Source: a virus
Lineage: Duplodnaviria; Caudoviricetes
Virus record (IMG/VR): IMGVR_UViG_2895532408_000002
Span: 11,952-75,951 of that record
Direction: 5' to 3' (one strand)
DNA: 64,000 nucleotides
The position numbers were made by a program, and so were the translations under genes. A model generated the notes under the pieces. That model did no database searches. It was not told the origin of the DNA and worked only from the letters and a program-made list of their open reading frames with translations. Positions 1-64,000 of the stretch are shown in pieces (within the stretch, counting starts at the first letter, position 1; the number at the start of each line of letters is the position of its first letter).

Positions 1-2242
1 TCCATTGCTCTGCAACAGGGAAGGTATCTCGATAGTTGTCGGTACCCGCCCACATTTCATCCGACGTCCAACCTAGCTTATCCTGTACCGTCATTAGAGA
101 GCCCGAGTACCAGTAACCGAAGTTAGAAGGTTTACCGGCTGAACCACGCCACCACTTAGCAACTTCATAAGGTTCAAGCGCGGCGTTTTTAACTGGGTCT
201 ATAAGAACTCTGGAATACTGTAGTTTGAACGCTTCTAATTCTGGGCCCTCGAGGTTCTTCACGCTGGCCAACATTCCCGAAGTAAAATCAGGGTAGAAAA
301 CTTTGATTGCTGAGGTTGCCGCGCCTAAATGCAAATCATCGTAAGGTATCTGGCCATAAGCCTTCTGGAAGTTAGGGTCTTTACTTAGCTCCCCAATCAA
401 CACAAGTTCTACCTGAGACCAATCCACAGCAACCAATAAATGGTCGTCTCTGTGTGGTAAGAAGAACCCACGAATATAGGTAGACTCACCACGTTTGCTT
501 AGCTGCATCGGGTTAGGGTTCTCAGCGGCCATCCGGCGTGTGTTAAGCCGCGAACTAATAATCGGGTACATGCGGTCTGTATCAGGGTCCGTAAGTAACA
601 GGTAGTTGGTGATATACAACTTCATTCGCTGTTCTATCTGGGCCAGCTTGTTAATTGCTGTTATTACTCGCTTGGCTGTCTCTGTCGGGTACTGTTCACA
701 ACACTGTTCAGCAAGGACTTGTAACGTTTCGTCCGGTAGCTCGGTTAACTGGCCATAGCGTTTCCATTCCTTAATCCAAAACGCAGGGTCCGCGCCTAAA
801 CGTTCAGCATATTCAATCAGCTTACCGCGTGCCTCCGCGTCCGTTTTAATATCCCCTTTGATATAAACGAACGGCAGATACAGTAAGTCGTGGAATAACG
901 TGCGCTGCACCATGTAATGTGAGAAGTTGCCGCGTAAGTCGAGTTCCTTCTTCTTGAGCTTGAACTTTTCTTCGGCCATCCAGGGGATCGATACCGGCCC
1001 CGCGGTTAGTGTGGCGAAATCGAAGTCCTCAACGGCCATATCTTGGTCGTATGCTTGTATAAAGTCCGCATAACCCTCTTTTAGAAACAATATCTTGTCA
1101 CGATAGCGCTGGTACGAAATACCTTCCTTACCGACATACCATTTAGGCTGTTTCTGATAGAGACGCGGGGCAGGGGCCTCGGGGAACTCTAAGGTTTGAA
1201 GTAGTTCGCCTAATTCCTTAATCACTTCTATGTAGTTGGCGCGTTCCGTTTCACGGCGGGAGAGAACCGCATCTTTATTAACACGCCAGCCTTTTACCCA
1301 GCAATCCGAGTAGACGTAGCACATTGGGTTTTCTTGCTCGAAGAAGGTACGTAAAACTGCAGGGTTCGTGTTCTGCATGAACTGGCAAAGCCAATCATAA
1401 ATACGTACACACCAGTAAGCATCGTCCGCCCCATAGTGAAGGACTTCTTCGCCGGTAAGTAAACCCATATGGGCTTTACCTTGAAGCGCATCTTTAAATG
1501 ACGTCTGCTTGTAGCCAAAGATACGCTCTGTGATCTGCTTTAGGTTGTACCCGTAGTTAATCGACTTCACATACCCATTGTAGCTATGGTCGGCCTTCGA
1601 CTCTTTGGCCAATACCTTTTGCATAAGTTCTTGTTGGGCGGTATCGAGCTTTCTAAAGTCTTGAACCCCCGCGAAGGTACGGCGTATCTGAGGGATAAGC
1701 TTCTTAATACCTAGTAGGTCCGCTTGTCTAAATGTATTAATATCATATTGGTCTGAATTGTACGCAGATACCGCCATTTGAAGCGTGTCTACGTAGTTCC
1801 AACCTAAATCGATACCTAAACTTTTAAAACACATCGTCCGCTCAAAAGGATAGTTATGAATTATCTTCAGCGGATGGTCTGCCATATACTGAACAAAACT
1901 ACGTATAACATCCGGCGCTATGCGGTTATCTGCATCAGCGTGGGCGGCGTTTGCATAGTAAACAGTAGTATCCCCTCGGATATACAGAGAAAAGCCCGTC
2001 ACCGTTGTTCTATTGATATCAAAGACCAGCTTCTTAGGGTTGCGGTAGTCCTCATCATCTTTGTTTAACTTCATGAATTGGTTCAGGCCTTCGTGCCTGT
2101 CAGCGTCATGGGTTTCGATATCGAAACCCACAGGCTGTCCCATCTGGTTAATTTTAGCTTTGATTTCTTCGAGAACGTGGACGTTACGAGCATCAACCAA
2201 TTGCTCGACCAGTCCAGTTCTCTCGTTAATTTGCGAGTACAT
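1..2242 (-). CDS. Family A DNA polymerase with N-terminal 3'-5' exonuclease (3' end runs off window)
   Basis: Hand translation from ATG 2242 (TAATG overlap with upstream stop): Exo I GFDIETHD, Exo II HNYPFE, motif A VDWSQVELVL, motif B RGSAGKPSNFGYWY. Absent from the ORF track because it lacks a stop. Confidence 0.92.
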   Translation of the reverse strand, partial: MYSQINERTGLVEQLVDARNVHVLEEIKAKINQMGQPVGFDIETHDADRHEGLNQFMKLNKDDEDYRNPKKLVFDINRTTVTGFSLYIRGDTTVYYANAAHADADNRIAPDVIRSFVQYMADHPLKIIHNYPFERTMCFKSLGIDLGWNYVDTLQMAVSAYNSDQYDINTFRQADLLGIKKLIPQIRRTFAGVQDFRKLDTAQQELMQKVLAKESKADHSYNGYVKSINYGYNLKQITERIFGYKQTSFKDALQGKAHMGLLTGEEVLHYGADDAYWCVRIYDWLCQFMQNTNPAVLRTFFEQENPMCYVYSDCWVKGWRVNKDAVLSRRETERANYIEVIKELGELLQTLEFPEAPAPRLYQKQPKWYVGKEGISYQRYRDKILFLKEGYADFIQAYDQDMAVEDFDFATLTAGPVSIPWMAEEKFKLKKKELDLRGNFSHYMVQRTLFHDLLYLPFVYIKGDIKTDAEARGKLIEYAERLGADPAFWIKEWKRYGQLTELPDETLQVLAEQCCEQYPTETAKRVITAINKLAQIEQRMKLYITNYLLLTDPDTDRMYPIISSRLNTRRMAAENPNPMQLSKRGESTYIRGFFLPHRDDHLLVAVDWSQVELVLIGELSKDPNFQKAYGQIPYDDLHLGAATSAIKVFYPDFTSGMLASVKNLEGPELEAFKLQYSRVLIDPVKNAALEPYEVAKWWRGSAGKPSNFGYWYSGSLMTVQDKLGWTSDEMWAGTDNYRDTFPVAEQW

Positions 2243-2682
2243 TACTTTGACTCGGGCTTCTTGTCATAAATATACCCGCCCTCCGAAAAGGACCCGCACA
2301 TTTTTGTAACAGTAGGGGGTATCTTCTCGTTCTGTGGGCCTTCGGGTTTATTTCTAACTACTACTTCAGGTGCGCTTTCTTCTGGCTTTTCAGAAGGGAT
2401 GGCTGGCTCATCAAAGAGCCTACCTAACTCGCCCATAACACGCTGTACGCCCCCCTCGTTATGTTTTGCTGCGAGGTAAGCGTCTTTGAGCGCAATAACT
2501 TGTTTAGGGTTAAGGTAGCCCAGCTTATACAACGCTTGATTAATACCCTCGTCTTGTAAGAAAACAATTTGCTTCGTTATATGATTGAATAACGATTCCT
2601 GTCTTGGGAACGCTACGGACTGTTCAATCACTTCATTATTGAACGCGGTCGTTACATTTATGTCTGGTTTATACTCTGGCAT
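2242..2682 (-). CDS. Hypothetical protein
   Basis: ORF track; ATG follows motif GGAGATTGACGATG. Confidence 0.75.
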   Translation of the reverse strand: MPEYKPDINVTTAFNNEVIEQSVAFPRQESLFNHITKQIVFLQDEGINQALYKLGYLNPKQVIALKDAYLAAKHNEGGVQRVMGELGRLFDEPAIPSEKPEESAPEVVVRNKPEGPQNEKIPPTVTKMCGSFSEGGYIYDKKPESK

Positions 2683-2693
2683 CGTCAATCTCC

Positions 2694-3584
2694 TTACACT
2701 TCATCAGCATCAAGGTTAAACGCCGCTTTAAGGTCCAGCGCTAACGATAGAAGTGCACTGGCCCCGAGATAAATTTCTGAATCAAGACGCGCTTCCTGTT
2801 GGTCCTTAGGAATATCGTCGCTTTCTTCAATCAAGCGGTCTGAGTACTTGATACGCTTAACAGAACCATCTTCACAAAGCATAGCGGTCAATTGGTCGTC
2901 ATAACTGACAGCAAGTTTCTGAACGAGCTTGCCTGAGTCTAGGCACAGTTGAATTTCTTCAGATGCAAGCTCTTGGTTCTTGGCTCGGATAACAGCCTTT
3001 GTATCATCCGTGGCTTGAAGCTCAGTCTCTTCGAGCAATTCGAACTTGTCAGGGTGGCCATTAACAAGCCAGCTTGTTAAGTCTGAAGCAAGAGAGCGTC
3101 TTGCGAATGGAACTACCGGTAAACTACCCAGCGCTTTACGAAGTACCGCAAGGAAGATTTCGGCCTCCCCATCTGAAGAGGCCTTCACGAACACAAGTTT
3201 ATGCTCTGGGATGATGGTGCCAATGGTTGAGGTTTGATCCGTGAAAGCACGCGGAGTTAGCTGGGCTACGATTTGCTCTTTCAAATCTGAGCGTTGCTTC
3301 TTGCCAACCGGTGAACCAGTTTCCGCTTCAATCAGCTTAACTTTTTCTTCTAACTCACGGTTGATAACACGGGCCGGTAGTATCTTGCTCTCTTTTAAAA
3401 GCTTAACCGTGTAAATACCTTGAACTTCGTGAGCCAGTAGCGAGCCAATAATAGGCGCAAAACCTAAAGAGGCCAGGGTATGTGAACCACAGGGGTGAAA
3501 GGGGATTGCCTCTAGCGCTGGGCCTAGGTTAGACAAGTCTACATTTTGAGTGAGTGAATAAATCTTTGCGTTTTTAAAATACAT
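2694..3584 (-). CDS. rdgC: Recombination-associated protein RdgC
   Basis: MYFKNAKIYSL start, KILPARVI, LTPRAFT, LRKALGSLPVVP, KLVQKLA; ~296 aa. Confidence 0.93.
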   Translation of the reverse strand: MYFKNAKIYSLTQNVDLSNLGPALEAIPFHPCGSHTLASLGFAPIIGSLLAHEVQGIYTVKLLKESKILPARVINRELEEKVKLIEAETGSPVGKKQRSDLKEQIVAQLTPRAFTDQTSTIGTIIPEHKLVFVKASSDGEAEIFLAVLRKALGSLPVVPFARRSLASDLTSWLVNGHPDKFELLEETELQATDDTKAVIRAKNQELASEEIQLCLDSGKLVQKLAVSYDDQLTAMLCEDGSVKRIKYSDRLIEESDDIPKDQQEARLDSEIYLGASALLSLALDLKAAFNLDADEV

Positions 3585-3593
3585 CGTCAATTT

Positions 3594-3796
3594 CCTGTTT
3601 TTAGTTAAGCTGGTAGTTGTTGTTTCATTTCTTCAACATCGGTCATAGCATCCCCACAACAATCTCTAAGGCATGGCTTCCAATGTCGTTCTGCGAATTC
3701 TTGAACAATCTCTAAGGCTTTCGCAACTTCCTCAAGAGACTCTTTAGTTTCCGTTGGCATCACCTATACCCTGTTTTTAGTTAAGCTGGTAGTTGT
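3594..3796. repeat. 27-bp direct repeat CCTGTTTTTAGTTAAGCTGGTAGTTGT (3594-3620 and 3770-3796)
   Basis: Exact match read from sequence. Confidence 0.9.
3605..3760 (-). CDS. 51-aa protein MPTETKESLEEVAKALEIVQEFAERHWKPCLRDCCGDAMTDVEEMKQQLPA
   Basis: Hand-translated; AGGTG just upstream; fills gap in operon. Confidence 0.7.
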   Translation of the reverse strand: MPTETKESLEEVAKALEIVQEFAERHWKPCLRDCCGDAMTDVEEMKQQLPA

Positions 3797-3990
3797 GGGC
3801 TGTACGTTGATACCTCACCTTCATACAGTCGCGCTATTTCGTTCCAGTTTTGTGTACCGTGTGAGCCCCTGGCCGGAAGCATCAAAATACGGTCTTCACA
3901 AACGTGACAGAAGCAAGCCCAGTTACTCGCGCCGCCAGCCCCACAATCAGGGCAGACGACACGGATCATCTTAAGTTCTGATATGTTCAT
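3781..3990 (-). CDS. Small Cys-rich (CPDC/CHVC) zinc-ribbon protein
   Basis: Likely start MNISELK inside the track ORF. Confidence 0.65.
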   Translation of the reverse strand: MNISELKMIRVVCPDCGAGGASNWACFCHVCEDRILMLPARGSHGTQNWNEIARLYEGEVSTYSPQLPA

Positions 3991-4156
3991 TCTTAAACCC
4001 CATGCGATAGAACTTATCTTTAATCGCAACAAGTGTTCGATTTGGGAACTCCGATTTAAGTTCCTCGAACGTTGTTTTATTCCTAGCCATTTTAAACAGC
4101 TTGGTTTCTTCTTCAGTGGACCAAGCAATCTTTTTCGTTTTTCTATTTCTCAGCAT
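3971..4156 (-). CDS. Small Myb/SANT-like HTH protein
   Basis: WSTEEETKL...FPNRTLVAIKDKF pattern. Confidence 0.6.
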   Translation of the reverse strand: MLRNRKTKKIAWSTEEETKLFKMARNKTTFEELKSEFPNRTLVAIKDKFYRMGFKNEHIRT

Positions 4157-4158
4157 CC

Positions 4159-4317
4159 TTAAAAACCTCTTGAAGGATCATACACGCCTCTAGGCTCTCT
4201 GCTCGGGAGGTCCTTTAAACGCTTCCCTGCGGTACCATCACGCTTCGTAAAACTTGTAACTGGTATGCGGTTCTCTTTGTTCTGAGACTCTTTAAAACGG
4301 TCGTATTCTTTACCCAT
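4159..4317 (-). CDS. 52-aa hypothetical protein (MGKEYDRFKESQNK...)
   Basis: Hand-translated; abuts both neighbours. Confidence 0.55.
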   Translation of the reverse strand: MGKEYDRFKESQNKENRIPVTSFTKRDGTAGKRLKDLPSREPRGVYDPSRGF

Positions 4318-4321
4318 AACC

Positions 4322-4528
4322 CTATAACCTCATCCAAGTTTGATAATCTGCTTCAGTAAGGTGTTCCTCTCGCTCTACTTCTCGCTTCTCATGTTCAGCT
4401 AAAGCGCTCTTATGTTCTGAACAAGCGAACTTGCCGGCAAAGCCGTTCTCGCGGTAAACCGCTCTTTCAGTTTTAGGCTCACAGAAAGAACACCACGGGC
4501 CACGCTGATTAGCTTTTAGTTTTTTCAT
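4322..4528 (-). CDS. Small Cys/His protein (CSFC...CSEH)
   Basis: Start MKKLKAN after GGAGCAAGACG. Confidence 0.65.
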   Translation of the reverse strand: MKKLKANQRGPWCSFCEPKTERAVYRENGFAGKFACSEHKSALAEHEKREVEREEHLTEADYQTWMRL

Positions 4529-5063
4529 CGTCTTGCTCCTTGCGTAGTTGTTCAAGGCTTGTTGTTTCAACTCTATGCTCGTGACTTTTAAGCATGTACA
4601 GCGGGATATAGCAACTACCGCTCGTGTCGGGATAAAAAGACCCTTCCTCTACTTTTGCGTATTTAATTTGATCTCCGTTCGTGAAGCCAACATGCACAAG
4701 TTCGTTGTTTCTGGCGTCTCGCTCCAACCCCTCAACTTTAGTCACTAACTCCTTATGCGATTCAATTAAGGCCTCCGTAATACTTTTCCCTAGCTCAACC
4801 TCTACGTTCTCCCGACAGTAATCCCAGATAGGGGTTAGAACCTCCCCATACTCTTTGTTTACTCGGGAGAGGTTTTCCAAACGCTTATTCGCATCCTTTA
4901 AAACCTTTTGACCATCCTCAAAGGCTTCGAAAAGGTCCTTATATTCCCTGTCTTTTTCGTGTAGCTTCGCACTCATTTCATTCAGAAATTCTACAACCCT
5001 AGTCATTGGCAATTTAAAATCTTTGCGATAAATAAACCCGTTATAAAATTTGTATTCGCTCAC
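4509..5063 (-). CDS. Hypothetical coiled-coil protein
   Basis: ORF track; operon packing. Confidence 0.7.
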   Translation of the reverse strand: MSEYKFYNGFIYRKDFKLPMTRVVEFLNEMSAKLHEKDREYKDLFEAFEDGQKVLKDANKRLENLSRVNKEYGEVLTPIWDYCRENVEVELGKSITEALIESHKELVTKVEGLERDARNNELVHVGFTNGDQIKYAKVEEGSFYPDTSGSCYIPLYMLKSHEHRVETTSLEQLRKEQDDEKTKS

Positions 5064-5578
5064 GCCACTTTCTCCTTTTCAAGCTGGTCGTTCTCCCACT
5101 TTGATAGGTAATCGAACGCGCCAAGGTTTTCGTAGATTTTTCCAAGAGTATCGAGGTCGAGGTTTTCGGTTTCGTCAATAACGGGAATAGCGACCCAGGC
5201 CATTGTGATAATATGGAGTGGGTTTTGTTTTTCTTTGAAGGCCACATGAACATCGTTCAGGTACTTATTTAAACGCTCATCCGATTGGCGGTAACGCGAT
5301 TGGAAATAATGAGGTTCACTTACGACGTATTCTTTGCCGTTCTGATCACGACAAACCACCGAACACTCGTAATACCAATTGAAACAACCCTTCTCAACAC
5401 TCTCGGCCACCTCAACCGATACGTTAAGTTCCTCGCCTGTCTTATAGTCAATAAGCGTGCAATATTTTGTTTCACCTAAAACCATAGCGATAGCAAAGTT
5501 CTTCACCCTGTCGCGAACAACGAGGTCCAGATACTTTCGAGGGTTGTATTTCTTATTGCGTTTGGCTTTCTTTTTCAT
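5060..5578 (-). CDS. Hypothetical protein
   Basis: ORF track; variant motif GGAAATTGACTGATG at start. Confidence 0.75.
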   Translation of the reverse strand: MKKKAKRNKKYNPRKYLDLVVRDRVKNFAIAMVLGETKYCTLIDYKTGEELNVSVEVAESVEKGCFNWYYECSVVCRDQNGKEYVVSEPHYFQSRYRQSDERLNKYLNDVHVAFKEKQNPLHIITMAWVAIPVIDETENLDLDTLGKIYENLGAFDYLSKWENDQLEKEKVA

Positions 5579-6182
5579 CAGTCAATTTCCGGTTGTCTAT
5601 CTTCTTGCTTCTGCGCTTTGAGGGTTTATCCCAGTTAAGGCGCCCAACGTTTGAGTCCACTAAGAGAATCCCTGTGGGGTCCCAGCAGAACCACGCATAC
5701 TCGCAGCTATCCCCACCTCCACCACTAAAGTCTGGGCGTGGTACCGCGACAATAATTTTATCCGGCGGGTTATCCGCCCAGAACTGTTCTCGTTTCTTCG
5801 TACCTAAAGCGTTAATCCGCATTAAGAAGCATACGAACCCATGGTCTGCCACTTCGCTTCGTGCTTTGGTGACGAACGCTTCGAAGAGTGAGAAAGGGGG
5901 GTTAGTTACGATAATATCGAAGTGTATTGCGCCGAACTCCGCTTCTAGGTAGTTCAAGCCTTCTTGAATTTCGCAGTAATACTTTTCGAAATCCGAAGGT
6001 ACCAAGTCGTAGATATTTCTTTTCAGGCCGCGGCACGGCTCTAGGAACCGAGCTGGCCTGTTATCATAAGACGCGAAGTGTCTTAGCGCATCCCAGTCGA
6101 TATGCTTGAATAAAGCCTCAACAAGCTCTCTTGGGGTAGGGTAGTCTTCGAACTCCGCGACCTTTTTATTTGTGCTACTCAT
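5553..6182 (-). CDS. DNA amino-methyltransferase (N6-adenine type)
   Basis: YPTP, FLEPCRG (motif I-like), catalytic NPPF. Confidence 0.85.
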   Translation of the reverse strand: MSSTNKKVAEFEDYPTPRELVEALFKHIDWDALRHFASYDNRPARFLEPCRGLKRNIYDLVPSDFEKYYCEIQEGLNYLEAEFGAIHFDIIVTNPPFSLFEAFVTKARSEVADHGFVCFLMRINALGTKKREQFWADNPPDKIIVAVPRPDFSGGGGDSCEYAWFCWDPTGILLVDSNVGRLNWDKPSKRRSKKIDNRKLTDEKESQTQ

Positions 6183-6213
6183 AATCGTTCTCGAGGGGCC
6201 GAAGCCCCAACCA

Positions 6214-7017
6214 CTATAAGTTGATAGGAATTGCTAAAGAGTCAAAAACCGCTTTAGCTGCCACCGTGTCTTGCTTACCGATAATGGTGCCAGCGTGAAT
6301 TTCGCTTTGAGGTACGTGGAAGAAACCGATGATCTTCCAGAACTTCTTCAGCTCATCACGGCTCTCAACAAATCGAGCAGCCATAGCTTTTGTGAATCCC
6401 GCTTCAGCTTCAACTTGCTCCGCTGTAATAGGCTCATCACTTTGCAGAGCATCTTCTAAGAAGCACTTCGCGGAGTCATTTAGTTTCTGGTACGTTCCAT
6501 GGCCGAAACGTGCGAGACCCGTAATCGCATCCGATTTATCGCCAACCAGCGTTTTGTAGAGGCGCATATCATCAGGCTTGAATTCTTTAAGCTTCTCGCT
6601 CACGTAATCCATAGTTACCGTGTCGCTAAGCAGTTGGCGAAAATCTTGGTCGTTACTGTCGATAAAGATTTCAGTTTCAGGTGATTTGGTATTTACCAAT
6701 TCAGCAATAACATCATCGGCTTCTCGGCCTTCGCATCGAATCTGGATACAGCCTGAGTGTGTAAGCACTTCACGGAACTTATCCATGAAGAGATAGAATT
6801 CGTCGGTAGAGTCTGAACCGGCTTTATAGGCTGGGTGAATTTCTTGGCGAGGCTTTTTAGCGTTAGCGCCATCCCAAACCCAGATGAGTGAGCCGTTAGG
6901 AGAATTATTTGCACAGGCCTGAACATAGGCAAGAATAGCCCAGTTAGGACCCTCACTTTCAAACTTGCGGCGAAGAAGATTGTTACCATCACAAACGTGT
7001 AGTTTTAGCTTTGTCAT
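6214..7017 (-). CDS. 5'-3' exonuclease / flap endonuclease
   Basis: DGNN, YKAG, EADD, SNDQDF, LVGDKSDAITG motifs. Confidence 0.9.
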   Translation of the reverse strand: MTKLKLHVCDGNNLLRRKFESEGPNWAILAYVQACANNSPNGSLIWVWDGANAKKPRQEIHPAYKAGSDSTDEFYLFMDKFREVLTHSGCIQIRCEGREADDVIAELVNTKSPETEIFIDSNDQDFRQLLSDTVTMDYVSEKLKEFKPDDMRLYKTLVGDKSDAITGLARFGHGTYQKLNDSAKCFLEDALQSDEPITAEQVEAEAGFTKAMAARFVESRDELKKFWKIIGFFHVPQSEIHAGTIIGKQDTVAAKAVFDSLAIPINL

Positions 7018-7079
7018 ATCGTCAATTTCCGAGAGTAAAAGGGCCGGACAAGCCGACCCTTATTAAGTTAATTAAAAGG

Positions 7080-8153
7080 TTATTGTGCTGCGATTTGGCC
7101 TTGTGAAGGACCAATCAGTTTGAATTCCAACGTACCCCACTTATACGTGATACCTTTTGGTGCCACTGGTTGGTTAGACACTTCAACAATCACTTTCTGA
7201 CCTAGTAACCCAGCTTGCTTACACGCATTGTGGAAGTTCTGCCAGTTCTGCCAGCCAGTCTTGGCCGTAGTGTGACCAATCATGATCCCTGCCTGAGCGA
7301 TAACCGCGCCTTGCTGGTTAGCAATGTCGTTAAGTAAACGCATTGGTAACTGAACGCTTGGGAACGGTACGTTTGGCTTTTTAGGGTCCGTAGTGGGGGC
7401 GCGGTAAGCTGTTATTACAGCATTCGCCCAAGGTTGACCATCTGAACCTGTCAAACCGTCGTAGGTGTGAACATAGTTGGTTTGGTCTCCTGTTGGGGTT
7501 GGCACCGTCCAGCGAACCATTTGGCAAAGCATATACCCAACGTTCTCAGTCATATCAATTTCAACCTGGAACGGGTTAAGAAGTGTTGCAGGAGCGCTAC
7601 CTAAAACCATACCGTGGTAGCTTGGCTTCAACCAGTCTTGAACCAATAGGTCAGAGTTAGACATGGTATCCATCGACATTTCGCGCTGACCGATAAACTT
7701 AGCCAACTCTGGCGGTAAGTTAAGGGGTAGGTCCATGCCAGTGTTCCCAACAGGGTTCACAGCCGTAGGTATTTGCTGAGCAGGGGCCGATTGTTGAACT
7801 TGCGCGGCTTGCTGAGCTTGTAACTGTTGTTGTAAGTGCTGTGGGATTGCACTGGTTTGCTGCGTATTAACCGGCGTGGTATTAGCTTGCTGGTTAACAA
7901 CTTGCGGGTTAGCTTGCTGTGTGGCTTGCTGTGTGGCTTGCTGTGGTGCGGCTTCCGCAGTCTGAGTATAAGTCTCAGTCTGGTTAACAACTTGAGGGTT
8001 AGCTTGTTGCTGCGTAGTGTCGGCTTGTACCGTGTTAGCTTGCTGGTAGTCTTGACCCACGGCTTGCTGGGTAACTTGGCTTTCTTGCTGCGCAGTAGCG
8101 GCTTGAGCTGCGTTATTTTGAGCAGCGGCGATCATTTGTTCAATATTATTCAT
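7080..8153 (-). CDS. Protein with Q-rich disordered N-terminus and folded C-terminus; possible SSB
   Basis: ~130-aa Q/A/T-rich tract; lies between exonuclease and helicase; function inferred from position only. Confidence 0.6.
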   Translation of the reverse strand: MNNIEQMIAAAQNNAAQAATAQQESQVTQQAVGQDYQQANTVQADTTQQQANPQVVNQTETYTQTAEAAPQQATQQATQQANPQVVNQQANTTPVNTQQTSAIPQHLQQQLQAQQAAQVQQSAPAQQIPTAVNPVGNTGMDLPLNLPPELAKFIGQREMSMDTMSNSDLLVQDWLKPSYHGMVLGSAPATLLNPFQVEIDMTENVGYMLCQMVRWTVPTPTGDQTNYVHTYDGLTGSDGQPWANAVITAYRAPTTDPKKPNVPFPSVQLPMRLLNDIANQQGAVIAQAGIMIGHTTAKTGWQNWQNFHNACKQAGLLGQKVIVEVSNQPVAPKGITYKWGTLEFKLIGPSQGQIAAQ

Positions 8154-8274
8154 CGTCAATTTCCTGATTATGGATTAATTACATTTTGATTGATTACTGT
8201 TTGTTCGGCTTTCGCCCTTCGCTTTTCTCCGAAGTTCAGCTATAACGCGGTTTTATGCGGTATAGATGATAACC

Positions 8275-8556
8275 TTAGCTTATTAATTGACCTTCGTCAA
8301 CTAATGTTGCAATTTCTTTTTCCGCGTCGTCTAAGAACTTTCTTATTGTCGCGATACTTTCCGTTGCTTCAGTTAGGAAAGTTTCTAGGTCTTTACCTTT
8401 AAGGTTCTGAAGTATTTGCTGCATCTTGAGTAGTGTGTACTCCATCTGATGCTCAGCTTGGTCCGAGGGATTTTTCAACGCCTTAGAATAAAAATCTAAT
8501 TGCGCCTTGATCAGGGCGGGGATAACTTTCAGTTCCGATGGCTCAAACTGTGGCAT
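8275..8556 (-). CDS. Hypothetical protein
   Basis: ORF track; GGAG upstream. Confidence 0.65.
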   Translation of the reverse strand: MPQFEPSELKVIPALIKAQLDFYSKALKNPSDQAEHQMEYTLLKMQQILQNLKGKDLETFLTEATESIATIRKFLDDAEKEIATLVDEGQLIS

Positions 8557-8646
8557 TTTTATTCTCCATAACTGTTTGATGGAACGCGTCGGTATACAGC
8601 GCGAGTTGTACCGCGAGTGCTACTTTTGTCTTTTGCATAATGGTCC

Positions 8647-10125
8647 TTAAGCGGCTTGCATTATTGGGGTTACAAGATCAACCGTTACACCATCTTCAAC
8701 CTGTGTACGGTCATTCGATTTATTTAACAGTTTTTTAGCTACGTGAAGCTCTAGGCCACCACGATAGACAAGCAAGGTAATTCTTACGGCTTTCTCTCGA
8801 ACACCCCGAAGCGCTCTTCGATAGTTCTGGATAAACGTTGTGTCTTGCCAGTCAAAAGAGGTGAAGATCATGTGATCTACATGACCCCAGTTAAAACCGA
8901 CTCCGGCAACTTCAGGGCTACAAATCAACACATCAATTTCTCCGTGGCGGAACTTGTGGTCTATTTCCCCGCGTCGGCTCGTAATACTGCCGTTTATATA
9001 CTCCGCACGAAGACCCATTTTTTCGCATATCTTCTTATATCGTTTATGGGCCGCAACAACCGTTTCGAAGATAATTAAGGGTTCTTCGTTGAACTTGTGC
9101 GTCTCAAGGTGCTGCATGAGGTGAGCGTCTTTACCGTCAGAGTCGTTATGCTTTAAACCGTACTCTTCAGGGCATTGCATGATCTTAAAGCATCGTTGCA
9201 GTGTTACCGCTTCGTTCTCAGCTTCTAAGAAATCATCTTCCAGTTCAGTAATCCCCTTTTGCTTAATGTCATTAAACGCTTTTGCTTGAGACGGTGACAT
9301 AGTGCACATTTCGGCAACTATGATTTTCTTTTCCTTCCCGTAGGCCTGTTCATAGGTCACTCGACGACTATGCTTATCAATAAGTTCCTGTAGTCTGTCG
9401 TGGTTCTTCCACATAAAAGGCTTACCATATTCATCTAACATGGCGTGCCACATCATGAAGTTGTTGTACGTTGGGTAGTACAAGGGATTGATTAACTTTA
9501 ATCCTGGGTAGGCCGAACACAAACGACCATTAATAAACGTACCGGTCATAATCAATAAATCGCCACCTCGTTTCATGTACTGGTACATTTTGTGGGTGCG
9601 CTGGGGACCGATAAACGTATTAGGCTTTCTGTAATGTGGTTCGCCATGGGTACTAAAGCCCAAGTGCCACTCATCACCGCAAAGGTGATACGTGTCTGGG
9701 TAACGCTCTACAATCTCTTTATGATTGTTGGCGAAGGCATCGAACCCCATCATAAATACTTTGGTTTCTTTGTTCGCAAACTGCTTAGCGCGTTGAGCTG
9801 GCGTACCATCTATCACCATAATTTGGTGGGGCTCTAAATCTGACCACAACAATAGTTCGTGGTAGTTCTTTACGAGCAAAGATTTCGGCATCGTCCAAAT
9901 AACACGACCATCTTTAGAATGATGATAAACCCAGAGGCAACCCGCAGGGGTTTTACCCGTACCGGCCTCGGATAAATCCATAGAACGAGAGTTCGCCAAA
10001 GAAAAACCTAAGTGTTCGATTTGATAGGGGCGTAATGACAGTGAATCTCTTCGGTCATACACATCATTCATATCGAACCAGATTTCGTTAGCTGGCTGCT
10101 TTGGTATCTTTTGAATGTTGGTCAT
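8647..10125 (-). CDS. SF2 (SNF2-like) helicase
   Basis: LRPYQ, AGTGKT, DEWH, MTGT, AGVGFN, QNYRRALR. Confidence 0.88.
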   Translation of the reverse strand: MTNIQKIPKQPANEIWFDMNDVYDRRDSLSLRPYQIEHLGFSLANSRSMDLSEAGTGKTPAGCLWVYHHSKDGRVIWTMPKSLLVKNYHELLLWSDLEPHQIMVIDGTPAQRAKQFANKETKVFMMGFDAFANNHKEIVERYPDTYHLCGDEWHLGFSTHGEPHYRKPNTFIGPQRTHKMYQYMKRGGDLLIMTGTFINGRLCSAYPGLKLINPLYYPTYNNFMMWHAMLDEYGKPFMWKNHDRLQELIDKHSRRVTYEQAYGKEKKIIVAEMCTMSPSQAKAFNDIKQKGITELEDDFLEAENEAVTLQRCFKIMQCPEEYGLKHNDSDGKDAHLMQHLETHKFNEEPLIIFETVVAAHKRYKKICEKMGLRAEYINGSITSRRGEIDHKFRHGEIDVLICSPEVAGVGFNWGHVDHMIFTSFDWQDTTFIQNYRRALRGVREKAVRITLLVYRGGLELHVAKKLLNKSNDRTQVEDGVTVDLVTPIMQAA

Positions 10126-10429
10126 AATGGTTAGTTAATTTCATCAAATTAAGTAAATTAATCGTGGCCTGTTGACTGGCCCCTTTCTCGAGCAACGTTA
10201 CAATCTCTTGTAAATCGTTTTTTAAGTTGGGGAACACTCTCTCAATAGGAAACTCGGTCTCACGAAGTATTTCGAGTAAAAAGCTCATAGGAACTTCTTT
10301 CGTCCCAGATAAGGCCAAAGAAACTTTGGCTTGATTGCTGTTTAGCGCTTCAGCAATATCTTTCTGGTTGCGACCTTTTTCTCGTATCGCATTCTTCATC
10401 AGCGCGAGTCTTTCTGAAAATTTCAACAT
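10088..10429 (-). CDS. XRE-family HTH regulator
   Basis: NQKDIAEALNSNQAKVSLALSG. Confidence 0.8.
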   Translation of the reverse strand: MLKFSERLALMKNAIREKGRNQKDIAEALNSNQAKVSLALSGTKEVPMSFLLEILRETEFPIERVFPNLKNDLQEIVTLLEKGASQQATINLLNLMKLTNHYDQHSKDTKAAS

Positions 10430-10459
10430 GGCTATAGTGTCTCTTATCGTCAATTATTC

Positions 10460-11152
10460 TTATGCTACTTTGTCAAACGAACGGGTACCTTTGCAGTACT
10501 CGGATAATACGTAACTCCCCAAGTGCTCGAGGGGCAAGCTAATTAAATCTTGTAGTGGCATAAGTTCACTAAGTCTCGTTTCTAAGCGCTGAACGTGCTT
10601 AGGGAGCACAATAGAAGAGTCCCCACAAAAGATAACGGTTCGAGGTGACGTTCTTGCAGCCGTAGCAAGCTTCAAGACCGATTCATTATCAGTGGTCTTC
10701 AAATCAACAAACACCATTGGGTGGATGTTGCTCTTATCGATGTGTTTGATCGCGTGGTTCATGCTCACGGCGAATAAAGGCTTAACCCATGTATGCAATG
10801 GTGAGTTTAAGCGCTCTAAACACGCAAGCCATACCGCAGCATCCGGCAATTGAGCTTCGTCGAGGAAGTAAATACTTCCATTAGGGATCGGTAGCATGGC
10901 TTGAACCAAAGGGTCGGCTACAATATTGTTGAATTTGCTTAAGTGAATTTTACTTAGCTTACGTGTCGCTAAATTCACATTGATATTGTGTGAGCACTGG
11001 TTTCGCAGTTGTTTAACTGTAAGGTTTGATTTGGTGCTCAGGCCTATGAAGTTCCAGCCGTGCGGACAAGTATCTTGGTAGATATAACTAACACCATCGT
11101 CCTCGTGGATACCATAGTGCCCGAGGGGTGCGGGTTCTTTTTGCAGTTGCAT
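10460..11152 (-). CDS. Hypothetical protein
   Basis: ORF track; conserved start motif. Confidence 0.75.
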   Translation of the reverse strand: MQLQKEPAPLGHYGIHEDDGVSYIYQDTCPHGWNFIGLSTKSNLTVKQLRNQCSHNINVNLATRKLSKIHLSKFNNIVADPLVQAMLPIPNGSIYFLDEAQLPDAAVWLACLERLNSPLHTWVKPLFAVSMNHAIKHIDKSNIHPMVFVDLKTTDNESVLKLATAARTSPRTVIFCGDSSIVLPKHVQRLETRLSELMPLQDLISLPLEHLGSYVLSEYCKGTRSFDKVA

Positions 11153-11178
11153 CGTCAATTTCCTGATTGTATGAGTAA

Positions 11179-11457
11179 TTAAAAATTAGCTTTGATAATA
11201 TTTATTACCCCAGTGTTAAAGAATTCTGCCAGATTTTGTAAGTCTGTCAAAGTTATTTCTTTGGTACCTCGTCGTAAGCGACTGAAACTACTACCAGCCA
11301 TGCTTAGTTTCTTTCTCAACGCTTCCCCCTCGTCTTCAAAGGTGAAAGTCGTGTGAAAGTCTATTCGCATCCCAATGGCTTTGTGTAGCGGGGATACAAC
11401 CTCAAGTTGGAGCGAAACCGGCTCCAACTTGGGTTGGTTTTTAGTGTTTGACGACAT
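11179..11457 (-). CDS. Probable XRE-like HTH protein
   Basis: LSMAGSSFSRLRRGTKEITLTDLQNLAEFF. Confidence 0.65.
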   Translation of the reverse strand: MSSNTKNQPKLEPVSLQLEVVSPLHKAIGMRIDFHTTFTFEDEGEALRKKLSMAGSSFSRLRRGTKEITLTDLQNLAEFFNTGVINIIKANF

Positions 11458-11734
11458 TATCGAGATTCGGGACGTCTAAGCCCGTCTTCTGGTAACGCGT
11501 TAAACGGTCTTGCATGGCCTCTATCTCCTTCACCAAATTATCTGGATAAGGTTGAGATACCCCTAGGGCATCGGCCATTGTGTTAGCGGACTCAATATCT
11601 TTCAACAACAATTGAAAGTTCGCACTTGAACCCAGATTGCGAAGCTGGGACAACTCAGCTTGCACTCTCTTCAGTTTTAAGAGGTAATCCGCTCTCAGGT
11701 TTTGTGGCATGTTAGTTAGGTCCTCCAAAGTCAA
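11441..11734 (-). CDS. Hypothetical protein
   Basis: ORF track; overlaps neighbours. Confidence 0.6.
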   Translation of the reverse strand: MTLEDLTNMPQNLRADYLLKLKRVQAELSQLRNLGSSANFQLLLKDIESANTMADALGVSQPYPDNLVKEIEAMQDRLTRYQKTGLDVPNLDNVVKH

Positions 11735-12366
11735 TAAAGTGCTAGGATAGTTTTTAAATCATAGTGTCTTGCCTGAACTCTCGTTCCAGTTACCGCTTCA
11801 AAATGATTTAACGGTAAACGGTACTTCCTAGCAAAGTACTGGCAATATTCACTACGCTTGGCAAGGTACTTTTGATATAGGTCCCCTTTAATTTCTTCTG
11901 GCCTACGTACACCATAGACACTTTCAAAGTAACTATAAACGTGTGCCGGAAGATGCCAATATCTTGAGGGATAGTGAAACATAGGGTTTGCCCAGTTAAG
12001 CGTTTCACTATCCATTGTCTTTTGTTTTCCTGGGGGCCAAAGCGGGTAGGTTATCAATAAATAATCAGGATAAATTAAACACCACATCATCTTACTGACC
12101 TGAATATTTATCTTTTGCCCCTTTACATCAATAACCAGACGAGACTTTTCTAGTCCCGTCTCAAGGTTCCCCCAAGTCTTTACATGCTGGAAGTCTTCCC
12201 GCGCCAACTTAAGTTCTTCATCCCAGTCTAAATCTGGGAACTTATTTGCAACATAGGCTTTCAGCTTTTTGTAAATAAGGTGAACAAACGGCGCATCAAA
12301 AGACTTATCCCAGTAGAACAAGCTACGTTGTAATCGAAAAACATTATCACGACGTAGCTGAGCCAT
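11731..12366 (-). CDS. Hypothetical protein
   Basis: ORF track; TAATG coupling to ligase. Confidence 0.75.
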   Translation of the reverse strand: MAQLRRDNVFRLQRSLFYWDKSFDAPFVHLIYKKLKAYVANKFPDLDWDEELKLAREDFQHVKTWGNLETGLEKSRLVIDVKGQKINIQVSKMMWCLIYPDYLLITYPLWPPGKQKTMDSETLNWANPMFHYPSRYWHLPAHVYSYFESVYGVRRPEEIKGDLYQKYLAKRSEYCQYFARKYRLPLNHFEAVTGTRVQARHYDLKTILALY

Positions 12367-13541
12367 TACAGGTCCTCACGAATACGGGAATTAGTGATAT
12401 GACAGGGTTTACCTTCTTTGGTGTATCCAAATGAGAATACGGTGAGTTTCTTACCAATATTCTTATGACCGTTTACAGCATGATCGTGTTTCTCATTCGC
12501 ATCCCCAGGCGCCGTAACATCAAACGTTTTACCGTCCTCCGTTTGGCAGACATAAATACCGACCTCGGTACCTAGGCGCTTATTAGGTTTACCCTTACGG
12601 ATACCAATAATTTCAAACTCGGCGTCTTGTTCGTCTTTTCTCTTCATCAGCGATGAGCTGCGCTTATCCGTTTCGTAAGAGGCATTCCCTTGGCGAACCA
12701 TCGTGCCTTCATAGCCGTTAGAGGTCCAAGCCTCGTGGTACTTGTCAATACCAGCTTGATCCATAACTTTGTAACACGCCGTTAGACACAGGGTAGGGTA
12801 AGAGCTTTCGGTTATACGAGAGTCCAAGTAATCAAATCTATCAGCGTAAGGAAGACCAAGAACAACATCATAAATATTGTACGACAGGTATTTACTGTCT
12901 TCTTGTGGCTTCTTGATAAGACTCGAAATATTTTCAAAGGCTTTACCATGGCAGTAAAGCTCACCATCCAACGTTGTGCCATCCCAAATACCTGTATCGT
13001 AAAGGAACTGTAAGCGTTCCATGATGTGAACAACCGTAATTGGCTTACCACCTCTTGAATAAAGAAATACCTTTTCATCTTGTACGGTTGCAAGGCAGCG
13101 GTGGCCATCCATCTTAGGTTGAACAAAAACAGGGAATTCCCAATCTTTTACCTTATCAATCGGCTGGGCCAACATGGGTTTTACCAACCCAAGGGCATTT
13201 GTTACCGCGGCACCTTCTTCGGGTTGCTCTTCAACATAACCTTTATCGAGCTGTTTTTTTACTTTACTTTGTGCTTCAAAAACAGCTTGCATAAGTGGCG
13301 TGGTTTCGTTGCTGCGGCCAAGGTTCTTGCCTTCGGTGTAATCCGTTAGGGTTTCAACGCCCTTACCACCTATAACCTTGCAAGAGGTGACAAGCGTGCT
13401 GGCAGTCCCATCCGCATTAAGGGTAGTTTTGATATGCCAAGAGCCCACCTTTCCGCCCGAGTGGACTTTAAAGAGTGTTTGTTCAAAGCGAACGTCGGCA
13501 TCTAAAGGAGTGGTGCTAGAAGTATTAGCGGGAATATTCAT
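12366..13541 (-). CDS. ATP-dependent DNA ligase
   Basis: KMDGHR adenylation motif, LDGELY, GYEGTMVR, KRK; start after GGAAATTGACGAT. Confidence 0.93.
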   Translation of the reverse strand: MNIPANTSSTTPLDADVRFEQTLFKVHSGGKVGSWHIKTTLNADGTASTLVTSCKVIGGKGVETLTDYTEGKNLGRSNETTPLMQAVFEAQSKVKKQLDKGYVEEQPEEGAAVTNALGLVKPMLAQPIDKVKDWEFPVFVQPKMDGHRCLATVQDEKVFLYSRGGKPITVVHIMERLQFLYDTGIWDGTTLDGELYCHGKAFENISSLIKKPQEDSKYLSYNIYDVVLGLPYADRFDYLDSRITESSYPTLCLTACYKVMDQAGIDKYHEAWTSNGYEGTMVRQGNASYETDKRSSSLMKRKDEQDAEFEIIGIRKGKPNKRLGTEVGIYVCQTEDGKTFDVTAPGDANEKHDHAVNGHKNIGKKLTVFSFGYTKEGKPCHITNSRIREDL

Positions 13542-13586
13542 ATCGTCAATTTCCAAATTTTAAAGTTAAGCCCGTAGGCAGAGTTA

Positions 13587-13615
13587 AAACTACGCTTTCA
13601 ACTTTTGTATATCAA
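13587..13615 (-). promoter_or_regulatory. Sigma70-like promoter TTGATA-17-TAGTTT for the ligase/replication operon
   Basis: Hexamers and 17-bp spacer read from sequence. Confidence 0.55.
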
Positions 13616-13642
13616 GTCAAAAACGAAGCTACATTATAAAAA

Positions 13643-13657
13643 CACAATTAGATTGTG
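13643..13657. promoter_or_regulatory. Putative operator CACAATTAGATTGTG (CACA-N7-TGTG family)
   Basis: Dyad; related copies at 30407, 33681, 33737, 53767. Confidence 0.65.
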
Positions 13658-13772
13658 CTTTTAATATTTATTAAAAAAATCTACTTTCTTTAATTTATTT
13701 AATTGTTTAGAATTTATACGTCTTTATTTTGTAGTAAAAGATTTACACTATGGCCCTGATGGAGTATTCGCC

Positions 13773-14093
13773 GTGTCGAAAAAAATTGACGATAACTTAG
13801 AACCACCTTGGGAGCTAGAGAGGCGTCGTCTCATAGCTCGTAAATTTAAAACTATGCGTCAGAATTACCGTCTGACTCAAGAAGAACTAGCTATTGCTGC
13901 CGACGTTCACAAGAACACAATCTCAAATGCTGAACGTTACGGCAAAATTTCATCTGAAGAATTCTATAAATACCAGCAAATTGCGAAGCGTGCTCACATG
14001 AAAAAGGGTCTCGGTTCTGTTGTGAGTAAGATTACGCTATCCGACATACCATTCTCAGATTTTAAACGCTTTCTAGCGACCTTTTGGGAGTAA
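13773..14093 (+). CDS. XRE-family HTH transcriptional regulator
   Basis: RQNYRLTQEELAIAADVHKNTISNAERYG; GGAG RBS; divergent from replication operon. Confidence 0.88.
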   Translation: MSKKIDDNLEPPWELERRRLIARKFKTMRQNYRLTQEELAIAADVHKNTISNAERYGKISSEEFYKYQQIAKRAHMKKGLGSVVSKITLSDIPFSDFKRFLATFWE

Positions 14094-14095
14094 TC

Positions 14096-14854
14096 ATGTA
14101 CCGTCACTTCTTTACTCGATATGGGGGTAGATTCACACTATTCCTTACGTCTTTGCTAATTTTTACTTCTGTGTTAAACCGCTTTCTTGTTGAGGGACAG
14201 TGGGAATTGAAATCCTTATCTGACTTACTCAGTTATTACGCCGTTATGTTTTCGTGTATCATTATAGCTGGCGTAATGGTTCGTGGTTTTAACAACCGTA
14301 TTGTTTTGGCCTTGATAATCATTGCGTCTATTTCAGAGCAAATAATCTCTAGCCTAATGTTTTCTATAAGTCCCACACTGCATACGGCTATTGCTATGAC
14401 GTATGTGCCAGGGATTATCACCATGTTTTTGTATCAATATCGGGTACAGTTCCAGTTTTGGTTGGCAAACAAACTGATCCAATCTGAACGGTTTAGAAAT
14501 AAAGGATTGTACTTATTAGATAAAACCGAAGACACCAATCTAGGAACAGCGATAAACATCATTAATAAATTAGGCTGGGTCGTCTGCTTTAGTATTGCGA
14601 CGTACTATCATATCTTTACGATTCATTTTGGAATTCATGAGACTGGCCCATTACTATATGGCTATCGTCTTGTAGATATCGAGTATGCTTTACACCTACC
14701 AAGCTTCTACTTTTTGTTTAATATCGTGTTCGTTACTCAGACAATTATGCTTCTAGGTTTACTCTTCCATGCCAGTATTCAGGAGTTCTATGTTAAGGAC
14801 CTCGCTGGGTCGATACCTAAGAAACTTGAGGTACTATTTAAAAGAGCGGCTTAG
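14096..14854 (+). CDS. Polytopic inner-membrane protein (~6 TM)
   Basis: Several long hydrophobic stretches; coupled to the XRE gene. Confidence 0.8.
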   Translation: MYRHFFTRYGGRFTLFLTSLLIFTSVLNRFLVEGQWELKSLSDLLSYYAVMFSCIIIAGVMVRGFNNRIVLALIIIASISEQIISSLMFSISPTLHTAIAMTYVPGIITMFLYQYRVQFQFWLANKLIQSERFRNKGLYLLDKTEDTNLGTAINIINKLGWVVCFSIATYYHIFTIHFGIHETGPLLYGYRLVDIEYALHLPSFYFLFNIVFVTQTIMLLGLLFHASIQEFYVKDLAGSIPKKLEVLFKRAA

Positions 14855-14864
14855 CCGCTCTTTT
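14840..14864. terminator. Bidirectional intrinsic terminator AAAAGAGCGGC-TTA-GCCGCTCTTTT
   Basis: Perfect stem with A/T tracts between convergent genes. Confidence 0.85.
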
Positions 14865-14869
14865 CTTTT

Positions 14870-15022
14870 TTAGAAACCGACTGTTGGCTTCTTAGGCTTA
14901 AGCGACTTTGTTTTAGGGTTGTCCGCGGGCTTAGGCACAACTACGTTACTCTCAACATCAGCCATAGCCATTGTTGAACCCATACCAAGTACTAGCGCGA
15001 TTGCGAATCCTAATTTCTTCAT
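14870..15022 (-). CDS. 50-aa secreted peptide precursor MKKLGFAIALVLGMGSTMAMA|DVESNVVVPKPADNPKTKSLKPKKPTVGF
   Basis: Hand-translated; GGAG RBS; Sec-type signal peptide (KK, hydrophobic core, A-M-A cleavage site). Confidence 0.8.
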   Translation of the reverse strand: MKKLGFAIALVLGMGSTMAMADVESNVVVPKPADNPKTKSLKPKKPTVGF

Positions 15023-15127
15023 TGTGTTTCTCCATAAGAGGTTTAGTTGTTTTCTATGGAGTCAATTGCAATGCCTGTGCCTAAACGAAAGTCTAAGGTT
15101 TCAGGCTATAAGGAGTGATATACGAGG

Positions 15128-15158
15128 CGAAATGTTGCCATAGACCGGCAACATTTCG
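15128..15158. terminator. Hairpin CGAAATGTTGCC-ATAGACC-GGCAACATTTCG at the end of the early operon
   Basis: 12-bp perfect stem after stop at 15165; U-tract weak. Confidence 0.6.
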
Positions 15159-15164
15159 ATATCA

Positions 15165-16003
15165 CTATAGCAGTATTGGTAGTTCTGTTGCCAGTTCGCG
15201 ACGTTTCAACAGCGGGACTTGGTTTTTTATCCAAGCTTTAATTTTTTCAATTCGACTCTCCGCCCGACTTTCTTTGTGTCTAGCTACAATGGCCAAAGCC
15301 TCAGATAACGCCCAACCTTCACCGTTAGGGCCAATATACCCCCAGCAAGATTCATCAATATCGTGACCTTCAATAACGTAACCATAGGCGTCACCCTCTA
15401 GATATGCCGCATATGTTTTTACTTCGCTGTCTAAGAATTCGTAGACCTTTTGAACACGTTCTTTTGTGAATCGATTAAAACCATACTCTTTACGGGCTTT
15501 ATCTTTGCTAACGTAGATAAAACCGACTTGGCCAGAATCCCAAGAGCACGAGAAACCACCCTATTCATCGTAATACCTGAATGGTCGTATAAGTAAAGCG
15601 GCAGGATAAAGTAGTATTTCTCAAGTCTTGCTGCAATCTTCGCCTCAACCAATTCTTGGTACGACTTCGTACCTTGAGCATCCCAACTTGTTGAAGGCCA
15701 GTTATGTTCGAATCTTTCCAACATAGCTTCAAACCCTGGCTCAACGGCCTCAACCATCCCAATACGATAGTCGTCGTAGCTTACTGAAGGTTGTTCATCC
15801 CCTAAGTTATATCTCCTATGCCAGCAGACCATTGTGCCTACGTTGTCCCACTCTCGAGGGCTTTCTATATCTCCATCCCGCTCAATCTTAATAGTGATAT
15901 CTTTTATCTGTGTCTCAGACTCACCAATCAAATCAAGGGCCTCAAAAGCTATTCCCAACTTCTGGCAGTTTGTTTTCAGTTGTTTTGTTAATTCAGGGTG
16001 CAT
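15165..16003 (-). pseudogene. Hypothetical protein (LYDHSG...WDSGQVG...SCWG) broken by a 1-nt frameshift near 15560
   Basis: After YDHSGITMNR the coding continues in another frame as GGFSCSWDSGQVGFIY...LPILL to stop 15165. Confidence 0.8.
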
Positions 16004-16062
16004 CGTCAATCTCCAACAAGTTAATTACAAAGGGGGGAGAACATTCCCCCCCTTTTTAAGGT

Positions 16063-16413
16063 TTAAATTTCGGTTTCGGGTTGGGCGTCGTACCAAGCCT
16101 CAACAACACGTAAACGAATCTCTTCGGGTATTTCTACCTTGTCCGCACAACTCGTTATATATGAGTCTGGTTTCATGTTTTCAGTGAACACGAACAGAGT
16201 AGACTTTAGAGAGTTCCTAGCCCTTGACGCGGCCCCCATATCTATATCGTTATCAATAAAGACAACTTGGGGGGCTATCTCGTTACGATGAGCTTCAATG
16301 AACTCTTTAAGGCTCGGGTTTCGCAAACTCATATAACCTCTTACGCAATGGCCTATGAAGGTCGCATTGATTTCTTCAAGTATTGCTTGTTTGTCTTGGT
16401 TACTAATTTGCAT
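16063..16413 (-). CDS. Hypothetical protein
   Basis: ORF track; conserved start motif. Confidence 0.75.
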   Translation of the reverse strand: MQISNQDKQAILEEINATFIGHCVRGYMSLRNPSLKEFIEAHRNEIAPQVVFIDNDIDMGAASRARNSLKSTLFVFTENMKPDSYITSCADKVEIPEEIRLRVVEAWYDAQPETEI

Positions 16414-16615
16414 CGTCAATTTCCTTTTTTGATCGGGTTAAAAATTCGCTTAGTGTGAGTCCTCGTATATCTTCAATTTGCTTTTGCAAATTCTTAATCG
16501 CCTCACTTTTGGCTCGGTGGAAAGTGACCCGTCCATCTTCTAACGCGGTTGGCATGTAATAGCCCTGCACAATATCTTTTGCCCTCAATAGGGTACCCAG
16601 GGATTTTTTACTCAT
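16403..16615 (-). CDS. Hypothetical protein
   Basis: Start MSKKSL with ATGA overlap; C-terminus EIDD encodes the next start motif. Confidence 0.7.
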   Translation of the reverse strand: MSKKSLGTLLRAKDIVQGYYMPTALEDGRVTFHRAKSEAIKNLQKQIEDIRGLTLSEFLTRSKKEIDDAN

Positions 16616-17058
16616 TCGCTGTCCCATCCCCAATTACGCGCTTCAGGGCAAACTCGCTCGTTTGTTACTGCGCTGTCGGTATAATTACTGAACCACTCGG
16701 CTAAAGCCGTTTCATCCAGTTCGGCCAAGGTATCCCAGTTGTAGATGGTTGTGCTTTCCTGCTCAAGGTAGAAACCATTTTCTTTGATATACTCTTTGCA
16801 GTGTTCAATCCATTCGTCCCAGTCTGAAATCCAGTCCATTTCTTCGACATTAAGATACGCATTACCGAAAGGACGTCCGTTAATATCGTTGAAGGACTTT
16901 TGCCAAAACTCTTCGCTATCCCCGACGTTGCCCTCTAGTTCCGAAATTGTCTCTTTTAAAACACGAATAATCTCACTCTTCATCTTAGTCGTGTCGTCGG
17001 TGGCCTCTCCTGCGTGAGAGAGTGATAATTCAAAATCAAAATTACTAATACGGTTCAT
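16612..17058 (-). CDS. Acidic hypothetical protein
   Basis: ORF track; conserved start motif. Confidence 0.75.
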   Translation of the reverse strand: MNRISNFDFELSLSHAGEATDDTTKMKSEIIRVLKETISELEGNVGDSEEFWQKSFNDINGRPFGNAYLNVEEMDWISDWDEWIEHCKEYIKENGFYLEQESTTIYNWDTLAELDETALAEWFSNYTDSAVTNERVCPEARNWGWDSE

Positions 17059-17077
17059 CGTCAATTTCCTCAGTTAA

Positions 17078-18110
17078 TTAAATACTGCCGCAACCTTCAG
17101 AGCGGAACGCACCTACAGGCATTTCCCAGTCGTCAGGGTGGCAGAATATCGGTAAAAGATATTCGGATTGCTGGGCTTGGGCCAGCGCTGCCGAGTCCGT
17201 TATTTCTAACGGTTCGTTGAGTGCCGCTAACTCAGCAATATTTTTCTTGCTGCGGCTAATGGTTGTGTTGAATTGCTTTTCGTAATCCAACACGGTTTCA
17301 AAACGTTCACGAAAGTATTTCTTCATAGTGGCCCATATACTCCCGTGGTTATAAATACACGCTTGGCAGCTTGAGCGGTTCCAGCCTAAGCGATAGGGGA
17401 CTGGTGCGACTACACCCGCTTGTTTTAAGGTGTCCCAGACTTTTTGTTCTGACCACTCGAGAACCGGACGCCAAGCATCAACGTGTCGAGCTGTTCTTCC
17501 ATACCGAGTATCACAAGCATGAGGTTCTAGCTGATTGTACTTGGCGCGATTACTCGACTCTTCACGACGTTCCCCTGTAATCATTAGTGTGCGCTTACCC
17601 TTAAATCGGTCTTGGTTATTCAAAGCGCGTCTAGCTACGTCAATTTTGAGTGCTGAGCTACACCATCTTGTTTGGAGACTCGCGGATTGTTGAGGGAACC
17701 TTAAACGGGTAGCGGGTTTAGAACGCTTCAAATCTCTTTCCAGAACCAACAAACCGTCTGGTGTTTGCGTGAGTATCGGTTGACTGATAGTGTTTTCTTT
17801 CAGCATTTCACCTTCGAAGCCCCCCCTGCAGCCAACTAAAGTACAGCGGCAGACCCATAGAGGCACAGGCTTTCTTTGCATAGTCTGAAATAAAAGCCCA
17901 GTCCATGAGGTTAGAACCTTCACGGCCATCGACTTCATGGTGCCATATTTCTATTTTCTTTCTGTCTGCACCTTCAGCCAGGATATGAAGTAATGCGGCC
18001 CAGCTATCTTTCCCCATAGAGTGACATACGATAATGTGATCGTAGCTATCTAGGTCCACGCTTGGCGCATGAAAGTATGTATCATCTTGTAATACTAGTT
18101 TCGTTTGCAT
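17078..18110 (-). pseudogene. PAPS-reductase-family protein split by an extra G in a G7 run (17820-17826)
   Basis: PP-loop HSMGKDS in the N-half; RWCSSALK, GERREESSNR, PYRLGWNRSSCQAC in the C-half; G6 restores QGGFEGEML. Confidence 0.85.
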
Positions 18111-18164
18111 CGTCAATTTCCAACAAGTTAATTAAAAAGGGGGGAGAACATTCCCCCCTAAGAT

Positions 18165-18356
18165 TTAGACCAATATCCAGTGGCCTTTAAGTTTGTCTCC
18201 TTCAGATACCGCATCCAGAAACCCTTCGGTTTGATTATCTTCTAGGGCTTTAGAAATCTTGGGTAATACTTCTGCCGTCAACTTCCGGTCTAGGTTTGGG
18301 TTTACTTTACCTTTGGCCTTATACATATACCGCCACTCAACTTTTAAGATAGCCAT
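18165..18356 (-). CDS. Hypothetical protein
   Basis: ORF track. Confidence 0.6.
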   Translation of the reverse strand: MAILKVEWRYMYKAKGKVNPNLDRKLTAEVLPKISKALEDNQTEGFLDAVSEGDKLKGHWILV

Positions 18357-18358
18357 GA

Positions 18359-18976
18359 CTACGCCTCATACCGCACGATTTTCGTGAAAACCTTACAAGT
18401 GCTAAACGTGTCACTAGGTAACGTCTCGATTTCCTCATAACTGGGGTGGTCGAACGAATTTGGTACCACAGCAATAAGGACCCCTGTGAAGCGGAGTAAC
18501 TTGCGTGCGGCCTCCATATGCGCTTTTACCTGTTTGAACGGTGGGTTCATTATGATTTTTTCATAACGATACCCTGCGTTGTAACGGGCCTCAGCCCAGC
18601 TAAGAAAATCTTCGTGGTGCACTAAAGGCACTACACCATCACAATCCTCGCTACAAAACCGCTGCAGTAAGGCTTGAACTAACGAATACTCACGCTCGAC
18701 AATAGTTATATCGTCGGCTTGGTGACCCACCGCTTTAACAGCCTGAACCAAATTACCGGTTCCCCCTGAAGGTTCTAGAACCTTATCGTCGGATTCCAAC
18801 TCCAACAGCTCGACCATACGCTCAGCTATCGCCGGAGGCGTAACGTGGCATTCCGTTGAGGCATGAACCACAACAGGTTTTGGGGCCTCGGAGAACTCGA
18901 TAGGTTCGAGTTCTACTTTTTCCGGTGCGGTAACATGCTTTGGTTTATTGGGTCTTACGTAAACAGATGAATCCAT
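18359..18976 (-). CDS. SAM-dependent DNA methyltransferase (NPPF type)
   Basis: VTPPAIAERM, VLEPSGGTG, IIMNPPF. Confidence 0.85.
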   Translation of the reverse strand: MDSSVYVRPNKPKHVTAPEKVELEPIEFSEAPKPVVVHASTECHVTPPAIAERMVELLELESDDKVLEPSGGTGNLVQAVKAVGHQADDITIVEREYSLVQALLQRFCSEDCDGVVPLVHHEDFLSWAEARYNAGYRYEKIIMNPPFKQVKAHMEAARKLLRFTGVLIAVVPNSFDHPSYEEIETLPSDTFSTCKVFTKIVRYEA

Positions 18977-20361
18977 TAGGCTGTCTCCACTTCCACATAC
19001 TCAAGAGCGGTTGAATTTGGCGCGGCGTGCGTCTTCGAGTCCGTTAGGTAAACTGCAGACCATTCGCCTTTCCAGTAGTCCTGTCCTTCAGGAACAATAC
19101 GGCAAACCTTTACTCTGAACTGACCACATGAGCTCGGCTTCACGCCTCGCTGTTCACTATGGGTAGCTGAGTAATCCGCTTTCGTCATTGAGACGATAGA
19201 GTACTTGTTTACGTTGCCCCACATTTTCACCGTCACGCTTTTTACTTCTTCTGGTGATAGGTTAAGAATCGGTGGAGCCTTAGGCTTAGGTACCGGTACT
19301 TCATAGCCCACATCCATCATTAAGTCGCGCCATGCCATTTCTTCAAGTTCAAGGGTTGAGCCGGTACCAATGTGGATAGGTAGGTCGTTGTCACACTCCA
19401 CAATCCAGCCAAAGTCCGACTTAGTAGCTTTCGGTTTATCCGCGCCGTGTGTTCTAAGGAACGTCTGCAATAATGGAGCGGTAATCTTCCCCGTGTAGTA
19501 CTCGACTTCCCCCAATTGAGCACGTTCGTAAGTAAGACGATTCAAGATATGGTTTATCTTGCGGTGTAAGTTTTGGTCGTTCTTACGTTTGGTACCTAAC
19601 TCAATATTGGCGTCGATAATTTCCAATAAAGGTTTCTTATCTTCTTTAATGTCGCGGTAACTATCTGAAATGCAGATATCCCAACGGTAATTCGCAATCA
19701 TCAAAGCAAAGGCCTTTTGCTTCTCGGCGTCCTCCATACCTTTACAGCGTTCCCAAAGAGATAAACAATCGCCAGCGGCGTGCAAATAACGCTGTTGCTT
19801 ACGTAAATCCGTAAGTAGCGTTTTAATGCGACGGTAGATAACGTCAGGGCGATTTTTGTGGTTAGCGTGAGCAATGGTACCCATCATGCGCCAGTTCCAA
19901 TAGCGAACCGCTGAGCTGGCTTCCTTGGCGCGTTCTTCGTTTCGCTCTTGCGCTTCTTGCGCTTTTTGCATTTTACGCTGACTGTGATGGCCCATGAGAA
20001 TAGGTTGATCACCAAACTCCATACTGTTCGCAGCGGCACTAAAACCTCGTGCTTGGTCAGCACGCTTTTCAGCAAGGGCTCTTAGACGCTCAGCCTTCAC
20101 TTCTGCACGTTCGGCCATCGTCGTGTCTTCAGGTTCAATCGTACCGGCCAAGCGAATACATAAATCTTCCGCTTCAGGGGACCAAGAGGGTTTAACGAAG
20201 AGTTCTTGTTTTGGCGCCCAACCAAAGCCCAGTTCCTTAAGCTCGTTATAAAGGTCGGTGTCTAAGCGGCAGAGCGGATAAATACGCAACTTGTTATCTT
20301 CAGGTGAGTAAGTGGCGCGTTCGATATCTTCGTGTTTTGTAGCAATAGTTTGATTAGTCAT
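18976..20361 (-). CDS. DUF3560-domain protein (plasmid/ICE type)
   Basis: ATYSPEDNKLRIY, WAPKQELFV, GDQPILMGHHS. Confidence 0.8.
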   Translation of the reverse strand: MTNQTIATKHEDIERATYSPEDNKLRIYPLCRLDTDLYNELKELGFGWAPKQELFVKPSWSPEAEDLCIRLAGTIEPEDTTMAERAEVKAERLRALAEKRADQARGFSAAANSMEFGDQPILMGHHSQRKMQKAQEAQERNEERAKEASSAVRYWNWRMMGTIAHANHKNRPDVIYRRIKTLLTDLRKQQRYLHAAGDCLSLWERCKGMEDAEKQKAFALMIANYRWDICISDSYRDIKEDKKPLLEIIDANIELGTKRKNDQNLHRKINHILNRLTYERAQLGEVEYYTGKITAPLLQTFLRTHGADKPKATKSDFGWIVECDNDLPIHIGTGSTLELEEMAWRDLMMDVGYEVPVPKPKAPPILNLSPEEVKSVTVKMWGNVNKYSIVSMTKADYSATHSEQRGVKPSSCGQFRVKVCRIVPEGQDYWKGEWSAVYLTDSKTHAAPNSTALEYVEVETA

Positions 20362-20430
20362 AATCGTCAATTTCCAAATTGTAAAAGTTAATTGAAGGGG
20401 GAGAACATTCCCCCTAGCGTTGGTTAGAGT

Positions 20431-20646
20431 TTAAAGGTTTTTGAAATACTCCGATTGCTCTATCAAAACGTTAAGTTTTTTCTGGTCTTCAAAGTTTGGC
20501 AAGTCTACAGGGCAACCATCACAGTCTATCAATCTGAACTTGCCGTTCTTTTTGCTTAAGCCCCAAGACACTTTATCAATGTCAAACCAATCAATGGTAT
20601 CGTCGTCTTGAGTGTAATGTTGCGTTTCAATATGTTTCACTTCCAT
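20431..20646 (-). CDS. Hypothetical protein flanked by repeated hairpin elements
   Basis: ORF track. Confidence 0.7.
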   Translation of the reverse strand: MEVKHIETQHYTQDDDTIDWFDIDKVSWGLSKKNGKFRLIDCDGCPVDLPNFEDQKKLNVLIEQSEYFKNL

Positions 20647-20697
20647 ACGAGTTCCTTTTGTAAAAGTTAATTGAAAGGGGAGAACATTCCCCCCTAG

Positions 20698-21849
20698 TTA
20701 AACGGCTGCAGCAATCGCTTTTGCTTCAGCCAGGACCTTTTCTTCTTCCGCGAGTTCTTCTTCAGATAACTCGATCCCCGCGTCTTTAGCCATTTGATAG
20801 TACGTCATTCTCACCGCAACCGCATTACTCTTCATTTTGTAGTCATGAGATACGCAGCGATGTTCCCACTTGCCGTTGTCTTTGTCGAAGTAGTGCCAGT
20901 TTTTCTCGTTACTCGGGCTACTTTCTTCTAAGAAGTTACTTAGCACTTCAGGGCCAATTTCAAGTTCTTCCGCTTTTCGAAAGAGCAGGGCCAAAGCCTT
21001 CAGTGTCACTGTGAAAGGAAGAATATAAAATTGTCTCGTGAACTGCGCCGACGGGTGTATATATTCCTTACAAACGTGAGGGTGTGACGTATACAACTGC
21101 CGTAGTTTTTGACTGATAAACATTTTGTCTAAGAAGACTTTTAAATATTCCGCCATGCGCTCCGGTGAGTTGTCTTTACCACAAAATAGCTTGGCAAACT
21201 CATTGAGCTGTTTTAATGCCCAGAATTTCTCTGAGTCCCCCGTACAACTGTTCTTCTCATACTCAACCACCGCACGAATATCCGAAGCCTGTACCGTATC
21301 CATCAATGTCGACGCTATCGGGTCCGCGTTGTTGTATGCAATGCGGATAGAGTCAACCGGTACCTTTTGCATCGAGTTAATATCATGGAATGCCTGTTGT
21401 CTTTCCGATAAATCCAGCATCGGGAAAAGCATAATTGATACTTGGCTGTTTTGAAGCATCGGATACTCTTGCAAAGCAAGCTGAACCCCTTTGGCTCGGT
21501 GCTGGCCATCAAACAAAAGCATTTGAGCATCTAGGTCCACACGCAGATGGCCTATATTTCTATACTGATCCATTTGCACTTCAACGAAGTCAAAGTCTCC
21601 CTCCAACGAGCCCACTAAAGGTGGAACGACAAACATCGTATCGTTTTTATGGTTCTCGATTAGGTACTTTGCGAACTTCTTAGCACGCGGGACATTTACT
21701 AACCGTTGGCTACGTTTCGTAATATCCCAGTGGTCATCTAGTTTCAAAAGCGAACTCAACTGGCGCAAAGGAATTAGCACTTGGTAAAAAGGTCTTGAAC
21801 CTTGCACGCCTCGAGAGGCCAGGAGTTTGTATTCAATTTTATCCATCAT
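20698..21849 (-). CDS. dndB: DndB / DGQHR-domain protein
   Basis: SQRLVNVPRAKKFAKYL, VVPPLVGS, LFDGQHR, QQAFHDIN. Confidence 0.8.
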   Translation of the reverse strand: MMDKIEYKLLASRGVQGSRPFYQVLIPLRQLSSLLKLDDHWDITKRSQRLVNVPRAKKFAKYLIENHKNDTMFVVPPLVGSLEGDFDFVEVQMDQYRNIGHLRVDLDAQMLLFDGQHRAKGVQLALQEYPMLQNSQVSIMLFPMLDLSERQQAFHDINSMQKVPVDSIRIAYNNADPIASTLMDTVQASDIRAVVEYEKNSCTGDSEKFWALKQLNEFAKLFCGKDNSPERMAEYLKVFLDKMFISQKLRQLYTSHPHVCKEYIHPSAQFTRQFYILPFTVTLKALALLFRKAEELEIGPEVLSNFLEESSPSNEKNWHYFDKDNGKWEHRCVSHDYKMKSNAVAVRMTYYQMAKDAGIELSEEELAEEEKVLAEAKAIAAAV

Positions 21850-21852
21850 AAT

Positions 21853-22080
21853 TTAGTTCTCGTCTATAAAGTCGTCAGGGTCAGCGGTAATTTTCAAGTG
21901 AACTTGAACGCGCTTACCTTTGTGTTCAATCGTGGAGAGCCAAACTTCAACGTCGGTACCCGTTTCATCAATGTAGTCTTGGGTCAACTCTCCGATCATT
22001 TGGTTGAAGTGAGAAGATTCCTCACAGATGATTTGCCCCAGAGTCACATCATAACCAGGGTTTTCGCAATGGTTCTTCAT
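21853..22080 (-). CDS. Hypothetical protein
   Basis: ORF track. Confidence 0.65.
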   Translation of the reverse strand: MKNHCENPGYDVTLGQIICEESSHFNQMIGELTQDYIDETGTDVEVWLSTIEHKGKRVQVHLKITADPDDFIDEN

Positions 22081-22880
22081 GCGGCCACCTGTTTAGTTCG
22101 GCCATACGTTTTATGGCGTAGTTCTCGATAACCGTGACTGCTCAAGATATTTCTAGTCTCGGAAGTGATAGACCACGTAGAACAGAACTCAGTGCGTAGC
22201 CCGATACCTTGATAGTCTTTGCGCTGACCCGCCGTATTTATCATTCGGTCAACAACCAATAAGTCGTGGGGATATCCCTTCACGAACCATTCGATTTTAT
22301 TGCCGAACTCGGTTAATACGTCTTCAAAAAACACCATACCCGTGTCGTAGGCCAGCGTGTCTTTGGCAATAACGAAACTATATAGCGCGGCAAGAAAGAT
22401 ATCGGCATTAGCAATATCGCCACCCCAACGCCAGTCATGGTCTGGATGCGTCGGCGCTCGAGACTGACTTAGAATTATTCGGTGAGGTTGTGCACTTAAC
22501 ATCAAGTCAGTTAAAGCTTTCGATAAACTCACACCGCGAGGGACAATAAATTTCTTACTGCTTTGGTGTAGCTTTACACGCCACTTGTGAGCCGTGCGAT
22601 TGCCTAAGTTGATAAGTTTTTCACTCATCATTTGTAACTTTTCTTCCCAGCTCAAAACTGAATACTGCTCGGAATACACACTTACCGCTTGCTTAAGATG
22701 AAAATCAAATAACTGGCGTAACTTGTCGTGAAGGTCTTCAACGGTACCGGTACCATCTGAGCCAAATCGAGAGGTGTTATCTTCTAAGAACTTTACGAAG
22801 CGTGGTTGTGTAATCGCGTCAGCAATTACAAATAGCATCGTGGCCGTAGCCTGTTTATTGATACGTTTAACATCAGTCAT
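22077..22880 (-). CDS. Hypothetical protein
   Basis: ORF track; conserved start motif. Confidence 0.75.
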   Translation of the reverse strand: MTDVKRINKQATATMLFVIADAITQPRFVKFLEDNTSRFGSDGTGTVEDLHDKLRQLFDFHLKQAVSVYSEQYSVLSWEEKLQMMSEKLINLGNRTAHKWRVKLHQSSKKFIVPRGVSLSKALTDLMLSAQPHRIILSQSRAPTHPDHDWRWGGDIANADIFLAALYSFVIAKDTLAYDTGMVFFEDVLTEFGNKIEWFVKGYPHDLLVVDRMINTAGQRKDYQGIGLRTEFCSTWSITSETRNILSSHGYRELRHKTYGRTKQVAA

Positions 22881-22939
22881 GATCGTCAATTTCCAATTTT
22901 AAAAGTTAATTAAGAGGGGGGAATATTCTCCCCCGAGCG

Positions 22940-23218
22940 TTACGACTTTTCAGGTCGTTCGAACTTCTCACCACAATAGCAGCAATGGCTTGCTATTATC
23001 GTTATTGAATCTTTCTTAAGATTCTTTTGCGGGGTACCGTCTCGCTTCATAGGCCGATACTCGTAGTCAATTTTAGGACTGGTTGGAGCATACTGACCTT
23101 CCGCAAGCATATAAGCTCGGCCCTGCCACTCGGCTTTAAAGTCTTCCACGTTGTCCGGCAATTGCGCTTTAATATGCTCGGTTACTTTTTCCATCGTTTC
23201 TTCAAAACAATTACACAT
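22940..23218 (-). CDS. Small Cys-rich protein (CNC...CCYCG)
   Basis: ORF track; conserved start motif. Confidence 0.75.
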   Translation of the reverse strand: MCNCFEETMEKVTEHIKAQLPDNVEDFKAEWQGRAYMLAEGQYAPTSPKIDYEYRPMKRDGTPQKNLKKDSITIIASHCCYCGEKFERPEKS

Positions 23219-23229
23219 CGTCAATTTCC

Positions 23230-23472
23230 TTAGCTTGCAGCCCGTATCGGGCTATGGGGGGTTACTTCATACCAATCGTAGAGCTTCATAGTCTCTCGAC
23301 TATAATCTCGCTCCCACGTTCGGCCATTTGCATCTACTAAACAGTAAGGCACTTTACGTCGCTCACACATGCTGTCGGCGTGCTCTTTTGCCTTATCCGG
23401 ACTCGGAGCAAAGAACTCTTGAGTCCGTCGCTGATGTGTGAACCTGTCGTGATACACCAGTTCGTACTTCAC
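23230..23472 (-). CDS. Hypothetical protein
   Basis: ORF track. Confidence 0.65.
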   Translation of the reverse strand: MKYELVYHDRFTHQRRTQEFFAPSPDKAKEHADSMCERRKVPYCLVDANGRTWERDYSRETMKLYDWYEVTPHSPIRAAS

Positions 23473-24372
23473 TTAAGCCACCTTGTCTAATTTTTTACTT
23501 TGTTGAAAATAGCGGTACAACTCGCCGCCTACCCATTCACCTTTCGGCACTGACACACCATTACCAATCTGGCGATATGCTGACGTAGCCGATACTGGGA
23601 ACGTAAACCAGTCTGGTACTCCCTGCAGCCTCGCATACTCACGCACCGAGTAAGGACGAACACCCATTGGGAATCGCTTGTCAGCAACCAAGCGCGTCGA
23701 TTTGTCCTTGGCATAGTGAGCGACACACGTTGGCGCTAAATCCCCTTTGCTCGGGTCGCTGATTATTGGGAGGTCGCGGTACTTACCCGTCATTCTCGCT
23801 TTAATAGCACTAGGCAACGTTACTTCTGGGTCATGCTCGACAATCTCAGCCAGCGTCACCGGACGACAGTTCTTAGGGGGGCGAATTTCAAATGGTCTGC
23901 GGGTACCAAAAATAATCAGACGATCTCTTCGCTGGGGTAACCAATGCTGGGATTGCACCGGGCAAAAAACGTGAACATAGTAATCCGGCAACTTTGTCAT
24001 AGCCTCCATTACTAGCGGGAACGCTCTCATTCCTGGCACATTTTCAACCACGTAAGCATCGGGCTTGCGAATGGCCAAGTGACGCAAAGCATGAAGGAAT
24101 AAATCGTCACCCGTTCTTACACCATGAATATCACCTATCGTGGAATATTTGGTGCAAGGGTAGGTGAAGATCATGGCATCACATTCTTCTTGGTTTAACA
24201 CCAGCTCTTCGGTCAAGTCGCATTGTTTGATATGGTGGCCAATATTCTCGCGATACGTCTTAACAGCATCGTTATCAATTTCAAAAGCTTGGTTTATTGT
24301 TAAACCCGCGTTTATTAGCCCAATATCCATAAGGCCGGCACCACAAAAATAACTGTTTACATTTATTTGCAT
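23473..24372 (-). CDS. C5-cytosine DNA methyltransferase
   Basis: FCGAG, catalytic YPC, ENV, QRRDR, REYARLQG, QIGNGV. Confidence 0.92.
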   Translation of the reverse strand: MQINVNSYFCGAGLMDIGLINAGLTINQAFEIDNDAVKTYRENIGHHIKQCDLTEELVLNQEECDAMIFTYPCTKYSTIGDIHGVRTGDDLFLHALRHLAIRKPDAYVVENVPGMRAFPLVMEAMTKLPDYYVHVFCPVQSQHWLPQRRDRLIIFGTRRPFEIRPPKNCRPVTLAEIVEHDPEVTLPSAIKARMTGKYRDLPIISDPSKGDLAPTCVAHYAKDKSTRLVADKRFPMGVRPYSVREYARLQGVPDWFTFPVSATSAYRQIGNGVSVPKGEWVGGELYRYFQQSKKLDKVA

Positions 24373-24402
24373 CGTCAATTTCCAAATTTAAGAGTTAATT
24401 GT

Positions 24403-24948
24403 TTAACTACCGTCGCGATTCCTACGGCGCTTTCTCTCTTCGTACATATACTTCTTGGCTTGGGTGTCGCAGAACTCATTTACCGCTGAGCGTTTATTAC
24501 CATACCCGCTATGGCCTTTAACCCACTTCCACTTTATGTACTTCAGTTTCAAGTGTTTTAAGTTCTCCGTCATAACTGGCTTTAGTTTTCTGATTGCTCC
24601 TTGGCAATCCGACTGGATTACTAAAACTTTCCCCTCCCAGCTAAAACCTGTGTTAAAGGATTTATTGCGTTGAGCGTGAGTTAAGGTGTGGATAACAGCA
24701 CAAATCTCAGCTTCTTCGGCGTTATTACATTGGTCGAGAATCCCACCTACACGAAAGGTTCTTGGCGGGAATCCCGCTTTTACCCAACCACCAAAACCCC
24801 CCGCTTTTGTTTTTGGGCAGAAACTAGCATCACAGAACAATGTGATAAACAAGTCTCGGTTATCAGGCTCAGCCTCAGGGTGCGAAACAATCGGTTCGCT
24901 GCTTGTTACGTCCCAAGGTGGAGCGTCAGGATCAAAGTCTTTGAACAT
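24403..24948 (-). CDS. RNase HI-like protein
   Basis: FCDAS, NAEEAE, IQSDC, WVKGH, NEFCD. Confidence 0.85.
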   Translation of the reverse strand: MFKDFDPDAPPWDVTSSEPIVSHPEAEPDNRDLFITLFCDASFCPKTKAGGFGGWVKAGFPPRTFRVGGILDQCNNAEEAEICAVIHTLTHAQRNKSFNTGFSWEGKVLVIQSDCQGAIRKLKPVMTENLKHLKLKYIKWKWVKGHSGYGNKRSAVNEFCDTQAKKYMYEERKRRRNRDGS

Positions 24949-24954
24949 AACTAA

Positions 24955-25881
24955 TTACTCGTGTCTAAATAAATCAGAACCCGACTTAACCGGTGCCTTA
25001 TGGCTGGCACGGTGCTCAAGACTTGGGGCCGGTTCAATCGGCTCAAGTGACATTACCTCGGCCAGCGTATCGCTATTTTCTCGAAGCCAATCCAAAAGAA
25101 CCTCCCGTTTTCGAGCATCCGTTTGGGCTTTTGTTACACTCGGCGGCATTAAGAGAGGTAAATCATCTACGTTAAGCTTTTCTAATACGTTATTCGCTCT
25201 AGCTATACTCATAACGTGTCCGAGTGAGTTTGCTATGGCCCCCTCGCTATCATCATCTAATGGACCAACATTGAATTGTGGGGTAACTCGGTATTCACCA
25301 TCAGGTATTAACCAACGGAACTCATCCCAAATTTCGAGAAACTGCTCGTCTAACTTAGCGACACGCTCATCTGTAGTTAAAGCTCTGGCCGGTTGAGACC
25401 CCGCACGATTAGTATATTGCTTTGGTTCAGGCTTACGTTTGAGAAAACCCGTACCCTTACCATTAATCACAAATATCTCGCTACGTACCATTGATAGAAT
25501 ATCTGAATAAGATTGAGCAAAATCATAACCACTAAAGGCTACAGGTTCAGAGCCCCCGTGTGTTAGGTGGGCATGATAAATGTAGTAACCCATTGTGATA
25601 TCCGCCTCGTTGGTGAATGCTGTTAATATTGCATTCGCGGTCTCGGGGCACATTAACGGGATAGTGGTAGAGAGACTATTCTGGGTTACTTCTTCAACCG
25701 CGATAAGTGTTTCGTAAGTGTTACTTGAAGCGGGTTTCTTCATTTCAACTAACTTATTGTGAACTTGCTTTTCTTCGTAATCCGTCAAGTTACTCAGCGC
25801 TTCGCCAAGTTTCTCTTTGTTCCAAACAATCATTCGTGCCTCTACTACGACACCGTTACCTAATTTAAAACCTTTTTTCAT
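24955..25881 (-). CDS. Hypothetical protein
   Basis: ORF track; conserved start motif. Confidence 0.75.
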   Translation of the reverse strand: MKKGFKLGNGVVVEARMIVWNKEKLGEALSNLTDYEEKQVHNKLVEMKKPASSNTYETLIAVEEVTQNSLSTTIPLMCPETANAILTAFTNEADITMGYYIYHAHLTHGGSEPVAFSGYDFAQSYSDILSMVRSEIFVINGKGTGFLKRKPEPKQYTNRAGSQPARALTTDERVAKLDEQFLEIWDEFRWLIPDGEYRVTPQFNVGPLDDDSEGAIANSLGHVMSIARANNVLEKLNVDDLPLLMPPSVTKAQTDARKREVLLDWLRENSDTLAEVMSLEPIEPAPSLEHRASHKAPVKSGSDLFRHE

Positions 25882-25925
25882 CGTCAATTTCCTAAGTTAA
25901 TTCCAAAGGGGGAGAACATTCCCCC

Positions 25926-26114
25926 CTAAATCACGCTAATTATTACTGCTTCACGGTTAAAACATTCCGAGCAGATATTCTTGCTCGAACCCATTAACTC
26001 AAGTTCCATTTCTATTGCACGGCGTCTCGAGTCACTTATCTTTGACTGGCACTTTGAACAGTGCGCGTCAGCCTTTGCAGGGGTGAGGTTTTGAAAGTTA
26101 GGGATACTACTCAC
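25926..26114 (-). CDS. Small zinc-finger protein (CSKC...CSEC), DksA/TraR C4-like
   Basis: CxxC-ISDSRRRA-CxxC; AAGGAG RBS. Confidence 0.6.
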   Translation of the reverse strand: MSSIPNFQNLTPAKADAHCSKCQSKISDSRRRAIEMELELMGSSKNICSECFNREAVIISVI

Positions 26115-26138
26115 CGTGTTTTCTCCTTATCGTCAATT

Positions 26139-26399
26139 TTAATCGTTAGGTTCTAGGTCTAAATACAACTGCCAGCGGAAACCGGCCGACGTTACAAAAA
26201 ATAGTAACTGGCCTGTTTGGTCGCAGTATTCTTTTCTACACGTTTCCTCAAAGGAATCGCACTGAATAAATGTCTTGTCGAACTCAGTAATAGCTTCAAC
26301 GCGACCATGAAATATCTTCGGAGGCCAGAAACTAAATTCCTCGCTCTCCGGCTTACGACACACGATCATGTGGACGTTTTTATTCTTCTTCTTTGGCAT
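26139..26399 (-). CDS. Hypothetical protein
   Basis: Likely start MPKKKNK. Confidence 0.65.
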   Translation of the reverse strand: MPKKKNKNVHMIVCRKPESEEFSFWPPKIFHGRVEAITEFDKTFIQCDSFEETCRKEYCDQTGQLLFFVTSAGFRWQLYLDLEPND

Positions 26400-27276
26400 C
26401 TTCAAAGTCCTCCAAACGTTCGTTCCAGTCTTCTTGATACAGCGAGAAGAAAATAGCTTGTAGTGCGGTATCATCCGCCAAGCAAACGGCTTTACCCGCA
26501 CCCCCACAATCAGCATCTAGCGCTCGACTCAATTCATCGGCACAAGTGATAGTGAGAACCGGCACTTGGTTTTCCGCTTCAGGATCATCAGGGTCAACCC
26601 ACTCAAGGTTTTCCATGATGTAGTCGTGAATGCTGTACTTACCTTCTACGAATTCCATCCAGCCCCATTCTTCATCCGCTAGAATATAGCGGATGGGCAT
26701 ACCTGAACTGACTCTTTCGGGGATGTTGTAGAATGCAATATCTTTATCCGCCAAAATCTCTTCGGAGGTGTAACGGTGTGGGTGTGGCTGTTTTCTTTCT
26801 TCCACCCCCAAAAGACCATCTAATAACAACGCCAGCACATGCTTCATAAACTCCAACGCTTCAGACGCGGTAGGTGTTTCGGTTCGTAGATGCGTGAATC
26901 GTTGGGACTCCTGAGGTAGATACTTTTCCGCCGCATCCCTTCTTAGGTATTGGGACCCCGCAACAATCGCATCCGCAACCTTACCTATTTCATGGTGTAA
27001 AGCCCAAAAAACTTGCTCGGCAGCTATTTGGCTTCGAAAATCCTCAGTATCAATATCTAGGAACTTCTGAATTTCTGGTGTTACGGCCCCATAGCCAGCA
27101 ACACAAGCCGGAGTACCACAGGTGTGAATATCTTTCGCTTCATTAGCCACCATTTCACTGCCAAAATAAGAAATCATTTCCAAAGGCAACTCCGCCTCAA
27201 CCACTTTCTCCATCGTTGTGATTAACATGCGGAGTAGGGGGAACCGAGGGTTTACTTTTGGTGGTTGGTTATTCAT
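26380..27276 (-). CDS. HTCGT-x-AC-motif protein with C-terminal extension
   Basis: Start MNNQPP after motif; paralog of 28336-28818. Confidence 0.75.
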   Translation of the reverse strand: MNNQPPKVNPRFPLLRMLITTMEKVVEAELPLEMISYFGSEMVANEAKDIHTCGTPACVAGYGAVTPEIQKFLDIDTEDFRSQIAAEQVFWALHHEIGKVADAIVAGSQYLRRDAAEKYLPQESQRFTHLRTETPTASEALEFMKHVLALLLDGLLGVEERKQPHPHRYTSEEILADKDIAFYNIPERVSSGMPIRYILADEEWGWMEFVEGKYSIHDYIMENLEWVDPDDPEAENQVPVLTITCADELSRALDADCGGAGKAVCLADDTALQAIFFSLYQEDWNERLEDFEDAKEEE

Positions 27277-27490
27277 CGTCAATTTCCTCAGCAATTTTTC
27301 CCGCTTCCAGTAACTTGCGGTACTTAAGTACGTTCTCGGGGGAATAGTCCATAAGACCAAAGGACTTTTTACCCGTTTCTAAACAAAGCGCAGGGCCGTA
27401 AACATTTAGGTTTATCGACTCAAGGTAAGTGATAACTTCAATAAGCGTCTTGTTTCTGGGACGCTTTATCTTCGAGGTGTCTTCACTCAT
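27269..27490 (-). CDS. Hypothetical protein
   Basis: ORF track. Confidence 0.65.
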   Translation of the reverse strand: MSEDTSKIKRPRNKTLIEVITYLESINLNVYGPALCLETGKKSFGLMDYSPENVLKYRKLLEAGKIAEEIDDE

Positions 27491-27975
27491 TACTCTTCCC
27501 CTTCAGGTAAGGTTGCAAGGTAGGCCAAAACATCGTCTTGTAGAGCGAGAACGTTACGTATCTTCTGCTCGTTCGCTTCGATAAAGCCGGTTAAGTCGTT
27601 GGGTGTCTCCCCGCCAAAGTCCACGCGGCCATCACCCATACGGTCCTCGATGTTCAGTTGCTTGCAGTAGCGTTCGGCTTGCTCGTAGGTGGTGCAGTCT
27701 GGAACGTGGGTTTGATCTTCCGTACAGACGTCAAACAGCACGCGAGGTTTGATAAAGAAGGGGCCTTCATCACATTCGATTTTGTGATCTTTAACTTCAC
27801 CATGCACCACACCTGAGAATAACTGCTCACTTTCGTAGATTCGCTGGCACTCTTGCTTTAGGGCATTTATCGTTTGCCTAGCGTCCTCTAGTTTCTTTTG
27901 CAACGACTCTATAACGTCCACTAGTTCGTCATTACGGAAGTTTTTCAAATAGTTATTTCTGTCAATTTCACTCAT
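27490..27975 (-). CDS. Hypothetical protein
   Basis: Start MSEIDRN after motif. Confidence 0.7.
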   Translation of the reverse strand: MSEIDRNNYLKNFRNDELVDVIESLQKKLEDARQTINALKQECQRIYESEQLFSGVVHGEVKDHKIECDEGPFFIKPRVLFDVCTEDQTHVPDCTTYEQAERYCKQLNIEDRMGDGRVDFGGETPNDLTGFIEANEQKIRNVLALQDDVLAYLATLPEGEE

Positions 27976-28123
27976 CGTCAATTTCCTTAAAGTCACAATA
28001 AATTGGCCCTTCATCAGGAGCCATAAAGTCAATTTCTGGGTCGGTAGCAAACTCACAATGCTCAACCGATTTATACCCGTCACCTAGCATGGTGCCACCA
28101 CACTTTTTGCACACTTGGCGCAT
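27968..28123 (-). CDS. 51-aa Cys-rich protein MRQVCKKCGGTMLGDGY...KEIDDE
   Basis: Hand-translated; begins at GGAGATTGACGATG. Confidence 0.75.
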   Translation of the reverse strand: MRQVCKKCGGTMLGDGYKSVEHCEFATDPEIDFMAPDEGPIYCDFKEIDDE

Positions 28124-28163
28124 CGTCAATCTCCAAAAGAGGGGGGGAATGTTCCCACCCTAG

Positions 28164-28343
28164 TTATCTAAAAAAGCTCACGTTCTGACAAAACGCATTT
28201 ACCATTTTTAGGGTCTTGTCTGTGGCTACACTTTCTAACACTCGAATAGCGGCAATTACCCCACGCTTGCTGTCTTCAAATCGCAAGATATGAAGTATCT
28301 TTCCCGTATCCAGCTCCGAGATAACCCACATCGCCTCATTCAT
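28164..28343 (-). CDS. Hypothetical protein
   Basis: ORF track, start MNEAM. Confidence 0.55.
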   Translation of the reverse strand: MNEAMWVISELDTGKILHILRFEDSKRGVIAAIRVLESVATDKTLKMVNAFCQNVSFFR

Positions 28344-28818
28344 CTTCCGCTTCCTCACGTTTCCAGCGTTTTAGTTCACGCTCTTTGAAGGCCAGCACAT
28401 GCTTCATATAAGTTAGGGCGTCCGACGCAGAGGGATTAGGCTTCGTTATATGATTAAATCCAAGTTCAGTTTCAGGTAGATAAAACCCTGCAAAAGTCCC
28501 TCGCTCTTCATAGTGGCTACCAATTATCGACCACGCTAAATCCCCAATTTCGTCAAGTAACGAATCACTTACGTGCTCAGCCGTTTCCCTCGCTCGGAAA
28601 TAGGGCATATCAACCTCAAGGAATTTCTGAATTTTAGGATTAACCGCTCCATACCCAGCAACACACGCTGCCGTACCACAAGTGTGAATATCTACGGACT
28701 GGTCAGGGATTTCCTCATTCTCAAAATATGTTTGAATATCAAACGGCAGCTCAGACGCAACCACTTGTTCCATGGTCTCGATTAATAGTCTTAGCAGGGG
28801 AAAATTACCGGTACTCAT
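28336..28818 (-). CDS. HTCGT-x-AC-motif protein
   Basis: Paralog of 26380-27276 N-terminal domain. Confidence 0.75.
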   Translation of the reverse strand: MSTGNFPLLRLLIETMEQVVASELPFDIQTYFENEEIPDQSVDIHTCGTAACVAGYGAVNPKIQKFLEVDMPYFRARETAEHVSDSLLDEIGDLAWSIIGSHYEERGTFAGFYLPETELGFNHITKPNPSASDALTYMKHVLAFKERELKRWKREEAEDE

Positions 28819-29303
28819 AAGTCACCTCTCTGGGCAAGCGAAACCGTCGGAGAACCCTTACCCTTACCCACCACCAAATGATCGAGTAACGGCACATCGA
28901 TAGCCGACAGTGCTTGTTTAATCTCTTGTGTCAAACGAATATCCGCTGTGCTTGGCTCGGGATGGCCCGAAGGATGGTTATGCGCGATTATCAACGCCGC
29001 AGCATTCAGCTCTAAAACACGACGAATAATCTCACGAGGGTAAACCGAGGCCGAATTTATCGTACCTTCAAACATTATTTCACCCGCAATCAAACCGTGT
29101 TGAGCATCAAGGAACACGCAAAGAAAACGTTCGCGAGAACCCTCAGACAGTAGTAAGGAACAGTATTGCTTGCTGGCCTCAGCATTGGAGATTTTGTAGC
29201 GGCCATAATGGTTAGGCTGTTTCTCACGAATGATGTTTAGCGCTCGAGTGATAGCGCGTTTCTCAGTAGGGGTGTAAGGACCACAATCAGTTAGTTTAGT
29301 CAT
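28815..29303 (-). CDS. radC: RadC-like JAB-domain protein
   Basis: ERFLCVFLD, GTINSASVYPREI, AHNHPSG, PSTAD, LLDHLVV. Confidence 0.92.
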   Translation of the reverse strand: MTKLTDCGPYTPTEKRAITRALNIIREKQPNHYGRYKISNAEASKQYCSLLLSEGSRERFLCVFLDAQHGLIAGEIMFEGTINSASVYPREIIRRVLELNAAALIIAHNHPSGHPEPSTADIRLTQEIKQALSAIDVPLLDHLVVGKGKGSPTVSLAQRGDL

Positions 29304-29376
29304 AGTCGTCAATTTCCAATTTTTAAAAAGTTAATTACCAAAGTTTTCGAACAAAGGGGGGAACATTCCCCCCCTC

Positions 29377-29871
29377 TTAGGCGACGTCTTTCGCTCTTAC
29401 CTCGAGCATGGCCAGAAGATAATCGGCGTAGCTAATGAAATCATCCAGATACTCACTACCCAGATACAACCACGCAAAACGTTTAATACTTGCAAGGTCA
29501 AGTCCTATACCTTCAGCCGAATACCGGCGAATGTGGATATTGACCCCCAAGAGCGAATCAATCAGCAACGAGCCCGCTTCAAAATCATCCAGCACAAGAC
29601 TCACTTCTTCCACCAAGGCACAGATAAACGCGGATTCAATTAACATCCAGTGCGAATACTTCCAGCCCATCAAGGACCGAATCTTCGCATCACGGACACA
29701 GTAACCCTCAATCGTCGTGTGTGGTGTGTCTTGGGTTATCGGCTTGAGGTTCTGAATCGAGGCCCGAGAGCCTTCGTCTTCACCTTCGAGCGTCATAGCC
29801 AAACGACCACAGTTTCTCGCCGTATGTGCAACCGCAATCATACGCCGGAAAATAGGCAGATTTTTACTCAT
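29377..29871 (-). CDS. Hypothetical protein, probable divergent paralog of the HTCGT family
   Basis: LPIFRRMI / IEGYCVRDAKIRSLM align by eye with FPLLRMLI / VAGYGAVTPEIQKFL. Confidence 0.65.
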   Translation of the reverse strand: MSKNLPIFRRMIAVAHTARNCGRLAMTLEGEDEGSRASIQNLKPITQDTPHTTIEGYCVRDAKIRSLMGWKYSHWMLIESAFICALVEEVSLVLDDFEAGSLLIDSLLGVNIHIRRYSAEGIGLDLASIKRFAWLYLGSEYLDDFISYADYLLAMLEVRAKDVA

Positions 29872-29902
29872 AATCGTCAATCTCACTAATTGTCGGGTTA
29901 AA

Positions 29903-30289
29903 CTATGCCGATTCTCGGGCCGCAGCGCCACTACACGAAGACTTCTCGGTGAATTCGTCCTTACCTAGCACCTTCTCCATTGCACCCGCTGAGGATGCGA
30001 TAGAGGCCGCGCATTCAACACCACAGTTAAAACCAAAATCCACGAGTTTTTCGACCACTGAAAAGTCCAGGCCGAGTTCTTGACTCAGCGCTTGAGTACG
30101 ACGGTGCATTTCACCGAGGTCGTCCGTGCCCTTCAGAGCGTCGGATTTTCGGTAGAGACCAATGAGACATTCGATTTGCTTGGCTTTCATCTGCATGACA
30201 GCTTCAGCAATCTCACGCTGGGTTTGGCGCATGAGTTCACGAGGGGAGGGAGCAGTCTGGTTTACAGGCTGGGGGATGGTTGTAGTCAT
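29903..30289 (-). CDS. Hypothetical protein
   Basis: ORF track; conserved start motif. Confidence 0.75.
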   Translation of the reverse strand: MTTTIPQPVNQTAPSPRELMRQTQREIAEAVMQMKAKQIECLIGLYRKSDALKGTDDLGEMHRRTQALSQELGLDFSVVEKLVDFGFNCGVECAASIASSAGAMEKVLGKDEFTEKSSCSGAAARESA

Positions 30290-30350
30290 ATCGTCAATTT
30301 CCTAAGTTAATTAATCGGCTCACGCCGTAACACCCCGAAGGGCGGATTTA

Positions 30351-30379
30351 GTTATACAAGGGCAAAATGCCCCCGTCAA
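30351..30379 (-). promoter_or_regulatory. Sigma70-like promoter TTGACG-17-TATAAC for the early array
   Basis: Near-consensus hexamers; operator CACAATTTTGGTGTG at 30407-30421. Confidence 0.75.
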
Positions 30380-30877
30380 TTGCAATGGTCTGATTAGGAC
30401 CAAAAACACAATTTTGGTGTGGTTCAAATTCACAGGGTTTTGTTGGTCGTTGCGACAGTGAGGACCACCCGTGAATTCAAAATCCCTGTCGCGCAAAAGT
30501 TACAGCTCGTCACGCAAAGGTCGTTTGCCAGATCACTGCGGCTTGCAGCAAGTCACAAGGAGGAACACGGACAACGCTTGTAAATAATCCTTGGCTACGA
30601 ATTAAAACGAAAGCGAAGTTTTTAAAAGTATACTTCTTAAAAAATGTTCCCAGTAAAATATATAAATGTACATTTAATAACGAAAGTTTGTGGGAACATT
30701 TTTGTCACCGGCTCTGTAGGCCTTATCCACCACGGCATTGCGAGTAATAAATACCCTCACCGAAGTTACGCGTAACTGGTCAAATTTCGCACAGCTACAG
30801 GCCGCATTCTACCGTTCGAGCATTTCGCAAAAAACGCTGAGAAAGTTTATGAGAACACAAAACCTAAGTTATTGAAT

Positions 30878-31186
30878 CTAGGCCCTTAAATTGGTCTTGT
30901 GTGTGACTTTTAAGGGTTCTGCACAGGTTACGTCAAAAAGTTTACGGGAACAGGTGTTAACTGGCTCGGGAATGTCTGTTTTGGCCAGTCTAATTGTTGT
31001 GCTCATTTCGCAAACTAACAACATTTGGTGATGCTTTGCTACGCGCTCGGGGTCCAAATTACCTAGCTGTAAGAGTGTCACACCTTTCAATTCTAGCGTG
31101 CCAATCTCGTATTGTAGCGTGCCGTATTGGAGGACAACCACTGGCTTAGGCCAGCCAAAATATACCGAAACGTTATTAAATTTCAT
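30878..31186 (-). CDS. Hypothetical protein
   Basis: Start MKFNN after motif. Confidence 0.6.
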   Translation of the reverse strand: MKFNNVSVYFGWPKPVVVLQYGTLQYEIGTLELKGVTLLQLGNLDPERVAKHHQMLLVCEMSTTIRLAKTDIPEPVNTCSRKLFDVTCAEPLKVTHKTNLRA

Positions 31187-31510
31187 CGTCAATTTCCTGT
31201 CAAAAAGTGTCCAAAATTGTCTCAAAATGGGGGAGAATGTTCCCCCCTTTAGGCTCTTAACCTATCTCAAAATGGGGGAGAATGTTCCCCCCCTTAGGCC
31301 CTAAAATCGGGCTCGGTTTTGAGGTTAAGGCAAATACCTGTGGCCTTAAATTACTTTACACGACCCTTGTATAGGTCCTATATTCTCATGCGAGAAGCTT
31401 GGGGAGAGGGTTGAGGGTTGGAATCGGCCCTGCTCCTATTTCCGCGCTGTCAACACTTGATTCGAATTTTTCGATTCTTTTTATCGAACCAAAAACCACC
31501 AGCCTAGATT

Positions 31511-31771
31511 TTAGATTCTATTTTTTAGAATGAATCCGCCTTTCCACCAGCAAAAGCGCACTTCCACCAGCCGAAAATGACTTCTTCTATCGTGAGCTTC
31601 ATCCCACAAACTGAAAATCGAGATCAAGAACAGCGGAATACTAGCGTAACTAGGTACACCTATTAGGCCCAGGCCCTCGGCACTCGAAATGAGGACCGTG
31701 AACCCAGCCACCAGCGTGAGAAAGTGCACCATAAACGCAATAAATAAAGCTATATCTGTACGTTTAATCAT
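31511..31771 (-). CDS. Small 2-TM membrane protein
   Basis: Hydrophobic segments; variant motif GGAAATTGATGATG. Confidence 0.65.
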   Translation of the reverse strand: MIKRTDIALFIAFMVHFLTLVAGFTVLISSAEGLGLIGVPSYASIPLFLISIFSLWDEAHDRRSHFRLVEVRFCWWKGGFILKNRI

Positions 31772-31784
31772 CATCAATTTCCTT

Positions 31785-31967
31785 TTAGTTGAACAAGTGT
31801 GGTTCGGTAAAATATAAATCCCGAATATTCTCTTCAGTTAAGACTTTTACGTGCTTTTTTAATTTAGAAAGTAGAATGGTTCGTGTGTATGGGCCATCGT
31901 GAATAACAAACCCTGCCCTTTGCTTACCATGCGGGCCCATGAGTAGCTTGCTTTGCACTGTAATCAT
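31785..31967 (-). CDS. Hypothetical protein
   Basis: Variant motif GGAAATTGATGATG. Confidence 0.65.
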   Translation of the reverse strand: MITVQSKLLMGPHGKQRAGFVIHDGPYTRTILLSKLKKHVKVLTEENIRDLYFTEPHLFN

Positions 31968-32199
31968 CATCAATTTCCTTGTATCTGGGGGGAATGTTCC
32001 CCCCTAAAAATCGCCGCGACAGTCACGGCCCTGTAGTTGCCCAAATTCCCTTCGCGCCAATTGCTATAACAATCCACCAGCCTAGACCCTAGAAACGAGG
32101 CCCTAGGCACGCAATACGCTAATAAAGAACCGCGTATACCCACCAGCACGCACATCATGTATATGATGTAGGCACGCGCTTAATAGCTTCGCGAAAAGT

Positions 32200-32238
32200 A
32201 AAAAACCGATTAGTACTAGCCGTACTAATCGGTTTTTT
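32200..32238. terminator. Intrinsic terminator AAAAAACCGATTAGTAC-TAGCC-GTACTAATCGGTTTTTT
   Basis: 17-bp perfect stem with tracts on both sides. Confidence 0.85.
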
Positions 32239-32280
32239 ATTTCTCGAATTGAGGGGGGAATGTTCCCCCCCTTGGTCCGC

Positions 32281-33000
32281 TTACTTGGTCAATTGCTTTT
32301 CGATATCCTTTTGAATATCTAGCGTTAATGCAAGCATAGCTTTGGCAACTTTTGCGCGGTGAGTCTTAGGTAAACCAGCCGCGTCTAGGGCCTCAAGTTG
32401 GTGATTGATCAATGCTTGAGTGTGATCCTCAAGCTTAGAAACTAGGGCCTGAACCGCACTTGTTACATTGTCGTCCGCTGCACGTTTAGCCGCGCCCCCC
32501 TCTTTATCCTTGCCTTTTACCGGCTCGTTTTTCGCGTCCTTGCTTGGCTTTTCTTCTTTCGCGTTAGCCGGTAAATAACCCTCTAAAAAGGCCAACCATT
32601 CCACGCGCCCTTGTGGAGCAGTACCCGCGCCGTAAATATCCGCGCTTAATACCTTGTCACCTATTTGCGCAAAAGTGCCGTTTAATTCGATGGTTTTGAT
32701 AGCGTCGAAAAACTTGGTTAGATATTGGCGGTTATCATTTACGAATTTCACGTAAGTTTTCCAATAGCCTTTCGCCTGATTGTATAGGCGTGAGCTATCG
32801 CGGTTAGCTTTTGTACGTTGGTTAGCTGGCACGCCGTACAAGTCGCAACAAAGCGCAATATTAGCGCCTTTTTCCATGTTGTGTGCTACGGCATAGCAAG
32901 CGATAGCCATTTTCACGGCTGGCACACGTAGATCATTCTTATCAGCAGTAACAAGCGCAGAAGCAAAAACAGAAGCGTTAAAAGTGGTGGTAGTAGTCAT
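32281..33000 (-). CDS. Hypothetical protein, first gene of the early arm
   Basis: ORF track; motif at start; TTGCAT-18-TATAGT upstream (33088-33117). Confidence 0.8.
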   Translation of the reverse strand: MTTTTTFNASVFASALVTADKNDLRVPAVKMAIACYAVAHNMEKGANIALCCDLYGVPANQRTKANRDSSRLYNQAKGYWKTYVKFVNDNRQYLTKFFDAIKTIELNGTFAQIGDKVLSADIYGAGTAPQGRVEWLAFLEGYLPANAKEEKPSKDAKNEPVKGKDKEGGAAKRAADDNVTSAVQALVSKLEDHTQALINHQLEALDAAGLPKTHRAKVAKAMLALTLDIQKDIEKQLTK

Positions 33001-33197
33001 TATCGTCAATCCTTAAAAGTTAATTTGTTGGTGGGGGAATGTTCCCCCCTCGAGTCAGTAAGTCGCTACTTGCCCCGAGTTGTATTCACTATATAAGGGG
33101 GGGTAGATTTTATGCAAGAAAATGGGGCGATATAGTGGGGTGGTCATCACACGCCACCTGAAAAATTTTTGGAATTTTGGAAGGTTATAGCTACTAC

Positions 33198-33305
33198 CCT
33201 CAACCCTAGAACCGAGAACCGAGAACCGAAATCCTCAACCCTCAACCCGAGAACCTAGACCCAAGACACAAAAACTCAATCCTAGACCCGAGAACCTAGA
33301 CCCAA
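33198..33305. repeat. Strand-biased array of degenerate ~7-mers (AACCGAG / ACCTAGA / ACCCTCA)
   Basis: AGAACCG x3, CCTCAAC x2, CCCGAGAACCTAGACCCAA x2. Confidence 0.75.
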
Positions 33306-33336
33306 AAGTGAACCTTAGGAATATAAAACGAGTAGT

Positions 33337-33535
33337 AAAAGAAAACCCCGAGGGTTGGGCCACTCGGGGTTTGAGACGTTCAACGTAATCAGAGGTCGTT
33401 GTGCGTAGGATAAGCTTGAAACTAGGTATGTATACAGGAGTACAAAAGTTAGAACAGCTTTATCGTCAATTTCCAGATTGTAGGAGTGGTTAAGGTGTCG
33501 AGCCCCCACTCGGTTGATTAGCCTTTAAAGGTGTA
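33337..33535 (-). ncRNA. Candidate non-coding RNA carrying a start-less target motif (possible sponge)
   Basis: TTGACA at 33561-33566 (weak -10), TGGAAATTGACGATAA at 33460-33475 with no ATG, terminator stem 33343-33372 plus U tract. Confidence 0.4.
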
Positions 33536-33680
33536 TGTGCATATACAAGACTTTATTTGCTGTCAACGCCAACTAAAGTATAAAATTTTTCTTAAGTGGT
33601 CAAGCCAGTAAATAGGGGTTTACCCCCCGTATTCATAGGATAAGCTTAAAGCATTAAGCTCTTCAGCATGATTCTAAACA

Positions 33681-33751
33681 CACAATTAAACTGTGTTTAC
33701 CTAAGAATACAAATAGACAAACTGAAGCGATTTACACACACCCTAATTGTG
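33681..33751. promoter_or_regulatory. Two CACA-N7-TGTG operators (33681-33695, 33737-33751)
   Basis: CACAATTAAACTGTG and CACACCCTAATTGTG. Confidence 0.6.
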
Positions 33752-33768
33752 TGAACGAAAAATTAAAA

Positions 33769-33800
33769 AAGCCAAAAATAATTTAAATTATTTTTGGCTT
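33769..33800 (-). terminator. Perfect 32-bp palindrome, probable terminator of primase-helicase
   Basis: AAGCCAAAAATAATTT|AAATTATTTTTGGCTT with U tract on minus strand. Confidence 0.65.
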
Positions 33801-33847
33801 AATAAGGTTTTGATTGTTTAGTGTCCGGTTATTGGCCTATCCGTGGC

Positions 33848-36358
33848 CTATCCGTGGCCGTTTAGATGAATGTCTAATCCGTAATATTGAATCACTAAAC
33901 GGTTTTTTGAATCGCGTCCTACGACTTGGAGAAACTGGTATAACGTGCTCAGCTCTTTCGTTCTGCGATAGAATTCACCTTCATCTACGACAGCCCCGTT
34001 TTTAAACTCCCTCACAGAGGCAGCATACAAGGTATATAAATCTCTACCGGAAATAGACGGTAGTGCTTTTAGTTCTTCTAGCAGCTCTTCTTTAGGCAGC
34101 GATTTAAGGACCGCTATCATTGAATCATCAGAAAGCTCAATGTAGCCCGAGGCCTCAAAGAAGTAGCGAACGTTGTTATTCATCTGGCCGAGTTGCCGCA
34201 CAAGCTCATGGTGTGAGTCTGGTAGCGTATAGTCTCTTTGATTCACCAATCTCGGGTAAGCTTGCAAGGCCCACGAAATGATTTTGTCTTTTTCTTCCGC
34301 GACAATCTTATTGCCAATATCCAGTTCTTGTTTCCCTTTCGGGATGGGCTTGTTCGTATTAAGTATCAACCAACGACGAGTAAACCCCTCGGAGAAATCT
34401 TTTGTCTTCGGAAGATGATTTGAGGCAAACCAATGGGTGGCCATCGGTTGCAAAGTGTTATGTTGATTTATGTTTCGCTTCAAAGTGATTTCATTCCCAT
34501 CGACGATATCTTTAAAGCGCTGGCTGTTAATCGGTTCGTTTTCAGAGAGTTCCCCGCACAGGTTCAACAGCTTGTTTGATAGTGCGGCCAGTGCGTCATT
34601 ATCACCCCACTTGTTAGGCGGGAGCGAAACGCGCTTTTGAGGGGGGACAAGGCCACGGATGATATTTAGTATCTGGCTCTTACCCGACTTTGGGGTTCCG
34701 TGAAGTAAGATAGCCCGTTGAAAAAGAGTGCCGGTGTTGAAGAACGTTGCGGCCATGGCCTCTTGCAACGCCAGGATGTTATCGCTCTCTTCGTCGCTGG
34801 CCCAAATGTCCGTGATAAAGTTATAGAGCTTTTCAGGCGGGTAAATCTGTTCGGGGTCGAAAGTAAACGGAAGTGTGTATGTCAGCCCCATATCGGGGTC
34901 GTGTGGGAGTAGCTGAAGATGAGAGTTTACGAACCCGTTATTGAAGTTCACCCCAACAGCATTGACGCGTCTAAGCGGCAGGGCCAGTTTGTTTTTGATG
35001 GCCATAATAATCGCTTTCGTGTTACGCGTACCTTTGTCTGTGAAATTCGACGGGAAGTACCGGTCTATAATTTCGCTTATCTCATAATCCTCCACGGGAG
35101 CCCAATGTGTTCCAACCCAGCGACATAATCTATGTGGGTCAATGCCCGAATCAAAACGATGTTCGGTTTGGCTAGATAGAAATTGTGTGAGGATAGTCAC
35201 GATGGCCGGAAGGTCTATAACGCCACGCGCTTGTTTTCTTAAGCTGGTTATTTGGCTATCCATCTTCGTCATGTTTAGCTTCATCCCAGACTGTCTAGAG
35301 ATATATCGTTTAAGTTGGTCTATCTCTAGCTTTGTTACGGTGAAGGAACGAGCGATTTCCTCCATGGCCGACTGGCAAGCGCTAAGCATTTGGGTTTCAT
35401 TCCCGATGGCATCCGACATTTTATCGAAAACGAACTGTTGCAACCCTTGATATGTATACTGAGCATCCTTTGAAGTGAAGGGAATGGCGTACCGGTCCTT
35501 CATACTGGCGCCAATATTGACGTCCCAGTGTGGCGGGAGGCGAAGATTGTAGTACATCCGAACTTGATGGATGAGTGAGTAAAAGGTTTGGAAATAGGCG
35601 TCTTTTTGATGATTTGGCGGTATTTCGTCAAAATTTTGCGAAAAACTGTTATAAAGCGCATCAATTTCCTGCAAAACAGGTAAAAGATAGGTGTTTTTGT
35701 CGCAATTTAGTAAAAAATCGTAGCAAAAATGCGTCAAGTAGGACCGCATATTTACGTCTAATTGGCCTAGCGTGTGTAATTTTGTCCTTGCTTCATGCTG
35801 ATATTGCTCTTTTTGAAACTCGACCTCGGGCAAAATCTCCTGCAAGACGTCCATGATGTGATGCGGCTCGAATACCGGTAGGTTGTCTATTACGTCTTTT
35901 GTGGGTACCTGTGTGGGGGAAGTGAGTACCACAAACGTGTCTTCCGCAAGGAAGGAAAGCAAACTTCCCTCGAGGCCCGAGCCGTGAACGGTAAATGATT
36001 TTAAAGAGTCACTGCAGGGTGACGGGGCAGGGGCTTTAAAAATCATGTAATGGTTGTTTGACTCGGAGACCAGCCAAAAACTTGATGGTAGCTTATGTGA
36101 CAGTGAAAGCTTTAAATCGGATTGTTTATGATCGAGCCTAACCGCAACAAGACAAGATTCACTCTCGTCTTTTAAGGCCTGACCTAGGGCCACACCGCAA
36201 AGCTTATCCGCATGTGTCGCTTGCCAGTTCTTTTGGTGTAACTCTTGGGTCGCTTGCAGTATTTTATCACTTGGGATAGCTGGCAACTTTGACGTTTTAA
36301 ATATTGGGATGGTTGGCACACCCACAGCAAATAAGGCTTTCGATAATAAACTATACAT
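33848..36358 (-). CDS. Primase-helicase (D5/P4-type SF3 NTPase)
   Basis: GTPKSGKS Walker A, NLCGE, FKDIVDG, FASNHLP, GFTRRW; N-terminal primase domain divergent. Confidence 0.88.
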   Translation of the reverse strand: MYSLLSKALFAVGVPTIPIFKTSKLPAIPSDKILQATQELHQKNWQATHADKLCGVALGQALKDESESCLVAVRLDHKQSDLKLSLSHKLPSSFWLVSESNNHYMIFKAPAPSPCSDSLKSFTVHGSGLEGSLLSFLAEDTFVVLTSPTQVPTKDVIDNLPVFEPHHIMDVLQEILPEVEFQKEQYQHEARTKLHTLGQLDVNMRSYLTHFCYDFLLNCDKNTYLLPVLQEIDALYNSFSQNFDEIPPNHQKDAYFQTFYSLIHQVRMYYNLRLPPHWDVNIGASMKDRYAIPFTSKDAQYTYQGLQQFVFDKMSDAIGNETQMLSACQSAMEEIARSFTVTKLEIDQLKRYISRQSGMKLNMTKMDSQITSLRKQARGVIDLPAIVTILTQFLSSQTEHRFDSGIDPHRLCRWVGTHWAPVEDYEISEIIDRYFPSNFTDKGTRNTKAIIMAIKNKLALPLRRVNAVGVNFNNGFVNSHLQLLPHDPDMGLTYTLPFTFDPEQIYPPEKLYNFITDIWASDEESDNILALQEAMAATFFNTGTLFQRAILLHGTPKSGKSQILNIIRGLVPPQKRVSLPPNKWGDNDALAALSNKLLNLCGELSENEPINSQRFKDIVDGNEITLKRNINQHNTLQPMATHWFASNHLPKTKDFSEGFTRRWLILNTNKPIPKGKQELDIGNKIVAEEKDKIISWALQAYPRLVNQRDYTLPDSHHELVRQLGQMNNNVRYFFEASGYIELSDDSMIAVLKSLPKEELLEELKALPSISGRDLYTLYAASVREFKNGAVVDEGEFYRRTKELSTLYQFLQVVGRDSKNRLVIQYYGLDIHLNGHG

Positions 36359-36362
36359 TCGG

Positions 36363-36851
36363 TTACTCCTGATTAAGTACGAGTTTCATTTCGTCTATAA
36401 ACTCAGATTTTTGCTGCGGTGTTAGATAGCGCTCCATGCTATCGAGGATAAAGGTTTTGAATACACCAAATTGTTTTATACCTGAGGCGCGTTCTTGAAC
36501 GTCGAGGATTTTTTCCATTAATGACACCATGGTCCGAAAGGTACTGGTCATTTCACTGGTGTCGCTTTTATTCAGCGCGGTTTTGAAGCTTTTCATATCC
36601 CGATAAAGTTGTAACGCTTCGGTTTCAAAATCCGGTATGGAATCCAAATCCTCAATCTCTTGGGCTGCAACGGTCATGCCATCGTTGGAGTTGGGGCTAA
36701 ACAGTAGGGCGAGAAATTCTATCTCGTTGGGTTCGTAGGGACAGTCTTCATCCTCGAGGTAGGTGGGGTCGTCTTGGATAAGTTTTTTCCACGTATTCAG
36801 CGTTGTGAAAAGGTTCGGGGTGAACTCAGGATAGAATTTGGGTGTTTTCAT
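36363..36851 (-). CDS. Hypothetical protein (terminase small subunit candidate)
   Basis: Helical, adjacent to but divergent from terL; function is inference. Confidence 0.55.
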   Translation of the reverse strand: MKTPKFYPEFTPNLFTTLNTWKKLIQDDPTYLEDEDCPYEPNEIEFLALLFSPNSNDGMTVAAQEIEDLDSIPDFETEALQLYRDMKSFKTALNKSDTSEMTSTFRTMVSLMEKILDVQERASGIKQFGVFKTFILDSMERYLTPQQKSEFIDEMKLVLNQE

Positions 36852-36895
36852 CGTCAATCTCCGCATTGTTATAGGTTAAATATCATACCGCAAGA

Positions 36896-36924
36896 TTGCC
36901 TGTATAGTCAGTAAAGCGTAATCT
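36896..36924 (+). promoter_or_regulatory. Promoter TTGCCT-17-TAATCT for terminase operon
   Basis: Similar sites at 40244-40272 (TTGGCA-17-TAAGAT) and 53917 (TATACT), each followed by CGAAAA. Confidence 0.55.
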
Positions 36925-36963
36925 AGGCGAAAAATAGACTAATTGACGATAATTGGGGTAGCT

Positions 36964-38745
36964 GTGGCTAATCAGTTTTTAATGGATTTGTACTCGACTG
37001 CCGAAGGCCGGTACAACAAAGATTCAAAAGATATGACGCATGGGGATTGGATGTGTGCCAACACTTCACTCAACAAGCGACCCTTTAGTTTTGAGCGCTA
37101 CCCCTTTCAAAAACAGATTGCGGATGATATGCACCCCAGTCTAGATTGTATAAAACCTTCTCAGGTTGGCCTTACCGAAATACAGATTCGTAAAGCGCTG
37201 GCAATACTAAGCCGAACACCCAACACCTCTTTGATTTACACCATGCCTAATGAGCGAATGTTTAAGCGTATTTCAAAAGCGCGTATTCAGCCTTTGATTA
37301 ACTTTGACAAAGCGTTTCGTCAGGAGAGTGGGGACAAAACAAAGCAATCGATGGACCTTATGCGAATTGGTACCAGCTTTCTTTACGTCACGGGTTCTGC
37401 AGAGGCCGACGCCACGAGTATCAACGCGGACTTTGTTTTTAACGATGAGATTGATTTAACAGACCCGTCGATGTTGTCACTCTTTAACTCTCGTCTACAA
37501 GGCTCTGACCATCGTGTAAACCAGCGTTTTAGTACGCCGACCTATGAGGGTGTAGGCGTTGACAGGGGATACAGAAGGAGCGACCAACATGAGTACGTGA
37601 TCAAGTGCCGTTGCTGTAATCATTACCAAATACCGGTATTTAGCCGAGCGTTCGTAGAAGTTGATGGTCTTCCCGATGATTTGGAAAAATTCGAAGATAT
37701 CTCGGATAACCTAATTGACTCTGGCCAGCTCGATATTCAATCCGCACGCGTGGTTTGTGAAAAATGCCGGAAGCCCCTGAACCTTGCGGACTATGAAAAC
37801 CGTGAATGGGTTGCAAAATACCCGAGTCGGGTACTCAACCGTGGTTATCGTATCCGCACGTTCTCTACCCATAGACTCGACCCCCAGTATTGTTTCGCTC
37901 AATTATTTGATTACAAGTCGAATGACAACCTGAAGGGCTTTTACAACACAGTAAAAGGGGAACCCTACAACAACGAGGACCAGAAGCTTTCGTTAAGCCA
38001 GATAAAACTCGCTATGGGTAGCCCTGCTATTCCCGAGCCGAGACAGGGGGAACCTCACTTTATAGGTATTGATATGGGGGTAACGTGCTATATCGTTGTT
38101 GGTTGCGGTATGGACCCTAGAAAGATGCGTATTATTCTCGCCACGTACTGTCATATCGACCAATTAAGGGGGCTAGTTAAGAAGCTAGATGAGCAATACA
38201 AATTTGTTGGTGGTGGTCTAGATAGGTACCCTTACACGCCCACGAGTAATGATATTAGAAATGGTAGCCTAGGGCGGATTATGCCGGTTCACTACACGAA
38301 AAGTAAGGAAGTGGCCGAAGAGAAGAATGCCTTAGGCGAAGTGGATTATATCAAGGTAAACAGAACGGATATGCTGGACCATGTGGCCACAGGCTTAAGA
38401 AACTTAACGTGGTCGATTGAAGGTTACACCAGTAACCAAGATAAAATTGAATCTCATCTTCAAGATATGATCCGAGAGGAAGTTGAAGAGGAACAAGCCG
38501 TTTGGGTTAAGCTTTCTGGCAAGGACCACTTCTTTCACGCTATGGCCTATCTCGCGTCAGCCGTTTCTTACAAAATCGTGAAAGACGGACTTGAAGGCTG
38601 GGTTAACGTAAATACGGATTTCTCGAACGCTGGTCATGGTGGAGGTATCATTCTAGGCCAACAAGATAATGATATCTTTGGCACAACCGACTTAATCGGT
38701 TATTCTTCCAGCAATAACCCGACAAAAATAATTCGTCGGTACTAA
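36964..38745 (+). CDS. Terminase large subunit (GpA-like)
   Basis: KPSQVGLTE, FNDEID, FSTPT, CxxC pairs, IGIDMG, DHFFHA; GTG start after GGGG. Confidence 0.9.
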   Translation: MANQFLMDLYSTAEGRYNKDSKDMTHGDWMCANTSLNKRPFSFERYPFQKQIADDMHPSLDCIKPSQVGLTEIQIRKALAILSRTPNTSLIYTMPNERMFKRISKARIQPLINFDKAFRQESGDKTKQSMDLMRIGTSFLYVTGSAEADATSINADFVFNDEIDLTDPSMLSLFNSRLQGSDHRVNQRFSTPTYEGVGVDRGYRRSDQHEYVIKCRCCNHYQIPVFSRAFVEVDGLPDDLEKFEDISDNLIDSGQLDIQSARVVCEKCRKPLNLADYENREWVAKYPSRVLNRGYRIRTFSTHRLDPQYCFAQLFDYKSNDNLKGFYNTVKGEPYNNEDQKLSLSQIKLAMGSPAIPEPRQGEPHFIGIDMGVTCYIVVGCGMDPRKMRIILATYCHIDQLRGLVKKLDEQYKFVGGGLDRYPYTPTSNDIRNGSLGRIMPVHYTKSKEVAEEKNALGEVDYIKVNRTDMLDHVATGLRNLTWSIEGYTSNQDKIESHLQDMIREEVEEEQAVWVKLSGKDHFFHAMAYLASAVSYKIVKDGLEGWVNVNTDFSNAGHGGGIILGQQDNDIFGTTDLIGYSSSNNPTKIIRRY

Positions 38746-38763
38746 CAATTTGGGAAATTGACG

Positions 38764-40224
38764 ATGGCCGGAACAATACTTAGCAAGCTCAAGGTAATTG
38801 TGCCTAATCGGTTTAAGCCGAAAGGGAGTACACAAACTGCGACCTATAACGCAGAAAACAATACGGAAGTCCTATCGCTCCCAGATTATCGGGAACACTT
38901 AGAAGATATTTATTCAAGTCGAGTTTCGGATAACTCACAAGAACTCATCATGAAGCTTGTTAAGTCCGATCCTGACGCTTCAGCAGCCCTAGGTGCGTAC
39001 TTAACCACTGCCGGAAGCGCTATCCCTTATATTGTTGTAAAAGACCCTGACGGAGCGATTGACCGCGACGGGGCCAAGATAGTCAATGAGCTTATTGAAG
39101 CCCTCGAGACCCGTCGGGATTATTCTAAAGGTTACTTAAGACCTAAAACGCTTCGAGAACTCTCCGAAGAGTTCCGCTATATGTTATTGGCCCGTGGCGG
39201 TATAGGGTGTGAAACCGTATTTGGGGACCAGCTTCAATTAACTGAGCTTCGTAATATTGATATGGCCAGTATTCGATGGCAAGAGAAAGAGCCAGGGAAA
39301 ATGGTACCTTGGCAAGACCAAGGCGGCGGGGACCCAATAAAGATGGATATCCCGTCGTTCTTCGTAGCGTGGTACCGAAAGTCACCTATAGAAGCCTATG
39401 GCCATAGCCCATTTGTTAGCGCAATTAATACCATGGCAGCAAGGCAACAGGTGATTAATGACTTGTATCGAATCATGCAAGTTACAGGGTTCCCGCGAAT
39501 CGCTATCAAGGTACTTGAAGAAGTCTTGGTGAAAAATGCCCCCGCGGATGTTAAGGCCGACGCACAAAAACTAAGAACCTATATTTCTCAACGCCGCCAA
39601 GAGATTGGAAGCGCGTTTGCTTCGCTGCGTCCAGACCAAGCGATGGTTCACACCGACAGTGCGGAAGTCTCAATGCTGAATGAAAAGAACCCTGCTACAG
39701 GGATTAAAATTCAGGAAGTGATTGATACGCTAAACGCGCAAAACCAAGCCGGTTTAAAGACGATGGCTACGGTATTAGGGAGAGGCGAATCAGGGGTGAA
39801 TACAGCTACGGTTGAAGCGAACTTATTTGCTAAAGCAGCGGATAGTTTGAATGAACCTATCGGAGAAATCCTCGGTAGTATGCTGACGATGGCCTTGCGT
39901 ATGCAGGGGTCAGAGAGTCGAGTTATTGTTAGGTTCCCGAATATTGATTTGCGCTCAGAGCTTGAGCTAGAGGCACAATTGAATTTGAAATCTAACCGCT
40001 TGCGCACGGACCTGAGTGATGGCTTGATAACAGACGATGATTATCATATCGCCATGTATCGTCGAATCCGTCCTGACGCTGTACCGGAGTTGAGCGGGAC
40101 TGGTTTTATTGGTGGCGCTATGGAAGTAGACGCTGAAAAAGTGAGCCCTAATTCTGACCCACAAGGACGCTCAGTTAGTCGCGCTTCAGACAAAAGTGCG
40201 AAGTCTAACGCTAACCAGTCTTAA
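38764..40224 (+). CDS. Portal protein
   Basis: Size and position after terL. Confidence 0.75.
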   Translation: MAGTILSKLKVIVPNRFKPKGSTQTATYNAENNTEVLSLPDYREHLEDIYSSRVSDNSQELIMKLVKSDPDASAALGAYLTTAGSAIPYIVVKDPDGAIDRDGAKIVNELIEALETRRDYSKGYLRPKTLRELSEEFRYMLLARGGIGCETVFGDQLQLTELRNIDMASIRWQEKEPGKMVPWQDQGGGDPIKMDIPSFFVAWYRKSPIEAYGHSPFVSAINTMAARQQVINDLYRIMQVTGFPRIAIKVLEEVLVKNAPADVKADAQKLRTYISQRRQEIGSAFASLRPDQAMVHTDSAEVSMLNEKNPATGIKIQEVIDTLNAQNQAGLKTMATVLGRGESGVNTATVEANLFAKAADSLNEPIGEILGSMLTMALRMQGSESRVIVRFPNIDLRSELELEAQLNLKSNRLRTDLSDGLITDDDYHIAMYRRIRPDAVPELSGTGFIGGAMEVDAEKVSPNSDPQGRSVSRASDKSAKSNANQS

Positions 40225-40299
40225 GGTTAATTTTTAATCGGGCTTGGCAACGCGATTGAAAAGCCCTAAGATAATCGAAAATTTGGATGGAAATTGACG

Positions 40300-41466
40300 A
40301 TGGCTAAACGGCTAACCCTCACTGAGCGTATAAAATCGCTTATCACCGCAGCCGCGGGTGATGAAATAGACTTTTCGCAGATTGCAGCGTATGAGAGCGT
40401 TGCGGCATCTACTCGTCCAATCAATCAACCAAGCACAGCGTATCATGGCGCACAAATGACAGAAGGCTTTCTGTCCCAGATGGCGGCGTATTACAAAGAA
40501 GAAAGCGTTCCTATTCAGGTCATGCATAATGGCCAGATGCTCCCTGTGGGTAAAGTATTCGCTGCAGATACCTATAGCGCCGATGAAGGCCACACCAATT
40601 TAAACGTTCTTTTCTATGTGGATGCTCAAGGACCTTACGCCCGAGATATTGACCTTTCTATTCTCGATGAGGTTTCTGTGGGTGCGGCCCCCAATCACGC
40701 ATATTGTTCGGAATGTAGTTTCGACTATATGGCCGAAGGTAACGAAATGAGTTTCTGGTTTCGTGAATGTGACAACGGCCATCGAATCGGTGAGAACGGA
40801 ACCCACCTTCGCTTAACCGACCTCCGTGCTTGGAAAGAATTATCACTCGTGAACAAAGGCGCGAGTAATAAACCGAAGATACTTGGCTCTGCCAAGCAAC
40901 GTCTGGGCAAAGACGCATATAACCAGCTTGCCGCTTCGAGTTCTCCTGAAGCCGTACAGTACAGTTATATGACTTGCTCCCCCACTCAAAGTGAAACAAC
41001 AGGTGAAACTATGGATTTATCAGCATTAACAAACCAAGTTTCTACGTTGTCCGCAGCTAACGGCAAGCTAGAAGTTAAACTCGAAACGGCAGAGGCAGCG
41101 CTTACCGCTTCTCAGTCGGAAGTTGCCGCGCTGAAAGGACAAGTAGAAGAACTAAATACGAAGATTGAAAGCGGTTCTGAGACCAAACTTCAATCTGATC
41201 TTTCAGCCGCTCAAGCGCAACTTGAAACGGCGAACAAAATTGTCGGCGTGTTCGATGAACAACTCAAACTAGCTGTTGTTGCAGCGGGTTTAACTTTGGC
41301 TGACAACGCCAGCGCGGACGAAAAAATTGAGCTTCTAAAACAAGCTCAAATTAAACTGGCAGCAATTCCACGCGGCGGCGTAGGTAAAGGTGCGGATGCA
41401 CCGGTAGCCGACGACGTTCTGGTTCTTTCTGCCGCGCATAACAGTGCGTTTGTTTCTAATCGATAA
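40300..41466 (+). CDS. Prohead protease with C-terminal scaffold
   Basis: MH...GK, EVSVG, ELSLV; coiled-coil C-terminus. Confidence 0.8.
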   Translation: MAKRLTLTERIKSLITAAAGDEIDFSQIAAYESVAASTRPINQPSTAYHGAQMTEGFLSQMAAYYKEESVPIQVMHNGQMLPVGKVFAADTYSADEGHTNLNVLFYVDAQGPYARDIDLSILDEVSVGAAPNHAYCSECSFDYMAEGNEMSFWFRECDNGHRIGENGTHLRLTDLRAWKELSLVNKGASNKPKILGSAKQRLGKDAYNQLAASSSPEAVQYSYMTCSPTQSETTGETMDLSALTNQVSTLSAANGKLEVKLETAEAALTASQSEVAALKGQVEELNTKIESGSETKLQSDLSAAQAQLETANKIVGVFDEQLKLAVVAAGLTLADNASADEKIELLKQAQIKLAAIPRGGVGKGADAPVADDVLVLSAAHNSAFVSNR

Positions 41467-41477
41467 GGGGAAGAGTC

Positions 41478-41870
41478 ATGCAAATTGGCGATTTACAACA
41501 TAAGGGTATCCGCACTGAATCCGCGGCAGCATCTTTTTATCTAGATGCCTCAATTACGGGTTTCGCGGACGTTGGTAAACCTGTGTGTATCACAGGCAAC
41601 TTTGAGGTGGGCTTTGGTGCTGCGGATGCTGAGATTATTGGCTACCTAGAATCATACGAAGACCGTGAAGTTGAAAATGTAAAAATGGGTGCGGTCTCTT
41701 GGCATATGTGCGCCGAGTTTGAATACGCGGGTACAGCTCCAACAGTGGGTGGCCACGTAGTATCAAACGGTGACGGTAAGGTAAAGGTTGCCGGAGCTGG
41801 GGCGGGTCGCAACGTAGTGGTTACCGCCGTTGATACCACAAATAACATGGTATCTGTGATCTTCCGTTAA
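41478..41870 (+). CDS. Head decoration protein
   Basis: Small Gly/Val-rich protein between scaffold and capsid. Confidence 0.65.
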   Translation: MQIGDLQHKGIRTESAAASFYLDASITGFADVGKPVCITGNFEVGFGAADAEIIGYLESYEDREVENVKMGAVSWHMCAEFEYAGTAPTVGGHVVSNGDGKVKVAGAGAGRNVVVTAVDTTNNMVSVIFR

Positions 41871-41912
41871 TTCGGAAGATTAGAACCAGAAATAAAAATT
41901 TGGAGATTGACG

Positions 41913-43118
41913 ATGCAAACAGCAAATCTTAGTCAGATTAAACGCGCCCCACTTGATGTGGTTCTGGCGGGTATCAATAGTGAACACAGCGACGATTCGA
42001 TTCGTGCCGGTGTTAAGCTGGTACAAGCAGCAAAACAATACGGTATTAACGTTCGTGACTACCTAAACTTAGCGGTTGACGTTCGTGCGTCAAACGATCC
42101 TGAAAAGGGTAAAAACTTCCGTTTAGAGAATGGTAACTTTATGACCGGCTATCAGGCCGCGATTGTTGAATTAAACCTACCGTTCAAAAACTCGTTTGAG
42201 CAAGGTATTACCCTTCAAGCGGCAGCGGACACCTTTAGTGCACGCCCAGGGTCTCGGGCACTTTTCCCAGAAGTTATCGATGATATGCTTCAGTGGAATA
42301 CGCGCCAAGATATGTTCGAGTCAACGGCCCCGATGGTCGCTCAGACTCGTACTATCACGGGTAACGAACTTATTACTACAGCCATTTTTGACGACCAAGG
42401 CCAGTTGAATACTTCGCCTATCGCTGAACTTGCGAACATTCCGATGCAGACTATCAAAAGCTCTGATAAGTCGGTTAAGTTCTTCAAGCATGGCTCAGGT
42501 ATCCGTACCTCATACGAATTCGAACGTCGTGTTAGCCTAGACATTCTTACGCCATATGCTGCTCGTATTGCGCGTAATAAAGAAATCAGCAAAGTGAAGA
42601 TGGCAACCTCGCTATTGATCAATGGTGATGGTGTTCACGAAGCGGCAGAAGTGGTAGCAGCTTCTAACTATAAAGATTGGGATGCGGCTAAAGGCCTTAA
42701 AGGTAACTATGTTGCCTTAGCGGACTTCTTGGCGCAACGTGCTCGTAAAGGCGTACCGGTTGATACTATCGTAGGTAACTACGATATGTGGCTAGAACTG
42801 TTCCTAATGTTCTTACCTACTCAACCTAACGGTAAGTCTACCTCTGAAATTCTTCAGGAGAACGGTGGTCCTCGCGTGGCTCTGGCCATGGACTTCTTAA
42901 GCGGTGTTAACTTCCATATTTCAAGCTCAGCCCCTTCAGGTAAGCTGATTTGTTATTCGAAGGCTGACACGCTGGAAGAACTTATCGAAGCGGGTTCTGT
43001 ACTGTCTGAGTCTGAGACAGCAATCAAGAACCAGTCGATTACTTACGTGAAAACTGAAAACTCAGGCTATCGCCTAGTTTACGGTGATACTCGCGTAATC
43101 TTCGATACTGCGGCCTAA
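41913..43118 (+). CDS. Major capsid protein
   Basis: ~400 aa, KHGSGIRTSYE, LLINGDG, followed by terminator. Confidence 0.85.
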   Translation: MQTANLSQIKRAPLDVVLAGINSEHSDDSIRAGVKLVQAAKQYGINVRDYLNLAVDVRASNDPEKGKNFRLENGNFMTGYQAAIVELNLPFKNSFEQGITLQAAADTFSARPGSRALFPEVIDDMLQWNTRQDMFESTAPMVAQTRTITGNELITTAIFDDQGQLNTSPIAELANIPMQTIKSSDKSVKFFKHGSGIRTSYEFERRVSLDILTPYAARIARNKEISKVKMATSLLINGDGVHEAAEVVAASNYKDWDAAKGLKGNYVALADFLAQRARKGVPVDTIVGNYDMWLELFLMFLPTQPNGKSTSEILQENGGPRVALAMDFLSGVNFHISSSAPSGKLICYSKADTLEELIEAGSVLSESETAIKNQSITYVKTENSGYRLVYGDTRVIFDTAA

Positions 43119-43125
43119 CCAAATA

Positions 43126-43147
43126 TAGCCCCCTTAAAAGGGGGCTA
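43126..43147 (+). terminator. Hairpin TAGCCCCC-TTAAAA-GGGGGCTA after MCP
   Basis: 8-bp stem. Confidence 0.65.
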
Positions 43148-43163
43148 ATTGGAGAACTTATCA

Positions 43164-43547
43164 ATGAAAAAGATACTCGCTGAAACCACTAAGTCTTTTA
43201 TGCTAATGACGCGTTTTGGAATTATTGAAGCGTTCCGCCCTTCGGTAATAGGCCATTGCACGGAAGTGGACCAGTTTGTTTCACAGCAGCAAGTAAAAGT
43301 GCTGGATAACGACTTGCCAGAAAACGCCACGGACGAAGAGTTCAAAAAGTTCTTAGACTCTCATGAGGGTGACTGGGAAACTGCACTGGAAAATTTCAAG
43401 CTAAGCCTTAAAGGTGTTGAAGAGACGGAAGAAGGGGATAAGGAAGACGCTGATAAGGAGACGGACGAAGGGGATAAGGAAGACTCACCAGAATCAGAAC
43501 CCGCACCAAAGAAAACTACGACTCGCACAACTAAAGCGAAGTCTTAA
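43164..43547 (+). CDS. Acidic hypothetical virion-region protein
   Basis: GGAG RBS; EGDKED repeated. Confidence 0.7.
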   Translation: MKKILAETTKSFMLMTRFGIIEAFRPSVIGHCTEVDQFVSQQQVKVLDNDLPENATDEEFKKFLDSHEGDWETALENFKLSLKGVEETEEGDKEDADKETDEGDKEDSPESEPAPKKTTTRTTKAKS

Positions 43548-43556
43548 GGAACAACA

Positions 43557-44243
43557 ATGTTAAGTGTCCCAAATAACGAAATGTTAATGCTGACAGAGTT
43601 TCAAATAGGTGACTACACCTATTTGCCGGACTTTGGGACCGTAAGTGTCTCCCTCAAGGACCATGAGGGCGTTGAGGTGCATTCAATGGATGTACCTTTT
43701 GATGCTGATTACAGCATCCCTCAAGATATCCTGAAAGTCAGCAGCAGTGATATCTTGAGCTTTTTTAAGTTGACGGTTAAGTTCACCAGTGAAAATCGCC
43801 AACGTATTTATACGGATATTGTTCGGGTTCATACGGATTTTATGTTTACATCCACACCCTCTAATCTAAGAAGCCTTATAGGGCTATACGAAGAAGAACT
43901 CCCTGATAGTGAGATTGATTTTATTTACTCGTTCAATGAGCTGGTAAATGAACTTGGCCAAGGCCTACTTGATGATACAAACGCTCGTATCAACAAGTTA
44001 ATTTTGCTACATGAAGCTGTGCGCCACCTTCCTGCGTTAGGACTGAAAACTCTAAAGTCTAATGAAATTGACGACACTAAGAAGTCTCGACTATCCAATG
44101 TTGATATAAAATCCGTGCAGGACTCTATTACATCCCAGTATTGGGCTCACAAATTAACGTTTGAGTCTGTGGATCAATTCCCGCAAGACCCAATCCTTGA
44201 ATTTGTGGCCCGAACTGACCCGTTCACAGGTGAAGACGCATGA
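43557..44243 (+). CDS. Probable head-tail adaptor
   Basis: Position. Confidence 0.55.
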   Translation: MLSVPNNEMLMLTEFQIGDYTYLPDFGTVSVSLKDHEGVEVHSMDVPFDADYSIPQDILKVSSSDILSFFKLTVKFTSENRQRIYTDIVRVHTDFMFTSTPSNLRSLIGLYEEELPDSEIDFIYSFNELVNELGQGLLDDTNARINKLILLHEAVRHLPALGLKTLKSNEIDDTKKSRLSNVDIKSVQDSITSQYWAHKLTFESVDQFPQDPILEFVARTDPFTGEDA

Positions 44244-44722
44244 ATATCTTTAGCTCGTATTATCGCGACAACCTTAAGCTGGTTGCGCGTACTACGAAGC
44301 CCAGTGAAAGTTTTCGAAGTCTGGTACCTGTTAGGGTTCTGGTTCATATACCAAAGCGCTTTAGGGTTAGGGCGGGGGATATTATTCGTAAAAATGAACA
44401 CACAGCGTTTCTACTGGCCGAACATCATGCTTACGGTTTAAATAACGTTTTTCTCGGTTTGTCTATTAACGCTGAAGCTGAGGTTATCTATTCTATTCGG
44501 GTCCGCCATCCTGTTACGGGGTTGGAGACCAATGGTTTTAGTACGGAAAGCGAAACCCTTCCCTGTGTTCAAGAAATAGAAACCCCGACGGAGGTAAAAG
44601 GCCTTACCGTCTCACAAGAGGTCTTTTACTTTGGCACTGAAATACCTAAGGACGCCAAAGTAAACGGACGAACGGTAACCAAGGTTACACCCGTTTCAGG
44701 GGTTTACCGCGTAGAGGTGTAG
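44240..44722 (+). CDS. Probable head closure protein
   Basis: Position, beta-rich. Confidence 0.5.
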   Translation: MNIFSSYYRDNLKLVARTTKPSESFRSLVPVRVLVHIPKRFRVRAGDIIRKNEHTAFLLAEHHAYGLNNVFLGLSINAEAEVIYSIRVRHPVTGLETNGFSTESETLPCVQEIETPTEVKGLTVSQEVFYFGTEIPKDAKVNGRTVTKVTPVSGVYRVEV

Positions 44723-44725
44723 GCA

Positions 44726-45634
44726 ATGTCGGTTACCGCGGATTTTCAAGCCCAGTTCGAAGCGCTCGTCACAGGCTTAACGGAAGGCGAAACCGCTTTC
44801 GTTAGAAGTGAAATAGAGTCGGCTACCGTATCCTTTCTGAATAATGTTTTCACTTCGTTAGCGGCCATGATCAGTGCTATGTCGAAGGAAGCCGAAGTCA
44901 TACAATACGCGCCTAATGCGTTTGGTTATGAAGGAACGAGTAAACGTATTACTTCACGCTGGCAAATTCGCAAAAATCTAGGCCTAGGTAAAAAGCCTTT
45001 AACTAAAGAGCCTATGTTGTTTCGAGGCCTTAGTGAGAAAAAGGGTAAAACTTCACTGGTTGAATTGCTTAAAAGATTAGGAAGCAATAACGACACCGGA
45101 GCAAAGCTTTATACTGGGCTTGGTGGACTATCGTTGTCTCCGGTGGCTACCGGAACCTCAGCTTTAAAGCCTGGGCTTAAATATTCCAAGTGGGCGGGTA
45201 AAGCTTATAACCCACGAACCCGAGAATATGTCGCTTGGAAAGATGCGGTTATTCCGGCAGTAAACCATTACTTGAGGCAAGGGGCTGTTAGAACTAGCAC
45301 AGGAACTACATTAGGCCCCAACGCGAGGGTCTCGGTTGAAGGAAGAAGAGGCCAGATATCAATACAGCGTGCCTTAGTTGAGGGCTTGGCCAGTGCGGGT
45401 ATCAACGTGAGTTTTTTATCTAAGCTCAACAGTTTTCTTGGAGCTAAGTCGGATTTCGATGATCTTGCAGACATACTCGAAACGTTAGGCTTAATTGACC
45501 AAAAAGAGAGAAATAAGATAGGTCACTTGCATAAATACAAGCACGCTATTTTATTACCCTACTTTGGCGCCTTACTGTCTAGCACAGGAAAAAATTCTTT
45601 AACCGCGTATCTAAAACGAGAAGGTGTCCTATAA
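44726..45634 (+). CDS. Probable neck / tail completion protein
   Basis: Position, basic. Confidence 0.5.
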   Translation: MSVTADFQAQFEALVTGLTEGETAFVRSEIESATVSFLNNVFTSLAAMISAMSKEAEVIQYAPNAFGYEGTSKRITSRWQIRKNLGLGKKPLTKEPMLFRGLSEKKGKTSLVELLKRLGSNNDTGAKLYTGLGGLSLSPVATGTSALKPGLKYSKWAGKAYNPRTREYVAWKDAVIPAVNHYLRQGAVRTSTGTTLGPNARVSVEGRRGQISIQRALVEGLASAGINVSFLSKLNSFLGAKSDFDDLADILETLGLIDQKERNKIGHLHKYKHAILLPYFGALLSSTGKNSLTAYLKREGVL

Positions 45635-46093
45635 ATGGCGCAGTATATTAATATCCAAGCCTCACTACTTCGGTTCTGCAGCGATAATGCCAAACTAATG
45701 CGTACTTTGGTGGGCACTGAATTTAAGAGCCTTAACCTCGATGCCTTTTCAAATGAAGATGATTTACCGGATGGGGACTTCATTGGTATAGAGGATTTAG
45801 CGGTACAGTCTTCTAGCGACGATACGCCTTTAGATACGCTTTCGGCAGCAGTAACGATTAGTACGGTATCCGACACTAACAATATGAGACTAACGAAAGT
45901 CGTAGATCATATTTTTGAATGCCTAAGGCCGAGTAAAGCTTTTACGTTATTTGATGAAAAAAATGGCGCGAGAAGGGGAAATATTACCTGTATGAATATG
46001 ACCCAAATACTCCCCGTTCAAGACGGAAAGAATTCTCGGGTTATCCAATCGATAATTTTTCAGGCTTCAGCTTTAGACGAATCAATAAAGTGA
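45635..46093 (+). CDS. Probable tail terminator
   Basis: Position before major tail protein. Confidence 0.5.
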   Translation: MAQYINIQASLLRFCSDNAKLMRTLVGTEFKSLNLDAFSNEDDLPDGDFIGIEDLAVQSSSDDTPLDTLSAAVTISTVSDTNNMRLTKVVDHIFECLRPSKAFTLFDEKNGARRGNITCMNMTQILPVQDGKNSRVIQSIIFQASALDESIK

Positions 46094-46401
46094 GTTAGTC
46101 CTAAGTCGCGCAAGCTGGCGCAAACAGCGATTTGAAAAGCTTGTTGACGAGTGTATAGTGTTCGTTGGCAGTACTGATCAAGACGATTCAAAACTTTTTT
46201 GGGTAGTCTTAAGGTAAAGCTTTTTGATGATGCCGACTTAGGAACAATACGCATATCGATTGGACTTAAGTTATTGTGTAAAAAGTGGTCTAATAAGACG
46301 CGCAACTTGTCCGCATCCGATTCACCCTCAATAGGGGCTTTAGATGCGGTCTCAAAAATGTTCGTGGGTGTGATGATTGAAATTGGTGTAAGTTTTGCCA
46401 T
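46060..46401 (-). CDS. Ribbon-helix-helix (Arc/CopG-like) DNA-binding protein
   Basis: SFTLRLPKKVLNRLDQYC; GGAGG RBS. Confidence 0.7.
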   Translation of the reverse strand: MAKLTPISIITPTNIFETASKAPIEGESDADKLRVLLDHFLHNNLSPIDMRIVPKSASSKSFTLRLPKKVLNRLDQYCQRTLYTRQQAFQIAVCASLRDLGLTHFIDSSKAEA

Positions 46402-46456
46402 GTTTCATCCTCCTTCAGCAAGGTATCAATAATAACCTAAAATTTGGAGATTGACG

Positions 46457-47287
46457 ATGGCTGGTGAAGCTAAAACAACTGATTTTATGTTGGGTACTGC
46501 CACTGTAATGATTGGTAACCCAGAAGACCTCTATAAACTTAACCCAGAAGAGCATTCTGTGGGCCTAGTTAAGAATTTCACAATCGAAGCAACAAAGGAA
46601 CGTTCAGACCTTACCCAAGGCCGAACTAACGATGTTGTCTTTACCCTAACAACAGGTGCCACAACTCGAGGCACATTCGAAATGTACGAATACACTGAAA
46701 AGAACCTTGCGTATGCTTTAGGTCTAGACGGTGGTGAACTTACTTCACCGGAAGGTGATGCTCATGTTGTAAAAACGGCGGCATCCTTTTCTTCGGGTAG
46801 TGTTAGCTTGGCATTAAATGACGGTACTGGTCAAAATATTGCCGTAGGTAGCTGGGTGAGTGTTCGTGACCCAATTTCTGAAAATATTGTTCTAGCTATG
46901 GTGACAAATGTGTCTGGAATAACTTCAGGAACCGCTACAGATGCAACAATCGAAGTTGAAGTCCCCGATTCAAATATGACTTGGGCTGTTCCGGCTGGCG
47001 CTTACGTATCTTTAGTAACGGTACTTGATGTTGGTTCAACGGATGTAGACCGTGACTTTGCCGCGAAGGTTCAGGGCCAGTTAGCTAATGGTAAGTGGAT
47101 CACACTTCTTATTCCTAAGATGCGCGTGTCTTCGGGTCTTACTATGGCGTTTGGTACTGATAACTTTGGCAACACGCCTTTCGAGTTTACACCTCTTAAA
47201 GTTACACCTTCAGATACTTACTATGCACCGTTCAAAGGTACCTCTGGTAAGTTGGTCCATGACTCAGTTACAAGTGCACTAGCGTAA
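46457..47287 (+). CDS. Major tail tube protein
   Basis: Position, followed by terminator and chaperone genes. Confidence 0.8.
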   Translation: MAGEAKTTDFMLGTATVMIGNPEDLYKLNPEEHSVGLVKNFTIEATKERSDLTQGRTNDVVFTLTTGATTRGTFEMYEYTEKNLAYALGLDGGELTSPEGDAHVVKTAASFSSGSVSLALNDGTGQNIAVGSWVSVRDPISENIVLAMVTNVSGITSGTATDATIEVEVPDSNMTWAVPAGAYVSLVTVLDVGSTDVDRDFAAKVQGQLANGKWITLLIPKMRVSSGLTMAFGTDNFGNTPFEFTPLKVTPSDTYYAPFKGTSGKLVHDSVTSALA

Positions 47288-47311
47288 ACTAGCGACGTTT
47301 AAAAACTGTTT

Positions 47312-47337
47312 AGAAGGCCTCTTCGGAGGCCTTTTTT
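47312..47337 (+). terminator. Terminator GAAGGCCTC-TTCG-GAGGCCTTTTTT
   Basis: UUCG tetraloop stem with U tract. Confidence 0.85.
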
Positions 47338-47350
47338 AAGGAAATTGACG

Positions 47351-47698
47351 ATGAGTGATAATCCCGCCACAAGATTTAATCTACGCGTTAATGATGAAGA
47401 TAAAGAAGTCTTTATGAGCTTTGCGCTATTAAACACTATCACGGGGTATTTCCGAAGCGCTGAAGAGCTAGACCAAATCCTATTAAACCCCGAAATTCGC
47501 AACAGCATCATTACGGAATTACTTTCTGAAAGAAATGAGAATGGTCGTATCACTAAGAACTTTGATACGACAAAAATGGTCGTTGACCACGATGAAGTTC
47601 TCGACTTGTTAGAATGGGTAGCGGAGCACGTTGAGAATTTTTTTATGAAGGCTCTCCAACGGGCCAAGCAAAGGATGAAAAAGAAGCAGACCATTTAG
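47351..47698 (+). CDS. Tail assembly chaperone (gpG-like)
   Basis: Position between tube and tape measure; slippery T7 run. Confidence 0.75.
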   Translation: MSDNPATRFNLRVNDEDKEVFMSFALLNTITGYFRSAEELDQILLNPEIRNSIITELLSERNENGRITKNFDTTKMVVDHDEVLDLLEWVAEHVENFFMKALQRAKQRMKKKQTI

Positions 47699-48009
47699 AG
47701 GTCTTCAACACTTGGTACCTAAAGCTGTCTTTCGAAGAACAGTTGTGCTTTGTTTTTGAGACCGTACCAAGTCAGCTTCAAAAGATATTTTGGTCCTACA
47801 GTAACCAAGATATAAAGGTTAAAACCAAGCTTATGCTTGGCTTAAAGACTGTCACAATGACTCAAGAGTATGTGACGTTATTAAATGCCGCTGGGACTAT
47901 CTTCGGGAAAAAAGAAAGTGGTTCAGGCACACCCAGACGCAAAACTACGAGCACGGTACCAAAAGATGAAATAGAAGCTGAGGCCCGAGCAAGAGCCGTT
48001 TTTGGGTAA
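47638..48009 (+). CDS. -1 frameshift extension of tail chaperone (gpGT-like)
   Basis: -1 frame open from 47635 to 48009; T-TTT-TTT at 47638-47644. Confidence 0.7.
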   Translation, partial: FFYEGSPTGQAKDEKEADHLEVFNTWYLKLSFEEQLCFVFETVPSQLQKIFWSYSNQDIKVKTKLMLGLKTVTMTQEYVTLLNAAGTIFGKKESGSGTPRRKTTSTVPKDEIEAEARARAVFG

Positions 48010-48028
48010 CAATTAGGGGAAATTGACG

Positions 48029-51000
48029 ATGGCCGGCAGCACTGGATCAGGCAACACCATTAGAAGTACGTTACTTAACTTTACGGTAGACCCGAAATCA
48101 AAAAAGGTAATTGAAGAACTTACTCGGGAATTCGAAAAGCTAGAGCGTGTCACACAAGCGGCAAGCCAACAACTTCAGGCAAACATAAAGGCTATAAAAG
48201 ACACGCCCCAAGGTCGCTCTGAATTAGCCCAGAATGCTAAAAATGAAGTAAATACCCAGCGCAAAATCTTAAATGAAAACCAAAAGAATGCGCGTGCGCT
48301 TCTAGACCAAATAGCCTTAACCGTTGGGAAGGGTCTTAATCCTCAGCAACAGCAAGAACTATTGAAGGGGCTCAATCAAGCCTTTGGGGAAATTACAGGT
48401 CGCTTCACTAAACAGGCCCAAGCGCAAGCCAAGAAACAAGCAAAGGACCTTGCGGACTATTACGATCTTCAATTTCGCAAAAACCCTACGGTCCCAAAAG
48501 GTAACCCACTCTACAAGTCTCGAGTAAACACGCTCAGTGAAAGTGAATTGCGTTCTGGTATCCAAAGGCAAAAGCTTTTACGTAGCGGGGCTCAAAGTGC
48601 GCTTAACGACGCTATTCGACTTGGGGATACCAGTCTTGAGAAGAAAGCACAGGGAGCATTAAAGAAACTTGAATCGGGTCTGGTTGCGGCAGAGTCCCGC
48701 CTGAAGAAGTTTACCGACGCCGCTAAAAAAGCTGAAGTAGCCCAAGATACACAAGCAAGAACCGTAAGACGAACTCTTAAATCTTACAATGATGATGAGT
48801 TTCGATTAAACCCTACGGTAGCCAAAGGCCAGAAAGTAAAAGCTTCACAAATCGCTACGTTGAACCGAACGCAACTCGAGGATGCGATTGCACGAAATAA
48901 GGTTTACGAGAATGCTGCCCGTAAAGCGCTTAAATCTAGTCTCGCGCCAGAAACGAGAAATAAGACTTTAGAGAACAACGCGGGTAAAGCCCTTAAAGAA
49001 TTAGAAGCCTCAACCAAGCTTGCTCAGGCTCGACTTAAAGAATTTGCTGAAGCTGCCGCCGAAGCCAAACGCGCTGAAAAAGCAGCAATGAAAGCTCAGC
49101 GTCCAACCACTCAAGTTACCGAACAACAACGCGTAGCGCGACGTATTGAGCAAATACAGCAAGCAAGAACTAACCAGCGCTTAGATGGCGGAGCCCAGCT
49201 ATTTAGAAACCAAGGACAATTGCTGCGTAACTATGCGGTAATGGGTGCCGGTGTGGGTGGCCTTGCAACGTCCGCTACGTTCTCAACCGAGTTAGATAGA
49301 CAGTTCAAACAACTACAATCCATTGTGAACCTCACCAATGAGGAAATGGAAGAACTCTCTAAAAATCTAATCGATGTATCAGAGAAAACCAAGTTTACAG
49401 CCACAGACGTCGCGGATGCGGCCATTACGCTCGGTCAGGCTGGCCTAGGTCAAAATGATATCCAAAACGCGATAGAGGGCGTTACGCTCTTCGCTACAGC
49501 GGTTGGGTCGGACTTAAAAAGTGCCGTGGACCTAGCGACCTCAACATTAGGGGTATTTAATAAAGACAGTTCGCAGATGATCAACATCGTAGACAAAATG
49601 ACTACGGCTGTGAACAGCTCTAAATTGAACCTCGATAAGCTTGCGCTAGGCCTACAGTATTCAGGTAACCTTGCGGCCCAGTCGAATGTGACGTTTGAAG
49701 AAACCGTTTCTGCTCTTGGCGCCATGGCTAACTCAGGTATTCGAGCGGGTTCTACACTTGGTACCGGTCTTAGACAGATTATTATTTCTCTGCAGAAACC
49801 TTCCGAGTCCTTTACCGAGATTGTACATAACCTCGGGCTTTCAATGTCGGACCTAGATATTACGACTCACGGTTTGATACCGGTAATGAAGACACTGGCC
49901 GAGAGTGGCTTTACCGTTCGTGACGCTATGGAGAGTATGGAAGTACGTGCGGCATCGGCATACGGAGCTTTTGCTAACAATATTAGCGTAGCGGAAGACT
50001 TAAGCGAACAAATGCGTATTGGTGGCTCTGCGGCCCGTGCGAACGACACGCAAATGGAAGCTTTAGCTAACCAGCTAGACCGCTTAGGCTCAATCAGTAA
50101 ATCGATTGTCTATGAGTCGATGGAACCGTTACTCGATACTATTACTAAGCTAACAGAGAAAACCGCTGACTTCCTTTCCGTGGTACGAGACCTCGGCCCT
50201 ATTCTCAGTGCCTTAGCGGTACCCGCGTCGATACTCGGCGGCGTGCTGGCCACACGAAGCGTTCTTCGTTTAGGGGCCGGACTATTGGGCGGCGTAGATA
50301 TGCTGACCGGCGGGAAAGGTAAAGGCAGTACAATTGCTAGGCTTGCTAAGGTTGCCTCGAGTAGGGGCTTAGGAACTGCGGCCGGTTTTGCAGCTCGGGC
50401 AATACCTGGGGTTGGTCTTGCTACTGCGGTAGGTACCGCAGGAGTTTATGGTTATCAATACCTCGATGGCCGAGCCCGTGCAAATGACCGCGTGGATAGC
50501 ACGCAAGCCGCTTTAAACCGTGGCTCTTCAGAAACGAAGGTTTACGAGGACCAGCTTAAAAAAGTCGGGTCAGCTATAGATACGCTTATTCTAAAGCAAA
50601 ATGACCTTACCGATAACAAATCCTTACAGCGCGAGATACGTCGACTTAATGATGAGTTCCGTCAACAAGGCTTATATATCGATGATTCGATAAACAGCTA
50701 CGACAAACTTATTACTAAGATGAAAGAGTTTGAGGACGCTACGAGAGACGGAGTAGGGTACCTTCAAACACAGAACCGAAATAACTTCGTAGATAACTCC
50801 CAAGCTAAATTAGATGAGTTGTTTTCAATCGGTTTCTTTGATTCATCTGAACGTAAGCTTCTAGCGAATGAAGGCAATCCTAATGTAAGCGTGGGTAGCG
50901 GTAAGACCGCAACCTCTCGTGGCCGGTTCGCGAGTCGAGGAAATGTTTATCGAAGCTTGATAGACACGGCCTTACCTAATTTCGGTGAAGACCTCGCAGG

Positions 51001-53341
51001 GATTAATGATTTAATCCGCAATATAAACCCAAGTGAAACGGGCGCATATGGCCGCGCACAAGAAGCCCGTACTCAAACACGAGCCTTACAAAGCCAACTA
51101 TTCAACATTCTTAATCAATCGCCTCAGGAACTCGATAACCTTATGGGGCAGTTTGGCTTGTCTGGGGAAGCGCGGGACAAAGCCGAGGAATATATCAATA
51201 ACCTTGCTCAAGAAATGCTTAACCGAGCAAATACGTTACTTGAAGTTGAGAACAACCAGAAGCAATATGATTCGTTAGACCCTGAGTTAAAGAAAGAAGA
51301 GCGTAGAATTTCGGCAATCGTCTTAAAGAACCGTCGCGAACTTTTAAACGACATTGCAGAGACGAGTGAGGAAATAAATGCTCTTACGGAAAAGAACACA
51401 AACTACGAGACCAGCGATTATCTCGGGACCTTTAAAGATATAAACACATTGGTTCGAGAACAAATACAGGGGTTACTTGAAGACGAGAAGAACGCTTTAG
51501 CTGAATTAGAAGCTGAAGGCGTTGCTAACCCCCGACTGGTCTTGCAAGAACAGGGTTATTACCAAGCGGCAGGGGAGGCCCGAGGCAAGTTAGAACGTTC
51601 ACTACAATCCGCTGCGAAAGATGCCCGACCCGACGCCAATTTATACTATCCCGCGAGACTGGCGGAGTTAGATAAAGAAATCGATGTGCTTCGCGACCAA
51701 CTACGTCAAGTCACGGATCGCGATAAATCCGATGAAGTAAAAGCTAAGCTTAAGGAAATAAACCTTGAACGTGAGCGCGTGGCCAACGAGCAGGATACCT
51801 TGTTTGCGGCTATAGATGGGAACTCCCCTGTATCGGTGGCCCAGCGAGATAGAGAGTTAAATGCACGCGTAACGCTAGGCAATCAACAGTTTGACACTAT
51901 TCAAGCGAAGACGTTTGCGCGAAGCCGTTTAGAACGTTCGATTGGTGAGCAACAGGACCTCGATGTTAGAGACTTTAAATTATTAGGGGATGATGATGAG
52001 CTGTCGCGTTTACTCTCGGATGTAATAGGTGAAGAACGGGCCGAGATAAATAACCAATTATCTAAAGCGAGACAAGATGCTGAGACGCTTAGAAACAACG
52101 CTGGGGATATTCGTTATGACTCCCAGCGCTATCTTAATATCGCAGGGAATGAAGGTTACACCGATGAGACCCGAGAACGCGCTGCAGGGATAGCCAACGA
52201 GTTAGAGAGCCAAGCGGTACAGCTTGAGAAAGAAGCTATCGCGCTGGAAGAACAGGCTGTTAAGCAAGCGAAAGAAGCGTTAATGGACTTTGCTGAATAT
52301 CTTCAGACAACCATTATCGATAACGAAGCGCTCACAGATGGCCGTTCAAAAGCGAAAACTCGTAAGTCGGTTGAAGACTTAGAGACTCAAAACATTAGTC
52401 TGGATGGGGACCTTAAAGATTTATCCCAAGCCACAAAAGAAGCGGATAGGGGCTTAATAGAATTCAGAGATCAGATGGGGGATACGGTTCGCCGGATAAA
52501 CCAGAGTGTTTACGAGAGTGATGAGTTTAGAAGAACCCAAGCGGCTATTTATGGAACGTCATATTCTCCGACAGGAGAACAAGGGGTCGATGAGAACTAT
52601 GGGGGCCAAGGCGGAAAAACGTTAGGTTCGCAACTCTCTAACGCAGGGGCCTATGTCGTTGATGAGGTTAACAAAGGTTACGAAAACTTTGATATGTTAA
52701 CCCAAATGACTAACGAAGCGATAAGCGCAGCCCAGGGCCTAGGAGACGCGTTTGGAGCTACCTTCGCAGATATTATAACGGGTGCCGCTGAGTCTGAGGA
52801 TGCGTTTAGAGCCTTAGGGGTAAGTATTCTTACGGAAATGGCCAATATCGCCACCCGAGCGTTAGCTAATCAGTTAATTATGTCGTTGTTCTCGGGTCTA
52901 GGTTTAATGGGCGGCGGCATGGGAGGTTTCTTCGGCGGAGGGATGTATACCGGTGGGCCTGTAATCGCGGGGAGCTATAAAACAGGGGGCTTAATCACAA
53001 GTGGTATGTCTACCCGTGATTCCACTTACGCCAAAGTAAGTCGAGGGGAATTCGTTCTGCGTAAAGCTGCCGTTGACGCTATTGGTCTAGAGACTGTTAA
53101 GGCCCTCAATTCTGCAGACCCTAATAGTGTGTCTGATAAAGAAATGATGACAAGTAGCGCGGCCCAAGCAGCCGCAGCAACGAACAGTGAAGATTCAGGT
53201 ACGGTAAATGTATATGTAGTGAGTGAAAAGCAGTTACCTCCGATGGGGCCAAATGATGTTAAAGCGGTAATTGGTGATGATATCGCGAGAGAGGGTGAAC
53301 TGGCGTCACTAATCGCATCTGTAGCAATGAGGACTAGATAA
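48029..53341 (+). CDS. Tape measure protein
   Basis: 1770 aa helical; TP901-type core (TKFTATDVADAAITLGQAG, LANSGIRAGST-like). Confidence 0.92.
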   Translation: MAGSTGSGNTIRSTLLNFTVDPKSKKVIEELTREFEKLERVTQAASQQLQANIKAIKDTPQGRSELAQNAKNEVNTQRKILNENQKNARALLDQIALTVGKGLNPQQQQELLKGLNQAFGEITGRFTKQAQAQAKKQAKDLADYYDLQFRKNPTVPKGNPLYKSRVNTLSESELRSGIQRQKLLRSGAQSALNDAIRLGDTSLEKKAQGALKKLESGLVAAESRLKKFTDAAKKAEVAQDTQARTVRRTLKSYNDDEFRLNPTVAKGQKVKASQIATLNRTQLEDAIARNKVYENAARKALKSSLAPETRNKTLENNAGKALKELEASTKLAQARLKEFAEAAAEAKRAEKAAMKAQRPTTQVTEQQRVARRIEQIQQARTNQRLDGGAQLFRNQGQLLRNYAVMGAGVGGLATSATFSTELDRQFKQLQSIVNLTNEEMEELSKNLIDVSEKTKFTATDVADAAITLGQAGLGQNDIQNAIEGVTLFATAVGSDLKSAVDLATSTLGVFNKDSSQMINIVDKMTTAVNSSKLNLDKLALGLQYSGNLAAQSNVTFEETVSALGAMANSGIRAGSTLGTGLRQIIISLQKPSESFTEIVHNLGLSMSDLDITTHGLIPVMKTLAESGFTVRDAMESMEVRAASAYGAFANNISVAEDLSEQMRIGGSAARANDTQMEALANQLDRLGSISKSIVYESMEPLLDTITKLTEKTADFLSVVRDLGPILSALAVPASILGGVLATRSVLRLGAGLLGGVDMLTGGKGKGSTIARLAKVASSRGLGTAAGFAARAIPGVGLATAVGTAGVYGYQYLDGRARANDRVDSTQAALNRGSSETKVYEDQLKKVGSAIDTLILKQNDLTDNKSLQREIRRLNDEFRQQGLYIDDSINSYDKLITKMKEFEDATRDGVGYLQTQNRNNFVDNSQAKLDELFSIGFFDSSERKLLANEGNPNVSVGSGKTATSRGRFASRGNVYRSLIDTALPNFGEDLAGINDLIRNINPSETGAYGRAQEARTQTRALQSQLFNILNQSPQELDNLMGQFGLSGEARDKAEEYINNLAQEMLNRANTLLEVENNQKQYDSLDPELKKEERRISAIVLKNRRELLNDIAETSEEINALTEKNTNYETSDYLGTFKDINTLVREQIQGLLEDEKNALAELEAEGVANPRLVLQEQGYYQAAGEARGKLERSLQSAAKDARPDANLYYPARLAELDKEIDVLRDQLRQVTDRDKSDEVKAKLKEINLERERVANEQDTLFAAIDGNSPVSVAQRDRELNARVTLGNQQFDTIQAKTFARSRLERSIGEQQDLDVRDFKLLGDDDELSRLLSDVIGEERAEINNQLSKARQDAETLRNNAGDIRYDSQRYLNIAGNEGYTDETRERAAGIANELESQAVQLEKEAIALEEQAVKQAKEALMDFAEYLQTTIIDNEALTDGRSKAKTRKSVEDLETQNISLDGDLKDLSQATKEADRGLIEFRDQMGDTVRRINQSVYESDEFRRTQAAIYGTSYSPTGEQGVDENYGGQGGKTLGSQLSNAGAYVVDEVNKGYENFDMLTQMTNEAISAAQGLGDAFGATFADIITGAAESEDAFRALGVSILTEMANIATRALANQLIMSLFSGLGLMGGGMGGFFGGGMYTGGPVIAGSYKTGGLITSGMSTRDSTYAKVSRGEFVLRKAAVDAIGLETVKALNSADPNSVSDKEMMTSSAAQAAAATNSEDSGTVNVYVVSEKQLPPMGPNDVKAVIGDDIAREGELASLIASVAMRTR

Positions 53342-53727
53342 TGTCTATCGAACAATTTGATTTTATTTATCACAAAGTATCACATCGATACCGAGACCGT
53401 TCCACCCATTTGTCATTGGGGAATCAGTGGGATTATGTAACTAAGCCCACCGCACCAATAAGCCGGATATTTACTTTAAATTATTCGGTGATGAAGTATT
53501 TTGAAAACCCCCAGCTTCTTAGTCCTTTAGAAAGACGATATAGCGCGGATCATTTGGATGAGTTTTACCAACGACACGAAACGTGGAAAGAGTTTATCTT
53601 CCAACATCATAAATTTGGTAATGTTGTTGTACGGTTTGACCAGCCACTTGAGCTACCACAAGGGATAACGGGAGGGGACGGGGCAATTGAACCGTTTAAA
53701 GTTATGTTGCGTGAAGTAGCACTTTAA
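53341..53727 (+). CDS. Distal/minor tail protein (gpM-like)
   Basis: Position; LDEFYQRH...FIF. Confidence 0.65.
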   Translation: MSIEQFDFIYHKVSHRYRDRSTHLSLGNQWDYVTKPTAPISRIFTLNYSVMKYFENPQLLSPLERRYSADHLDEFYQRHETWKEFIFQHHKFGNVVVRFDQPLELPQGITGGDGAIEPFKVMLREVAL

Positions 53728-53764
53728 TTAATAAAATATTTATTAATTAATTTAAACAATATTA

Positions 53765-53793
53765 TTGACAATAAAATTGTGAGGCCGTAGTAT
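53765..53793 (+). promoter_or_regulatory. Sigma70 promoter TTGACA-17-TAGTAT with overlapping operator-like dyad (53767-53781)
   Basis: Consensus -35, AT-rich UP region 53728-53764. Confidence 0.8.
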
Positions 53794-53800
53794 TGCCCTC

Positions 53801-53878
53801 GGTTAGTAGTCCAAGTGGCTCCTAATTATCGTCAATTTCCAAATCAACGCCTCAGCCTTGCTGGGGTGTTCTGTTTTT
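53801..53878 (+). ncRNA. Candidate trans-acting sRNA antisense to the phage-wide start motif
   Basis: Promoter, seed CUCCUAAUUAUCGUCAAUUUCCAAAU, terminator AACGCCTCAGC-CTT-GCTGGGGTGTT-CTGTTTTT; 5' end inferred. Confidence 0.75.
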
Positions 53879-53947
53879 GGGCGATTGAAAAATATTCAAT
53901 CTATTCCTCTTTTCGGTATACTAGGCGAAAATTGAGGGAAATTGACG

Positions 53948-54436
53948 ATGAAAGAACTTTCACAAGAAATTCAGTCCCAACGTCACTCGCTGACTCCTGA
54001 AGACTTAACCACTTATCTAGAGCTTATTATTGAAGACCCTGACGGGCAACCGGTTATTATCCGCTTAACGGATAGGGAAACTCGCGACTGGAAAGACGTC
54101 ACTTGGGCTCACTCCCCGTTTAAAATATCAGGTATCGGTAACAAGTCTTCAGGTGAGAAAACCAGACCGAGCCTTTCGCTCCCTAACGAGGGGGGTATCT
54201 ACAGCTATTATCTAAATCAAGGGCTGTTAGAGGACGCCATTGTCACTCGATACAAAGCACTACCCCATGAAAAGGGCGGGTCGCTAACGTCCAAGCACGT
54301 TTTTTACGTTTCTCACGCCAGTAATATTAGTGCCTCTATTTTAACCCTTCAGTTAAGAAAGCTCTCCGACGGGAACAAAACCAAGTTTCCCCCTCGACGC
54401 TATGTGCAACCTGAATTTAGTACGGTAATTGTATGA
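53948..54436 (+). CDS. Minor tail protein (gpL-like)
   Basis: PFKISG...RPSLSL...A.VTR...FPPRR. Confidence 0.7.
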   Translation: MKELSQEIQSQRHSLTPEDLTTYLELIIEDPDGQPVIIRLTDRETRDWKDVTWAHSPFKISGIGNKSSGEKTRPSLSLPNEGGIYSYYLNQGLLEDAIVTRYKALPHEKGGSLTSKHVFYVSHASNISASILTLQLRKLSDGNKTKFPPRRYVQPEFSTVIV

Positions 54437-54930
54437 TTAAAGAACTCAATAGTTTTTGTGGCCACCACTACGAGCAAGGGATACAGGATTGCTATTCGTT
54501 GGTCAGGGATTTCTACAAGACCCGTTACCAGATTGAGATCACAAACTACGCGAGACCGGATAACTGGATACAAGACCCCAGTTTAGATTTCTTCACCAGT
54601 AAATTTGAAAAAGAAGGTTTCAAAGATACAAATAACAATCCTCACAAGGTTCGCTTTGGGGATGTGTTAATGATGCGTATTGCCGGTAGTCAAGTCGTTA
54701 ATCATGTGGCTATCTATGTGGGGAGACAAAAGATACTCCACCATTTACAGGGCCGCTTGAGTGAAATTGTTGATTACACTGATAAGTGGCGAATTAGGGT
54801 TGTCCGAGTGGTAAGACACCCCGAGGTTGAGAAAACCACGGAGGCCATGACGTTGCACAACCTTCATAAAGGCTTACCAATTCATCTTAGAGCCAAACTT
54901 AGAGGGGCCAAGAATGGGACAGTTGAGTAA
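54433..54930 (+). CDS. NlpC/P60 tail assembly protein (gpK C-domain)
   Basis: DCYSLVRDFY, NHVAIYVG, ILHH. Confidence 0.85.
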   Translation: MIKELNSFCGHHYEQGIQDCYSLVRDFYKTRYQIEITNYARPDNWIQDPSLDFFTSKFEKEGFKDTNNNPHKVRFGDVLMMRIAGSQVVNHVAIYVGRQKILHHLQGRLSEIVDYTDKWRIRVVRVVRHPEVEKTTEAMTLHNLHKGLPIHLRAKLRGAKNGTVE

Positions 54931-55249
54931 CTTTTGGAACGCGGAAAAAGAACGCTGTGGCTTTATTCTCAAGTCGGGAGAAGTTGTTGAAGTAGAAAAC
55001 ATTGCTGAATCCCCCGAAGAAGAATTTGAAGTCTCGGAGTCTGATTTTGAGAAGTATTACTCGGACACTGTTGCGTCATGGCATACACACACTAATGATT
55101 TTTCGAATCTTAGTTTGTCGGATTACTATACCTTTCTATCTCTCCCTGAGTGGGATCATTGGGTGGTTTCCCAGCATAAATCGGTAAAGTTTTCAGTCAA
55201 ATCGGAGTGTGTAATATTAGAAGAGGTAGTCCCACATGATAACGATTAA
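54914..55249 (+). CDS. JAB/MPN tail assembly protein (gpK N-domain)
   Basis: ERCGF, WHTH, LSLSD. Confidence 0.8.
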   Translation: MGQLSNFWNAEKERCGFILKSGEVVEVENIAESPEEEFEVSESDFEKYYSDTVASWHTHTNDFSNLSLSDYYTFLSLPEWDHWVVSQHKSVKFSVKSECVILEEVVPHDND

Positions 55250-56000
55250 GTTAGTAGGTTTTGGCAATAAAATAGCCAAGACTGTAAAGACCGCCGCGGC
55301 CAACTATAGAGAAGCGCTTGAAGCCCTAAAGTTACAGGAAGGGTTCAATCCGCTAACCGCTAAAGTACGTTATGTTTGTGAGGTTGACGGGGTAAATTCA
55401 ACGTTAGACTTAGACGAGCCGGTGCAAGATGGTGTTATGGTACTTCGTCGTAAACAAACCCTACAGACATTAAAAGGCTTTCAAGGTAGCGGAGGTTCTA
55501 ACGGTTGGGTTAAGGTTGTTGTCGGGATAGTGTTAATCACTGTAGCGGTGTTTCTTCCTCCCGTCGCGGTGGGTTTTACGGCTTTAGCTTCGGCGGGTAT
55601 GGTGAGTATAAATTTAGTATTAGCTCAAATTGGTTTTGCACTTATTGTAGGGGGGTTAGCCCAAGAACTAATGCCCACCCCCGAGAATGATAGTTCAGAA
55701 GAAAGCAGTAATAGTGCAACCTCGTATCCCAACACTGTACGTTCCGGCACACCCGTAGCTATGATCTTTGGCCGACACCGCTTTGGGGGCCACTTATTTC
55801 AATTTAATATAGAAAGTGTTGGACGTTCCTCGGCGGATATTAGAAACTTTACCAATGTTGTTTGGGATGAAGTTAGTGACAACAAGCGTGATTCTTGGTC
55901 TACTCTATTCTTCAATAGTGAATCCCAAGAAGTCGGCTCAAACACTTGGAGTCCTTGGGGTCGAGAAATCGACGGTATAAGACAAACACAAATTAATTAA
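55236..56000 (+). CDS. Tail assembly protein (gpI-like)
   Basis: Ubiquitin-like N-terminus, GSGG plus hydrophobic stretch, GTPVAMIFG. Confidence 0.75.
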   Translation: MITIKLVGFGNKIAKTVKTAAANYREALEALKLQEGFNPLTAKVRYVCEVDGVNSTLDLDEPVQDGVMVLRRKQTLQTLKGFQGSGGSNGWVKVVVGIVLITVAVFLPPVAVGFTALASAGMVSINLVLAQIGFALIVGGLAQELMPTPENDSSEESSNSATSYPNTVRSGTPVAMIFGRHRFGGHLFQFNIESVGRSSADIRNFTNVVWDEVSDNKRDSWSTLFFNSESQEVGSNTWSPWGREIDGIRQTQIN

Positions 56001-56032
56001 AATCTGGTTAAATTGACGATATTGGGGCTCTT

Positions 56033-59000
56033 GTGACGCGAAGCGTATTTAAAGGCCGTGGTGGTGGGGGTGGACCCTCTAACGCTGCGGACAACTTATT
56101 TTCCACCGACGCATTTGAATTCGTCCTCGGGATTTCCGAAGGGCCAATCGGCGGCGTCGTGGGGGATACCCCAGAAGAAAAACTTCAAAATATCTTTATA
56201 GACGATACCCCTGTCTTTAACAGTATTAATGAAACCAACTTTGATAACGCCAGCTTAATGCTGCGTTTCGAACAAGGCACATTGATATCTGCTAAAGACG
56301 ACCCTGAAGAAGGACAAACGCCTATTTGGTTTGGCCTTGGGGGAAAGAATGTCATTCAATCTGTTTCTGCTCTGCTTACTTATCAGGCTCCGGTTACTCG
56401 AACTACGGTGCAGACTGTTTCAGGTTTTGATGAAATAGAGCTTCGCTTTACCGTTTCTCAGCTTGTTAGATATACCGATGATGGGTCTAAGACTCATAGC
56501 GTGCGTTTTCTTATTGAGTATAAAAACCTTTTAGATAGTGCTTGGCTTTCTAGGAACCTAACCATAACGGGTAAAACCACGGTAAGCCCGTTCGTTAGGG
56601 TTTACAATATTCGATTCCCTCGCACAAAGCCTGAAGACCAGTTCGAGATTCGAGTCACACGTTTGACTGAAGATTCGAACGAAGAAGACGTAGCCGAGGT
56701 AGCTTGGACCAGCTATGAATTGCTCACTAAGTCTGGGGATGCCTACACCGAAAATGGTGTTGAATATGACGACCCAGACTTAGAATATCACCCTGGGCTT
56801 GCCATGATGCACGTTGTAGGGGTATTGGGCCAGCAGCTCACCAAAATCCCCACCGTGAGCGCAAACTACGACGGTATAAAATGCGCGGTACCCTCTAACT
56901 ATGATCCTAAAACCAAGACGTATGAAGAAAGCTCTGCGTGGGATGGTCAGTTTCAAGCCGAAAAACACACTACCGATAATCCTTTTTGGATAGCTCACGA
57001 GCTGGTTACAAACCCTATATGGGGGATCGTAAAGGCTAACCCTCGCGTAAAGATAAATCGTTACAACGTTTACCGCATGGCTAAGTATGCGGATGGTTAT
57101 GATTTAAAAACTAATGAAAAGAATCTTACCAATCCTATTACCGGCCAAGACAACGCACCACGGTATACTTTTAATTCCGTGCTAACTGACCCGCAAAATG
57201 GGTGGGATGTACTTAGGTATGTTTTGGGTAGTGCTTTTGCTAGGCCAATAGAGCAAGACACGGGCGAAATAAAGTTTATTGCTGATTTACCCGACTTACC
57301 GGTTGCGTGGGTAACCCCTGAAATGTGTTTCAGCCAAACAGGTACCTCGCCCTTCTCGTACAACTTTTCGGCCTTATCCGAGCGTCACAATGCGGTTACT
57401 TCCAGCTATATTGACGCATCTTTAGATTATCAACAGCAATACGTCGCTGAGATTCGTGATGAAGAGTCTATTTTAAAATACGGCCTCAACACACATGAAT
57501 TTGATGCTAAAGGGGCTACGGATATCTGGGAAGTAAAACGCCGTATGACGTTTTATATCTCTTCGGTGACCACAGAAGTAAGAACCGTTTCGTTCTCCGC
57601 TCCGCAATTGGGGATGGAGTTCGAACCTATGGATATCATCAATATAGTTGATCCTGAAACGGGTCATGCTTATTCAGGCCGTGCTGTAAAACTAGAAAAT
57701 AAAGCTGTAACACTTCGAGACCCTGTTTATTTTGATGAGGCCGGTACCTACAACGTTAAGGTGATGGGGAAGTTCGAGAACTTCGACTTCACCATGGATG
57801 TGCTTTCTTCCGACGTTGCAAAACCTATCTATAGGTTAAAGCTAAAACAACCAATGCCGGACCTTACGCTTTTCAATAAATATGCACCAGTTGTCGTTTC
57901 TGCTTCTAGGAACGGCCAGCTAGTAGGCCTACCGAAGCCATGGCGCATTATCAGCATTAACGAAAATGATAGTATCCCCGAGCTTTACGATTTCTTTTGC
58001 CAAGAGGTAAACCTGAATAAACATGGGGATGCTGACAATCTAATTATTTCGGAAGCTCCTAAATACTCGTTTCTTCTTCGCCCTCAAGTTCGCAAGGTTA
58101 AGAACCTTCGGGTCGTTGATGAAGAGCATATTCAGGTACGCGGGATTGAACAAATAAACCTTTGGATAGGGTGGGAGCTAGAGGCCCCATTACCCCCTGG
58201 CGGTTATTTCGAAGTGCGTATCACGGAACAATCTGTTAATGGCCGAGAGTACACCACCAAAACGAACAACCTTTATTTTGAAATTCAGAACGTAAAACTG
58301 GGGGATATCAAAATAGAGGTTCGAAGCGCTCACGGTGAAACCGCAAGCCCATGGGAAGTGCTAGAGTGGTCTACGAATATGGTATCGGCCAATGACCTTA
58401 GAGACGCCGGTATTGTCCCTGAAATCGCTATTAAGTATGAGAACTACGCCTTAACGATAGACAGTACCGTAATGTTTGATTTCGGGTCTACGCAAGTTAA
58501 TCGCGTTAACCTTCTTGAGACAAACGGCGTCGTGGGTATTCAGTTTAAAATATATGACGATGTTGACCCTGAGAACCGCGTACACCTTCTTACCAAAACT
58601 GCTCGGTCCTCTTTAATAATACCAAAGAGCGAATTTGAAGTTGCCGCTTCAGAGAATGATGTGGAATTGCCTTCAGATTTGTATATCACGGCGAGGGTTA
58701 TTGATTTGGTCGGGGACTTTTACCCAGACCTATTCCAGAGCCCTTTAGTTTATCAAGTAAGTAACCCTGCTTCAGAGATAGAGAATTTAACGTACCAGTA
58801 CGTTTTCTCAGACGAGGACCCGCACTTGGTAATGTGGGACGACAATAACTACGGGTATGAAGTGACGCTTTATAAGCCCGATGGTCGAAGCGTTATCTCG
58901 CATTACACTATTTATGACAGTAGCCAAGTTTTCGGATTCCTACGAGCGGCAGAGAACTATGTCGTAAAAGTAAAAGGTTTCACCAATACCCTTAAGTACG

Positions 59001-60601
59001 GTAAGCCTAAAACGTTAACCTTTACGGTTACCGCGCCCCCAACACCACCAGAAGAGCCTACTATAACCAACGAAGGCGGCATTATTACGCTTACGCCACC
59101 AAAGGTAGATAAGACCACGAGTTACTATGAGTTTAAATATCATGGTGAGAACGTGATCACGGAAGCGAAGGACTACTCCAACGGCAGCACGATTACGCTT
59201 TACTCGTCTGCAGAAGGGCAAGAATTCAATATCTGGTACCGCTTGGCGTCAAAAGAGGGGTTTGGTGCGTGGGTTCATGAGGTTGTTATAGCAACAGAAG
59301 CTTTTCAAGTTGATGTAGACGGTGTGCTTGACCAAGTGCTTAACTACGAAGGCCCAGATTGGGGTAAATCACTCAGCGATAGTATCACTCAGATGCTTGC
59401 AGATATGACCGTCTGGGACGAGAGAACCACGGCCCTAGGTGAAACTTACGAAAACCTTATCCTAACCCAGTCGAGCCTTGATGATGCGAACAAGATAACG
59501 CATTTAGACGTTATAGCTTTGCGCGGTAAGGTTGGGGATAAAAGCGTTCAGACCCAGATTGTCGAAAACAATATTGTTCAGATTGGTTACGAGGATGATA
59601 ACGGTAATTGGATAATGGGTGCGCCTCTGGCCCGAGCCTTCAACGAATTAAAAGTGGTAAACACCGCAGGGGATTCCGTCTCGGTAGTGAGCTATATGCA
59701 AGCGCTAGAGAACGCTATTGGGGGACTCGAGGCAAGCTTCACGCTTGGGGTAGTTGATGAGACACAAAGCTTTACGGGCCTAGAGATAAAAGGCGGGAGT
59801 GGGGTTAGCGCGATTAAGCTCTATATGGATAACCTAACGTTCGCGAATAAAGCTGGAAAGGATTTCTTTACCTACGATTCATCGTCTCAAAAGCTAGTTA
59901 TGACCGCAGACGTTGAGGTTAGAGGGACGTTAGTTTCAACGCGAAAAGTTACTATAACTGAATTCGTTATGGAGATTGAAGACCCTGAGGGTTTCGGCCC
60001 CGACAATCTCTGGATATGGAAAGGCCCCCCAATCCTTAATGGGGCAGAACCAAACTACAACGCGCTAACGAAGCAAAATGCTTCACTGGGTTGGCGCGAC
60101 CTGAATGGTAATGAATATTTTGGTGGCTCAATTACCTCCGGTGAATTAATTAATGGTGGTGACACAACATTACTAACCCTAAATCCTTCTATAGAAGTTG
60201 GCCCTTTCACAACTAACGGTAACCCTAAAACGGTTAACTGCAGTATTGGATGGCGCGGTACGTATACTGAGAATAACGCGTGCCCGACGAACCCAACTTT
60301 TGTCCCCGAAGCCACGCTTATTCTTGAGCGTAGTTTAGGTGGGGGTGGCTGGTCTGAACTCCAAAGGCAAACATTTACAGGGAATGTAACCTACACCGAA
60401 TTCGATGATTTCGAGAATGGCGTAACAACGTGTACGATTCTGGAAATTTCAGGAGGTTCGTTCACCTATACCGATACCAATACCTCACAAGGTACCTTCA
60501 TGTATCGCTTGAGAGTTATAAACCAGAGTCGAGCACTGATGACGCAATTTTTAGATAGTCAGAGGTTAAGTCTAATTAGTGTAGAGGGGCGTCCGTCATG
60601 A
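56033..60601 (+). CDS. Central tail tip / host specificity protein (gpJ-like)
   Basis: ISEGPIGG, DDTPV, IRVTR, TDNPFWI, PRYTFN, FnIII-like repeats. Confidence 0.9.
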   Translation: MTRSVFKGRGGGGGPSNAADNLFSTDAFEFVLGISEGPIGGVVGDTPEEKLQNIFIDDTPVFNSINETNFDNASLMLRFEQGTLISAKDDPEEGQTPIWFGLGGKNVIQSVSALLTYQAPVTRTTVQTVSGFDEIELRFTVSQLVRYTDDGSKTHSVRFLIEYKNLLDSAWLSRNLTITGKTTVSPFVRVYNIRFPRTKPEDQFEIRVTRLTEDSNEEDVAEVAWTSYELLTKSGDAYTENGVEYDDPDLEYHPGLAMMHVVGVLGQQLTKIPTVSANYDGIKCAVPSNYDPKTKTYEESSAWDGQFQAEKHTTDNPFWIAHELVTNPIWGIVKANPRVKINRYNVYRMAKYADGYDLKTNEKNLTNPITGQDNAPRYTFNSVLTDPQNGWDVLRYVLGSAFARPIEQDTGEIKFIADLPDLPVAWVTPEMCFSQTGTSPFSYNFSALSERHNAVTSSYIDASLDYQQQYVAEIRDEESILKYGLNTHEFDAKGATDIWEVKRRMTFYISSVTTEVRTVSFSAPQLGMEFEPMDIINIVDPETGHAYSGRAVKLENKAVTLRDPVYFDEAGTYNVKVMGKFENFDFTMDVLSSDVAKPIYRLKLKQPMPDLTLFNKYAPVVVSASRNGQLVGLPKPWRIISINENDSIPELYDFFCQEVNLNKHGDADNLIISEAPKYSFLLRPQVRKVKNLRVVDEEHIQVRGIEQINLWIGWELEAPLPPGGYFEVRITEQSVNGREYTTKTNNLYFEIQNVKLGDIKIEVRSAHGETASPWEVLEWSTNMVSANDLRDAGIVPEIAIKYENYALTIDSTVMFDFGSTQVNRVNLLETNGVVGIQFKIYDDVDPENRVHLLTKTARSSLIIPKSEFEVAASENDVELPSDLYITARVIDLVGDFYPDLFQSPLVYQVSNPASEIENLTYQYVFSDEDPHLVMWDDNNYGYEVTLYKPDGRSVISHYTIYDSSQVFGFLRAAENYVVKVKGFTNTLKYGKPKTLTFTVTAPPTPPEEPTITNEGGIITLTPPKVDKTTSYYEFKYHGENVITEAKDYSNGSTITLYSSAEGQEFNIWYRLASKEGFGAWVHEVVIATEAFQVDVDGVLDQVLNYEGPDWGKSLSDSITQMLADMTVWDERTTALGETYENLILTQSSLDDANKITHLDVIALRGKVGDKSVQTQIVENNIVQIGYEDDNGNWIMGAPLARAFNELKVVNTAGDSVSVVSYMQALENAIGGLEASFTLGVVDETQSFTGLEIKGGSGVSAIKLYMDNLTFANKAGKDFFTYDSSSQKLVMTADVEVRGTLVSTRKVTITEFVMEIEDPEGFGPDNLWIWKGPPILNGAEPNYNALTKQNASLGWRDLNGNEYFGGSITSGELINGGDTTLLTLNPSIEVGPFTTNGNPKTVNCSIGWRGTYTENNACPTNPTFVPEATLILERSLGGGGWSELQRQTFTGNVTYTEFDDFENGVTTCTILEISGGSFTYTDTNTSQGTFMYRLRVINQSRALMTQFLDSQRLSLISVEGRPS

Positions 60602-61890
60602 GTTATATTCGAGATTTCACTTCGGTAACGGTAAACCAGAATGAATCTGTTGTTCAGATCAACGCTGGCGAATCTAACTTCTCCGTAAAAGAAAACAGCC
60701 AGCTCTTTATCGAGGGGTATACCGTGCCGGTCACAGTGTTAGAAAGTGATTCTAACGCTAGAACCTTGACCCTAACTAAGCCATGGCCACATGCTAACGT
60801 TGATGGTGTCGCTGCTCGGGTAATACCTCTAGGGGACCCTGATACTTACCTCTCCGCAGTAGAGGCGAACCGTTTGGCGTACCAAACCTTAATTGATTCG
60901 ATTGATAACCCTGCGGGGCCACTACAAGCGGCGATAGAGCAAGCTATTGTTTACTTGAATACTCAAGTAGCTGAAAGCCCACCGGTACGCCAGAACCCAA
61001 GTCTTACACACATTCTTAGCGATTACCCAACGCTTAAAAAGACCGTTGATATCCCTACGCAGTCACCAAATAACAGGCGTGAAATGTTGTTTGATGACGC
61101 TAGACAAGTGGCCTACGTAGCGTTGACAGAAAAATGGTTGAGAATACCGAACGCGATTGCTACCCGAAAATTCATGGTAGTGAAGCTGGGTAAATATCTT
61201 AGGTTTAATTCTGCTTTTACGGGCGATGTAAGATTAACGGTCTACCCTATGGGTAGTGGTGGCACTGGTTTACCTACGAGCCCAGCGCTAGCGGATTATC
61301 AGTGGCATACAGTAACTTTTAATGTGACGGACCTTTGGACGATTGGCCGCGATAACGGTAACTACTTTGAAGGCATCATTGATTTTGTAGAGTTGACCAC
61401 GGCCAGTAGTAATAACTGGGAACGCTTAGATTCTGAAAAATCTAAGTTTTATTCATTAAACGCGTATTTTGATAACGATTTCAGCACAGCCAAGAGCCCG
61501 TTTGAAACATTTGAACTTCGTCAAGATGGTTACTGGTACAGCCAAGATATTACGCCTGACGCACCACACACAATAGGCCCAAGTTGGACCCAAGACGCTA
61601 ACGACCCGCGATTATATTACGCAAATAACGTAAGCGATGGCAATGACGGTGTAAGGTTATTTGGTGACGCTTACGATAACTACGAGGTTGAAATAATCGT
61701 CGTTGCAGATATCAGCCGCCCTTTGGCCTTAACGTCTTCAAACGAAGCGAGTTTAACGGTTAATTACAGCGGAACCGAGCGCTTTATTTGTGATAGTCGG
61801 CTATTTCTCAAAAGAACAAACTCAGCATTGCCGGTAACCGGTCAAATCCGCATCGAATCAATCAGAATAAGAGTGCCCGACAATGGATAG
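60598..61890 (+). CDS. Tail fibre / receptor-binding protein
   Basis: Follows gpJ; LTLTKPW N-terminal motif; beta-rich C-terminus. Confidence 0.65.
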   Translation: MSYIRDFTSVTVNQNESVVQINAGESNFSVKENSQLFIEGYTVPVTVLESDSNARTLTLTKPWPHANVDGVAARVIPLGDPDTYLSAVEANRLAYQTLIDSIDNPAGPLQAAIEQAIVYLNTQVAESPPVRQNPSLTHILSDYPTLKKTVDIPTQSPNNRREMLFDDARQVAYVALTEKWLRIPNAIATRKFMVVKLGKYLRFNSAFTGDVRLTVYPMGSGGTGLPTSPALADYQWHTVTFNVTDLWTIGRDNGNYFEGIIDFVELTTASSNNWERLDSEKSKFYSLNAYFDNDFSTAKSPFETFELRQDGYWYSQDITPDAPHTIGPSWTQDANDPRLYYANNVSDGNDGVRLFGDAYDNYEVEIIVVADISRPLALTSSNEASLTVNYSGTERFICDSRLFLKRTNSALPVTGQIRIESIRIRVPDNG

Positions 61891-64000
61891 ATTATTTGGT
61901 TTTACTACTCCTGCATCGTGGACCGATGGCGAAAGCTGGGATGATTGCAACTCTGTGCAAGCTTTTAATGAGGTTTTTCACCGCATTTACAGCACGAGTT
62001 CAGAAGAAGATCCTGATTATCGAATTGAGGCTGGCGATAATTTTTTAATAGGCGCGGATAAAAATCAAATTCGCGACTGGCACCCCATCCGCGATCCTTG
62101 GTTATTAGACATAGACGGTAAGCAAACTGCGCCTTTTTCTATTTACTTTGGCATTCAAAAAGGTGTGTCTGATATAGATACAAACCTTGAAAATCACTCA
62201 CCGTACATATCAGGTAATGAAAATTCGTTGTTCGATATTAGTGCCGATTACTACCATATTTTTGGCTTGAAAATGAAAGACTCTGATACCGCTATCACTC
62301 TTTCAGCGCAAGTGAGAGGTATTGAAATCCACGGTGCGGTGCTAATCAACACGCCACTGATAAAGACCGAGGGCTACCAGATGATTGATTGGATAATCCG
62401 CAATATCACGTTCATTGGTGTGTTAGCTAAAGTGTTAGACATACCGCTAGCTTCTAGCAATGTCTCACTTCAAGATATTCATTCGACTGGCCAAGGTGAT
62501 TGTGGTTTGGCGGTAGGTGCAGGGCATAGTGACGTAGAAGTTATAGCGCTTACCATTGATAACGAGTATCACCAGTACGATGAAGACAAAACCCTTTACC
62601 ACGGCGTAGTTTTTGAAGCTGGTAGCAAAGCAAGAGTTCGCTATAACACTATTAACGGCTTTAGTGGTAATGCGTTTATTTTTAACTGCGAAGTCGATGT
62701 AAAAGGATTAGTGTCAGATAAGTGCGGGGCGGGTATTTACTTCGGTAAGCATTCCACTGGCCGTGATTGCATGATCACATTTTTGCGCCAAATAGAAGGT
62801 GATAGCTACGCGTATTACTTCGCTGAAGGCGGGGAGTTGAACAATTGCGGTTGCAACCTAGATGAAACCGGTGGCTTAGGTATATTTGTCGTAGAGTCGG
62901 GAACGCTCACTATCAATGGGGGGGATTACCAGGCACGATTACCACTTCCAGCTATCTACGCTAGAGGCGCTTGCACCGTAGCTCTAAATAACGTAACTAT
63001 TAACGGTGTTCTATATAACGAAACGCTGGATTTTGTTAAAGGTGAAGCATGGAGAGGCCAGAAGGCCGTAGTTACGCTTGACCCTCTACCTGTTTACGCA
63101 AACAAAACACTTCGTACTCCTTACATGCACATTCCTAAAATTGCCGAAGCAGTCAGCGTTCAAGGTTCGTCCACGCCATTTAGTTCTTATATTGAACTAG
63201 AAAGCGGAGCAAGGTTACTGGTCAAGAAAGAAGGGGCTGTTTGCTATATGCCTCTTGATGCGTGGTTAGGCATTGACGCACCAGTTGTCGATTCATTCCG
63301 CTATTCAACAGAAACCGAAATATTCGTACATCAGTTTACGATTTACCCTTCGCCAGAAGTAAGCGCATTGGTGATTGACCCTAGCGAGTTTGATAATTCA
63401 TTAACTGCTAATTACGCGTTTGAAGAAAATGAGGTGTACCAAGTATCGCTTAAAATCAGTGAACTAGAATCAGGTTCTGTTACTCCTTCTATCGGAAGTG
63501 CCAGCGGTCAATACTCACACTCAATTGAAGGCACTGAAGTATGGTTAATTCGTGCGCCAGCTAATGCTTCACAAATTACAATTAACACTAACGGCTTCAG
63601 TGGAAATATTTCAAACGTTTACGTTAGGAAACTCCTTCGCACCGAAACGCCAGCCGTGCCTACATTGAGCGCTGAAGTAAACGGCAGCGATGTAACGCTA
63701 GATTTTGAAGTGTTACCCGTTGAACGTATACGAGATACTGTTACAGCAGACGTAGTGCGTACTGGTGTTTTAGACCAAAACAGCGAAGATGGTTATCGTT
63801 CTTCAGACAATACCAAGCATTACCGATTCGATAATGTGTCTGTATCTGGCAAGCGTAACGGCATTACGCTGCGCGGCTCTGAGTCGCTTGAAGTTTATCG
63901 CATGTCATTTACTGGGGGCTACCCTATCGATGGTGTAAACGCTAAATGGCAAGTTGGTATCGTTAGTGAACTAAACAGTGGGCCGTTCACAAAAATCCAG
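61883..64000 (+). CDS. Tailspike-like protein with probable beta-helix (runs off window)
   Basis: ATG 61883 overlapping previous stop; MDRLFGFTTPASWTDGESWD...; frame open where checked; beta-helix-like periodicity. Confidence 0.65.
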   Translation, partial: MDRLFGFTTPASWTDGESWDDCNSVQAFNEVFHRIYSTSSEEDPDYRIEAGDNFLIGADKNQIRDWHPIRDPWLLDIDGKQTAPFSIYFGIQKGVSDIDTNLENHSPYISGNENSLFDISADYYHIFGLKMKDSDTAITLSAQVRGIEIHGAVLINTPLIKTEGYQMIDWIIRNITFIGVLAKVLDIPLASSNVSLQDIHSTGQGDCGLAVGAGHSDVEVIALTIDNEYHQYDEDKTLYHGVVFEAGSKARVRYNTINGFSGNAFIFNCEVDVKGLVSDKCGAGIYFGKHSTGRDCMITFLRQIEGDSYAYYFAEGGELNNCGCNLDETGGLGIFVVESGTLTINGGDYQARLPLPAIYARGACTVALNNVTINGVLYNETLDFVKGEAWRGQKAVVTLDPLPVYANKTLRTPYMHIPKIAEAVSVQGSSTPFSSYIELESGARLLVKKEGAVCYMPLDAWLGIDAPVVDSFRYSTETEIFVHQFTIYPSPEVSALVIDPSEFDNSLTANYAFEENEVYQVSLKISELESGSVTPSIGSASGQYSHSIEGTEVWLIRAPANASQITINTNGFSGNISNVYVRKLLRTETPAVPTLSAEVNGSDVTLDFEVLPVERIRDTVTADVVRTGVLDQNSEDGYRSSDNTKHYRFDNVSVSGKRNGITLRGSESLEVYRMSFTGGYPIDGVNAKWQVGIVSELNSGPFTKIQ

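What the first reader, a model, noticed from the sequence alone, without database searches (positions are those of the whole stretch)
2680..56020. 14-nt motif GGA(A/G)ATTGACGAT(G/A) fixed at gene starts on both genome arms
SEEN: core ATTGACGAT in coding orientation. Minus strand: 2681, 3583, 7018, 8152, 10446, 11151, 13542, 16002, 16412, 17057, 18109, 20363, 22882, 23217, 24371, 25880, 26129, 27275, 27974, 28122, 29873, 30290, 31185, 33002, 36850. Plus strand: 36942, 38757, 40293, 41906, 46450, 47344, 48022, 53941, 56012. Variants at 5577, 29305, 31773, 31969. It explains the many false 'MTM' starts in the ORF track. It is kept even inside upstream coding sequence, forcing EIDD C-termini (16403, 27269, 27968). 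An SD-to-start spacer is normally not sequence-conserved. Genes of plasmid/ICE type (DUF3560, RadC, C5-MTase) also carry it, implying that acquired genes get recruited into the regulon (inference).
Basis: seen in the sequence. Interest (0 to 1): 0.85.

Follow-up and report, generated by a model that had tools for sequence, protein, structure and literature searches.

The report
Phage start-site tag mirrored by small RNA
About forty genes of this marine temperate phage begin with the same 13-14-letter tag, and the phage carries one small RNA gene whose open middle is the exact mirror of that tag, so a single RNA probably controls translation of much of the phage.

Summary
The core ATTGACGAT occurs 37 times in the window against 0.51 expected. 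30 sit directly on an ATG and 4 lie 12-16 nt upstream of a start.

One, at 53828-53840 on the minus strand, is the only full copy that points against its arm. It lies between a TTGACA-17-TAGTAT promoter and an 11-bp terminator, so the plus strand would give an RNA of about 80 nt with an unpaired anti-motif.

This unit keeps its place between the same two tail genes in six related records and in the cultured Pseudoalteromonas phage KB12-38. The predicted RNA and the start motif change together across these phages: two independent A-to-G seed switches, one C/U switch and one 2-nt deletion.

A ProQ/FinO-family gene occurs in five motif-bearing genomes.

Best reading (0.7): the motif is the target of a phage-encoded trans-acting small RNA that masks ribosome-binding sites. 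No expression data exist.

The scan has noted the same system before on related DNA.

The parts
53765..53793 (+). sigma-70-like promoter of the candidate small RNA (TTGACA, 17 nt, TAGTAT)
   Evidence: 10 of 12 matches; joint best + strand site in 46-57 kb; equivalent promoters in G001, G003, G009
53795..53881 (+). candidate trans-acting small RNA (about 80 nt; ends not mapped): 5' stem-loop, unpaired anti-motif, terminator
   Evidence: (z -3.06, seed unpaired); no Rfam family
53821..53846 (+). seed: reverse complement of the extended start motif (the 14-mer is at 53827-53840)
53846..53880 (+). intrinsic terminator (11-bp stem, then T-run)
   Evidence: stems differ in sequence but are kept in relatives
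2681..2693 (-). start motif, ATG overlaps (146-aa gene)
3583..3595 (-). start motif (RdgC-family gene, 296 aa)
5577..5590 (-). variant GGAAATTGACTGATG with one inserted base (172-aa gene)
7018..7030 (-). start motif (5'-3' exonuclease-like, 267 aa)
8152..8164 (-). start motif (357 aa)
10446..10458 (-). displaced copy without GGA, 16 nt upstream of ATG (113 aa)
11151..11163 (-). start motif (230 aa)
13542..13554 (-). start motif (DNA ligase-like, 391 aa)
16002..16014 (-). start motif (190 aa)
16412..16424 (-). start motif inside the end of the upstream ORF (…EIDDAN*)
17057..17069 (-). start motif (148 aa)
18109..18121 (-). start motif (100 aa)
20363..20375 (-). start motif (DUF3560 protein, 461 aa)
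22882..22894 (-). start motif (267 aa)
23217..23229 (-). start motif (92 aa)
24371..24383 (-). start motif (C5 cytosine methylase, 299 aa)
25880..25892 (-). start motif (308 aa)
26129..26141 (-). displaced copy followed by AAGGAG and GTG (62 aa)
27275..27287 (-). start motif inside the end of the upstream ORF (…EIDDE*)
27974..27986 (-). start motif inside the end of the upstream ORF (…EIDDE*)
28122..28134 (-). start motif (51 aa)
29305..29317 (-). variant …GACGAC (162 aa)
29873..29885 (-). variant TGAG… (164 aa)
30290..30302 (-). start motif (128 aa)
31185..31197 (-). start motif (102 aa)
31770..31782 (-). variant …TTGATGAT (C to T, wobble-compatible; 86 aa)
31966..31978 (-). variant …TTGATGAT (60 aa)
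33002..33014 (-). variant AAGGATTGACGAT (239 aa)
33462..33474 (-). perfect copy with no start codon, inside a promoter-to-terminator non-coding unit (about 33566 down to 33340); role open
   Evidence: kept in G006 only
36850..36862 (-). start motif (162 aa), first gene of the minus arm
36938..36950 (+). displaced core upstream of the terminase start (GGGG then GTG 13 nt on); 17 bp of pairing with the 5' half of the seed, counted by eye from the sequences
38753..38765 (+). start motif (portal, 486 aa)
40289..40301 (+). start motif (388 aa)
41902..41914 (+). start motif (major head protein, 401 aa)
46446..46458 (+). start motif (276 aa)
47340..47352 (+). start motif (115 aa)
48018..48030 (+). 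start motif (tape measure, 1770 aa)
53937..53949 (+). start motif of the 162-aa tail gene just downstream of the small RNA
56008..56020 (+). displaced copy 12 nt upstream of the GTG of the gpJ-like tail gene

Best explanation
The 13-14-nt motif (Shine-Dalgarno GGA[A/G], then ATTGACG, then the ATG) is the shared target site of one phage-encoded, trans-acting small RNA.

The RNA. It would be transcribed on the + strand from about 53795 to 53881, between two tail genes. Its predicted form is a 5' stem-loop, an unpaired stretch that is the exact complement of the extended motif (AUUUGGAAAUUGACGAUA), and an intrinsic terminator.

The action. Pairing would cover the Shine-Dalgarno and the start codon of about 38 of about 83 genes. 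These are mostly the first, uncoupled cistron of each translational unit. The most likely effect is to block 30S binding, so that one RNA throttles most of the lytic programme. The phage's own ProQ/FinO-family protein is probably the chaperone.

Shown from sequence: the motif positions; the single reverse copy flanked by promoter-like and terminator-like signals; conserved synteny; co-variation of RNA and motif; co-occurrence of the ProQ/FinO gene.

Inferred: that the RNA is made, that it pairs in vivo, that the effect is repression rather than activation, when it acts (lysogen, early infection or competition between phages), and the role of the chaperone.
For: 1. One reverse copy. Of 34 perfect 13-mers in the 75,951-bp genome, 32 sit on an ATG. 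The two exceptions are an orphan copy and the single copy that points against its arm.

2. Transcription signals. That reverse copy lies 34 nt after a TTGACA-17-TAGTAT promoter and just before an 11-bp hairpin with a T-run. These are the joint-best promoter-like site and the longest-stemmed terminator-like site on the + strand in 46-57 kb. The fold leaves the anti-motif unpaired.

3. Conserved place. The unit sits between homologues of the same two tail genes in 6 of the 9 records held at the time. These are G000, G006, G001, G002, G003 and G009. It has the same place in phage KB12-38. The stems differ in sequence while the core ATCGTC[A/G]ATTT is kept.

4. Co-variation at one seed position.
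- RNA with A: start sites are 36 T/0 C (G000), 35/0 (G006), 23/0 (G003) and 9/0 (G010).
- RNA with G: 18 T/15 C (G001), 14/14 (G002) and 1 T/10 C (G009).
- Further contigs agree. G007 and G008 show 42 and 43 hits, all of the T form.
- On a TerL tree the G state needs two independent origins.
- Mixed T/C targets occur only with a G seed, as G-U wobble predicts.

5. Other seed changes.
- Lineage C has a seed that reaches past the start codon (CUCAUCG...). Its targets have A at +4 in 22 of 23, 6 of 8 and 7 of 10 sites. In the A/B lineage the figures are 10 of 27, 8 of 27, 8 of 24 and 8 of 18.
- KB12-38 has the seed AUAUUGUCAAUCCAAAU and the start motif AUUUGGAUUGAYA. Compared with G000 this is a 2-nt deletion and a C-to-U change in the RNA, each matched in the targets. 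29 of its 37 GGATTGA sites are at starts, and it has one reverse copy.

6. Chaperone gene. A ProQ/FinO-family protein is encoded in G000 (PF04352, 46.1 bits against a cut-off of 27). tblastn found it in 4 of 9 records, namely G000, G006, G001 and G003. It was not found in the two near-complete relatives without the motif, G004 and G005, or in three fragments. KB12-38 has a gene annotated PFAM-ProQ.

7. Gene layout. 36 of 38 motif genes lie more than 10 nt from the upstream gene, while 27 of 45 non-motif genes lie within 10 nt and are probably translationally coupled.

8. Weak Shine-Dalgarno. In most copies it is only GGAA: 26 of 40 sites are perfect and 7 have GGAG. That is not what a merely optimised ribosome site would look like.
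Against: - There are no expression data. No RNA run was listed, and that result is uninformative.
- The reverse copy is itself a copy of the motif. Its co-variation with the other copies would therefore also be expected if every copy were a site for one sequence-specific protein. Only the strand-specific promoter and terminator, the unpaired seed and the wobble asymmetry favour RNA pairing.
- The wobble asymmetry with mixed targets rests on a single lineage (B).
- The count of wobble-compatible variants (111 of 188 variant cells) is inflated by Shine-Dalgarno G's and by chance sites with three mismatches.
- The G010 copy shows no clear promoter or terminator.
- One RNA gene against about 40 targets raises a question of stoichiometry.
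- The direction of the effect and its timing are unknown.
- The terminator of G009 has a weak U-run.
Confidence: 0.7

Rival explanations
1. The motif is a binding site for a sequence-specific phage protein. This could be an RNA-binding translational regulator, possibly the ProQ/FinO-like protein itself. It could also be a DNA-binding repressor of the 'stoperator' kind. On this reading the reverse copy is simply one more site.
For: - The motif is asymmetric, locked in orientation and present in many copies.
- All copies, including the reverse one, change together between lineages, as a change in a protein's specificity would produce.
- A ProQ/FinO gene co-occurs with the motif.
- Pope et al. 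2011 left 'RNA or protein' open for the comparable SAS motif (passages read).
Against: - A DNA operator has no need of a fixed register with the ATG, yet 33 of 45 sites have the ATG at -2, 0 or +1.
- A site for an RNA-binding protein would not be expected as its complement in a unit transcribed the other way. Such a unit has the same place in seven genomes.
- FinO-domain proteins are described as recognising terminator hairpins, not linear sequence motifs (PMC9977716, passages).
- Mixed T/C targets occur only where the reverse copy would give a G in the RNA.
Confidence: 0.1
2. The anti-motif acts only in cis. It would be part of a leader or attenuator of the 162-aa tail gene about 110 nt downstream, folding back on that gene's own motif. 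The genome-wide motif would then have some other cause.
For: - The anti-motif lies upstream of a motif-led gene on the same strand in every lineage.
- In G001 and G002 that gene's motif is the C form, which matches the G of the anti-motif.
Against: - A strong terminator separates the two (11-13-bp stems; U8 in G003).
- A promoter-like TTCAAT-16-TATACT lies between the terminator and the gene (read).
- This reading leaves about 40 identical start tags, and their change in step with the anti-motif, unexplained.
Confidence: 0.08
3. The motif is only a phage-optimised ribosome-binding cassette, a translational enhancer read by the host ribosome. It was copied along with gene cassettes, and the reverse copy is incidental.
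For: - The motif contains the Shine-Dalgarno and the start at canonical spacing.
- It heads independent cistrons.
- Early-region cassettes share a hairpin, AATTAACTT and the motif, so spread by copying is plausible.
Against: - The Shine-Dalgarno is short (mostly GGAA), whereas non-motif genes use GGAG, GAGG or AGGAG.
- A ribosome-read enhancer would not switch T to C at 10 of 11 start sites in one lineage (G009). It would also not lose two bases at all sites in another, each time in step with the reverse copy.
- The host 16S rRNA was not available for a direct test.
Confidence: 0.07
4. The motif is a short homology 'linker' at gene boundaries that promotes exchange of modules between related phages by recombination.
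For: - It sits at cassette boundaries in the mosaic early region.
- In G001 the accessory cassettes carry the T form and the structural genes the C form, which suggests exchange of cassettes together with their tags.
Against: - 13 nt is very short for homologous recombination.
- This reading gives no reason for an exact register with the ATG, for a single transcribed reverse copy, or for lineage-wide compensatory switches.
Confidence: 0.03

Closest known systems
Start-Associated Sequences (SAS) of Cluster K mycobacteriophages (Pope et al. 2011, PMC3203893, passages read; role still called unknown in PMC11373665, 2024, and PMC12699233, 2025, passages read)
   Same: - A 13-bp asymmetric motif that includes the Shine-Dalgarno.
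- It lies within a few nt of the start codon of many genes, mostly ATG starts.
[quoted passage not shown]
- The authors left 'RNA or protein' partners open.
- In phage Anaya I found 16 forward copies and 1 reverse copy. The reverse copy lies in the 385-nt gap between gp96 and gp97.
   Different: - The sequence is different (GGGATAGGAGCCC), and so are the host phylum and the phage lineage.
- SAS number 11-19 per genome and are confined to the non-structural right arm. Here there are about 40, on both arms, including portal, head and tape-measure genes.
- No RNA partner has been reported for SAS. Here a promoter-seed-terminator unit can be named, and it co-varies with the motif.
- My scan of the Anaya gap found no clear promoter or terminator, so the parallel is a lead and not a result.
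RocR small RNA with the FinO-domain chaperone RocC of Legionella pneumophila (PMC6744872, passages; PMC7973641 and PMC9674577, abstracts in the listing)
   Same: - A short (66-nt) trans-acting RNA with a terminator hairpin.
- It is bound and stabilised by a FinO-domain protein.
- It silences several mRNAs at once by pairing with a shared complementary sequence in their 5' regions.
- A mobile element can supply a mimic RNA.
   Different: - RocR is chromosomal and has five targets (comEA, comF, comEC, comM, radC) in the host.
- Here the RNA, about 40 targets and the FinO-family gene all lie on one phage genome.
- There is no sequence relationship: no Rfam hit.
- Binding of the phage protein to the RNA is untested.
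FinP antisense RNA with FinO of F-like plasmids (PMC9977716, passages)
   Same: - A mobile element encodes both a FinO-family protein and an antisense RNA.
- The RNA pairs with a ribosome-binding site to shut down the element's own costly programme.
   Different: FinP is cis-encoded and has one target, traJ. Here the RNA is trans-encoded and has dozens of targets that carry a short shared tag.
c4 antisense RNA of phages P1 and P7 (immI).
   Same: - A phage RNA represses phage genes by pairing with short repeated target sites.
- Related phages differ by matched changes in RNA and targets, which sets immunity specificity.
   Different: - As recalled, c4 has two target sites in one operon and is processed from that operon's own transcript.
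- The window has no match to any Rfam family at gathering score.
- Here the targets are start sites across the whole genome.
Stoperators of Cluster A mycobacteriophages (mentioned in PMC3203893; further details recalled)
   Same: 13-bp asymmetric sites in many copies whose orientation follows the direction of transcription.
   Different: Stoperators are DNA sites for the immunity repressor and act on transcription. They are not described as standing in a fixed register with the start codon. Here 33 of 45 sites have the ATG at -2, 0 or +1.
Other phage small RNAs: STnc6030 of BTP1, sar and sas of P22, OOP of lambda, VpdS of VP882 (review PMC12197685, its sections 2 and 4 read)
   Same: Phage-encoded RNAs that repress phage mRNAs by pairing. 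Some give superinfection exclusion, and escape from it maps to the paired bases.
   Different: As described in that review, each has one or a few targets and most are cis-antisense. None is described as reading a tag shared by a large part of the phage's own genes.

Membership tests
Trans-acting base-pairing small RNA regulon with a FinO/ProQ-domain chaperone (RocR/RocC type) | Separate RNA gene with its own promoter and intrinsic terminator | tested here: met
   Met at sequence level only. Promoter: TTGACA-17-TAGTAT. Terminator: 11-bp hairpin with a T-run. Equivalent signals are present in G001, G003, G009 and KB12-38. They are not clear in G010.
Trans-acting base-pairing small RNA regulon with a FinO/ProQ-domain chaperone (RocR/RocC type) | Unpaired seed complementary to the ribosome-binding region of several mRNAs | tested here: met
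   The seed is unpaired in the predicted folds. It is the exact complement of the 13-mer at 26 of 40 start sites, and the others mostly differ by wobble-compatible changes.
Trans-acting base-pairing small RNA regulon with a FinO/ProQ-domain chaperone (RocR/RocC type) | Seed and targets co-vary between relatives | tested here: met
   There are two independent A-to-G switches, one C/U switch, one 2-nt indel and one shift of register.
Trans-acting base-pairing small RNA regulon with a FinO/ProQ-domain chaperone (RocR/RocC type) | FinO/ProQ-domain protein encoded alongside | tested here: met
   PF04352, E 5.4e-12, 46.1 bits. Homologues are present in G006, G001 and G003 and annotated in KB12-38.
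Trans-acting base-pairing small RNA regulon with a FinO/ProQ-domain chaperone (RocR/RocC type) | The RNA is expressed, is bound by the chaperone and represses its targets | not testable with these tools
   No RNA run was listed. No binding or reporter data exist.
Trans-acting base-pairing small RNA regulon with a FinO/ProQ-domain chaperone (RocR/RocC type) | Sequence or structure homology to RocR, FinP or another curated RNA family | tested here: not met
   Rfam gave 0 hits at gathering score in the window. In 53740-53900 only chance-level hits appeared (E of 1 or more). The unit works like these RNAs but is not a homologue.
Start-Associated Sequences of Cluster K mycobacteriophages | Asymmetric motif of about 13 bp that includes the Shine-Dalgarno, lies within a few nt of many start codons and has one orientation | tested here: met
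Start-Associated Sequences of Cluster K mycobacteriophages | [quoted passage not shown] | tested here: met
   53828-53840(-). Anaya has one at L087 39871-39883.
Start-Associated Sequences of Cluster K mycobacteriophages | Consensus GGGATAGGAGCCC, actinobacteriophage Cluster K | tested here: not met
   The sequence is different. The phage is related to Pseudoalteromonas phage KB12-38.
Start-Associated Sequences of Cluster K mycobacteriophages | Restricted to the non-structural half of the genome | tested here: not met
   Portal, head, tape-measure and tail genes carry the motif.
Stoperator-type repressor sites (Cluster A mycobacteriophages) | DNA sites bound by the immunity repressor that act on transcription | not testable with these tools
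   No binding data exist. The fixed register with the ATG and the transcribed reverse copy argue for action at the RNA level.
P1/P7 c4 antisense RNA (immI) | Membership of the curated c4 RNA family | tested here: not met
   No Rfam family reached its gathering score in the window.
P1/P7 c4 antisense RNA (immI) | Matched RNA and target changes between related phages | tested here: met
   The c4 side of this comparison is recalled, not read.

The most novel reading that the evidence does not exclude
The tag and its mirror RNA form an RNA-coded compatibility or immunity system.

- One RNA, helped by a phage FinO-type chaperone, holds nearly the whole lytic programme of the phage below a threshold.
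- It also silences incoming relatives that carry the same tag.
- Lineages escape by changing RNA and tags together. Wobble gives one-way dominance: a G-seed phage can silence both U- and C-tagged phages, while an A-seed phage can silence only U-tagged ones. Wobble also lets U-tagged cassettes work in a G-seed genome.
- The unexplained SAS motifs of Cluster K mycobacteriophages, which also have one reverse copy, would work on the same principle.
Probability: 0.3. Interest if true: 0.92.

Novelty: new variant of a known kind. Interest (0 to 1): 0.82.

Why it matters
- If the RNA is real, a virus labels about 40% of its genes with a private ribosome-site tag and controls them all with one small RNA. 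That is a simple, programmable, genome-wide translational switch.
- It would give a concrete and testable answer to what start-associated sequences in phages are for. That question has been open since 2011.
- It would give phage-encoded FinO/ProQ proteins a function.
- It would provide a natural example of co-evolution between one RNA and dozens of targets, with wobble pairs as the bridge between states.
- Pseudoalteromonas phage KB12-38 is cultured and carries its own version of the system, so the idea can be tested at the bench.

Tried and rejected
Expression. A look-up of public RNA runs for window 50000-58000 listed no RNA holder. This is uninformative, and read laying was not used.

Close relatives in GenBank phages. 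Megablast of 36000-48000 found none.

Energy scan. A sliding RNAduplex scan of the whole genome against a 32-nt seed region put the motif sites at the top. It was otherwise too noisy to use as a statistic: 319 sites were at or below -16 kcal/mol, many through GC-rich side pairings.

Wobble tally. 111 wobble-compatible against 77 other variant cells. I judge this only suggestive. Shine-Dalgarno G's and chance sites with three mismatches contribute to it.

CACA-N7-TGTG dyads. These were proposed by another first-stage note as operators that link the RNA promoter to the early promoters. With one mismatch allowed there are 25 matches against 18.45 expected, and 10 of 100 shuffles reach 25. The dyad in the RNA promoter is absent from G001. 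The timing of RNA expression therefore cannot be inferred from them.

Orphan copy at 33462 as a conserved 'decoy'. It is kept in G006 but not in G001 or G002, so it is not a core part of the system.

Metagenome and species-genome scans. They added few lineages: 5 loci and 2 loci. The host hint is weak: a 3-kb contig in a MAG labelled Alteromonadaceae.

8-mer counts on 28-kb pieces of Achromobacter phage JWF and Acinetobacter phage EAb13. The test is too insensitive to show absence, because it also missed the motif in equal-sized pieces of G003 and KB12-38. What can be said is that both phages have overlapping genes where the RNA slot would be.

Reverse SAS copy of mycobacteriophage Anaya. No clear promoter or terminator was found, and the Adephagia paper passages mention no RNA there.

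Literature.
- The motif string occurs in no held paper.
- The two papers that name KB12-38 were seen as a listing, plus passages of one; they do not mention a small RNA, ribosome binding or ProQ.
- Searches found no description of a phage RNA aimed at a genome-wide start tag.
- Supplements were not open. Pope 2011 Fig. S3 and Tables S1-S6, and the supplementary tables of PMC12699233, may bear on the reverse SAS copies.

Full report
WHAT THE WINDOW IS

The window is bases 11952-75951 of a single 75,951-bp contig. It belongs to a temperate siphovirus.
- The plus arm runs from about 36.9 kb and holds the large terminase, portal, major head protein, tape measure and a gpJ-like tail protein.
- The minus arm holds a primase, a helicase, a ligase, RdgC, a 5'-3' exonuclease, a C5 methylase and a DUF3560 protein.
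- The integrase is at the contig start.
- The window has no tRNA and no Rfam family.
- The nearest named phage by terminase is Pseudoalteromonas phage KB12-38, at 50% identity.
- A 3-kb contig with a 99% identical terminase sits in a MAG labelled Alteromonadaceae. That is a weak hint to the host.

THE OBSERVATION

ATTGACGAT occurs 37 times against 0.51 expected. The 14-mer with up to 2 mismatches occurs 40 times against 1.39 expected. All 34 coordinates in the finding are real.

One search examined 45 sites:

| Class | Sites |
|---|---|
| ATG at -2, 0 or +1 from the motif end, opening an ORF of at least 51 aa | 33 |
| 12-16 nt upstream of a separate Shine-Dalgarno and start (10446, 26129, terminase 36938, gpJ-like 56008) | 4 |
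| Perfect copy with no start (33462, 53828) | 2 |
| Weak match inside a gene | 6 |

Orientation is absolute. Seven perfect 13-mers are on + and all lie in the + arm. Of the 23 on -, 22 lie in the - arm and one is at 53840.

In the whole genome 32 of 34 perfect 13-mers sit on an ATG.

With a crude gene caller, 38 of 83 genes carry the motif. 36 of those 38 lie more than 10 nt from the upstream gene, while 27 of 45 genes without the motif lie within 10 nt. The tag therefore marks independently initiated cistrons, and most untagged genes are probably translationally coupled to a tagged one.

The EIDD C-termini, the false MTM starts, DUF3560 and the C5 methylase are confirmed.

THE REVERSE COPY

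The only full copy that points against its arm is 53828-53840(-). Read on the + strand, the region has these parts in order:
- TTGACA (53765-53770), a 17-nt spacer and TAGTAT (53788-53793);
- a small 5' stem-loop;
- the stretch CUCCUAAUUAUCGUCAAUUUCCAAAU, which is the exact complement of the extended motif AUUUGGAAAUUGACGAUA;
- an 11-bp hairpin and a T-run (53846-53880).

In the 46-57 kb scan these are the joint-best promoter-like site and the longest-stemmed terminator-like site on the + strand. The overall numbers of such sites there are not above chance.

The predicted fold leaves the anti-motif unpaired, with z = -3.06.

By my reading, the 5' half of the seed (CUCCUAAUUAUCGUCAAU) also pairs over 17 bp, two of them wobble pairs, with the displaced copy upstream of the terminase. 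This includes that gene's own GGGG Shine-Dalgarno. It fits the gpJ-like and 26129 sites in the same way.

RELATIVES

Terminase searches gave relatives at several levels of identity:

| TerL identity to G000 | Records |
|---|---|
| 98-99% | G006, G007, G008 |
| 89% | G001, G002 |
| 59-61% | G003, G009, G010 |
| 49% or less | G004, G005 |

I fetched whole records and KB12-38.

The unit keeps its place between homologues of the same two tail genes in G000, G006, G001, G002, G003 and G009 and in KB12-38. Each has a promoter of the same type at 25-37 nt from the seed core (KB12-38 read). Each also has a terminator whose stem differs in sequence. The core ATCGTC[A/G]ATTT is invariant in six of them. 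The copy in the 17-kb fragment G010 has no clear promoter or terminator.

CO-VARIATION

a) One seed position is A or G.

| Record | Seed base | Start sites with T | Start sites with C |
|---|---|---|---|
| G000 | A | 36 | 0 |
| G006 | A | 35 | 0 |
| G003 | A | 23 | 0 |
| G010 | A | 9 | 0 |
| G001 | G | 18 | 15 |
| G002 | G | 14 | 14 |
| G009 | G | 1 | 10 |

- G007 and G008 have 42 and 43 hits, all of the T form.
- Extra contigs agree. L077, L084 and L085 have a G seed, with 1 C/0 T, 3 C/1 T and 3 C/1 T. L081, L054, L056, L057 and L059 have an A seed, with 5, 1, 1, 1 and 1 T and no C.
- On a TerL tree (G000,G006) and (G001,G002) form a clade with 100/100 support. (G003,G010) is also supported 100/100. 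G009 and KB12-38 branch outside. The G state therefore needs two origins.
- The tree rests on one gene of mosaic genomes.

b) The seed reaches past the start codon in the 59-61% lineage (CUCAUCG... and GAUCAUCG...). There the base after the ATG is A in 22 of 23, 6 of 8 and 7 of 10 sites. In the other lineage it is A in 10 of 27, 8 of 27, 8 of 24 and 8 of 18 sites.

c) KB12-38 has the seed AUAUUGUCAAUCCAAAU and the start motif AUUUGGAUUGAYA.
- There are 37 GGATTGA sites against about 10.8 in mononucleotide shuffles. 29 are at starts and one is a reverse copy.
- Relative to G000 the RNA has lost UU and the targets AA. The RNA also has U where G000 has C, and the targets mostly have A where G000 has G.
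- By my count from the list, the position opposite the RNA's G reads C 22, T 6 and A 1 among the 29 start sites.

WHAT THE CO-VARIATION DOES AND DOES NOT SHOW

The reverse copy is itself a copy of the motif. Coordinated change would therefore also follow from a protein whose specificity changed. Four things speak for RNA pairing instead:
- strand-specific promoter and terminator signals in seven genomes;
- the unpaired seed;
- the exact register of the tag with the Shine-Dalgarno and the ATG;
- mixed U/C targets occurring only with a G seed. This last point rests on one lineage only.

The broader wobble tally (111 of 188 variant cells) is only suggestive.

THE CHAPERONE

G000 encodes a 168-aa ProQ/FinO-family protein, 6,046-6,549 nt before the window starts (PF04352, 46.1 bits).
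- tblastn finds it in 4 of 9 records: G000, G006, G001 and G003.
- It is not found in the two near-complete relatives that lack the motif (G004, G005) or in three fragments.
- KB12-38 has a gene annotated PFAM-ProQ in the same neighbourhood.

According to PMC9977716 (passages):
- FinO-family proteins bind terminator hairpins;
- FinO helps FinP to pair with the traJ ribosome-binding site;
- phage-encoded homologues exist.

HOW IT MOST LIKELY WORKS

The RNA pairs over the Shine-Dalgarno and the start codon of each tagged cistron and blocks initiation. Coupled downstream genes follow. It is established for many small RNAs that pairing at this place represses translation; for this RNA it is an inference.

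When the RNA acts is open. It has a near-consensus promoter, and the phage is temperate. A guard against leaky lytic expression, a threshold at the lysis-lysogeny decision and silencing of incoming relatives are all possible.

The operator-like dyad in its promoter is not conserved, and the orphan motif copy at 33462 is kept only in the closest lineage. Neither settles the timing.

COMPARISON WITH WHAT IS KNOWN

- In anatomy the closest is the SAS motif of Cluster K mycobacteriophages. Its role is still called unknown, and it also has one reverse copy.
- In mechanism the closest are RocR/RocC and FinP/FinO and, from recall, c4 of P1 and P7.
- The RNA is not a homologue of any curated family.
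- I found no paper that describes a phage RNA aimed at a genome-wide start tag.
- The 2025 review of phage small RNAs, in the two sections I read, lists only RNAs with one or a few targets.

EARLIER NOTES OF THIS SCAN

Notes on this genome pointed me to an 'sRNA seed' and to the ProQ gene; I tested both. Follow-up reports on two closely related genomes and on one other marine phage reached the same reading. They are not independent evidence.

VERDICT

The best explanation is a phage-encoded master antisense RNA with a FinO-type helper (0.7). It is a new variant of a known kind and is of high interest, but it rests on sequence alone.

Noticed in passing
window 33340-33566 (-): A promoter-to-terminator non-coding unit holds a perfect motif copy (33462-33474) with no start codon. 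It is conserved in G006 (80% identity) but not in G001 or G002. It may be a decoy or sponge for the small RNA, or a degenerate gene start.
   Followed up: partly
window 16002-33014 (-), e.g. upstream of 16002, 18109, 20363, 22882, 25880, 28122, 33002: Many early-region motif copies follow a G-run/C-run hairpin (such as GGGGGGAATGTTCTCCCCCC) and then AATTAACTT. The pattern repeats like a cassette and is also seen in G001, G002 and G003.
   Followed up: no
window 13643-13657, 30407-30421, 33681-33695, 33737-33751, 53767-53781: Dyads of the form CACAAT-N3-ATTGTG occur near the HTH gene, near the orphan unit and inside the small-RNA promoter. They are not enriched overall (25 against 18.45 expected with one mismatch). 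The dyad is absent from the G001 small-RNA promoter.
   Followed up: partly
window 13785-13793 (+): The motif core lies at codons 5-7 (K-I-D-D) of the HTH (Xre-like) gene, which otherwise has its own Shine-Dalgarno. It is conserved in G006. About 13 nt could pair with the small RNA close to the start.
   Followed up: no
window 36920-36935 and 53920-53932 (+): The string CTAGGCGAAAA occurs just upstream of both the terminase start and the start of the 162-aa tail gene. At the second site it follows TATACT. It may be a late promoter or regulatory element.
   Followed up: no
window 33180-33330 (-): A run of short GGTTCTCGG / GGGTCTAGG-like repeats lies downstream of the orphan unit. They could be iterons or an origin.
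   Followed up: no
G001 (loci L044-L047): In this G-seed relative the structural arm carries mostly the C form of the tag (7 C, 1 T, one of the C's being an internal Met). The accessory cassettes at 30-46 kb carry the T form (1 C, 11 T). Fisher p = 8e-4, on a partition chosen after seeing the data.
   Followed up: partly
L087 39871-39883 (Mycobacterium phage Anaya, record 59870-59882): The single reverse SAS copy lies in the 385-nt non-coding gap between gp96 and gp97. A simple scan finds no clear promoter or terminator there.
   Followed up: partly
window 53815-54000 (+): A 61-aa GTG ORF runs through the small RNA and its terminator. It has no Shine-Dalgarno and is probably spurious.
   Followed up: no
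L075 about 5907-5930 (-), upstream of the ProQ/FinO gene: The ProQ/FinO-family gene is preceded by a displaced partial tag (AAATTGACGAG) that ends 6 nt before its ATG, so it may itself be a weak target.
   Followed up: no
L090 23099-23988 and L091 23527-24889: In Achromobacter phage JWF and Acinetobacter phage EAb13 the genes that flank the small-RNA slot overlap, so there is no room for the unit.
   Followed up: partly

What the first reader, a model, noticed from the sequence alone, without database searches (positions are those of the whole stretch)
13773..15060. XRE regulator + polytopic membrane protein + convergent secreted 50-aa peptide: possible phage signalling cassette
SEEN: the only plus-strand operon in the left arm (XRE HTH, ~6-TM protein) meets, across a bidirectional terminator, a gene missed by the ORF track. 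It has a GGAG RBS, a Sec signal ending AMA, and a 29-aa Pro/Lys-rich mature peptide ending TVGF. None of the three genes carries the sRNA target motif. KNOWN: arbitrium (AimP/AimR) uses a secreted peptide in Bacillus phages but with a cytoplasmic TPR receptor, which is not present here. INFERENCE: the peptide is sensed by the membrane protein, which modulates the XRE protein and thus the lysis/lysogeny decision in a Gram-negative host. Superinfection exclusion or a toxin-antitoxin module are alternatives.
Basis: partly seen in the sequence, partly recalled or inferred. Interest (0 to 1): 0.78.

Follow-up and report, generated by a model that had tools for sequence, protein, structure and literature searches.

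The report
Phage repressor with membrane-protein/peptide add-on
A temperate marine phage carries, right behind its likely dormancy regulator, an optional pair of unknown genes (a six-helix membrane protein and a small exported peptide switched on by a host-dependent promoter); all three genes are real, but a sister phage keeps the regulator without the pair, so this is an add-on and not a proven phage signalling system.

Summary
The anatomy is real. It holds an XRE-type HTH gene (13773-14093 +) and an orphan 6-TM protein gene (14096-14854 +). A bidirectional terminator follows (14840-14864), then a convergent 50-aa Sec-signal peptide gene (14870-15022 -).

One detail is wrong. The XRE gene does carry an exact 11-nt copy of the phage's gene-start tag, inside codons 4-7.

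The peptide gene is coding. Its mature part shows 13-15.5 synonymous against 2-3 non-synonymous differences.

The peptide gene has its own sigma-54 promoter (15067-15081). That is the only exact GGCAC-N5-TTGCA in 64 kb, and all 5 distinct relatives keep it. The phage record encodes no sigma-54 activator.

The three genes form two units. Two sister records keep the XRE gene in the same slot but lack both the membrane protein and the peptide. The pair is present or absent together.

The membrane protein matches no family and no solved fold. Only 5 representatives turned up among 1.84 billion proteins.

Best reading: a prophage regulator plus an accessory envelope cassette, arranged like lambda cI-rex. 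Its function is untested. An SdpC/SdpI/SdpR-like relay to the regulator is not excluded. An arbitrium-like system is not supported.

This scan found and followed up the same cassette before on three other genomes, with concordant verdicts.

The parts
13557..13772 (.). Divergent regulatory region between the ligase gene start (-) and the XRE start (+). It is AT-rich and holds the perfect dyad CACAATTAGATTGTG at 13643-13657.
   Evidence: The sequence is. It is more conserved than the flanking coding DNA in 5 relatives. The simple sigma-70 scan found no + strand promoter here.
13773..14093 (+). XRE-type helix-turn-helix regulator, 106 aa. It is conserved in the same slot in all relatives and is the likely prophage-expressed repressor.
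   Evidence: Searches give sub-threshold HTH hits, all at residues about 21-66. pN/pS is 0.05. Relatives are 68-95% identical. It is the only HTH family hit among the 67 further phage proteins scanned.
13783..13793 (+). Exact copy of the phage's gene-start tag AAATTGACGAT, inside XRE codons 4-7.
   Evidence: It is a 12-nt perfect inverted partner of the copy at the ligase start, 13541-13552 (pair I2). The close relatives keep it.
14096..14854 (+). Orphan inner-membrane protein, 252 aa, six transmembrane helices, N and C termini predicted cytoplasmic. Its ATG lies 2 nt after the XRE stop, with GGGAG inside the end of the XRE gene.
   Evidence: No Pfam, PHROG, PADLOC or NCBIfam hit. pN/pS is 0.15. 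Conserved motifs GFNN, EKTEDTN and QExYVKDLxGxxP persist down to 30% identity.
14840..14864 (.). Bidirectional hairpin terminator between the convergent genes.
14870..15022 (-). Gene for a 50-aa precursor. The Sec signal peptide is residues 1-21 (14960-15022). The mature 29-aa Lys/Pro-rich peptide is 14873-14959. The C-terminal SLKPKKPTVGF is invariant.
15030..15033 (-). GGAG ribosome-binding site, 7 nt before the ATG.
15067..15081 (-). Sigma-54 (-24/-12) promoter GGCACAGGCATTGCA, 45 nt upstream of the peptide ATG.
   Evidence: It is the only exact GGCAC-N5-TTGCA in the window. There is one copy in every locus that holds the cassette and none in L018/L019. The two elements are invariant while the 5-nt spacer varies.
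15129..15157 (.). Palindrome GAAATGTTGCC-N7-GGCAACATTTC, directly after the stop of the upstream 288-aa-type gene and about 50 nt upstream of the -24 element. It is either an activator-binding site or a hairpin without a U-tract.
   Evidence: The arms are invariant and the loop varies in 5 relatives. The window has an 11-bp deletion between the palindrome and the promoter.

Best explanation
The stretch holds two units, not one three-part device.

Unit 1 is a small XRE-type DNA-binding protein. It is transcribed against the flow of the leftward early/replication operon of a temperate siphophage whose host is probably Alteromonas. It keeps this slot in every relative. It is the only recognisable HTH regulator found in the phage, so it is most likely the regulator made in the lysogen, that is, the repressor or immunity protein (inferred).

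Unit 2 is a cassette of about 1.07 kb (about 14094-15165) inserted between the XRE stop and the end of the next gene. It holds four things:
- an orphan six-helix inner-membrane protein, whose start is 2 nt after the XRE stop, so it is made whenever XRE is made (shown: gene layout; inferred: co-expression);
- a bidirectional terminator;
- a convergent gene for a Sec-exported 29-residue basic peptide;
- that gene's own sigma-54 promoter, with an upstream palindrome.

The phage encodes no sigma-54 activator. Peptide production should therefore depend on a host enhancer-binding protein, and so on a host physiological signal (inferred).

The pair travels together and is dispensable for the phage. 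That fits a lysogenic-conversion (moron-type) module placed in the immunity operon, as rexAB is behind cI in lambda.

Most likely mechanism (inferred, untested): in the lysogen the membrane protein sits in the inner membrane with an acidic periplasmic face. The basic peptide, released into the periplasm when the host activator fires, acts on or with it. Together they change the envelope, most plausibly to exclude superinfecting phage. They may also feed information back to the prophage.
For: - Temperate phage: an integrase (phrog_1, 5e-60) and an excisionase lie at the left end of the 75,951-bp provirus record. The integrase is in 4 of 4 related records that are at least 90% complete, two of which have direct terminal repeats.
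- XRE as core: it occupies the same slot in the window, in 5 distinct close relatives and in 2 sister records at 68% identity, where the flanking ligase is 83% identical.
- XRE as the only HTH: no other HTH family hit among 36 + 31 further phage proteins.
- Cassette as accessory: the membrane protein is found in 3 of 5 related virus records and the peptide in the same 3 of 5. Both are absent from G001 (94% complete) and G002 (81% complete). Homology to the sister breaks at 14083 and resumes at 15186.
- Indirect linkage: the three proteins share the same longest-contig lengths in 5 further cases (128418, 194254, 187918, 84076, 3817).
- All three genes are under purifying selection: pN/pS is 0.05 for XRE, 0.15 for the membrane protein and 0.05 for the peptide.
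- Peptide C-terminus: the last 11 residues are invariant in 20 of 20 variants seen.
- Sigma-54 promoter. No PF00158 activator in the record.
- Canonical GGAG sites precede all three genes, instead of the phage's own start tag before the start codon.
- Topology and charge complementarity.
- Precedent: lambda RexB is a 4-TM inner-membrane protein. The passages read report that it interacts with CI in a two-hybrid test (bioRxiv 10.1101/2021.04.19.439022, passages).
Against: - No function is shown for any of the three proteins.
- The HTH hits are below the curated cut-offs, and the AF2 model of XRE was poor (pLDDT 54).
- XRE lies mid-operon, far from the integrase and from the point where the two arms diverge. 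It has no cleavage domain. The repressor role is therefore inferred only.
- The CACAATT-N4-TGTG dyads near it are enriched in the window and in G004, but not in sister G001, whose HTH helices are identical. Its operator is unknown.
- The exclusion role rests on analogy alone. The membrane protein matches no PADLOC model and no known exclusion protein.
- The 5 close relatives are nearly identical to each other, so the substitution counts amount to one or two independent comparisons.
- The contexts of the three distant membrane-protein homologues (30-39% identity) could not be fetched.
- The sigma-54 start site and the activator are predicted, not observed. No RNA run was listed.
Confidence: 0.55

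Rival explanations
1. Signal relay to the regulator. It would work like SdpC-SdpI-SdpR of Bacillus subtilis, or like the proposed RexB-CI contact in lambda. The periplasmic peptide binds the six-helix protein. That protein's conserved cytoplasmic loop and tail then capture or release the XRE protein, which shifts the lysis/lysogeny balance.
For: - The layout matches sdpRI facing sdpC: a regulator gene followed by a 6-TM gene in one operon, convergent with a secreted-peptide gene (PMC2910880, passages).
- The best-conserved parts of the membrane protein are cytoplasmic: GFNN, EKTEDTN and QExYVKDLxGxxP.
- The periplasmic loops are acidic and the peptide is basic.
- The peptide and the membrane protein are always together.
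- The passages read report that RexB interacts with CI in a two-hybrid test.
Against: - XRE works in sister phages without either partner, and it has the same length and the same C-terminal region there. No partner-specific domain is visible.
- The membrane protein does not match the SdpI Pfam family, and XRE is not an ArsR-type protein.
- No binding test could be run.
Confidence: 0.18
2. Toxin and immunity pair. The exported peptide harms cells that lack the prophage, or the host under some condition, and the membrane protein protects the lysogen.
For: - The two genes are strictly coupled.
- The immunity-like gene sits in the operon expected to be on in the lysogen, while the peptide is separately regulated.
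- A small cationic peptide paired with a polytopic protein is the usual layout of peptide-bacteriocin immunity (recalled).
Against: - Sec export leaves the peptide in the producer's periplasm, and no exporter or outer-membrane route is encoded nearby.
- The peptide has no amphipathic or hydrophobic stretch of the kind typical of membrane-active peptides (sequence).
- No family match.
Confidence: 0.1
3. Two independent cargo genes that merely share an insertion. Each would have an unrelated role in the host envelope. For example, the peptide could be a periplasmic decoy for a host PDZ protease or for the TonB system.
For: - They have separate promoters and opposite strands.
- The peptide's invariant free C-terminus ends in Phe, and its N-terminal ESNVVV stretch loosely recalls outer-membrane-protein tails and TonB boxes. 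This resemblance is recalled and not tested.
Against: - Both genes are gained or lost as one block in every record seen.
- The peptide types track the membrane-protein clades, although common descent alone would also give this.
Confidence: 0.1
4. Arbitrium-like communication between cells. The peptide would leave the cell, build up with phage or lysogen density, and be sensed by neighbours.
For: - A secreted peptide gene lies beside a phage regulator in a temperate phage.
Against: - There is no TPR receptor, and XRE is only 106 aa.
- There is no processing or re-import logic.
- The 29-aa peptide lies behind an outer membrane.
- The sigma-54 promoter implies control by host state.
- The cassette is dispensable.
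Confidence: 0.03

Closest known systems
Lambda immunity operon cI-rexA-rexB, and prophage morons in general
   Same: - A repressor-type gene is followed in the same operon by a polytopic inner-membrane protein with both termini in the cytoplasm.
- The extra genes are dispensable for the phage and are expected to be made in the lysogen.
- In lambda, RexB is reported to interact with CI and to affect the switch (bioRxiv 10.1101/2021.04.19.439022, passages; PMC11077077, abstract start only).
   Different: - There is no sequence or family relation to RexB or RexA.
- This protein has six helices, not four.
- The partner is an exported peptide with a sigma-54 promoter, not a cytoplasmic DNA-binding protein.
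- The exclusion phenotype is untested.
SdpC / SdpI / SdpR of Bacillus subtilis (cannibalism toxin, immunity-signal protein, autorepressor)
   Same: - A regulator gene and a six-helix membrane-protein gene form one operon, convergent with a gene for a Sec-exported peptide.
- In that system the peptide binds the membrane protein outside the cell and the membrane protein sequesters the repressor inside (PMC2910880, passages).
   Different: - The host here is Gram-negative, so the peptide stays in the periplasm.
- The regulator is XRE-type, not ArsR-type.
- The membrane protein does not match the SdpI family.
- The regulator occurs without the pair in sister phages.
- Binding is untested.
Arbitrium (AimR-AimP-AimX) of Bacillus phages
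   Same: - A temperate phage carries a secreted-peptide gene next to a regulator.
   Different: - There is no TPR receptor, no short processed hexapeptide logic, and no aimX-like target.
- The peptide gene is under sigma-54, that is, under host control.
- The cassette is optional.
Pseudoalteromonas phage KB12-38 and Achromobacter phage JWF-type siphophages of about 80 kb (closest named phages)
   Same: - The large terminase is 50% (KB12-38) and 46% (JWF) identical over 93-100% of its length.
- Genome size is similar.
   Different: - None of the 50,697 phage records has a relative of the membrane protein or DNA similar to the cassette.

Membership tests
XRE-family helix-turn-helix regulators (Pfam HTH_3 / HTH_31) | The HTH domain is recognised by the family model at or above its curated cut-off. 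| tested here: inconclusive
   HTH_3 scores 21.9 bits against a cut-off of 23, and HTH_31 scores 22.3 against 27, both at E about 2e-4 over residues 22-66. PHROG, PADLOC, NCBIfam and PDB give hits at the same residues. Relatives at 89% and 68% identity carry precomputed PF13560 and PF01381. The AF2 model was too poor to use.
Prophage lysogeny repressor (CI-like) | It is expressed in the lysogen and binds operators at the lytic promoters. | not testable with these tools
   The case is circumstantial: opposite strand, conserved slot, and the only HTH found. The operator is not identified, because the dyads are not shared with sister G001.
Arbitrium (AimR/AimP) | A cytoplasmic TPR-type peptide receptor fused to an HTH. 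| tested here: not met
   The regulator is 106 aa with no TPR hit. No further HTH or TPR family appeared among the 67 other proteins scanned.
SdpI immunity/signal family | Sequence membership in the SdpI family. | tested here: not met
   The membrane protein and two distant homologues have no Pfam family at E <= 0.1 and no NCBIfam family.
SdpI immunity/signal family | A regulator plus 6-TM operon that is convergent with a secreted-peptide gene. | tested here: met
   compared with PMC2910880.
SdpI immunity/signal family | The peptide binds the membrane protein, and the membrane protein sequesters the regulator. | not testable with these tools
Lambda Rex-type repressor-linked exclusion module | The membrane-protein gene lies in the same operon as the repressor gene and is dispensable for the phage. 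| tested here: met
   There is a 2-nt gap, the strand is shared, and there is no terminator before 14840. The gene is absent from 2 of 5 related virus records.
Lambda Rex-type repressor-linked exclusion module | Homology to RexB or RexA, or to any catalogued defence protein. | tested here: not met
   No PHROG, Pfam or PADLOC hit.
Sigma-54-dependent promoter | -24 GG and -12 GC elements with the TGGCAC-N5-TTGCW consensus (consensus recalled), in the right place and orientation. | tested here: met
   GGCACAGGCATTGCA lies at 15067-15081 (-), 45 nt before the ATG, and is the only exact match in 64 kb. Both elements are kept in 5 of 5 distinct relatives while the spacer changes.
Sigma-54-dependent promoter | An enhancer-binding activator and its upstream binding site. 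| tested here: inconclusive
   The phage record has no PF00158 protein, and the host genome is not in hand. The palindrome at 15129-15157 has conserved arms, and an 11-bp indel changes its distance to the promoter by about one helical turn. It could equally be an RNA hairpin.
Sec (type I) signal peptide | A basic n-region, a hydrophobic core, small residues at -3 and -1, and no lipobox Cys. | tested here: met
   MKK / LGFAIALVLGMG / STMAMA|D, with no Cys. This was read by rule, because no predictor was available. Two rare variants change -1 or -2 (P0065, P0067).

The most novel reading that the evidence does not exclude
This would be a Gram-negative phage counterpart of SdpC-SdpI-SdpR, gated by the host. 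A host enhancer-binding protein that senses a physiological state fires the sigma-54 promoter. The 29-residue peptide enters the periplasm and binds the acidic outer face of the six-helix protein. That protein's conserved cytoplasmic loop and tail then change their hold on the XRE repressor. The XRE mRNA also carries the phage's gene-start tag, so it may in addition be under the phage's small-RNA control. Host state would thus be wired into prophage maintenance through a periplasmic peptide.
Probability: 0.13. Interest if true: 0.85.

Novelty: new variant of a known kind. Interest (0 to 1): 0.5.

Why it matters
Accessory genes placed in a prophage's immunity operon are where phages keep defence and host-manipulation functions.

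This one pairs a membrane-protein family with no known relatives with a real, strongly conserved exported mini-peptide. The family has 5 representatives among 1.84 billion proteins and none in 185,579 species genomes. The peptide gene is wired to the host's sigma-54 machinery.

The phage group is common in marine data. One peptide variant is on record from 453 contigs, and a close XRE relative is named from Alteromonas macleodii.

If the pair excludes other phages, it is a new exclusion system in an abundant marine copiotroph. If it talks to the repressor, it would be the first peptide-to-membrane-to-repressor relay described in a Gram-negative phage. The library searches turned up no paper on it.

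Either way it is a compact, testable three-gene unit.

Tried and rejected
- Known families for the membrane protein: no hit in Pfam, PHROGs, PADLOC or NCBIfam.
- Fold search with the AF2 model (pLDDT 72): Foldseek against the PDB gave no match at E <= 0.001, with the best at 0.62. VIA-align wide gave a best Z of 7.7 on designed or unrelated helical bundles, which is within the stated background for helical models.
- ESM Atlas: the best score was 0.88, to unnamed clusters, which is a lead only.
- Other collections: the named phage collection gave nothing by DNA or by protein. Plasmids gave nothing. P0008 against phages gave nothing. GTDB species genomes gave 0 confirmed relatives in two scans.
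- Contexts of the distant homologues P0008, P0010 and P0011 were not obtained.
- XRE structure: the AF2 model had pLDDT 54. It was not used for a fold search.
- Expression: no RNA holder was listed for the stretch.
- Operator hunt: the CACAATT-N4-TGTG dyads could not be tied to XRE. One search used a mis-spaced pattern and is void.
- Toxin-antitoxin reading of XRE plus the membrane protein: rejected as the main reading, because XRE stands alone in the sister phages. The antitoxin-family hits are generic HTH matches far below their cut-offs.
- Literature: searches found no paper on this cassette or on sigma-54-driven phage peptides. Only listings were seen for these searches. Supplementary files were not consulted.
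- Rows dropped: P0061 (identical to the window's peptide), P0065 and P0067 (rare cleavage-site variants) were left out of alignment A5 but were read. P0007 (a chimeric 264-aa protein) and P0009 (an 84-aa fragment) were left out of A1 and A2.
Full report
**What the window is.** The window is bases 11952-75951 of a 75,951-bp IMG/VR record classed as a provirus and estimated 94% complete. The left end of the record encodes a tyrosine integrase (phrog_1, E 5e-60) and an excisionase (phrog_2917, 4e-16). Genes on the minus strand run from about 36.9 kb leftwards through replication and accessory functions: primase/helicase, methylases, ligase, family-A polymerase, RdgC and RadC. The structural arm runs rightwards. 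The closest named phage by large terminase is Pseudoalteromonas phage KB12-38 at 50% identity, followed by Achromobacter JWF-type siphophages of about 80 kb. A member of the XRE protein's 90% cluster is named from Alteromonas macleodii. One membrane-protein relative sits in a 194-kb contig labelled Tenacibaculum sp. KUL113. I take Alteromonas as the probable host group, without proof.

**Check of the observation.**
- XRE is 106 aa with a GTG start and a GGAG 8 nt upstream. The HTH is seen by every library at residues about 21-66, but always below the curated thresholds.
- The membrane gene starts at ATG 14096, two bases after the XRE stop, with GGGAG inside the XRE 3' end. Its product is 252 aa with six hydrophobic helices. 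There are 16 Lys+Arg on the predicted cytoplasmic segments against 2 outside. Both termini should therefore be cytoplasmic. The periplasmic loops 31-44 and 178-203 are acidic.
- The hairpin at 14840-14864 folds equally well on both strands.
- The peptide precursor has a textbook Sec leader (MKK, a 12 hydrophobic residues, STMAMA|DV). The mature part is 29 residues with 6 Lys and 5 Pro.
- One statement is wrong. The phage's gene-start tag AAATTGACGAT, which has 27 exact copies in the window against 0.03 expected, occurs at 13783-13793 inside XRE codons 4-7. That copy is the perfect mirror of the copy at the divergent ligase start.
- The peptide gene is called in public data. An identical protein comes from a 128,418-bp NCBI contig.

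**Are the genes real?** I compared the window with five distinct relatives: three IMG/VR records and two further metagenome contigs. All five are close to one another, so this amounts to one or two independent comparisons. Nei-Gojobori counts gave the following pN/pS values:

| Gene | pN/pS |
|---|---|
| Ligase | 0.07-0.10 |
| XRE | 0.05 |
| Membrane protein | 0.15 |
| Peptide | 0.04-0.06 |

In the mature part of the peptide there are 13-15.5 synonymous against 2-3 non-synonymous differences. That settles that it is translated. Across the 20 distinct peptide variants I saw, the last 11 residues SLKPKKPTVGF never change. The middle ([AST]D[NTK][PASN]K[TI][KE]) and positions 22-29 vary. The signal-peptide half of the gene, together with 15023-15255, is almost invariant even at synonymous sites (1-2 changes over 14.7 sites), while the mature half is near saturation. 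That block is therefore constrained as DNA or RNA, or it is a recent recombination tract.

**The peptide has its own sigma-54 promoter.** GGCACAGGCATTGCA lies at 15067-15081 on the peptide's strand, 45 nt before the ATG. It is the only exact GGCAC-N5-TTGCA in 64 kb. About 0.1 exact copies are expected for ten fixed bases on both strands by my arithmetic. With one mismatch allowed the pattern is not enriched (2 found, 3.1 expected). Every locus that holds the cassette has exactly one copy, and loci without the cassette have none. In the relatives the -24 and -12 elements are unchanged while the spacer changes from AGGCA to ATGCT or AGGCT. That is the signature of a functional bipartite promoter. 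About 50 nt upstream lies an 11-bp-arm palindrome (15129-15157), with invariant arms and a variable loop. The window differs from its relatives by an 11-bp deletion between palindrome and promoter, about one helical turn. The palindrome follows the stop of the upstream gene and has no U-tract. It may be an activator site or an RNA hairpin, and I cannot tell which. The 76-kb record has no sigma-54 activator domain, so a host activator is implied.

**Linkage.**
- The membrane-protein family is tiny. There are 7 clusters among 5.8 billion (one the window's own, one a chimera). There are 5 representatives among 1.84 billion, three of them at 39%, 30% and 30% identity. None was found in 185,579 species genomes, in named phages or in plasmids.
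- Five IMG/VR records hold an XRE relative. Three carry the whole trio. Two (G001, 94% complete; G002, 81% complete) carry XRE at 68% identity in the same slot, with the ligase 83% identical. In those two, the XRE stop lies two bases from the stop of the convergent 281-aa gene, and there is no membrane protein or peptide anywhere in the records.
- Homology between the window and the sister phage breaks at 14083 and resumes at 15186. The cassette is therefore a 1.07-kb indel that brings the membrane gene, the terminator, the peptide gene, the promoter and the palindrome together.
- By matching longest-contig lengths, the three proteins also coincide in five further contigs. These cover the 73-77% membrane-protein clades. 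This evidence is indirect.
- The peptide types follow the membrane-protein clades, as common descent predicts.

**What it most likely is.** XRE is the conserved element and the only HTH-family hit among 67 further proteins of the phage (ORFs under about 60 aa were not scanned). It is the only credible plus-strand gene in the left arm. In a temperate phage that makes it the best candidate for the regulator made in the lysogen. The membrane protein is translationally adjacent to it, so it should be made with it. The peptide is separately switched by the host.

This is the layout of a repressor-linked accessory module, as in lambda cI-rexA-rexB. There, RexB is a polytopic inner-membrane protein with cytoplasmic termini. 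It is reported to interact with CI, and its authors suspect that it senses cell state (bioRxiv 10.1101/2021.04.19.439022, passages). I commit to an accessory envelope module of the lysogen, most plausibly exclusion, in which the peptide is the periplasmic partner of the membrane protein. My confidence is 0.55 for the architecture and the accessory status, and much less for exclusion itself.

**Rivals.**
The layout copies sdpRI facing sdpC (PMC2910880, passages). The best-conserved motifs of the membrane protein are cytoplasmic. Against it, XRE needs no partner in the sister phages and has no extra domain where the pair is present.
- Toxin and immunity pair: 0.10.
- Unrelated cargo genes: 0.10.
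- Arbitrium-like cell-to-cell signalling: 0.03.

**Limits.**
- There are no expression data, because no RNA holder was listed.
- There was no binding prediction.
- There is no usable XRE model.
- The distant homologues have no fetched context.
- The operator of XRE is not identified. The CACAATT-N4-TGTG dyads are enriched in the window and in G004 but not in sister G001, whose HTH is identical.
- The rules for the signal peptide, the sigma-54 consensus and the TonB-box and PDZ-ligand resemblances are recalled, not computed.

**Earlier work in this scan.** Three follow-ups on other genomes reached the same core verdict. The genes are real, the pair is an add-on, a sister phage lacks it, there is a sigma-54 promoter, and SdpCIR or cI-rex is the closest analogue. 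I reproduced the sister-phage and promoter claims on this window. I did not test the claim that the cassette is transcribed in the sea. What is new here:
- the start-tag copy inside XRE;
- the one-turn indel between palindrome and promoter;
- the nucleotide-level conservation block;
- the frameshift in the neighbouring gene.

Noticed in passing
window 13783-13793 (+) and 13541-13552 (-): The XRE gene carries an exact copy of the phage-wide gene-start tag AAATTGACGAT inside codons 4-7. It mirrors the copy at the divergent ligase start (a 12-nt perfect inverted pair). If a phage small RNA masks this tag, as another follow-up proposes, the XRE mRNA could be a target too. The sister phage's XRE (L018) has a different N-terminus and lacks the copy.
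   Followed up: partly
window 15165-16009 (-), break near 15556-15562: The gene next to the cassette is 288 aa in close relatives and 281 aa in the sister phage. In the window it is frameshifted next to a G-run. The ORF stops after 192 aa and the rest reads on in another frame. This could be prophage decay or a homopolymer sequencing error.
   Followed up: partly
window 14960-15255: This is a block of about 300 bp: the signal-peptide half of the peptide gene, its 5' UTR, the sigma-54 promoter, the palindrome and the 3' end of the next gene. It is nearly invariant at nucleotide level, while the flanking coding DNA has pS of about 0.45-0.75. It is either a regulatory DNA/RNA constraint or a recombination tract.
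   Followed up: partly
window 13643, 30407, 33681, 33737, 53767; G004; G001: CACAATT-N4-TGTG dyads lie in intergenic regions. There are 10 matches to CACAA-N5-TTGTG with up to 1 mismatch, against 2.3 expected. Close relative G004 keeps them (8 hits against 0 in the control). Sister G001 does not (2 hits against 3 in the control), although its XRE HTH helices are identical. The protein that binds them is therefore unclear.
   Followed up: partly
L018 5330-5340 (sister phage G001): Where the cassette is absent, the XRE stop and the stop of the convergent 281-aa gene are 2 bp apart with no terminator between them. Transcription of the regulator and of the early operon must then collide head-on.
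   Followed up: no
P0007: A 264-aa database protein joins the first 147 residues or so of the membrane protein to an SMC/ABC-type C-terminus. It comes from a 2.5-kb contig and is most likely an assembly chimera.
   Followed up: no

What the first reader, a model, noticed from the sequence alone, without database searches (positions are those of the whole stretch)
53765..53878. Hidden phage sRNA antisense to the translation-start motif of ~38 genes: candidate genome-wide RNA switch
SEEN: the gap between tail genes holds TTGACA-17-TAGTAT, then ~78 nt containing CUCCUAAUUAUCGUCAAUUUCCAAAU, then a GC stem plus U tract. This is the only motif copy antisense to its surrounding operon, and it opens no ORF on the minus strand. 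It is the reverse complement of ATTTGGAAATTGACGATA found at gene starts (18/18 at the ligase start 13541-13558). Common target variants fit G-U wobble: GGAA/GGAG and GATA/GATG lie opposite U, and TTGATG (31773, 31969) lies opposite G. That favours RNA:RNA pairing over a DNA-binding protein. Where the motif sits upstream of the SD (terL 36941, 26129, gpJ 56011), the sRNA's 5' CUCCU can reach the SD. KNOWN: P4 CI RNA and P1/P7 c4 RNA are phage immunity RNAs with few targets. INFERENCE: one RNA occludes ribosome loading on replication, early and structural genes alike, for lysogeny, superinfection immunity or timing. The XRE/membrane/peptide cassette lacks the motif.
Basis: partly seen in the sequence, partly recalled or inferred. 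Interest (0 to 1): 0.96.

Follow-up and report, generated by a model that had tools for sequence, protein, structure and literature searches.

The report
Phage small RNA mirroring gene-start motif
A marine temperate phage puts the same 13-letter tag on the ribosome-binding sites of about a third of its genes and keeps one small RNA gene that is the exact mirror of that tag, so one RNA can probably mask the translation starts of much of the phage at once.

Summary
Between two tail genes lie a sigma-70-like promoter (53765-53793), about 80 nt with two hairpins and an open centre, and an intrinsic terminator (53846-53880).

The open centre is the exact complement of GGA(A/G)ATTGACGAT. That motif has 34 exact copies in the 75,951-bp phage record: 33 in the sense of the genes and this single antisense one.

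The new evidence is comparative. Four related lineages, one of them the cultured Pseudoalteromonas phage KB12-38, keep the unit at the same place. In each lineage the RNA centre carries that lineage's own version of the motif. This covers a 2-nt indel and two point differences, and the pattern of the point differences follows G-U wobble rules. That favours RNA:RNA pairing over a DNA-binding protein.

Three of the four lineages were checked for a ProQ/FinO-family RNA chaperone and all three encode one. Three relatives without the motif were searched for that family and lack it (G006, G007 and phage JWF).

Not shown: a short transcript and any effect on translation. Two metatranscriptome contigs cover the unit. 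One begins at the predicted start, but both read through the terminator, so a role as a cis-acting leader remains open.

The scan found this system before on related DNA (e1-6061504, e1-6061513, e1-6034966). My searches found no paper describing it.

The parts
53765..53793 (+). Sigma-70-type promoter, TTGACA-17-TAGTAT
   Evidence: 10 of 12. Both hexamers and the spacing are kept in lineage B (TTGACA-17-TAATCT) and in KB12-38 (TTGACT-17-TACTAT), while the spacer diverges: 52% identity between A and B over the -35 to -10 stretch. In lineage C only a weaker, extended -10-like match, read by eye.
53800..53880 (+). Predicted small RNA of about 80 nt (5' hairpin, open seed, terminator hairpin, U tract). 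May also be the 5' part of a read-through leader.
   Evidence: Fold z = -3.97. 85% identity between lineages A and B against 66-69% for the flanking genes. A metatranscriptome contig starts at about 53799. No Rfam family and no tRNA.
53801..53827 (+). 5' stem-loop
   Evidence: The pairs are kept across lineages, some with changes on both sides.
53827..53844 (+). Seed: reverse complement of ATTTGGAAATTGACGATA (core 13-mer at 53828-53840)
   Evidence: 0 mismatches, minus strand. It is the only antisense copy among 34 exact 13-mers. It is unpaired in the minimum-energy fold.
53846..53880 (+). Intrinsic terminator hairpin plus U tract. Expected docking site for a FinO/ProQ-domain protein (inferred).
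   Evidence: Compensatory changes across lineages: 8 of 20 alignment pairs have both sides changed with the pair kept.
53881..53947 (+). Conserved leader between the terminator and the next gene, containing the hairpin ATTGAAAAATATTCAAT
   Evidence: 82% identity between A and B. Covered by both RNA-library contigs.
53937..53949 (+). Sense motif copy at the start of the downstream 162-aa tail gene (53948-54436). This is the nearest possible cis target.
   Evidence: In the read-through leader the minimum-energy fold pairs it with the seed.
13541..13558 (-). Perfect 18-nt target at the ATP-dependent DNA ligase start
   Evidence: Pfam DNA_ligase_A_M, E = 4.4e-18.
38749..38766 (+). Target copy at the start of the 486-aa gene after terL (function not tested), given as an example of a late-gene target. 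Other late-gene targets start at 40294, 41907 (major head protein), 46451, 47344 and 48023 (tape measure protein).
   Evidence: PHROG annotations for the major head and tape measure proteins.
31766..31778 (-). Target variant GGAAATTGATGAT (C>U opposite the seed G, so a G-U pair). A second such copy begins at 31974.
33461..33478 (-). Sense copy with no gene start, inside a non-coding unit bounded by a promoter-like and a terminator-like site, next to iteron-like repeats. Possible decoy or leader target.
   Evidence: Comparable start-less sense copies occur in non-coding leaders in all four lineages. The lead came from earlier notes e1-6256647 and e1-6256655.
13783..13797 (+). Partial motif copy AAAAATTGACGATAA inside the first codons of the XRE-type HTH gene
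   Evidence: Weak Pfam HTH_3/HTH_31 matches, below the curated cut-offs.

Best explanation
What it is. The unit at 53765-53880 is a gene for a base-pairing regulatory RNA. Its single-stranded centre, AUCGUCAAUUUCC plus flanks, pairs with the standard translation-initiation motif GGA(A/G)AUUGACGAU(G). That motif holds the Shine-Dalgarno sequence, a fixed 7-nt spacer and the start codon.

Which genes carry the motif. It heads most independently translated cistrons of the phage: replication, accessory, head and tail genes, about 35-40 of about 94 ORFs.

How it likely works. Pairing covers the Shine-Dalgarno sequence and the AUG, so it should block 30S binding. One RNA could therefore lower translation of much of the phage programme. 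Genes that are translationally coupled to a motif-bearing gene would be dragged along.

Likely helper. The phage's own ProQ/FinO-domain protein is the likely chaperone, docking on the terminator hairpin and its 3' tail. It is encoded at genome 5400-5906 on the minus strand, outside the window.

Shown and inferred. Shown here: the anatomy, conservation, seed-motif covariation, the presence of the chaperone gene, and RNA-library contigs over the unit. Inferred: action in trans, repression, the chaperone partnership, and the biological purpose. For purpose I favour silencing of leaky lytic messages in the lysogen and seed-specific superinfection immunity.
For: 1. Single antisense copy. Of 34 exact 13-mers, 33 are sense and 1 is antisense, with 0 for the reversed control pattern. 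The strict co-orientation and the fixed position at the start codon point to action at the RNA level.

2. The unit sits at the same place, between the gpM-like gene and the next tail gene, in four lineages.
- A: G000, plus G003-G005 and other close contigs.
- B: G001 and G002, 64% gpM-like protein identity to A.
- C: G008, 41% identity of the 162-aa protein.
- D: Pseudoalteromonas phage KB12-38, 58% capsid identity.

3. The seed follows each lineage's motif.
- A: motif GGAAATTGACGAT, seed AUCGUCAAUUUCC.
- B: motif GGAAAT(C/T)GACGAT, seed AUCGUCGAUUUCC.
- C: motif GGATTGACGAT, seed AUCGUCAAUCC.
- D: motif GGATTGAC(A/G/t), seed AUUGUCAAUCC.

4. The differences follow wobble rules.
- Where the seed has A (lineage A), 0 of 47 sites in G000 have C at that position, and 0 of 33, 33 and 33 in G003-G005.
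- Where the seed has G (lineage B, G001), ATG-linked sense sites split 16 C to 18 T (my count).
- Where the seed has C (G008), 17 of 17 sites have G.
- Where the seed has U (KB12-38), the sites have A 5, G 3, T 2.
- Over the four genomes (133 sites with at most 2 mismatches), there are 50 wobble-compatible transitions against 17 pairing-breaking ones. Only 4 of the 17 lie at interior positions 3-12.

5. RNA-like conservation.
- 85% identity between A and B over the RNA, against 66-69% for the flanking genes.
- Two hairpins, with 8 of 20 pairs changed on both sides and still paired.
- Single-sequence fold z-scores of -3.97, -5.25, -6.44 and -4.11.
- The plus-strand ORF is broken in lineage B.

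6. ProQ/FinO family (PF04352).
- G000: E = 5.4e-12, 46.1 bits against a cut-off of 27. The closest solved chain by sequence is E. coli ProQ 5nb9, E = 2e-5.
- Also present in G001 and KB12-38; absent from JWF, G006 and G007.
- The gap after the gpM-like gene is missing in JWF, G006 and G007. No enriched strand-biased 9-mer turned up in the parts of them that I held.

7. Transcription.
- 24 public runs, 21 on record as RNA and from 14 studies, hold 6-10% of the sampled words of 53300-54600.
- Of 4 runs laid, 2 gave a contig. One starts at about 53799, 6 nt after the -10 hexamer. It shows no listed difference over 53801-53881, but 25 differences in the whole piece 53801-54093.

8. In KB12-38 the downstream gene's own motif (GTGGATTGACTATG) matches the seed less well than several distant gene starts do. 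This argues against a purely cis role.
Against: - No short transcript has been shown. Both RNA-library contigs (53799-54231 and 53815-53994) run through the terminator into the next gene. Contigs cannot give strand, ends or level, and DNA carry-over is possible. Two of the four runs laid gave nothing.
- The leader after the terminator is itself conserved, 82% between A and B. In the read-through form the seed pairs in cis with the next gene's ribosome-binding site in the three lineages folded, A, B and D.
- The four lineages form one clade, so the co-occurrence of motif, RNA and ProQ is phylogenetically a single event. Each wobble asymmetry rests on one pair of lineages.
- One RNA against about 35 messages raises a stoichiometry problem during lytic growth.
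- In KB12-38 the 3' part of the motif is loose, with many transversions at positions 11-13, so pairing there is short, about 10-11 nt.
- In lineages C and D the minimum-energy fold partly buries the seed.
- In the analogous SAS system of Cluster K mycobacteriophages, Hurricane keeps 15 forward motif copies and has no antisense copy. A start motif can therefore exist without an antisense RNA.
- The host is unknown, and no relative of this clade was found in isolate genomes.
Confidence: 0.6

Rival explanations
1. Cis-acting leader only. The promoter drives the downstream tail genes, and the antisense element is an anti-ribosome-binding-site sequence in their 5' UTR. It folds back on the start of the 162-aa gene, and the terminator acts as an attenuator. 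The match to all the other gene starts would then be a by-product of the shared motif.
For: - Both RNA-library contigs read through the terminator.
- The minimum-energy folds of the read-through leaders pair seed and downstream motif in lineages A, B and D.
- The leader after the terminator is conserved, 82%.
- In A, B and C the downstream gene's motif is a perfect or near-perfect complement of the seed.
Against: - It does not explain why about 35 other genes keep the 7-nt spacer invariant.
- It does not explain why the constraint at one motif position relaxes genome-wide, from T only to C or T, exactly in the lineage whose seed changed A>G.
- In KB12-38 the cis target has a U-U mismatch and an extra base, while distant starts match better.
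- The seed flank (AAAU) matches the genome-wide upstream consensus ATTT, not the downstream gene's own flank TGAG.
Confidence: 0.15
2. The motif is primarily a signal read by something else: a phage or host RNA-binding protein, or the ribosome as a translational enhancer. The antisense RNA would be a secondary modulator or anti-enhancer laid on top of that signal, not the reason the motif exists.
For: - The motif marks independent initiation sites. Motif genes lie a median 30 nt from the upstream gene, and non-motif genes a median -0.5 nt (from my rough ORF calls).
- The Cluster K phage Hurricane keeps 15 SAS copies with no antisense copy. In Ekdilam the antisense loop differs by a 1-nt deletion from its forward SAS, 15 of 16 of which read GGGATAGGAG and one GGGACAGGAG.
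I did not test this.
Against: - No candidate protein has been identified.
- In this clade the motif never occurs without the unit (4 of 4 lineages), and the motif variants follow the seed's pairing rules.
- This reading is compatible with the best explanation and does not exclude it.
Confidence: 0.15
3. The motif is a DNA-level site, such as an operator for a DNA-binding protein or a recombination boundary sequence for cassette exchange. The inverted copy would simply be one more site.
For: - The motif contains TTGAC.
- The early region is built of cassettes: a G-run/C-run hairpin, then AATTAACTT, then the motif. That arrangement could favour recombination.
- G008 has one gene start with the lineage-A form of the motif, which suggests cassette exchange.
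Against: - 33 of 34 copies share one orientation and sit at a fixed distance from the start codon.
- The wobble asymmetry has no DNA-level rationale.
- The inverted copy is embedded between conserved hairpins showing compensatory changes, with its own promoter and terminator.
Confidence: 0.05

Closest known systems
RocR sRNA with the FinO-domain chaperone RocC (Legionella pneumophila). Source: review PMC9977716, passages read.
   Same: A trans-encoded sRNA built as a 5' hairpin, a seed and a terminator hairpin, which pairs with several mRNAs and represses their translation. Its dedicated FinO/ProQ-domain protein grips the terminator and 3' tail. Here the same RNA layout and a FinO/ProQ-family gene occur on one replicon.
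   Different: - RocR has four chromosomal targets in competence. Here there are about 35 targets, which carry a standard motif and make up much of a phage genome.
- No sequence relationship: Rfam finds nothing.
- Binding of this protein to this RNA has not been tested.
FinP/FinO-traJ (F-like plasmids) and Inc/FopA-repZ (pCol1B9). Source: PMC9977716, passages read.
   Same: A mobile element encodes both an antisense RNA that masks a ribosome-binding site and its own FinO-domain helper.
   Different: Those RNAs are cis-encoded, antisense to a single target gene. Here the RNA gene is remote from its targets, and there are dozens of targets.
c4 antisense RNA of phages P1 and P7, and the CI RNA of P4. 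c4 source: review PMC12197685, passages read. P4 CI is recalled from memory and not read here.
   Same: A phage immunity RNA that pairs at or near a ribosome-binding site. In P1 and P7 the immunity specificity is set by complementary differences between RNA and target. The lineage-specific seed-motif pairs seen here look the same.
   Different: c4 and CI have one to a few target sites in a single operon leader. This RNA matches the starts of about a third of all genes. No Rfam C4 hit.
Start-associated sequences (SAS) of Cluster K mycobacteriophages. Sources: Pope et al. 2011, PMC3203893; PMC11373665 (2024); PMC12699233 (2025). Passages read.
   Same: An asymmetric 13-bp motif that includes the Shine-Dalgarno sequence, sits a few bases before the ATG of 11-19 genes, and is conserved beyond what rRNA pairing explains. 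Pope et al. note a single opposite-orientation copy in four K1 phages. In Adephagia I find that copy (record 58682-58694) in a 432-bp non-coding gap, forming the 10-nt loop of a hairpin of about 20 bp.
   Different: - Different sequence, host phylum and phage family.
- SAS occur only in the non-structural arm.
- The papers' passages say the role is not known and propose no antisense RNA.
- The antisense copy is dispensable there: Hurricane has 15 forward and 0 reverse copies, and the Ekdilam loop is off by one base.

Membership tests
Trans-encoded base-pairing sRNA served by a FinO/ProQ-domain chaperone (RocR/RocC type) | Discrete transcription unit with its own promoter and an intrinsic terminator | tested here: met
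   Consensus scans. Promoter hexamers and the terminator hairpin are kept in lineages A, B and D; in lineage C the terminator is kept and only a weaker promoter match was read by eye. Compensatory changes support the hairpins. This is pattern-level evidence only.
Trans-encoded base-pairing sRNA served by a FinO/ProQ-domain chaperone (RocR/RocC type) | Accumulates as a short stable RNA | tested here: inconclusive
   Of 4 RNA runs laid, 2 gave a contig. One begins at about 53799, but both read through the terminator. Contigs cannot show ends or strand.
Trans-encoded base-pairing sRNA served by a FinO/ProQ-domain chaperone (RocR/RocC type) | Single-stranded seed complementary to the ribosome-binding regions of several mRNAs, with covariation between seed and targets | tested here: met
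Trans-encoded base-pairing sRNA served by a FinO/ProQ-domain chaperone (RocR/RocC type) | A cognate FinO/ProQ-domain protein is encoded and binds the terminator and 3' tail | tested here: inconclusive
   The gene is present (PF04352, 46.1 bits against a cut-off of 27; 5nb9, E = 2e-5; also in G001 and KB12-38). Binding cannot be tested with these tools.
Trans-encoded base-pairing sRNA served by a FinO/ProQ-domain chaperone (RocR/RocC type) | Represses translation of its targets | not testable with these tools
   Inferred from pairing across the Shine-Dalgarno sequence and the AUG.
Rfam families of phage and plasmid antisense RNAs (C4, FinP, RocR and others) | Match to the family covariance model at its gathering score | tested here: not met
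   0 matches in the whole window against 4227 families.
Start-associated sequences (SAS) of Cluster K mycobacteriophages | Asymmetric motif of about 13 bp that contains the Shine-Dalgarno sequence, lies within a few bases of the start codon of many genes, and has one orientation | tested here: met
   This is an analogy of kind.
Start-associated sequences (SAS) of Cluster K mycobacteriophages | Consensus GGGATAGGAGCCC, in Cluster K actinophage genomes | tested here: not met
   The motif here is GGARATTGACGAT. The nearest cultured relative infects Pseudoalteromonas.

The most novel reading that the evidence does not exclude
These phages run an RNA-only master switch with four parts:
- a private 'start code', one standard ribosome-binding motif on every independently translated cistron;
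- one antisense RNA that reads that code;
- the phage's own FinO/ProQ chaperone;
- a start-less sense copy in an early non-coding transcript that acts as a decoy to release the block.

Seed-motif pairs would define immunity types, and they would evolve through G-U intermediates, as seen between lineages A and B. The same logic would explain the 15-year-old SAS puzzle in part of Cluster K, where the anti-SAS sequence sits in a hairpin loop in Adephagia-like phages.
Probability: 0.3. Interest if true: 0.9.

Novelty: new variant of a known kind. Interest (0 to 1): 0.8.

Why it matters
Antisense RNAs that mask a ribosome-binding site, and FinO/ProQ helper proteins, are both known. They are known for one or a few targets.

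Here a whole phage genome appears to be wired to one RNA through a standard translation-start motif. That would be a post-transcriptional equivalent of a repressor and its operators. It would offer a new mechanism for lysogenic silencing, for timing, or for sequence-typed superinfection immunity.

It also gives a concrete and testable candidate for the unexplained start-associated motifs of other phages.

One member of the clade, Pseudoalteromonas phage KB12-38, is in culture with its host, so the idea can be tested directly.

Tried and rejected
- Rfam and tRNA/tmRNA searches of the window found nothing.
- DNA search of 53300-54500 against isolated phages found no match.
- Host search in isolate genomes gave nothing for this clade. 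The gpL/K-like protein had no relative. Alignment A3 found only a JWF-like prophage in Burkholderia paludis MSh1. The host therefore stays inferred, as a marine gammaproteobacterium, from KB12-38.
- The metagenome scan with A3 gave 10 loci and no new lineage.
- IMG/VR pattern scans for the seed found only contigs already known: 11 of A/B type and 2 of C/D type.
- Duplex energies of the RNA against all start regions separate motif genes from the rest only by construction, so I do not use them as evidence.
- Read laying: runs X2 and X5 gave no contig. I draw no conclusion from the parts of the stretch without cover.
- Small shares of words in the 24 runs are not used to name a habitat.
- Promoter reading of the motif (TTGAC as a -35 element): rejected. 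No -10-like conservation follows the ATG, and such a transcript would lack the start codon.
- Peptide reading: rejected. The plus-strand ORF 53815-54000 is broken in lineage B, and the minus strand has only a 3-codon frame after TTG.
- Extension to SAS: only partly upheld. Adephagia, Peanam and LilPharaoh keep the anti-SAS loop. The Ekdilam loop is off by one base, and Hurricane has none.
- Literature searches found no paper describing this system. One search returned nothing. Supplementary files of the papers were not seen and could hold relevant tables, for example SAS lists.
- A resemblance of the motif to the 16S rRNA region around positions 911-925 is recalled from memory only and was not tested.
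Full report
CONTEXT
The window is bases 11952-75951 of a 75,951-bp IMG/VR provirus record, estimated 94% complete. It is a temperate siphovirus.
- A tyrosine integrase lies at the left end.
- The minus strand carries DNA polymerase A, ligase, helicase, a primase-like DUF5906 protein and a DndB-like protein.
- The plus strand carries a lambda-like late region: terL, major head protein, a 1770-aa tape measure protein, a gpM-like protein, minor tail proteins and gpJ.
- The closest cultured relative is Pseudoalteromonas phage KB12-38 (capsid 58% identical). More distant are Achromobacter phage JWF, Xylophilus phage Lumi and Caulobacter phage Seuss.

The 220-nt gap between the gpM-like gene (53341-53727) and a 162-aa tail gene (53948-54436) contains, in order:
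- TTGACA-17-TAGTAT at 53765-53793;
- a predicted RNA of about 80 nt;
- a terminator at 53846-53870 followed by CTGTTTTTGG.

The RNA folds into a 5' hairpin and a terminator hairpin with AUCGUCAAUUU unpaired between them (z = -3.97).

Its centre is the reverse complement of ATTTGGAAATTGACGATA. That 18-mer has two perfect copies: the ligase start and this locus. With up to 3 mismatches there are 17 copies against 0.07 expected.

The 13-mer GGARATTGACGAT occurs 34 times in the record and never for the reversed control. All copies but this one are in the sense of the local genes and end at or 1-3 nt before an ATG.

The invariant part includes the 7-nt spacer between the Shine-Dalgarno sequence and the ATG. 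Ribosome binding does not explain that.

In my rough ORF set of 94, motif genes usually follow an intergenic gap (median 30 nt). Non-motif genes mostly abut or overlap the upstream gene (median -0.5 nt) and use ordinary Shine-Dalgarno sequences. The motif therefore marks independent initiation sites.

NOTHING KNOWN MATCHES THE RNA
No Rfam family and no tRNA or tmRNA match. No minus-strand ORF of 30 aa or more lies in the gap. The plus-strand 61-aa frame is broken by stops in a relative.

COMPARATIVE EVIDENCE
This is the main new result. Searches with the flanking tail proteins and with the seed itself recover four lineages that keep a promoter-to-terminator unit in the same gap.

- Lineage A is this phage and close relatives, about 90% protein identity.
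- Lineage B is G001 and G002, 64-70%.
- Lineage C is G008, 41%.
- Lineage D is phage KB12-38.

Each lineage has its own motif version at its gene starts, and each RNA carries the exact complement:
- A: GGAAATTGACGAT with AUCGUCAAUUUCC.
- B: GGAAAT(C/T)GACGAT with AUCGUCGAUUUCC.
- C: GGATTGACGAT with AUCGUCAAUCC.
- D: GGATTGAC(A/G/t) with AUUGUCAAUCC.

The 2-nt indel between A/B and C/D is mirrored in the seed.

THE POINT DIFFERENCES FOLLOW RNA PAIRING RULES
- With seed A, no target has C: 0 of 47 sites in G000, and 0 of 33 in each of G003-G005.
- With seed G, which can pair with C or U, ATG-linked targets split 16 C to 18 U in G001 (my count).
- With seed C, 17 of 17 targets have G in G008.
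- With seed U, targets have A 5, G 3 and T 2 in KB12-38.

The A-to-B difference looks like the classical compensatory path: A-U, then G-U, then G-C.

Across the four genomes there are 133 sites with at most 2 mismatches. Transitions that keep a pair number 50, and transitions that break one number 17. Only 4 of the 17 are at interior positions.

Two caveats apply. The A>G changes at the Shine-Dalgarno position (11 of the 50) have another explanation. Each asymmetry rests on a single pair of lineages.

THE RNA IS CONSERVED AS AN RNA
- Between A and B it is 85% identical, against 66-69% for the flanking genes.
- The promoter keeps its hexamers while its spacer drifts to 52%.
- An eight-sequence alignment gives two hairpins in which 8 of 20 pairs changed on both sides and stayed paired.
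- The terminator of C and D differs completely in sequence from that of A and B, yet is still a terminator.

A CHAPERONE GENE TRAVELS WITH IT
The record encodes a 168-aa ProQ/FinO-family protein at genome 5400-5906 on the minus strand, outside the window (PF04352, 46.1 bits against a cut-off of 27). The closest solved chain by sequence is E. coli ProQ 5nb9, E = 2e-5.

G001 and KB12-38 have the family as well. JWF, G006 and G007 do not. Those three also lack the gap after the gpM-like gene, and the parts of them that I held show no enriched strand-biased 9-mer.

FinO-domain proteins typically grip the terminator hairpin and 3' tail of their RNA partner. With FinP, Inc or RocR they promote pairing at ribosome-binding sites (review PMC9977716, passages read). 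Because the carriers form one clade, the co-occurrence counts as a single evolutionary event.

EXPRESSION
Twenty-four public runs, 21 on record as RNA and from 14 studies, hold 6-10% of the sampled words of 53300-54600. I laid four of them.
- X2 and X5 gave nothing.
- X9 gave a 446-nt contig whose first base falls at about 53799, 6 nt after the -10 hexamer. It runs to 54231.
- X15 gave a 181-nt contig over 53815-53994.

The X9 contig comes from a relative. It shows no listed difference over 53801-53881, and 25 differences in the whole piece 53801-54093.

This is a weak hint of a transcription start at the predicted place. But both contigs read through the terminator, and contigs prove neither strand, nor ends, nor RNA origin.

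THE MAIN RIVAL
The main rival is a cis-acting leader.
- In the read-through RNA the seed pairs with the next gene's motif in lineages A, B and D.
- The leader after the terminator is conserved, 82%.

I rank it lower for three reasons.
- It leaves the genome-wide invariance of the spacer unexplained.
- It leaves unexplained the lineage-wide shift in what that position may be.
- In KB12-38 the cis target is a poorer match than several distant starts.

The two roles can coexist.

A DNA-site reading fits neither the 33:1 orientation nor the wobble pattern.

RELATED FEATURES OF THE SYSTEM
- Earlier notes of this scan pointed to a sense copy without a gene start at 33461-33478 (-). It lies in a non-coding stretch between a promoter-like TTGACA and a terminator-like hairpin, next to iteron-like repeats. 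Start-less sense copies in leader-like non-coding contexts occur in all four lineages. It may be a decoy, or a leader target like the P4 seqA/seqC sites (recalled from memory). I did not test this further.
- The XRE gene carries a 13-nt complementary stretch in its first codons.
- The ProQ gene has a displaced partial copy.

COMPARISON WITH START-ASSOCIATED SEQUENCES
Pope et al. 2011 describe a 13-bp asymmetric motif at 11-19 gene starts of Cluster K mycobacteriophages. They leave open whether an RNA or a protein reads it, and they note a single opposite-orientation copy in four phages. Papers of 2024 and 2025 still call the role unknown.

In Adephagia I find 16 forward copies and one reverse copy. 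The reverse copy lies in a 432-bp non-coding gap and forms the 10-nt loop of a hairpin of about 20 bp, next to a 17-bp hairpin (z = -7.0). The element is present in 137 mycobacteriophage records.

The parallel is only partial, on the five phages aligned.
- Peanam and LilPharaoh keep the loop.
- The Ekdilam loop lacks one base relative to its forward copies, 15 of 16 of which read GGGATAGGAG.
- Hurricane has 15 forward copies and none reversed.

VERDICT
The unit is real and conserved, and it is most likely a base-pairing RNA tied to a genome-wide start motif. Its trans action, its repressive effect, its chaperone and its purpose are inferred.

Follow-up agents of this scan reached the same reading on related genomes. 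That is not independent evidence.

My literature searches found no description of the system.

Noticed in passing
window 16010-33060, minus strand (for example upstream of 16010, 18117, 20371, 22890, 25888, 28130, 29313, 31193, 31974, 33010): About 10 early-gene starts are preceded by a G5-7/C5-7 hairpin with loop AATGTTC or AACATTC and a T run, then AATTAACTT(TTAAAATTT), then the start motif. The early region looks built from standard cassettes of terminator, spacer and ribosome-binding site. Also noted earlier as e1-6256656.
   Followed up: partly
window 33200-33320, minus strand: Tandem repeats of the type GGGTCTAGGTTCTCGG and GGTTCTCGG just downstream of the start-less motif copy. They look like iterons, so this may be an origin of replication.
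   Followed up: no
genome 5400-5906, minus strand (L019:5400-5906, outside the window): 168-aa ProQ/FinO-family protein (PF04352, E = 5.4e-12). It lies after a 1167-aa Herpes_ori_bp-like helicase, in the same order as in KB12-38. Its own leader has a displaced partial motif, AAATTGACGAG.
   Followed up: yes
L096:8600-8740 (Mycobacterium phage Adephagia, record 58600-58740): The single reverse-oriented SAS copy is the apical loop (CCUCCUAUCC) of a long hairpin in a 432-bp unannotated gap between gp92 and gp93. The element is conserved in 137 mycobacteriophage records. The anti-SAS loop is kept in Peanam and LilPharaoh, off by one base in Ekdilam, and absent in Hurricane.
   Followed up: partly
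L017 and L018 (KB12-38), for example near record 39370: The palindrome GGGGTAACGTTACCCC recurs about 10 times in KB12-38. These may be terminator hairpins or operators, playing the part of the G-run hairpins of this phage.
   Followed up: no
L068, minus strand, near 8147 (G008): One gene start in the lineage-C phage carries the lineage-A form of the motif (AAATTTGGAAATTGACGATATG). This suggests exchange of gene cassettes between lineages with different seeds.
   Followed up: no
genome 1240-1270 (upstream of the integrase, L019): The integrase leader has TTTGGATTGACTTAG, which is the C/D-type form of the motif and not this phage's own form.
   Followed up: no
window 53767-53781: The -35 region of the RNA promoter overlaps an imperfect dyad, GACAATAAAATTGTG. 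By eye the dyad is not conserved in lineage B.
   Followed up: no
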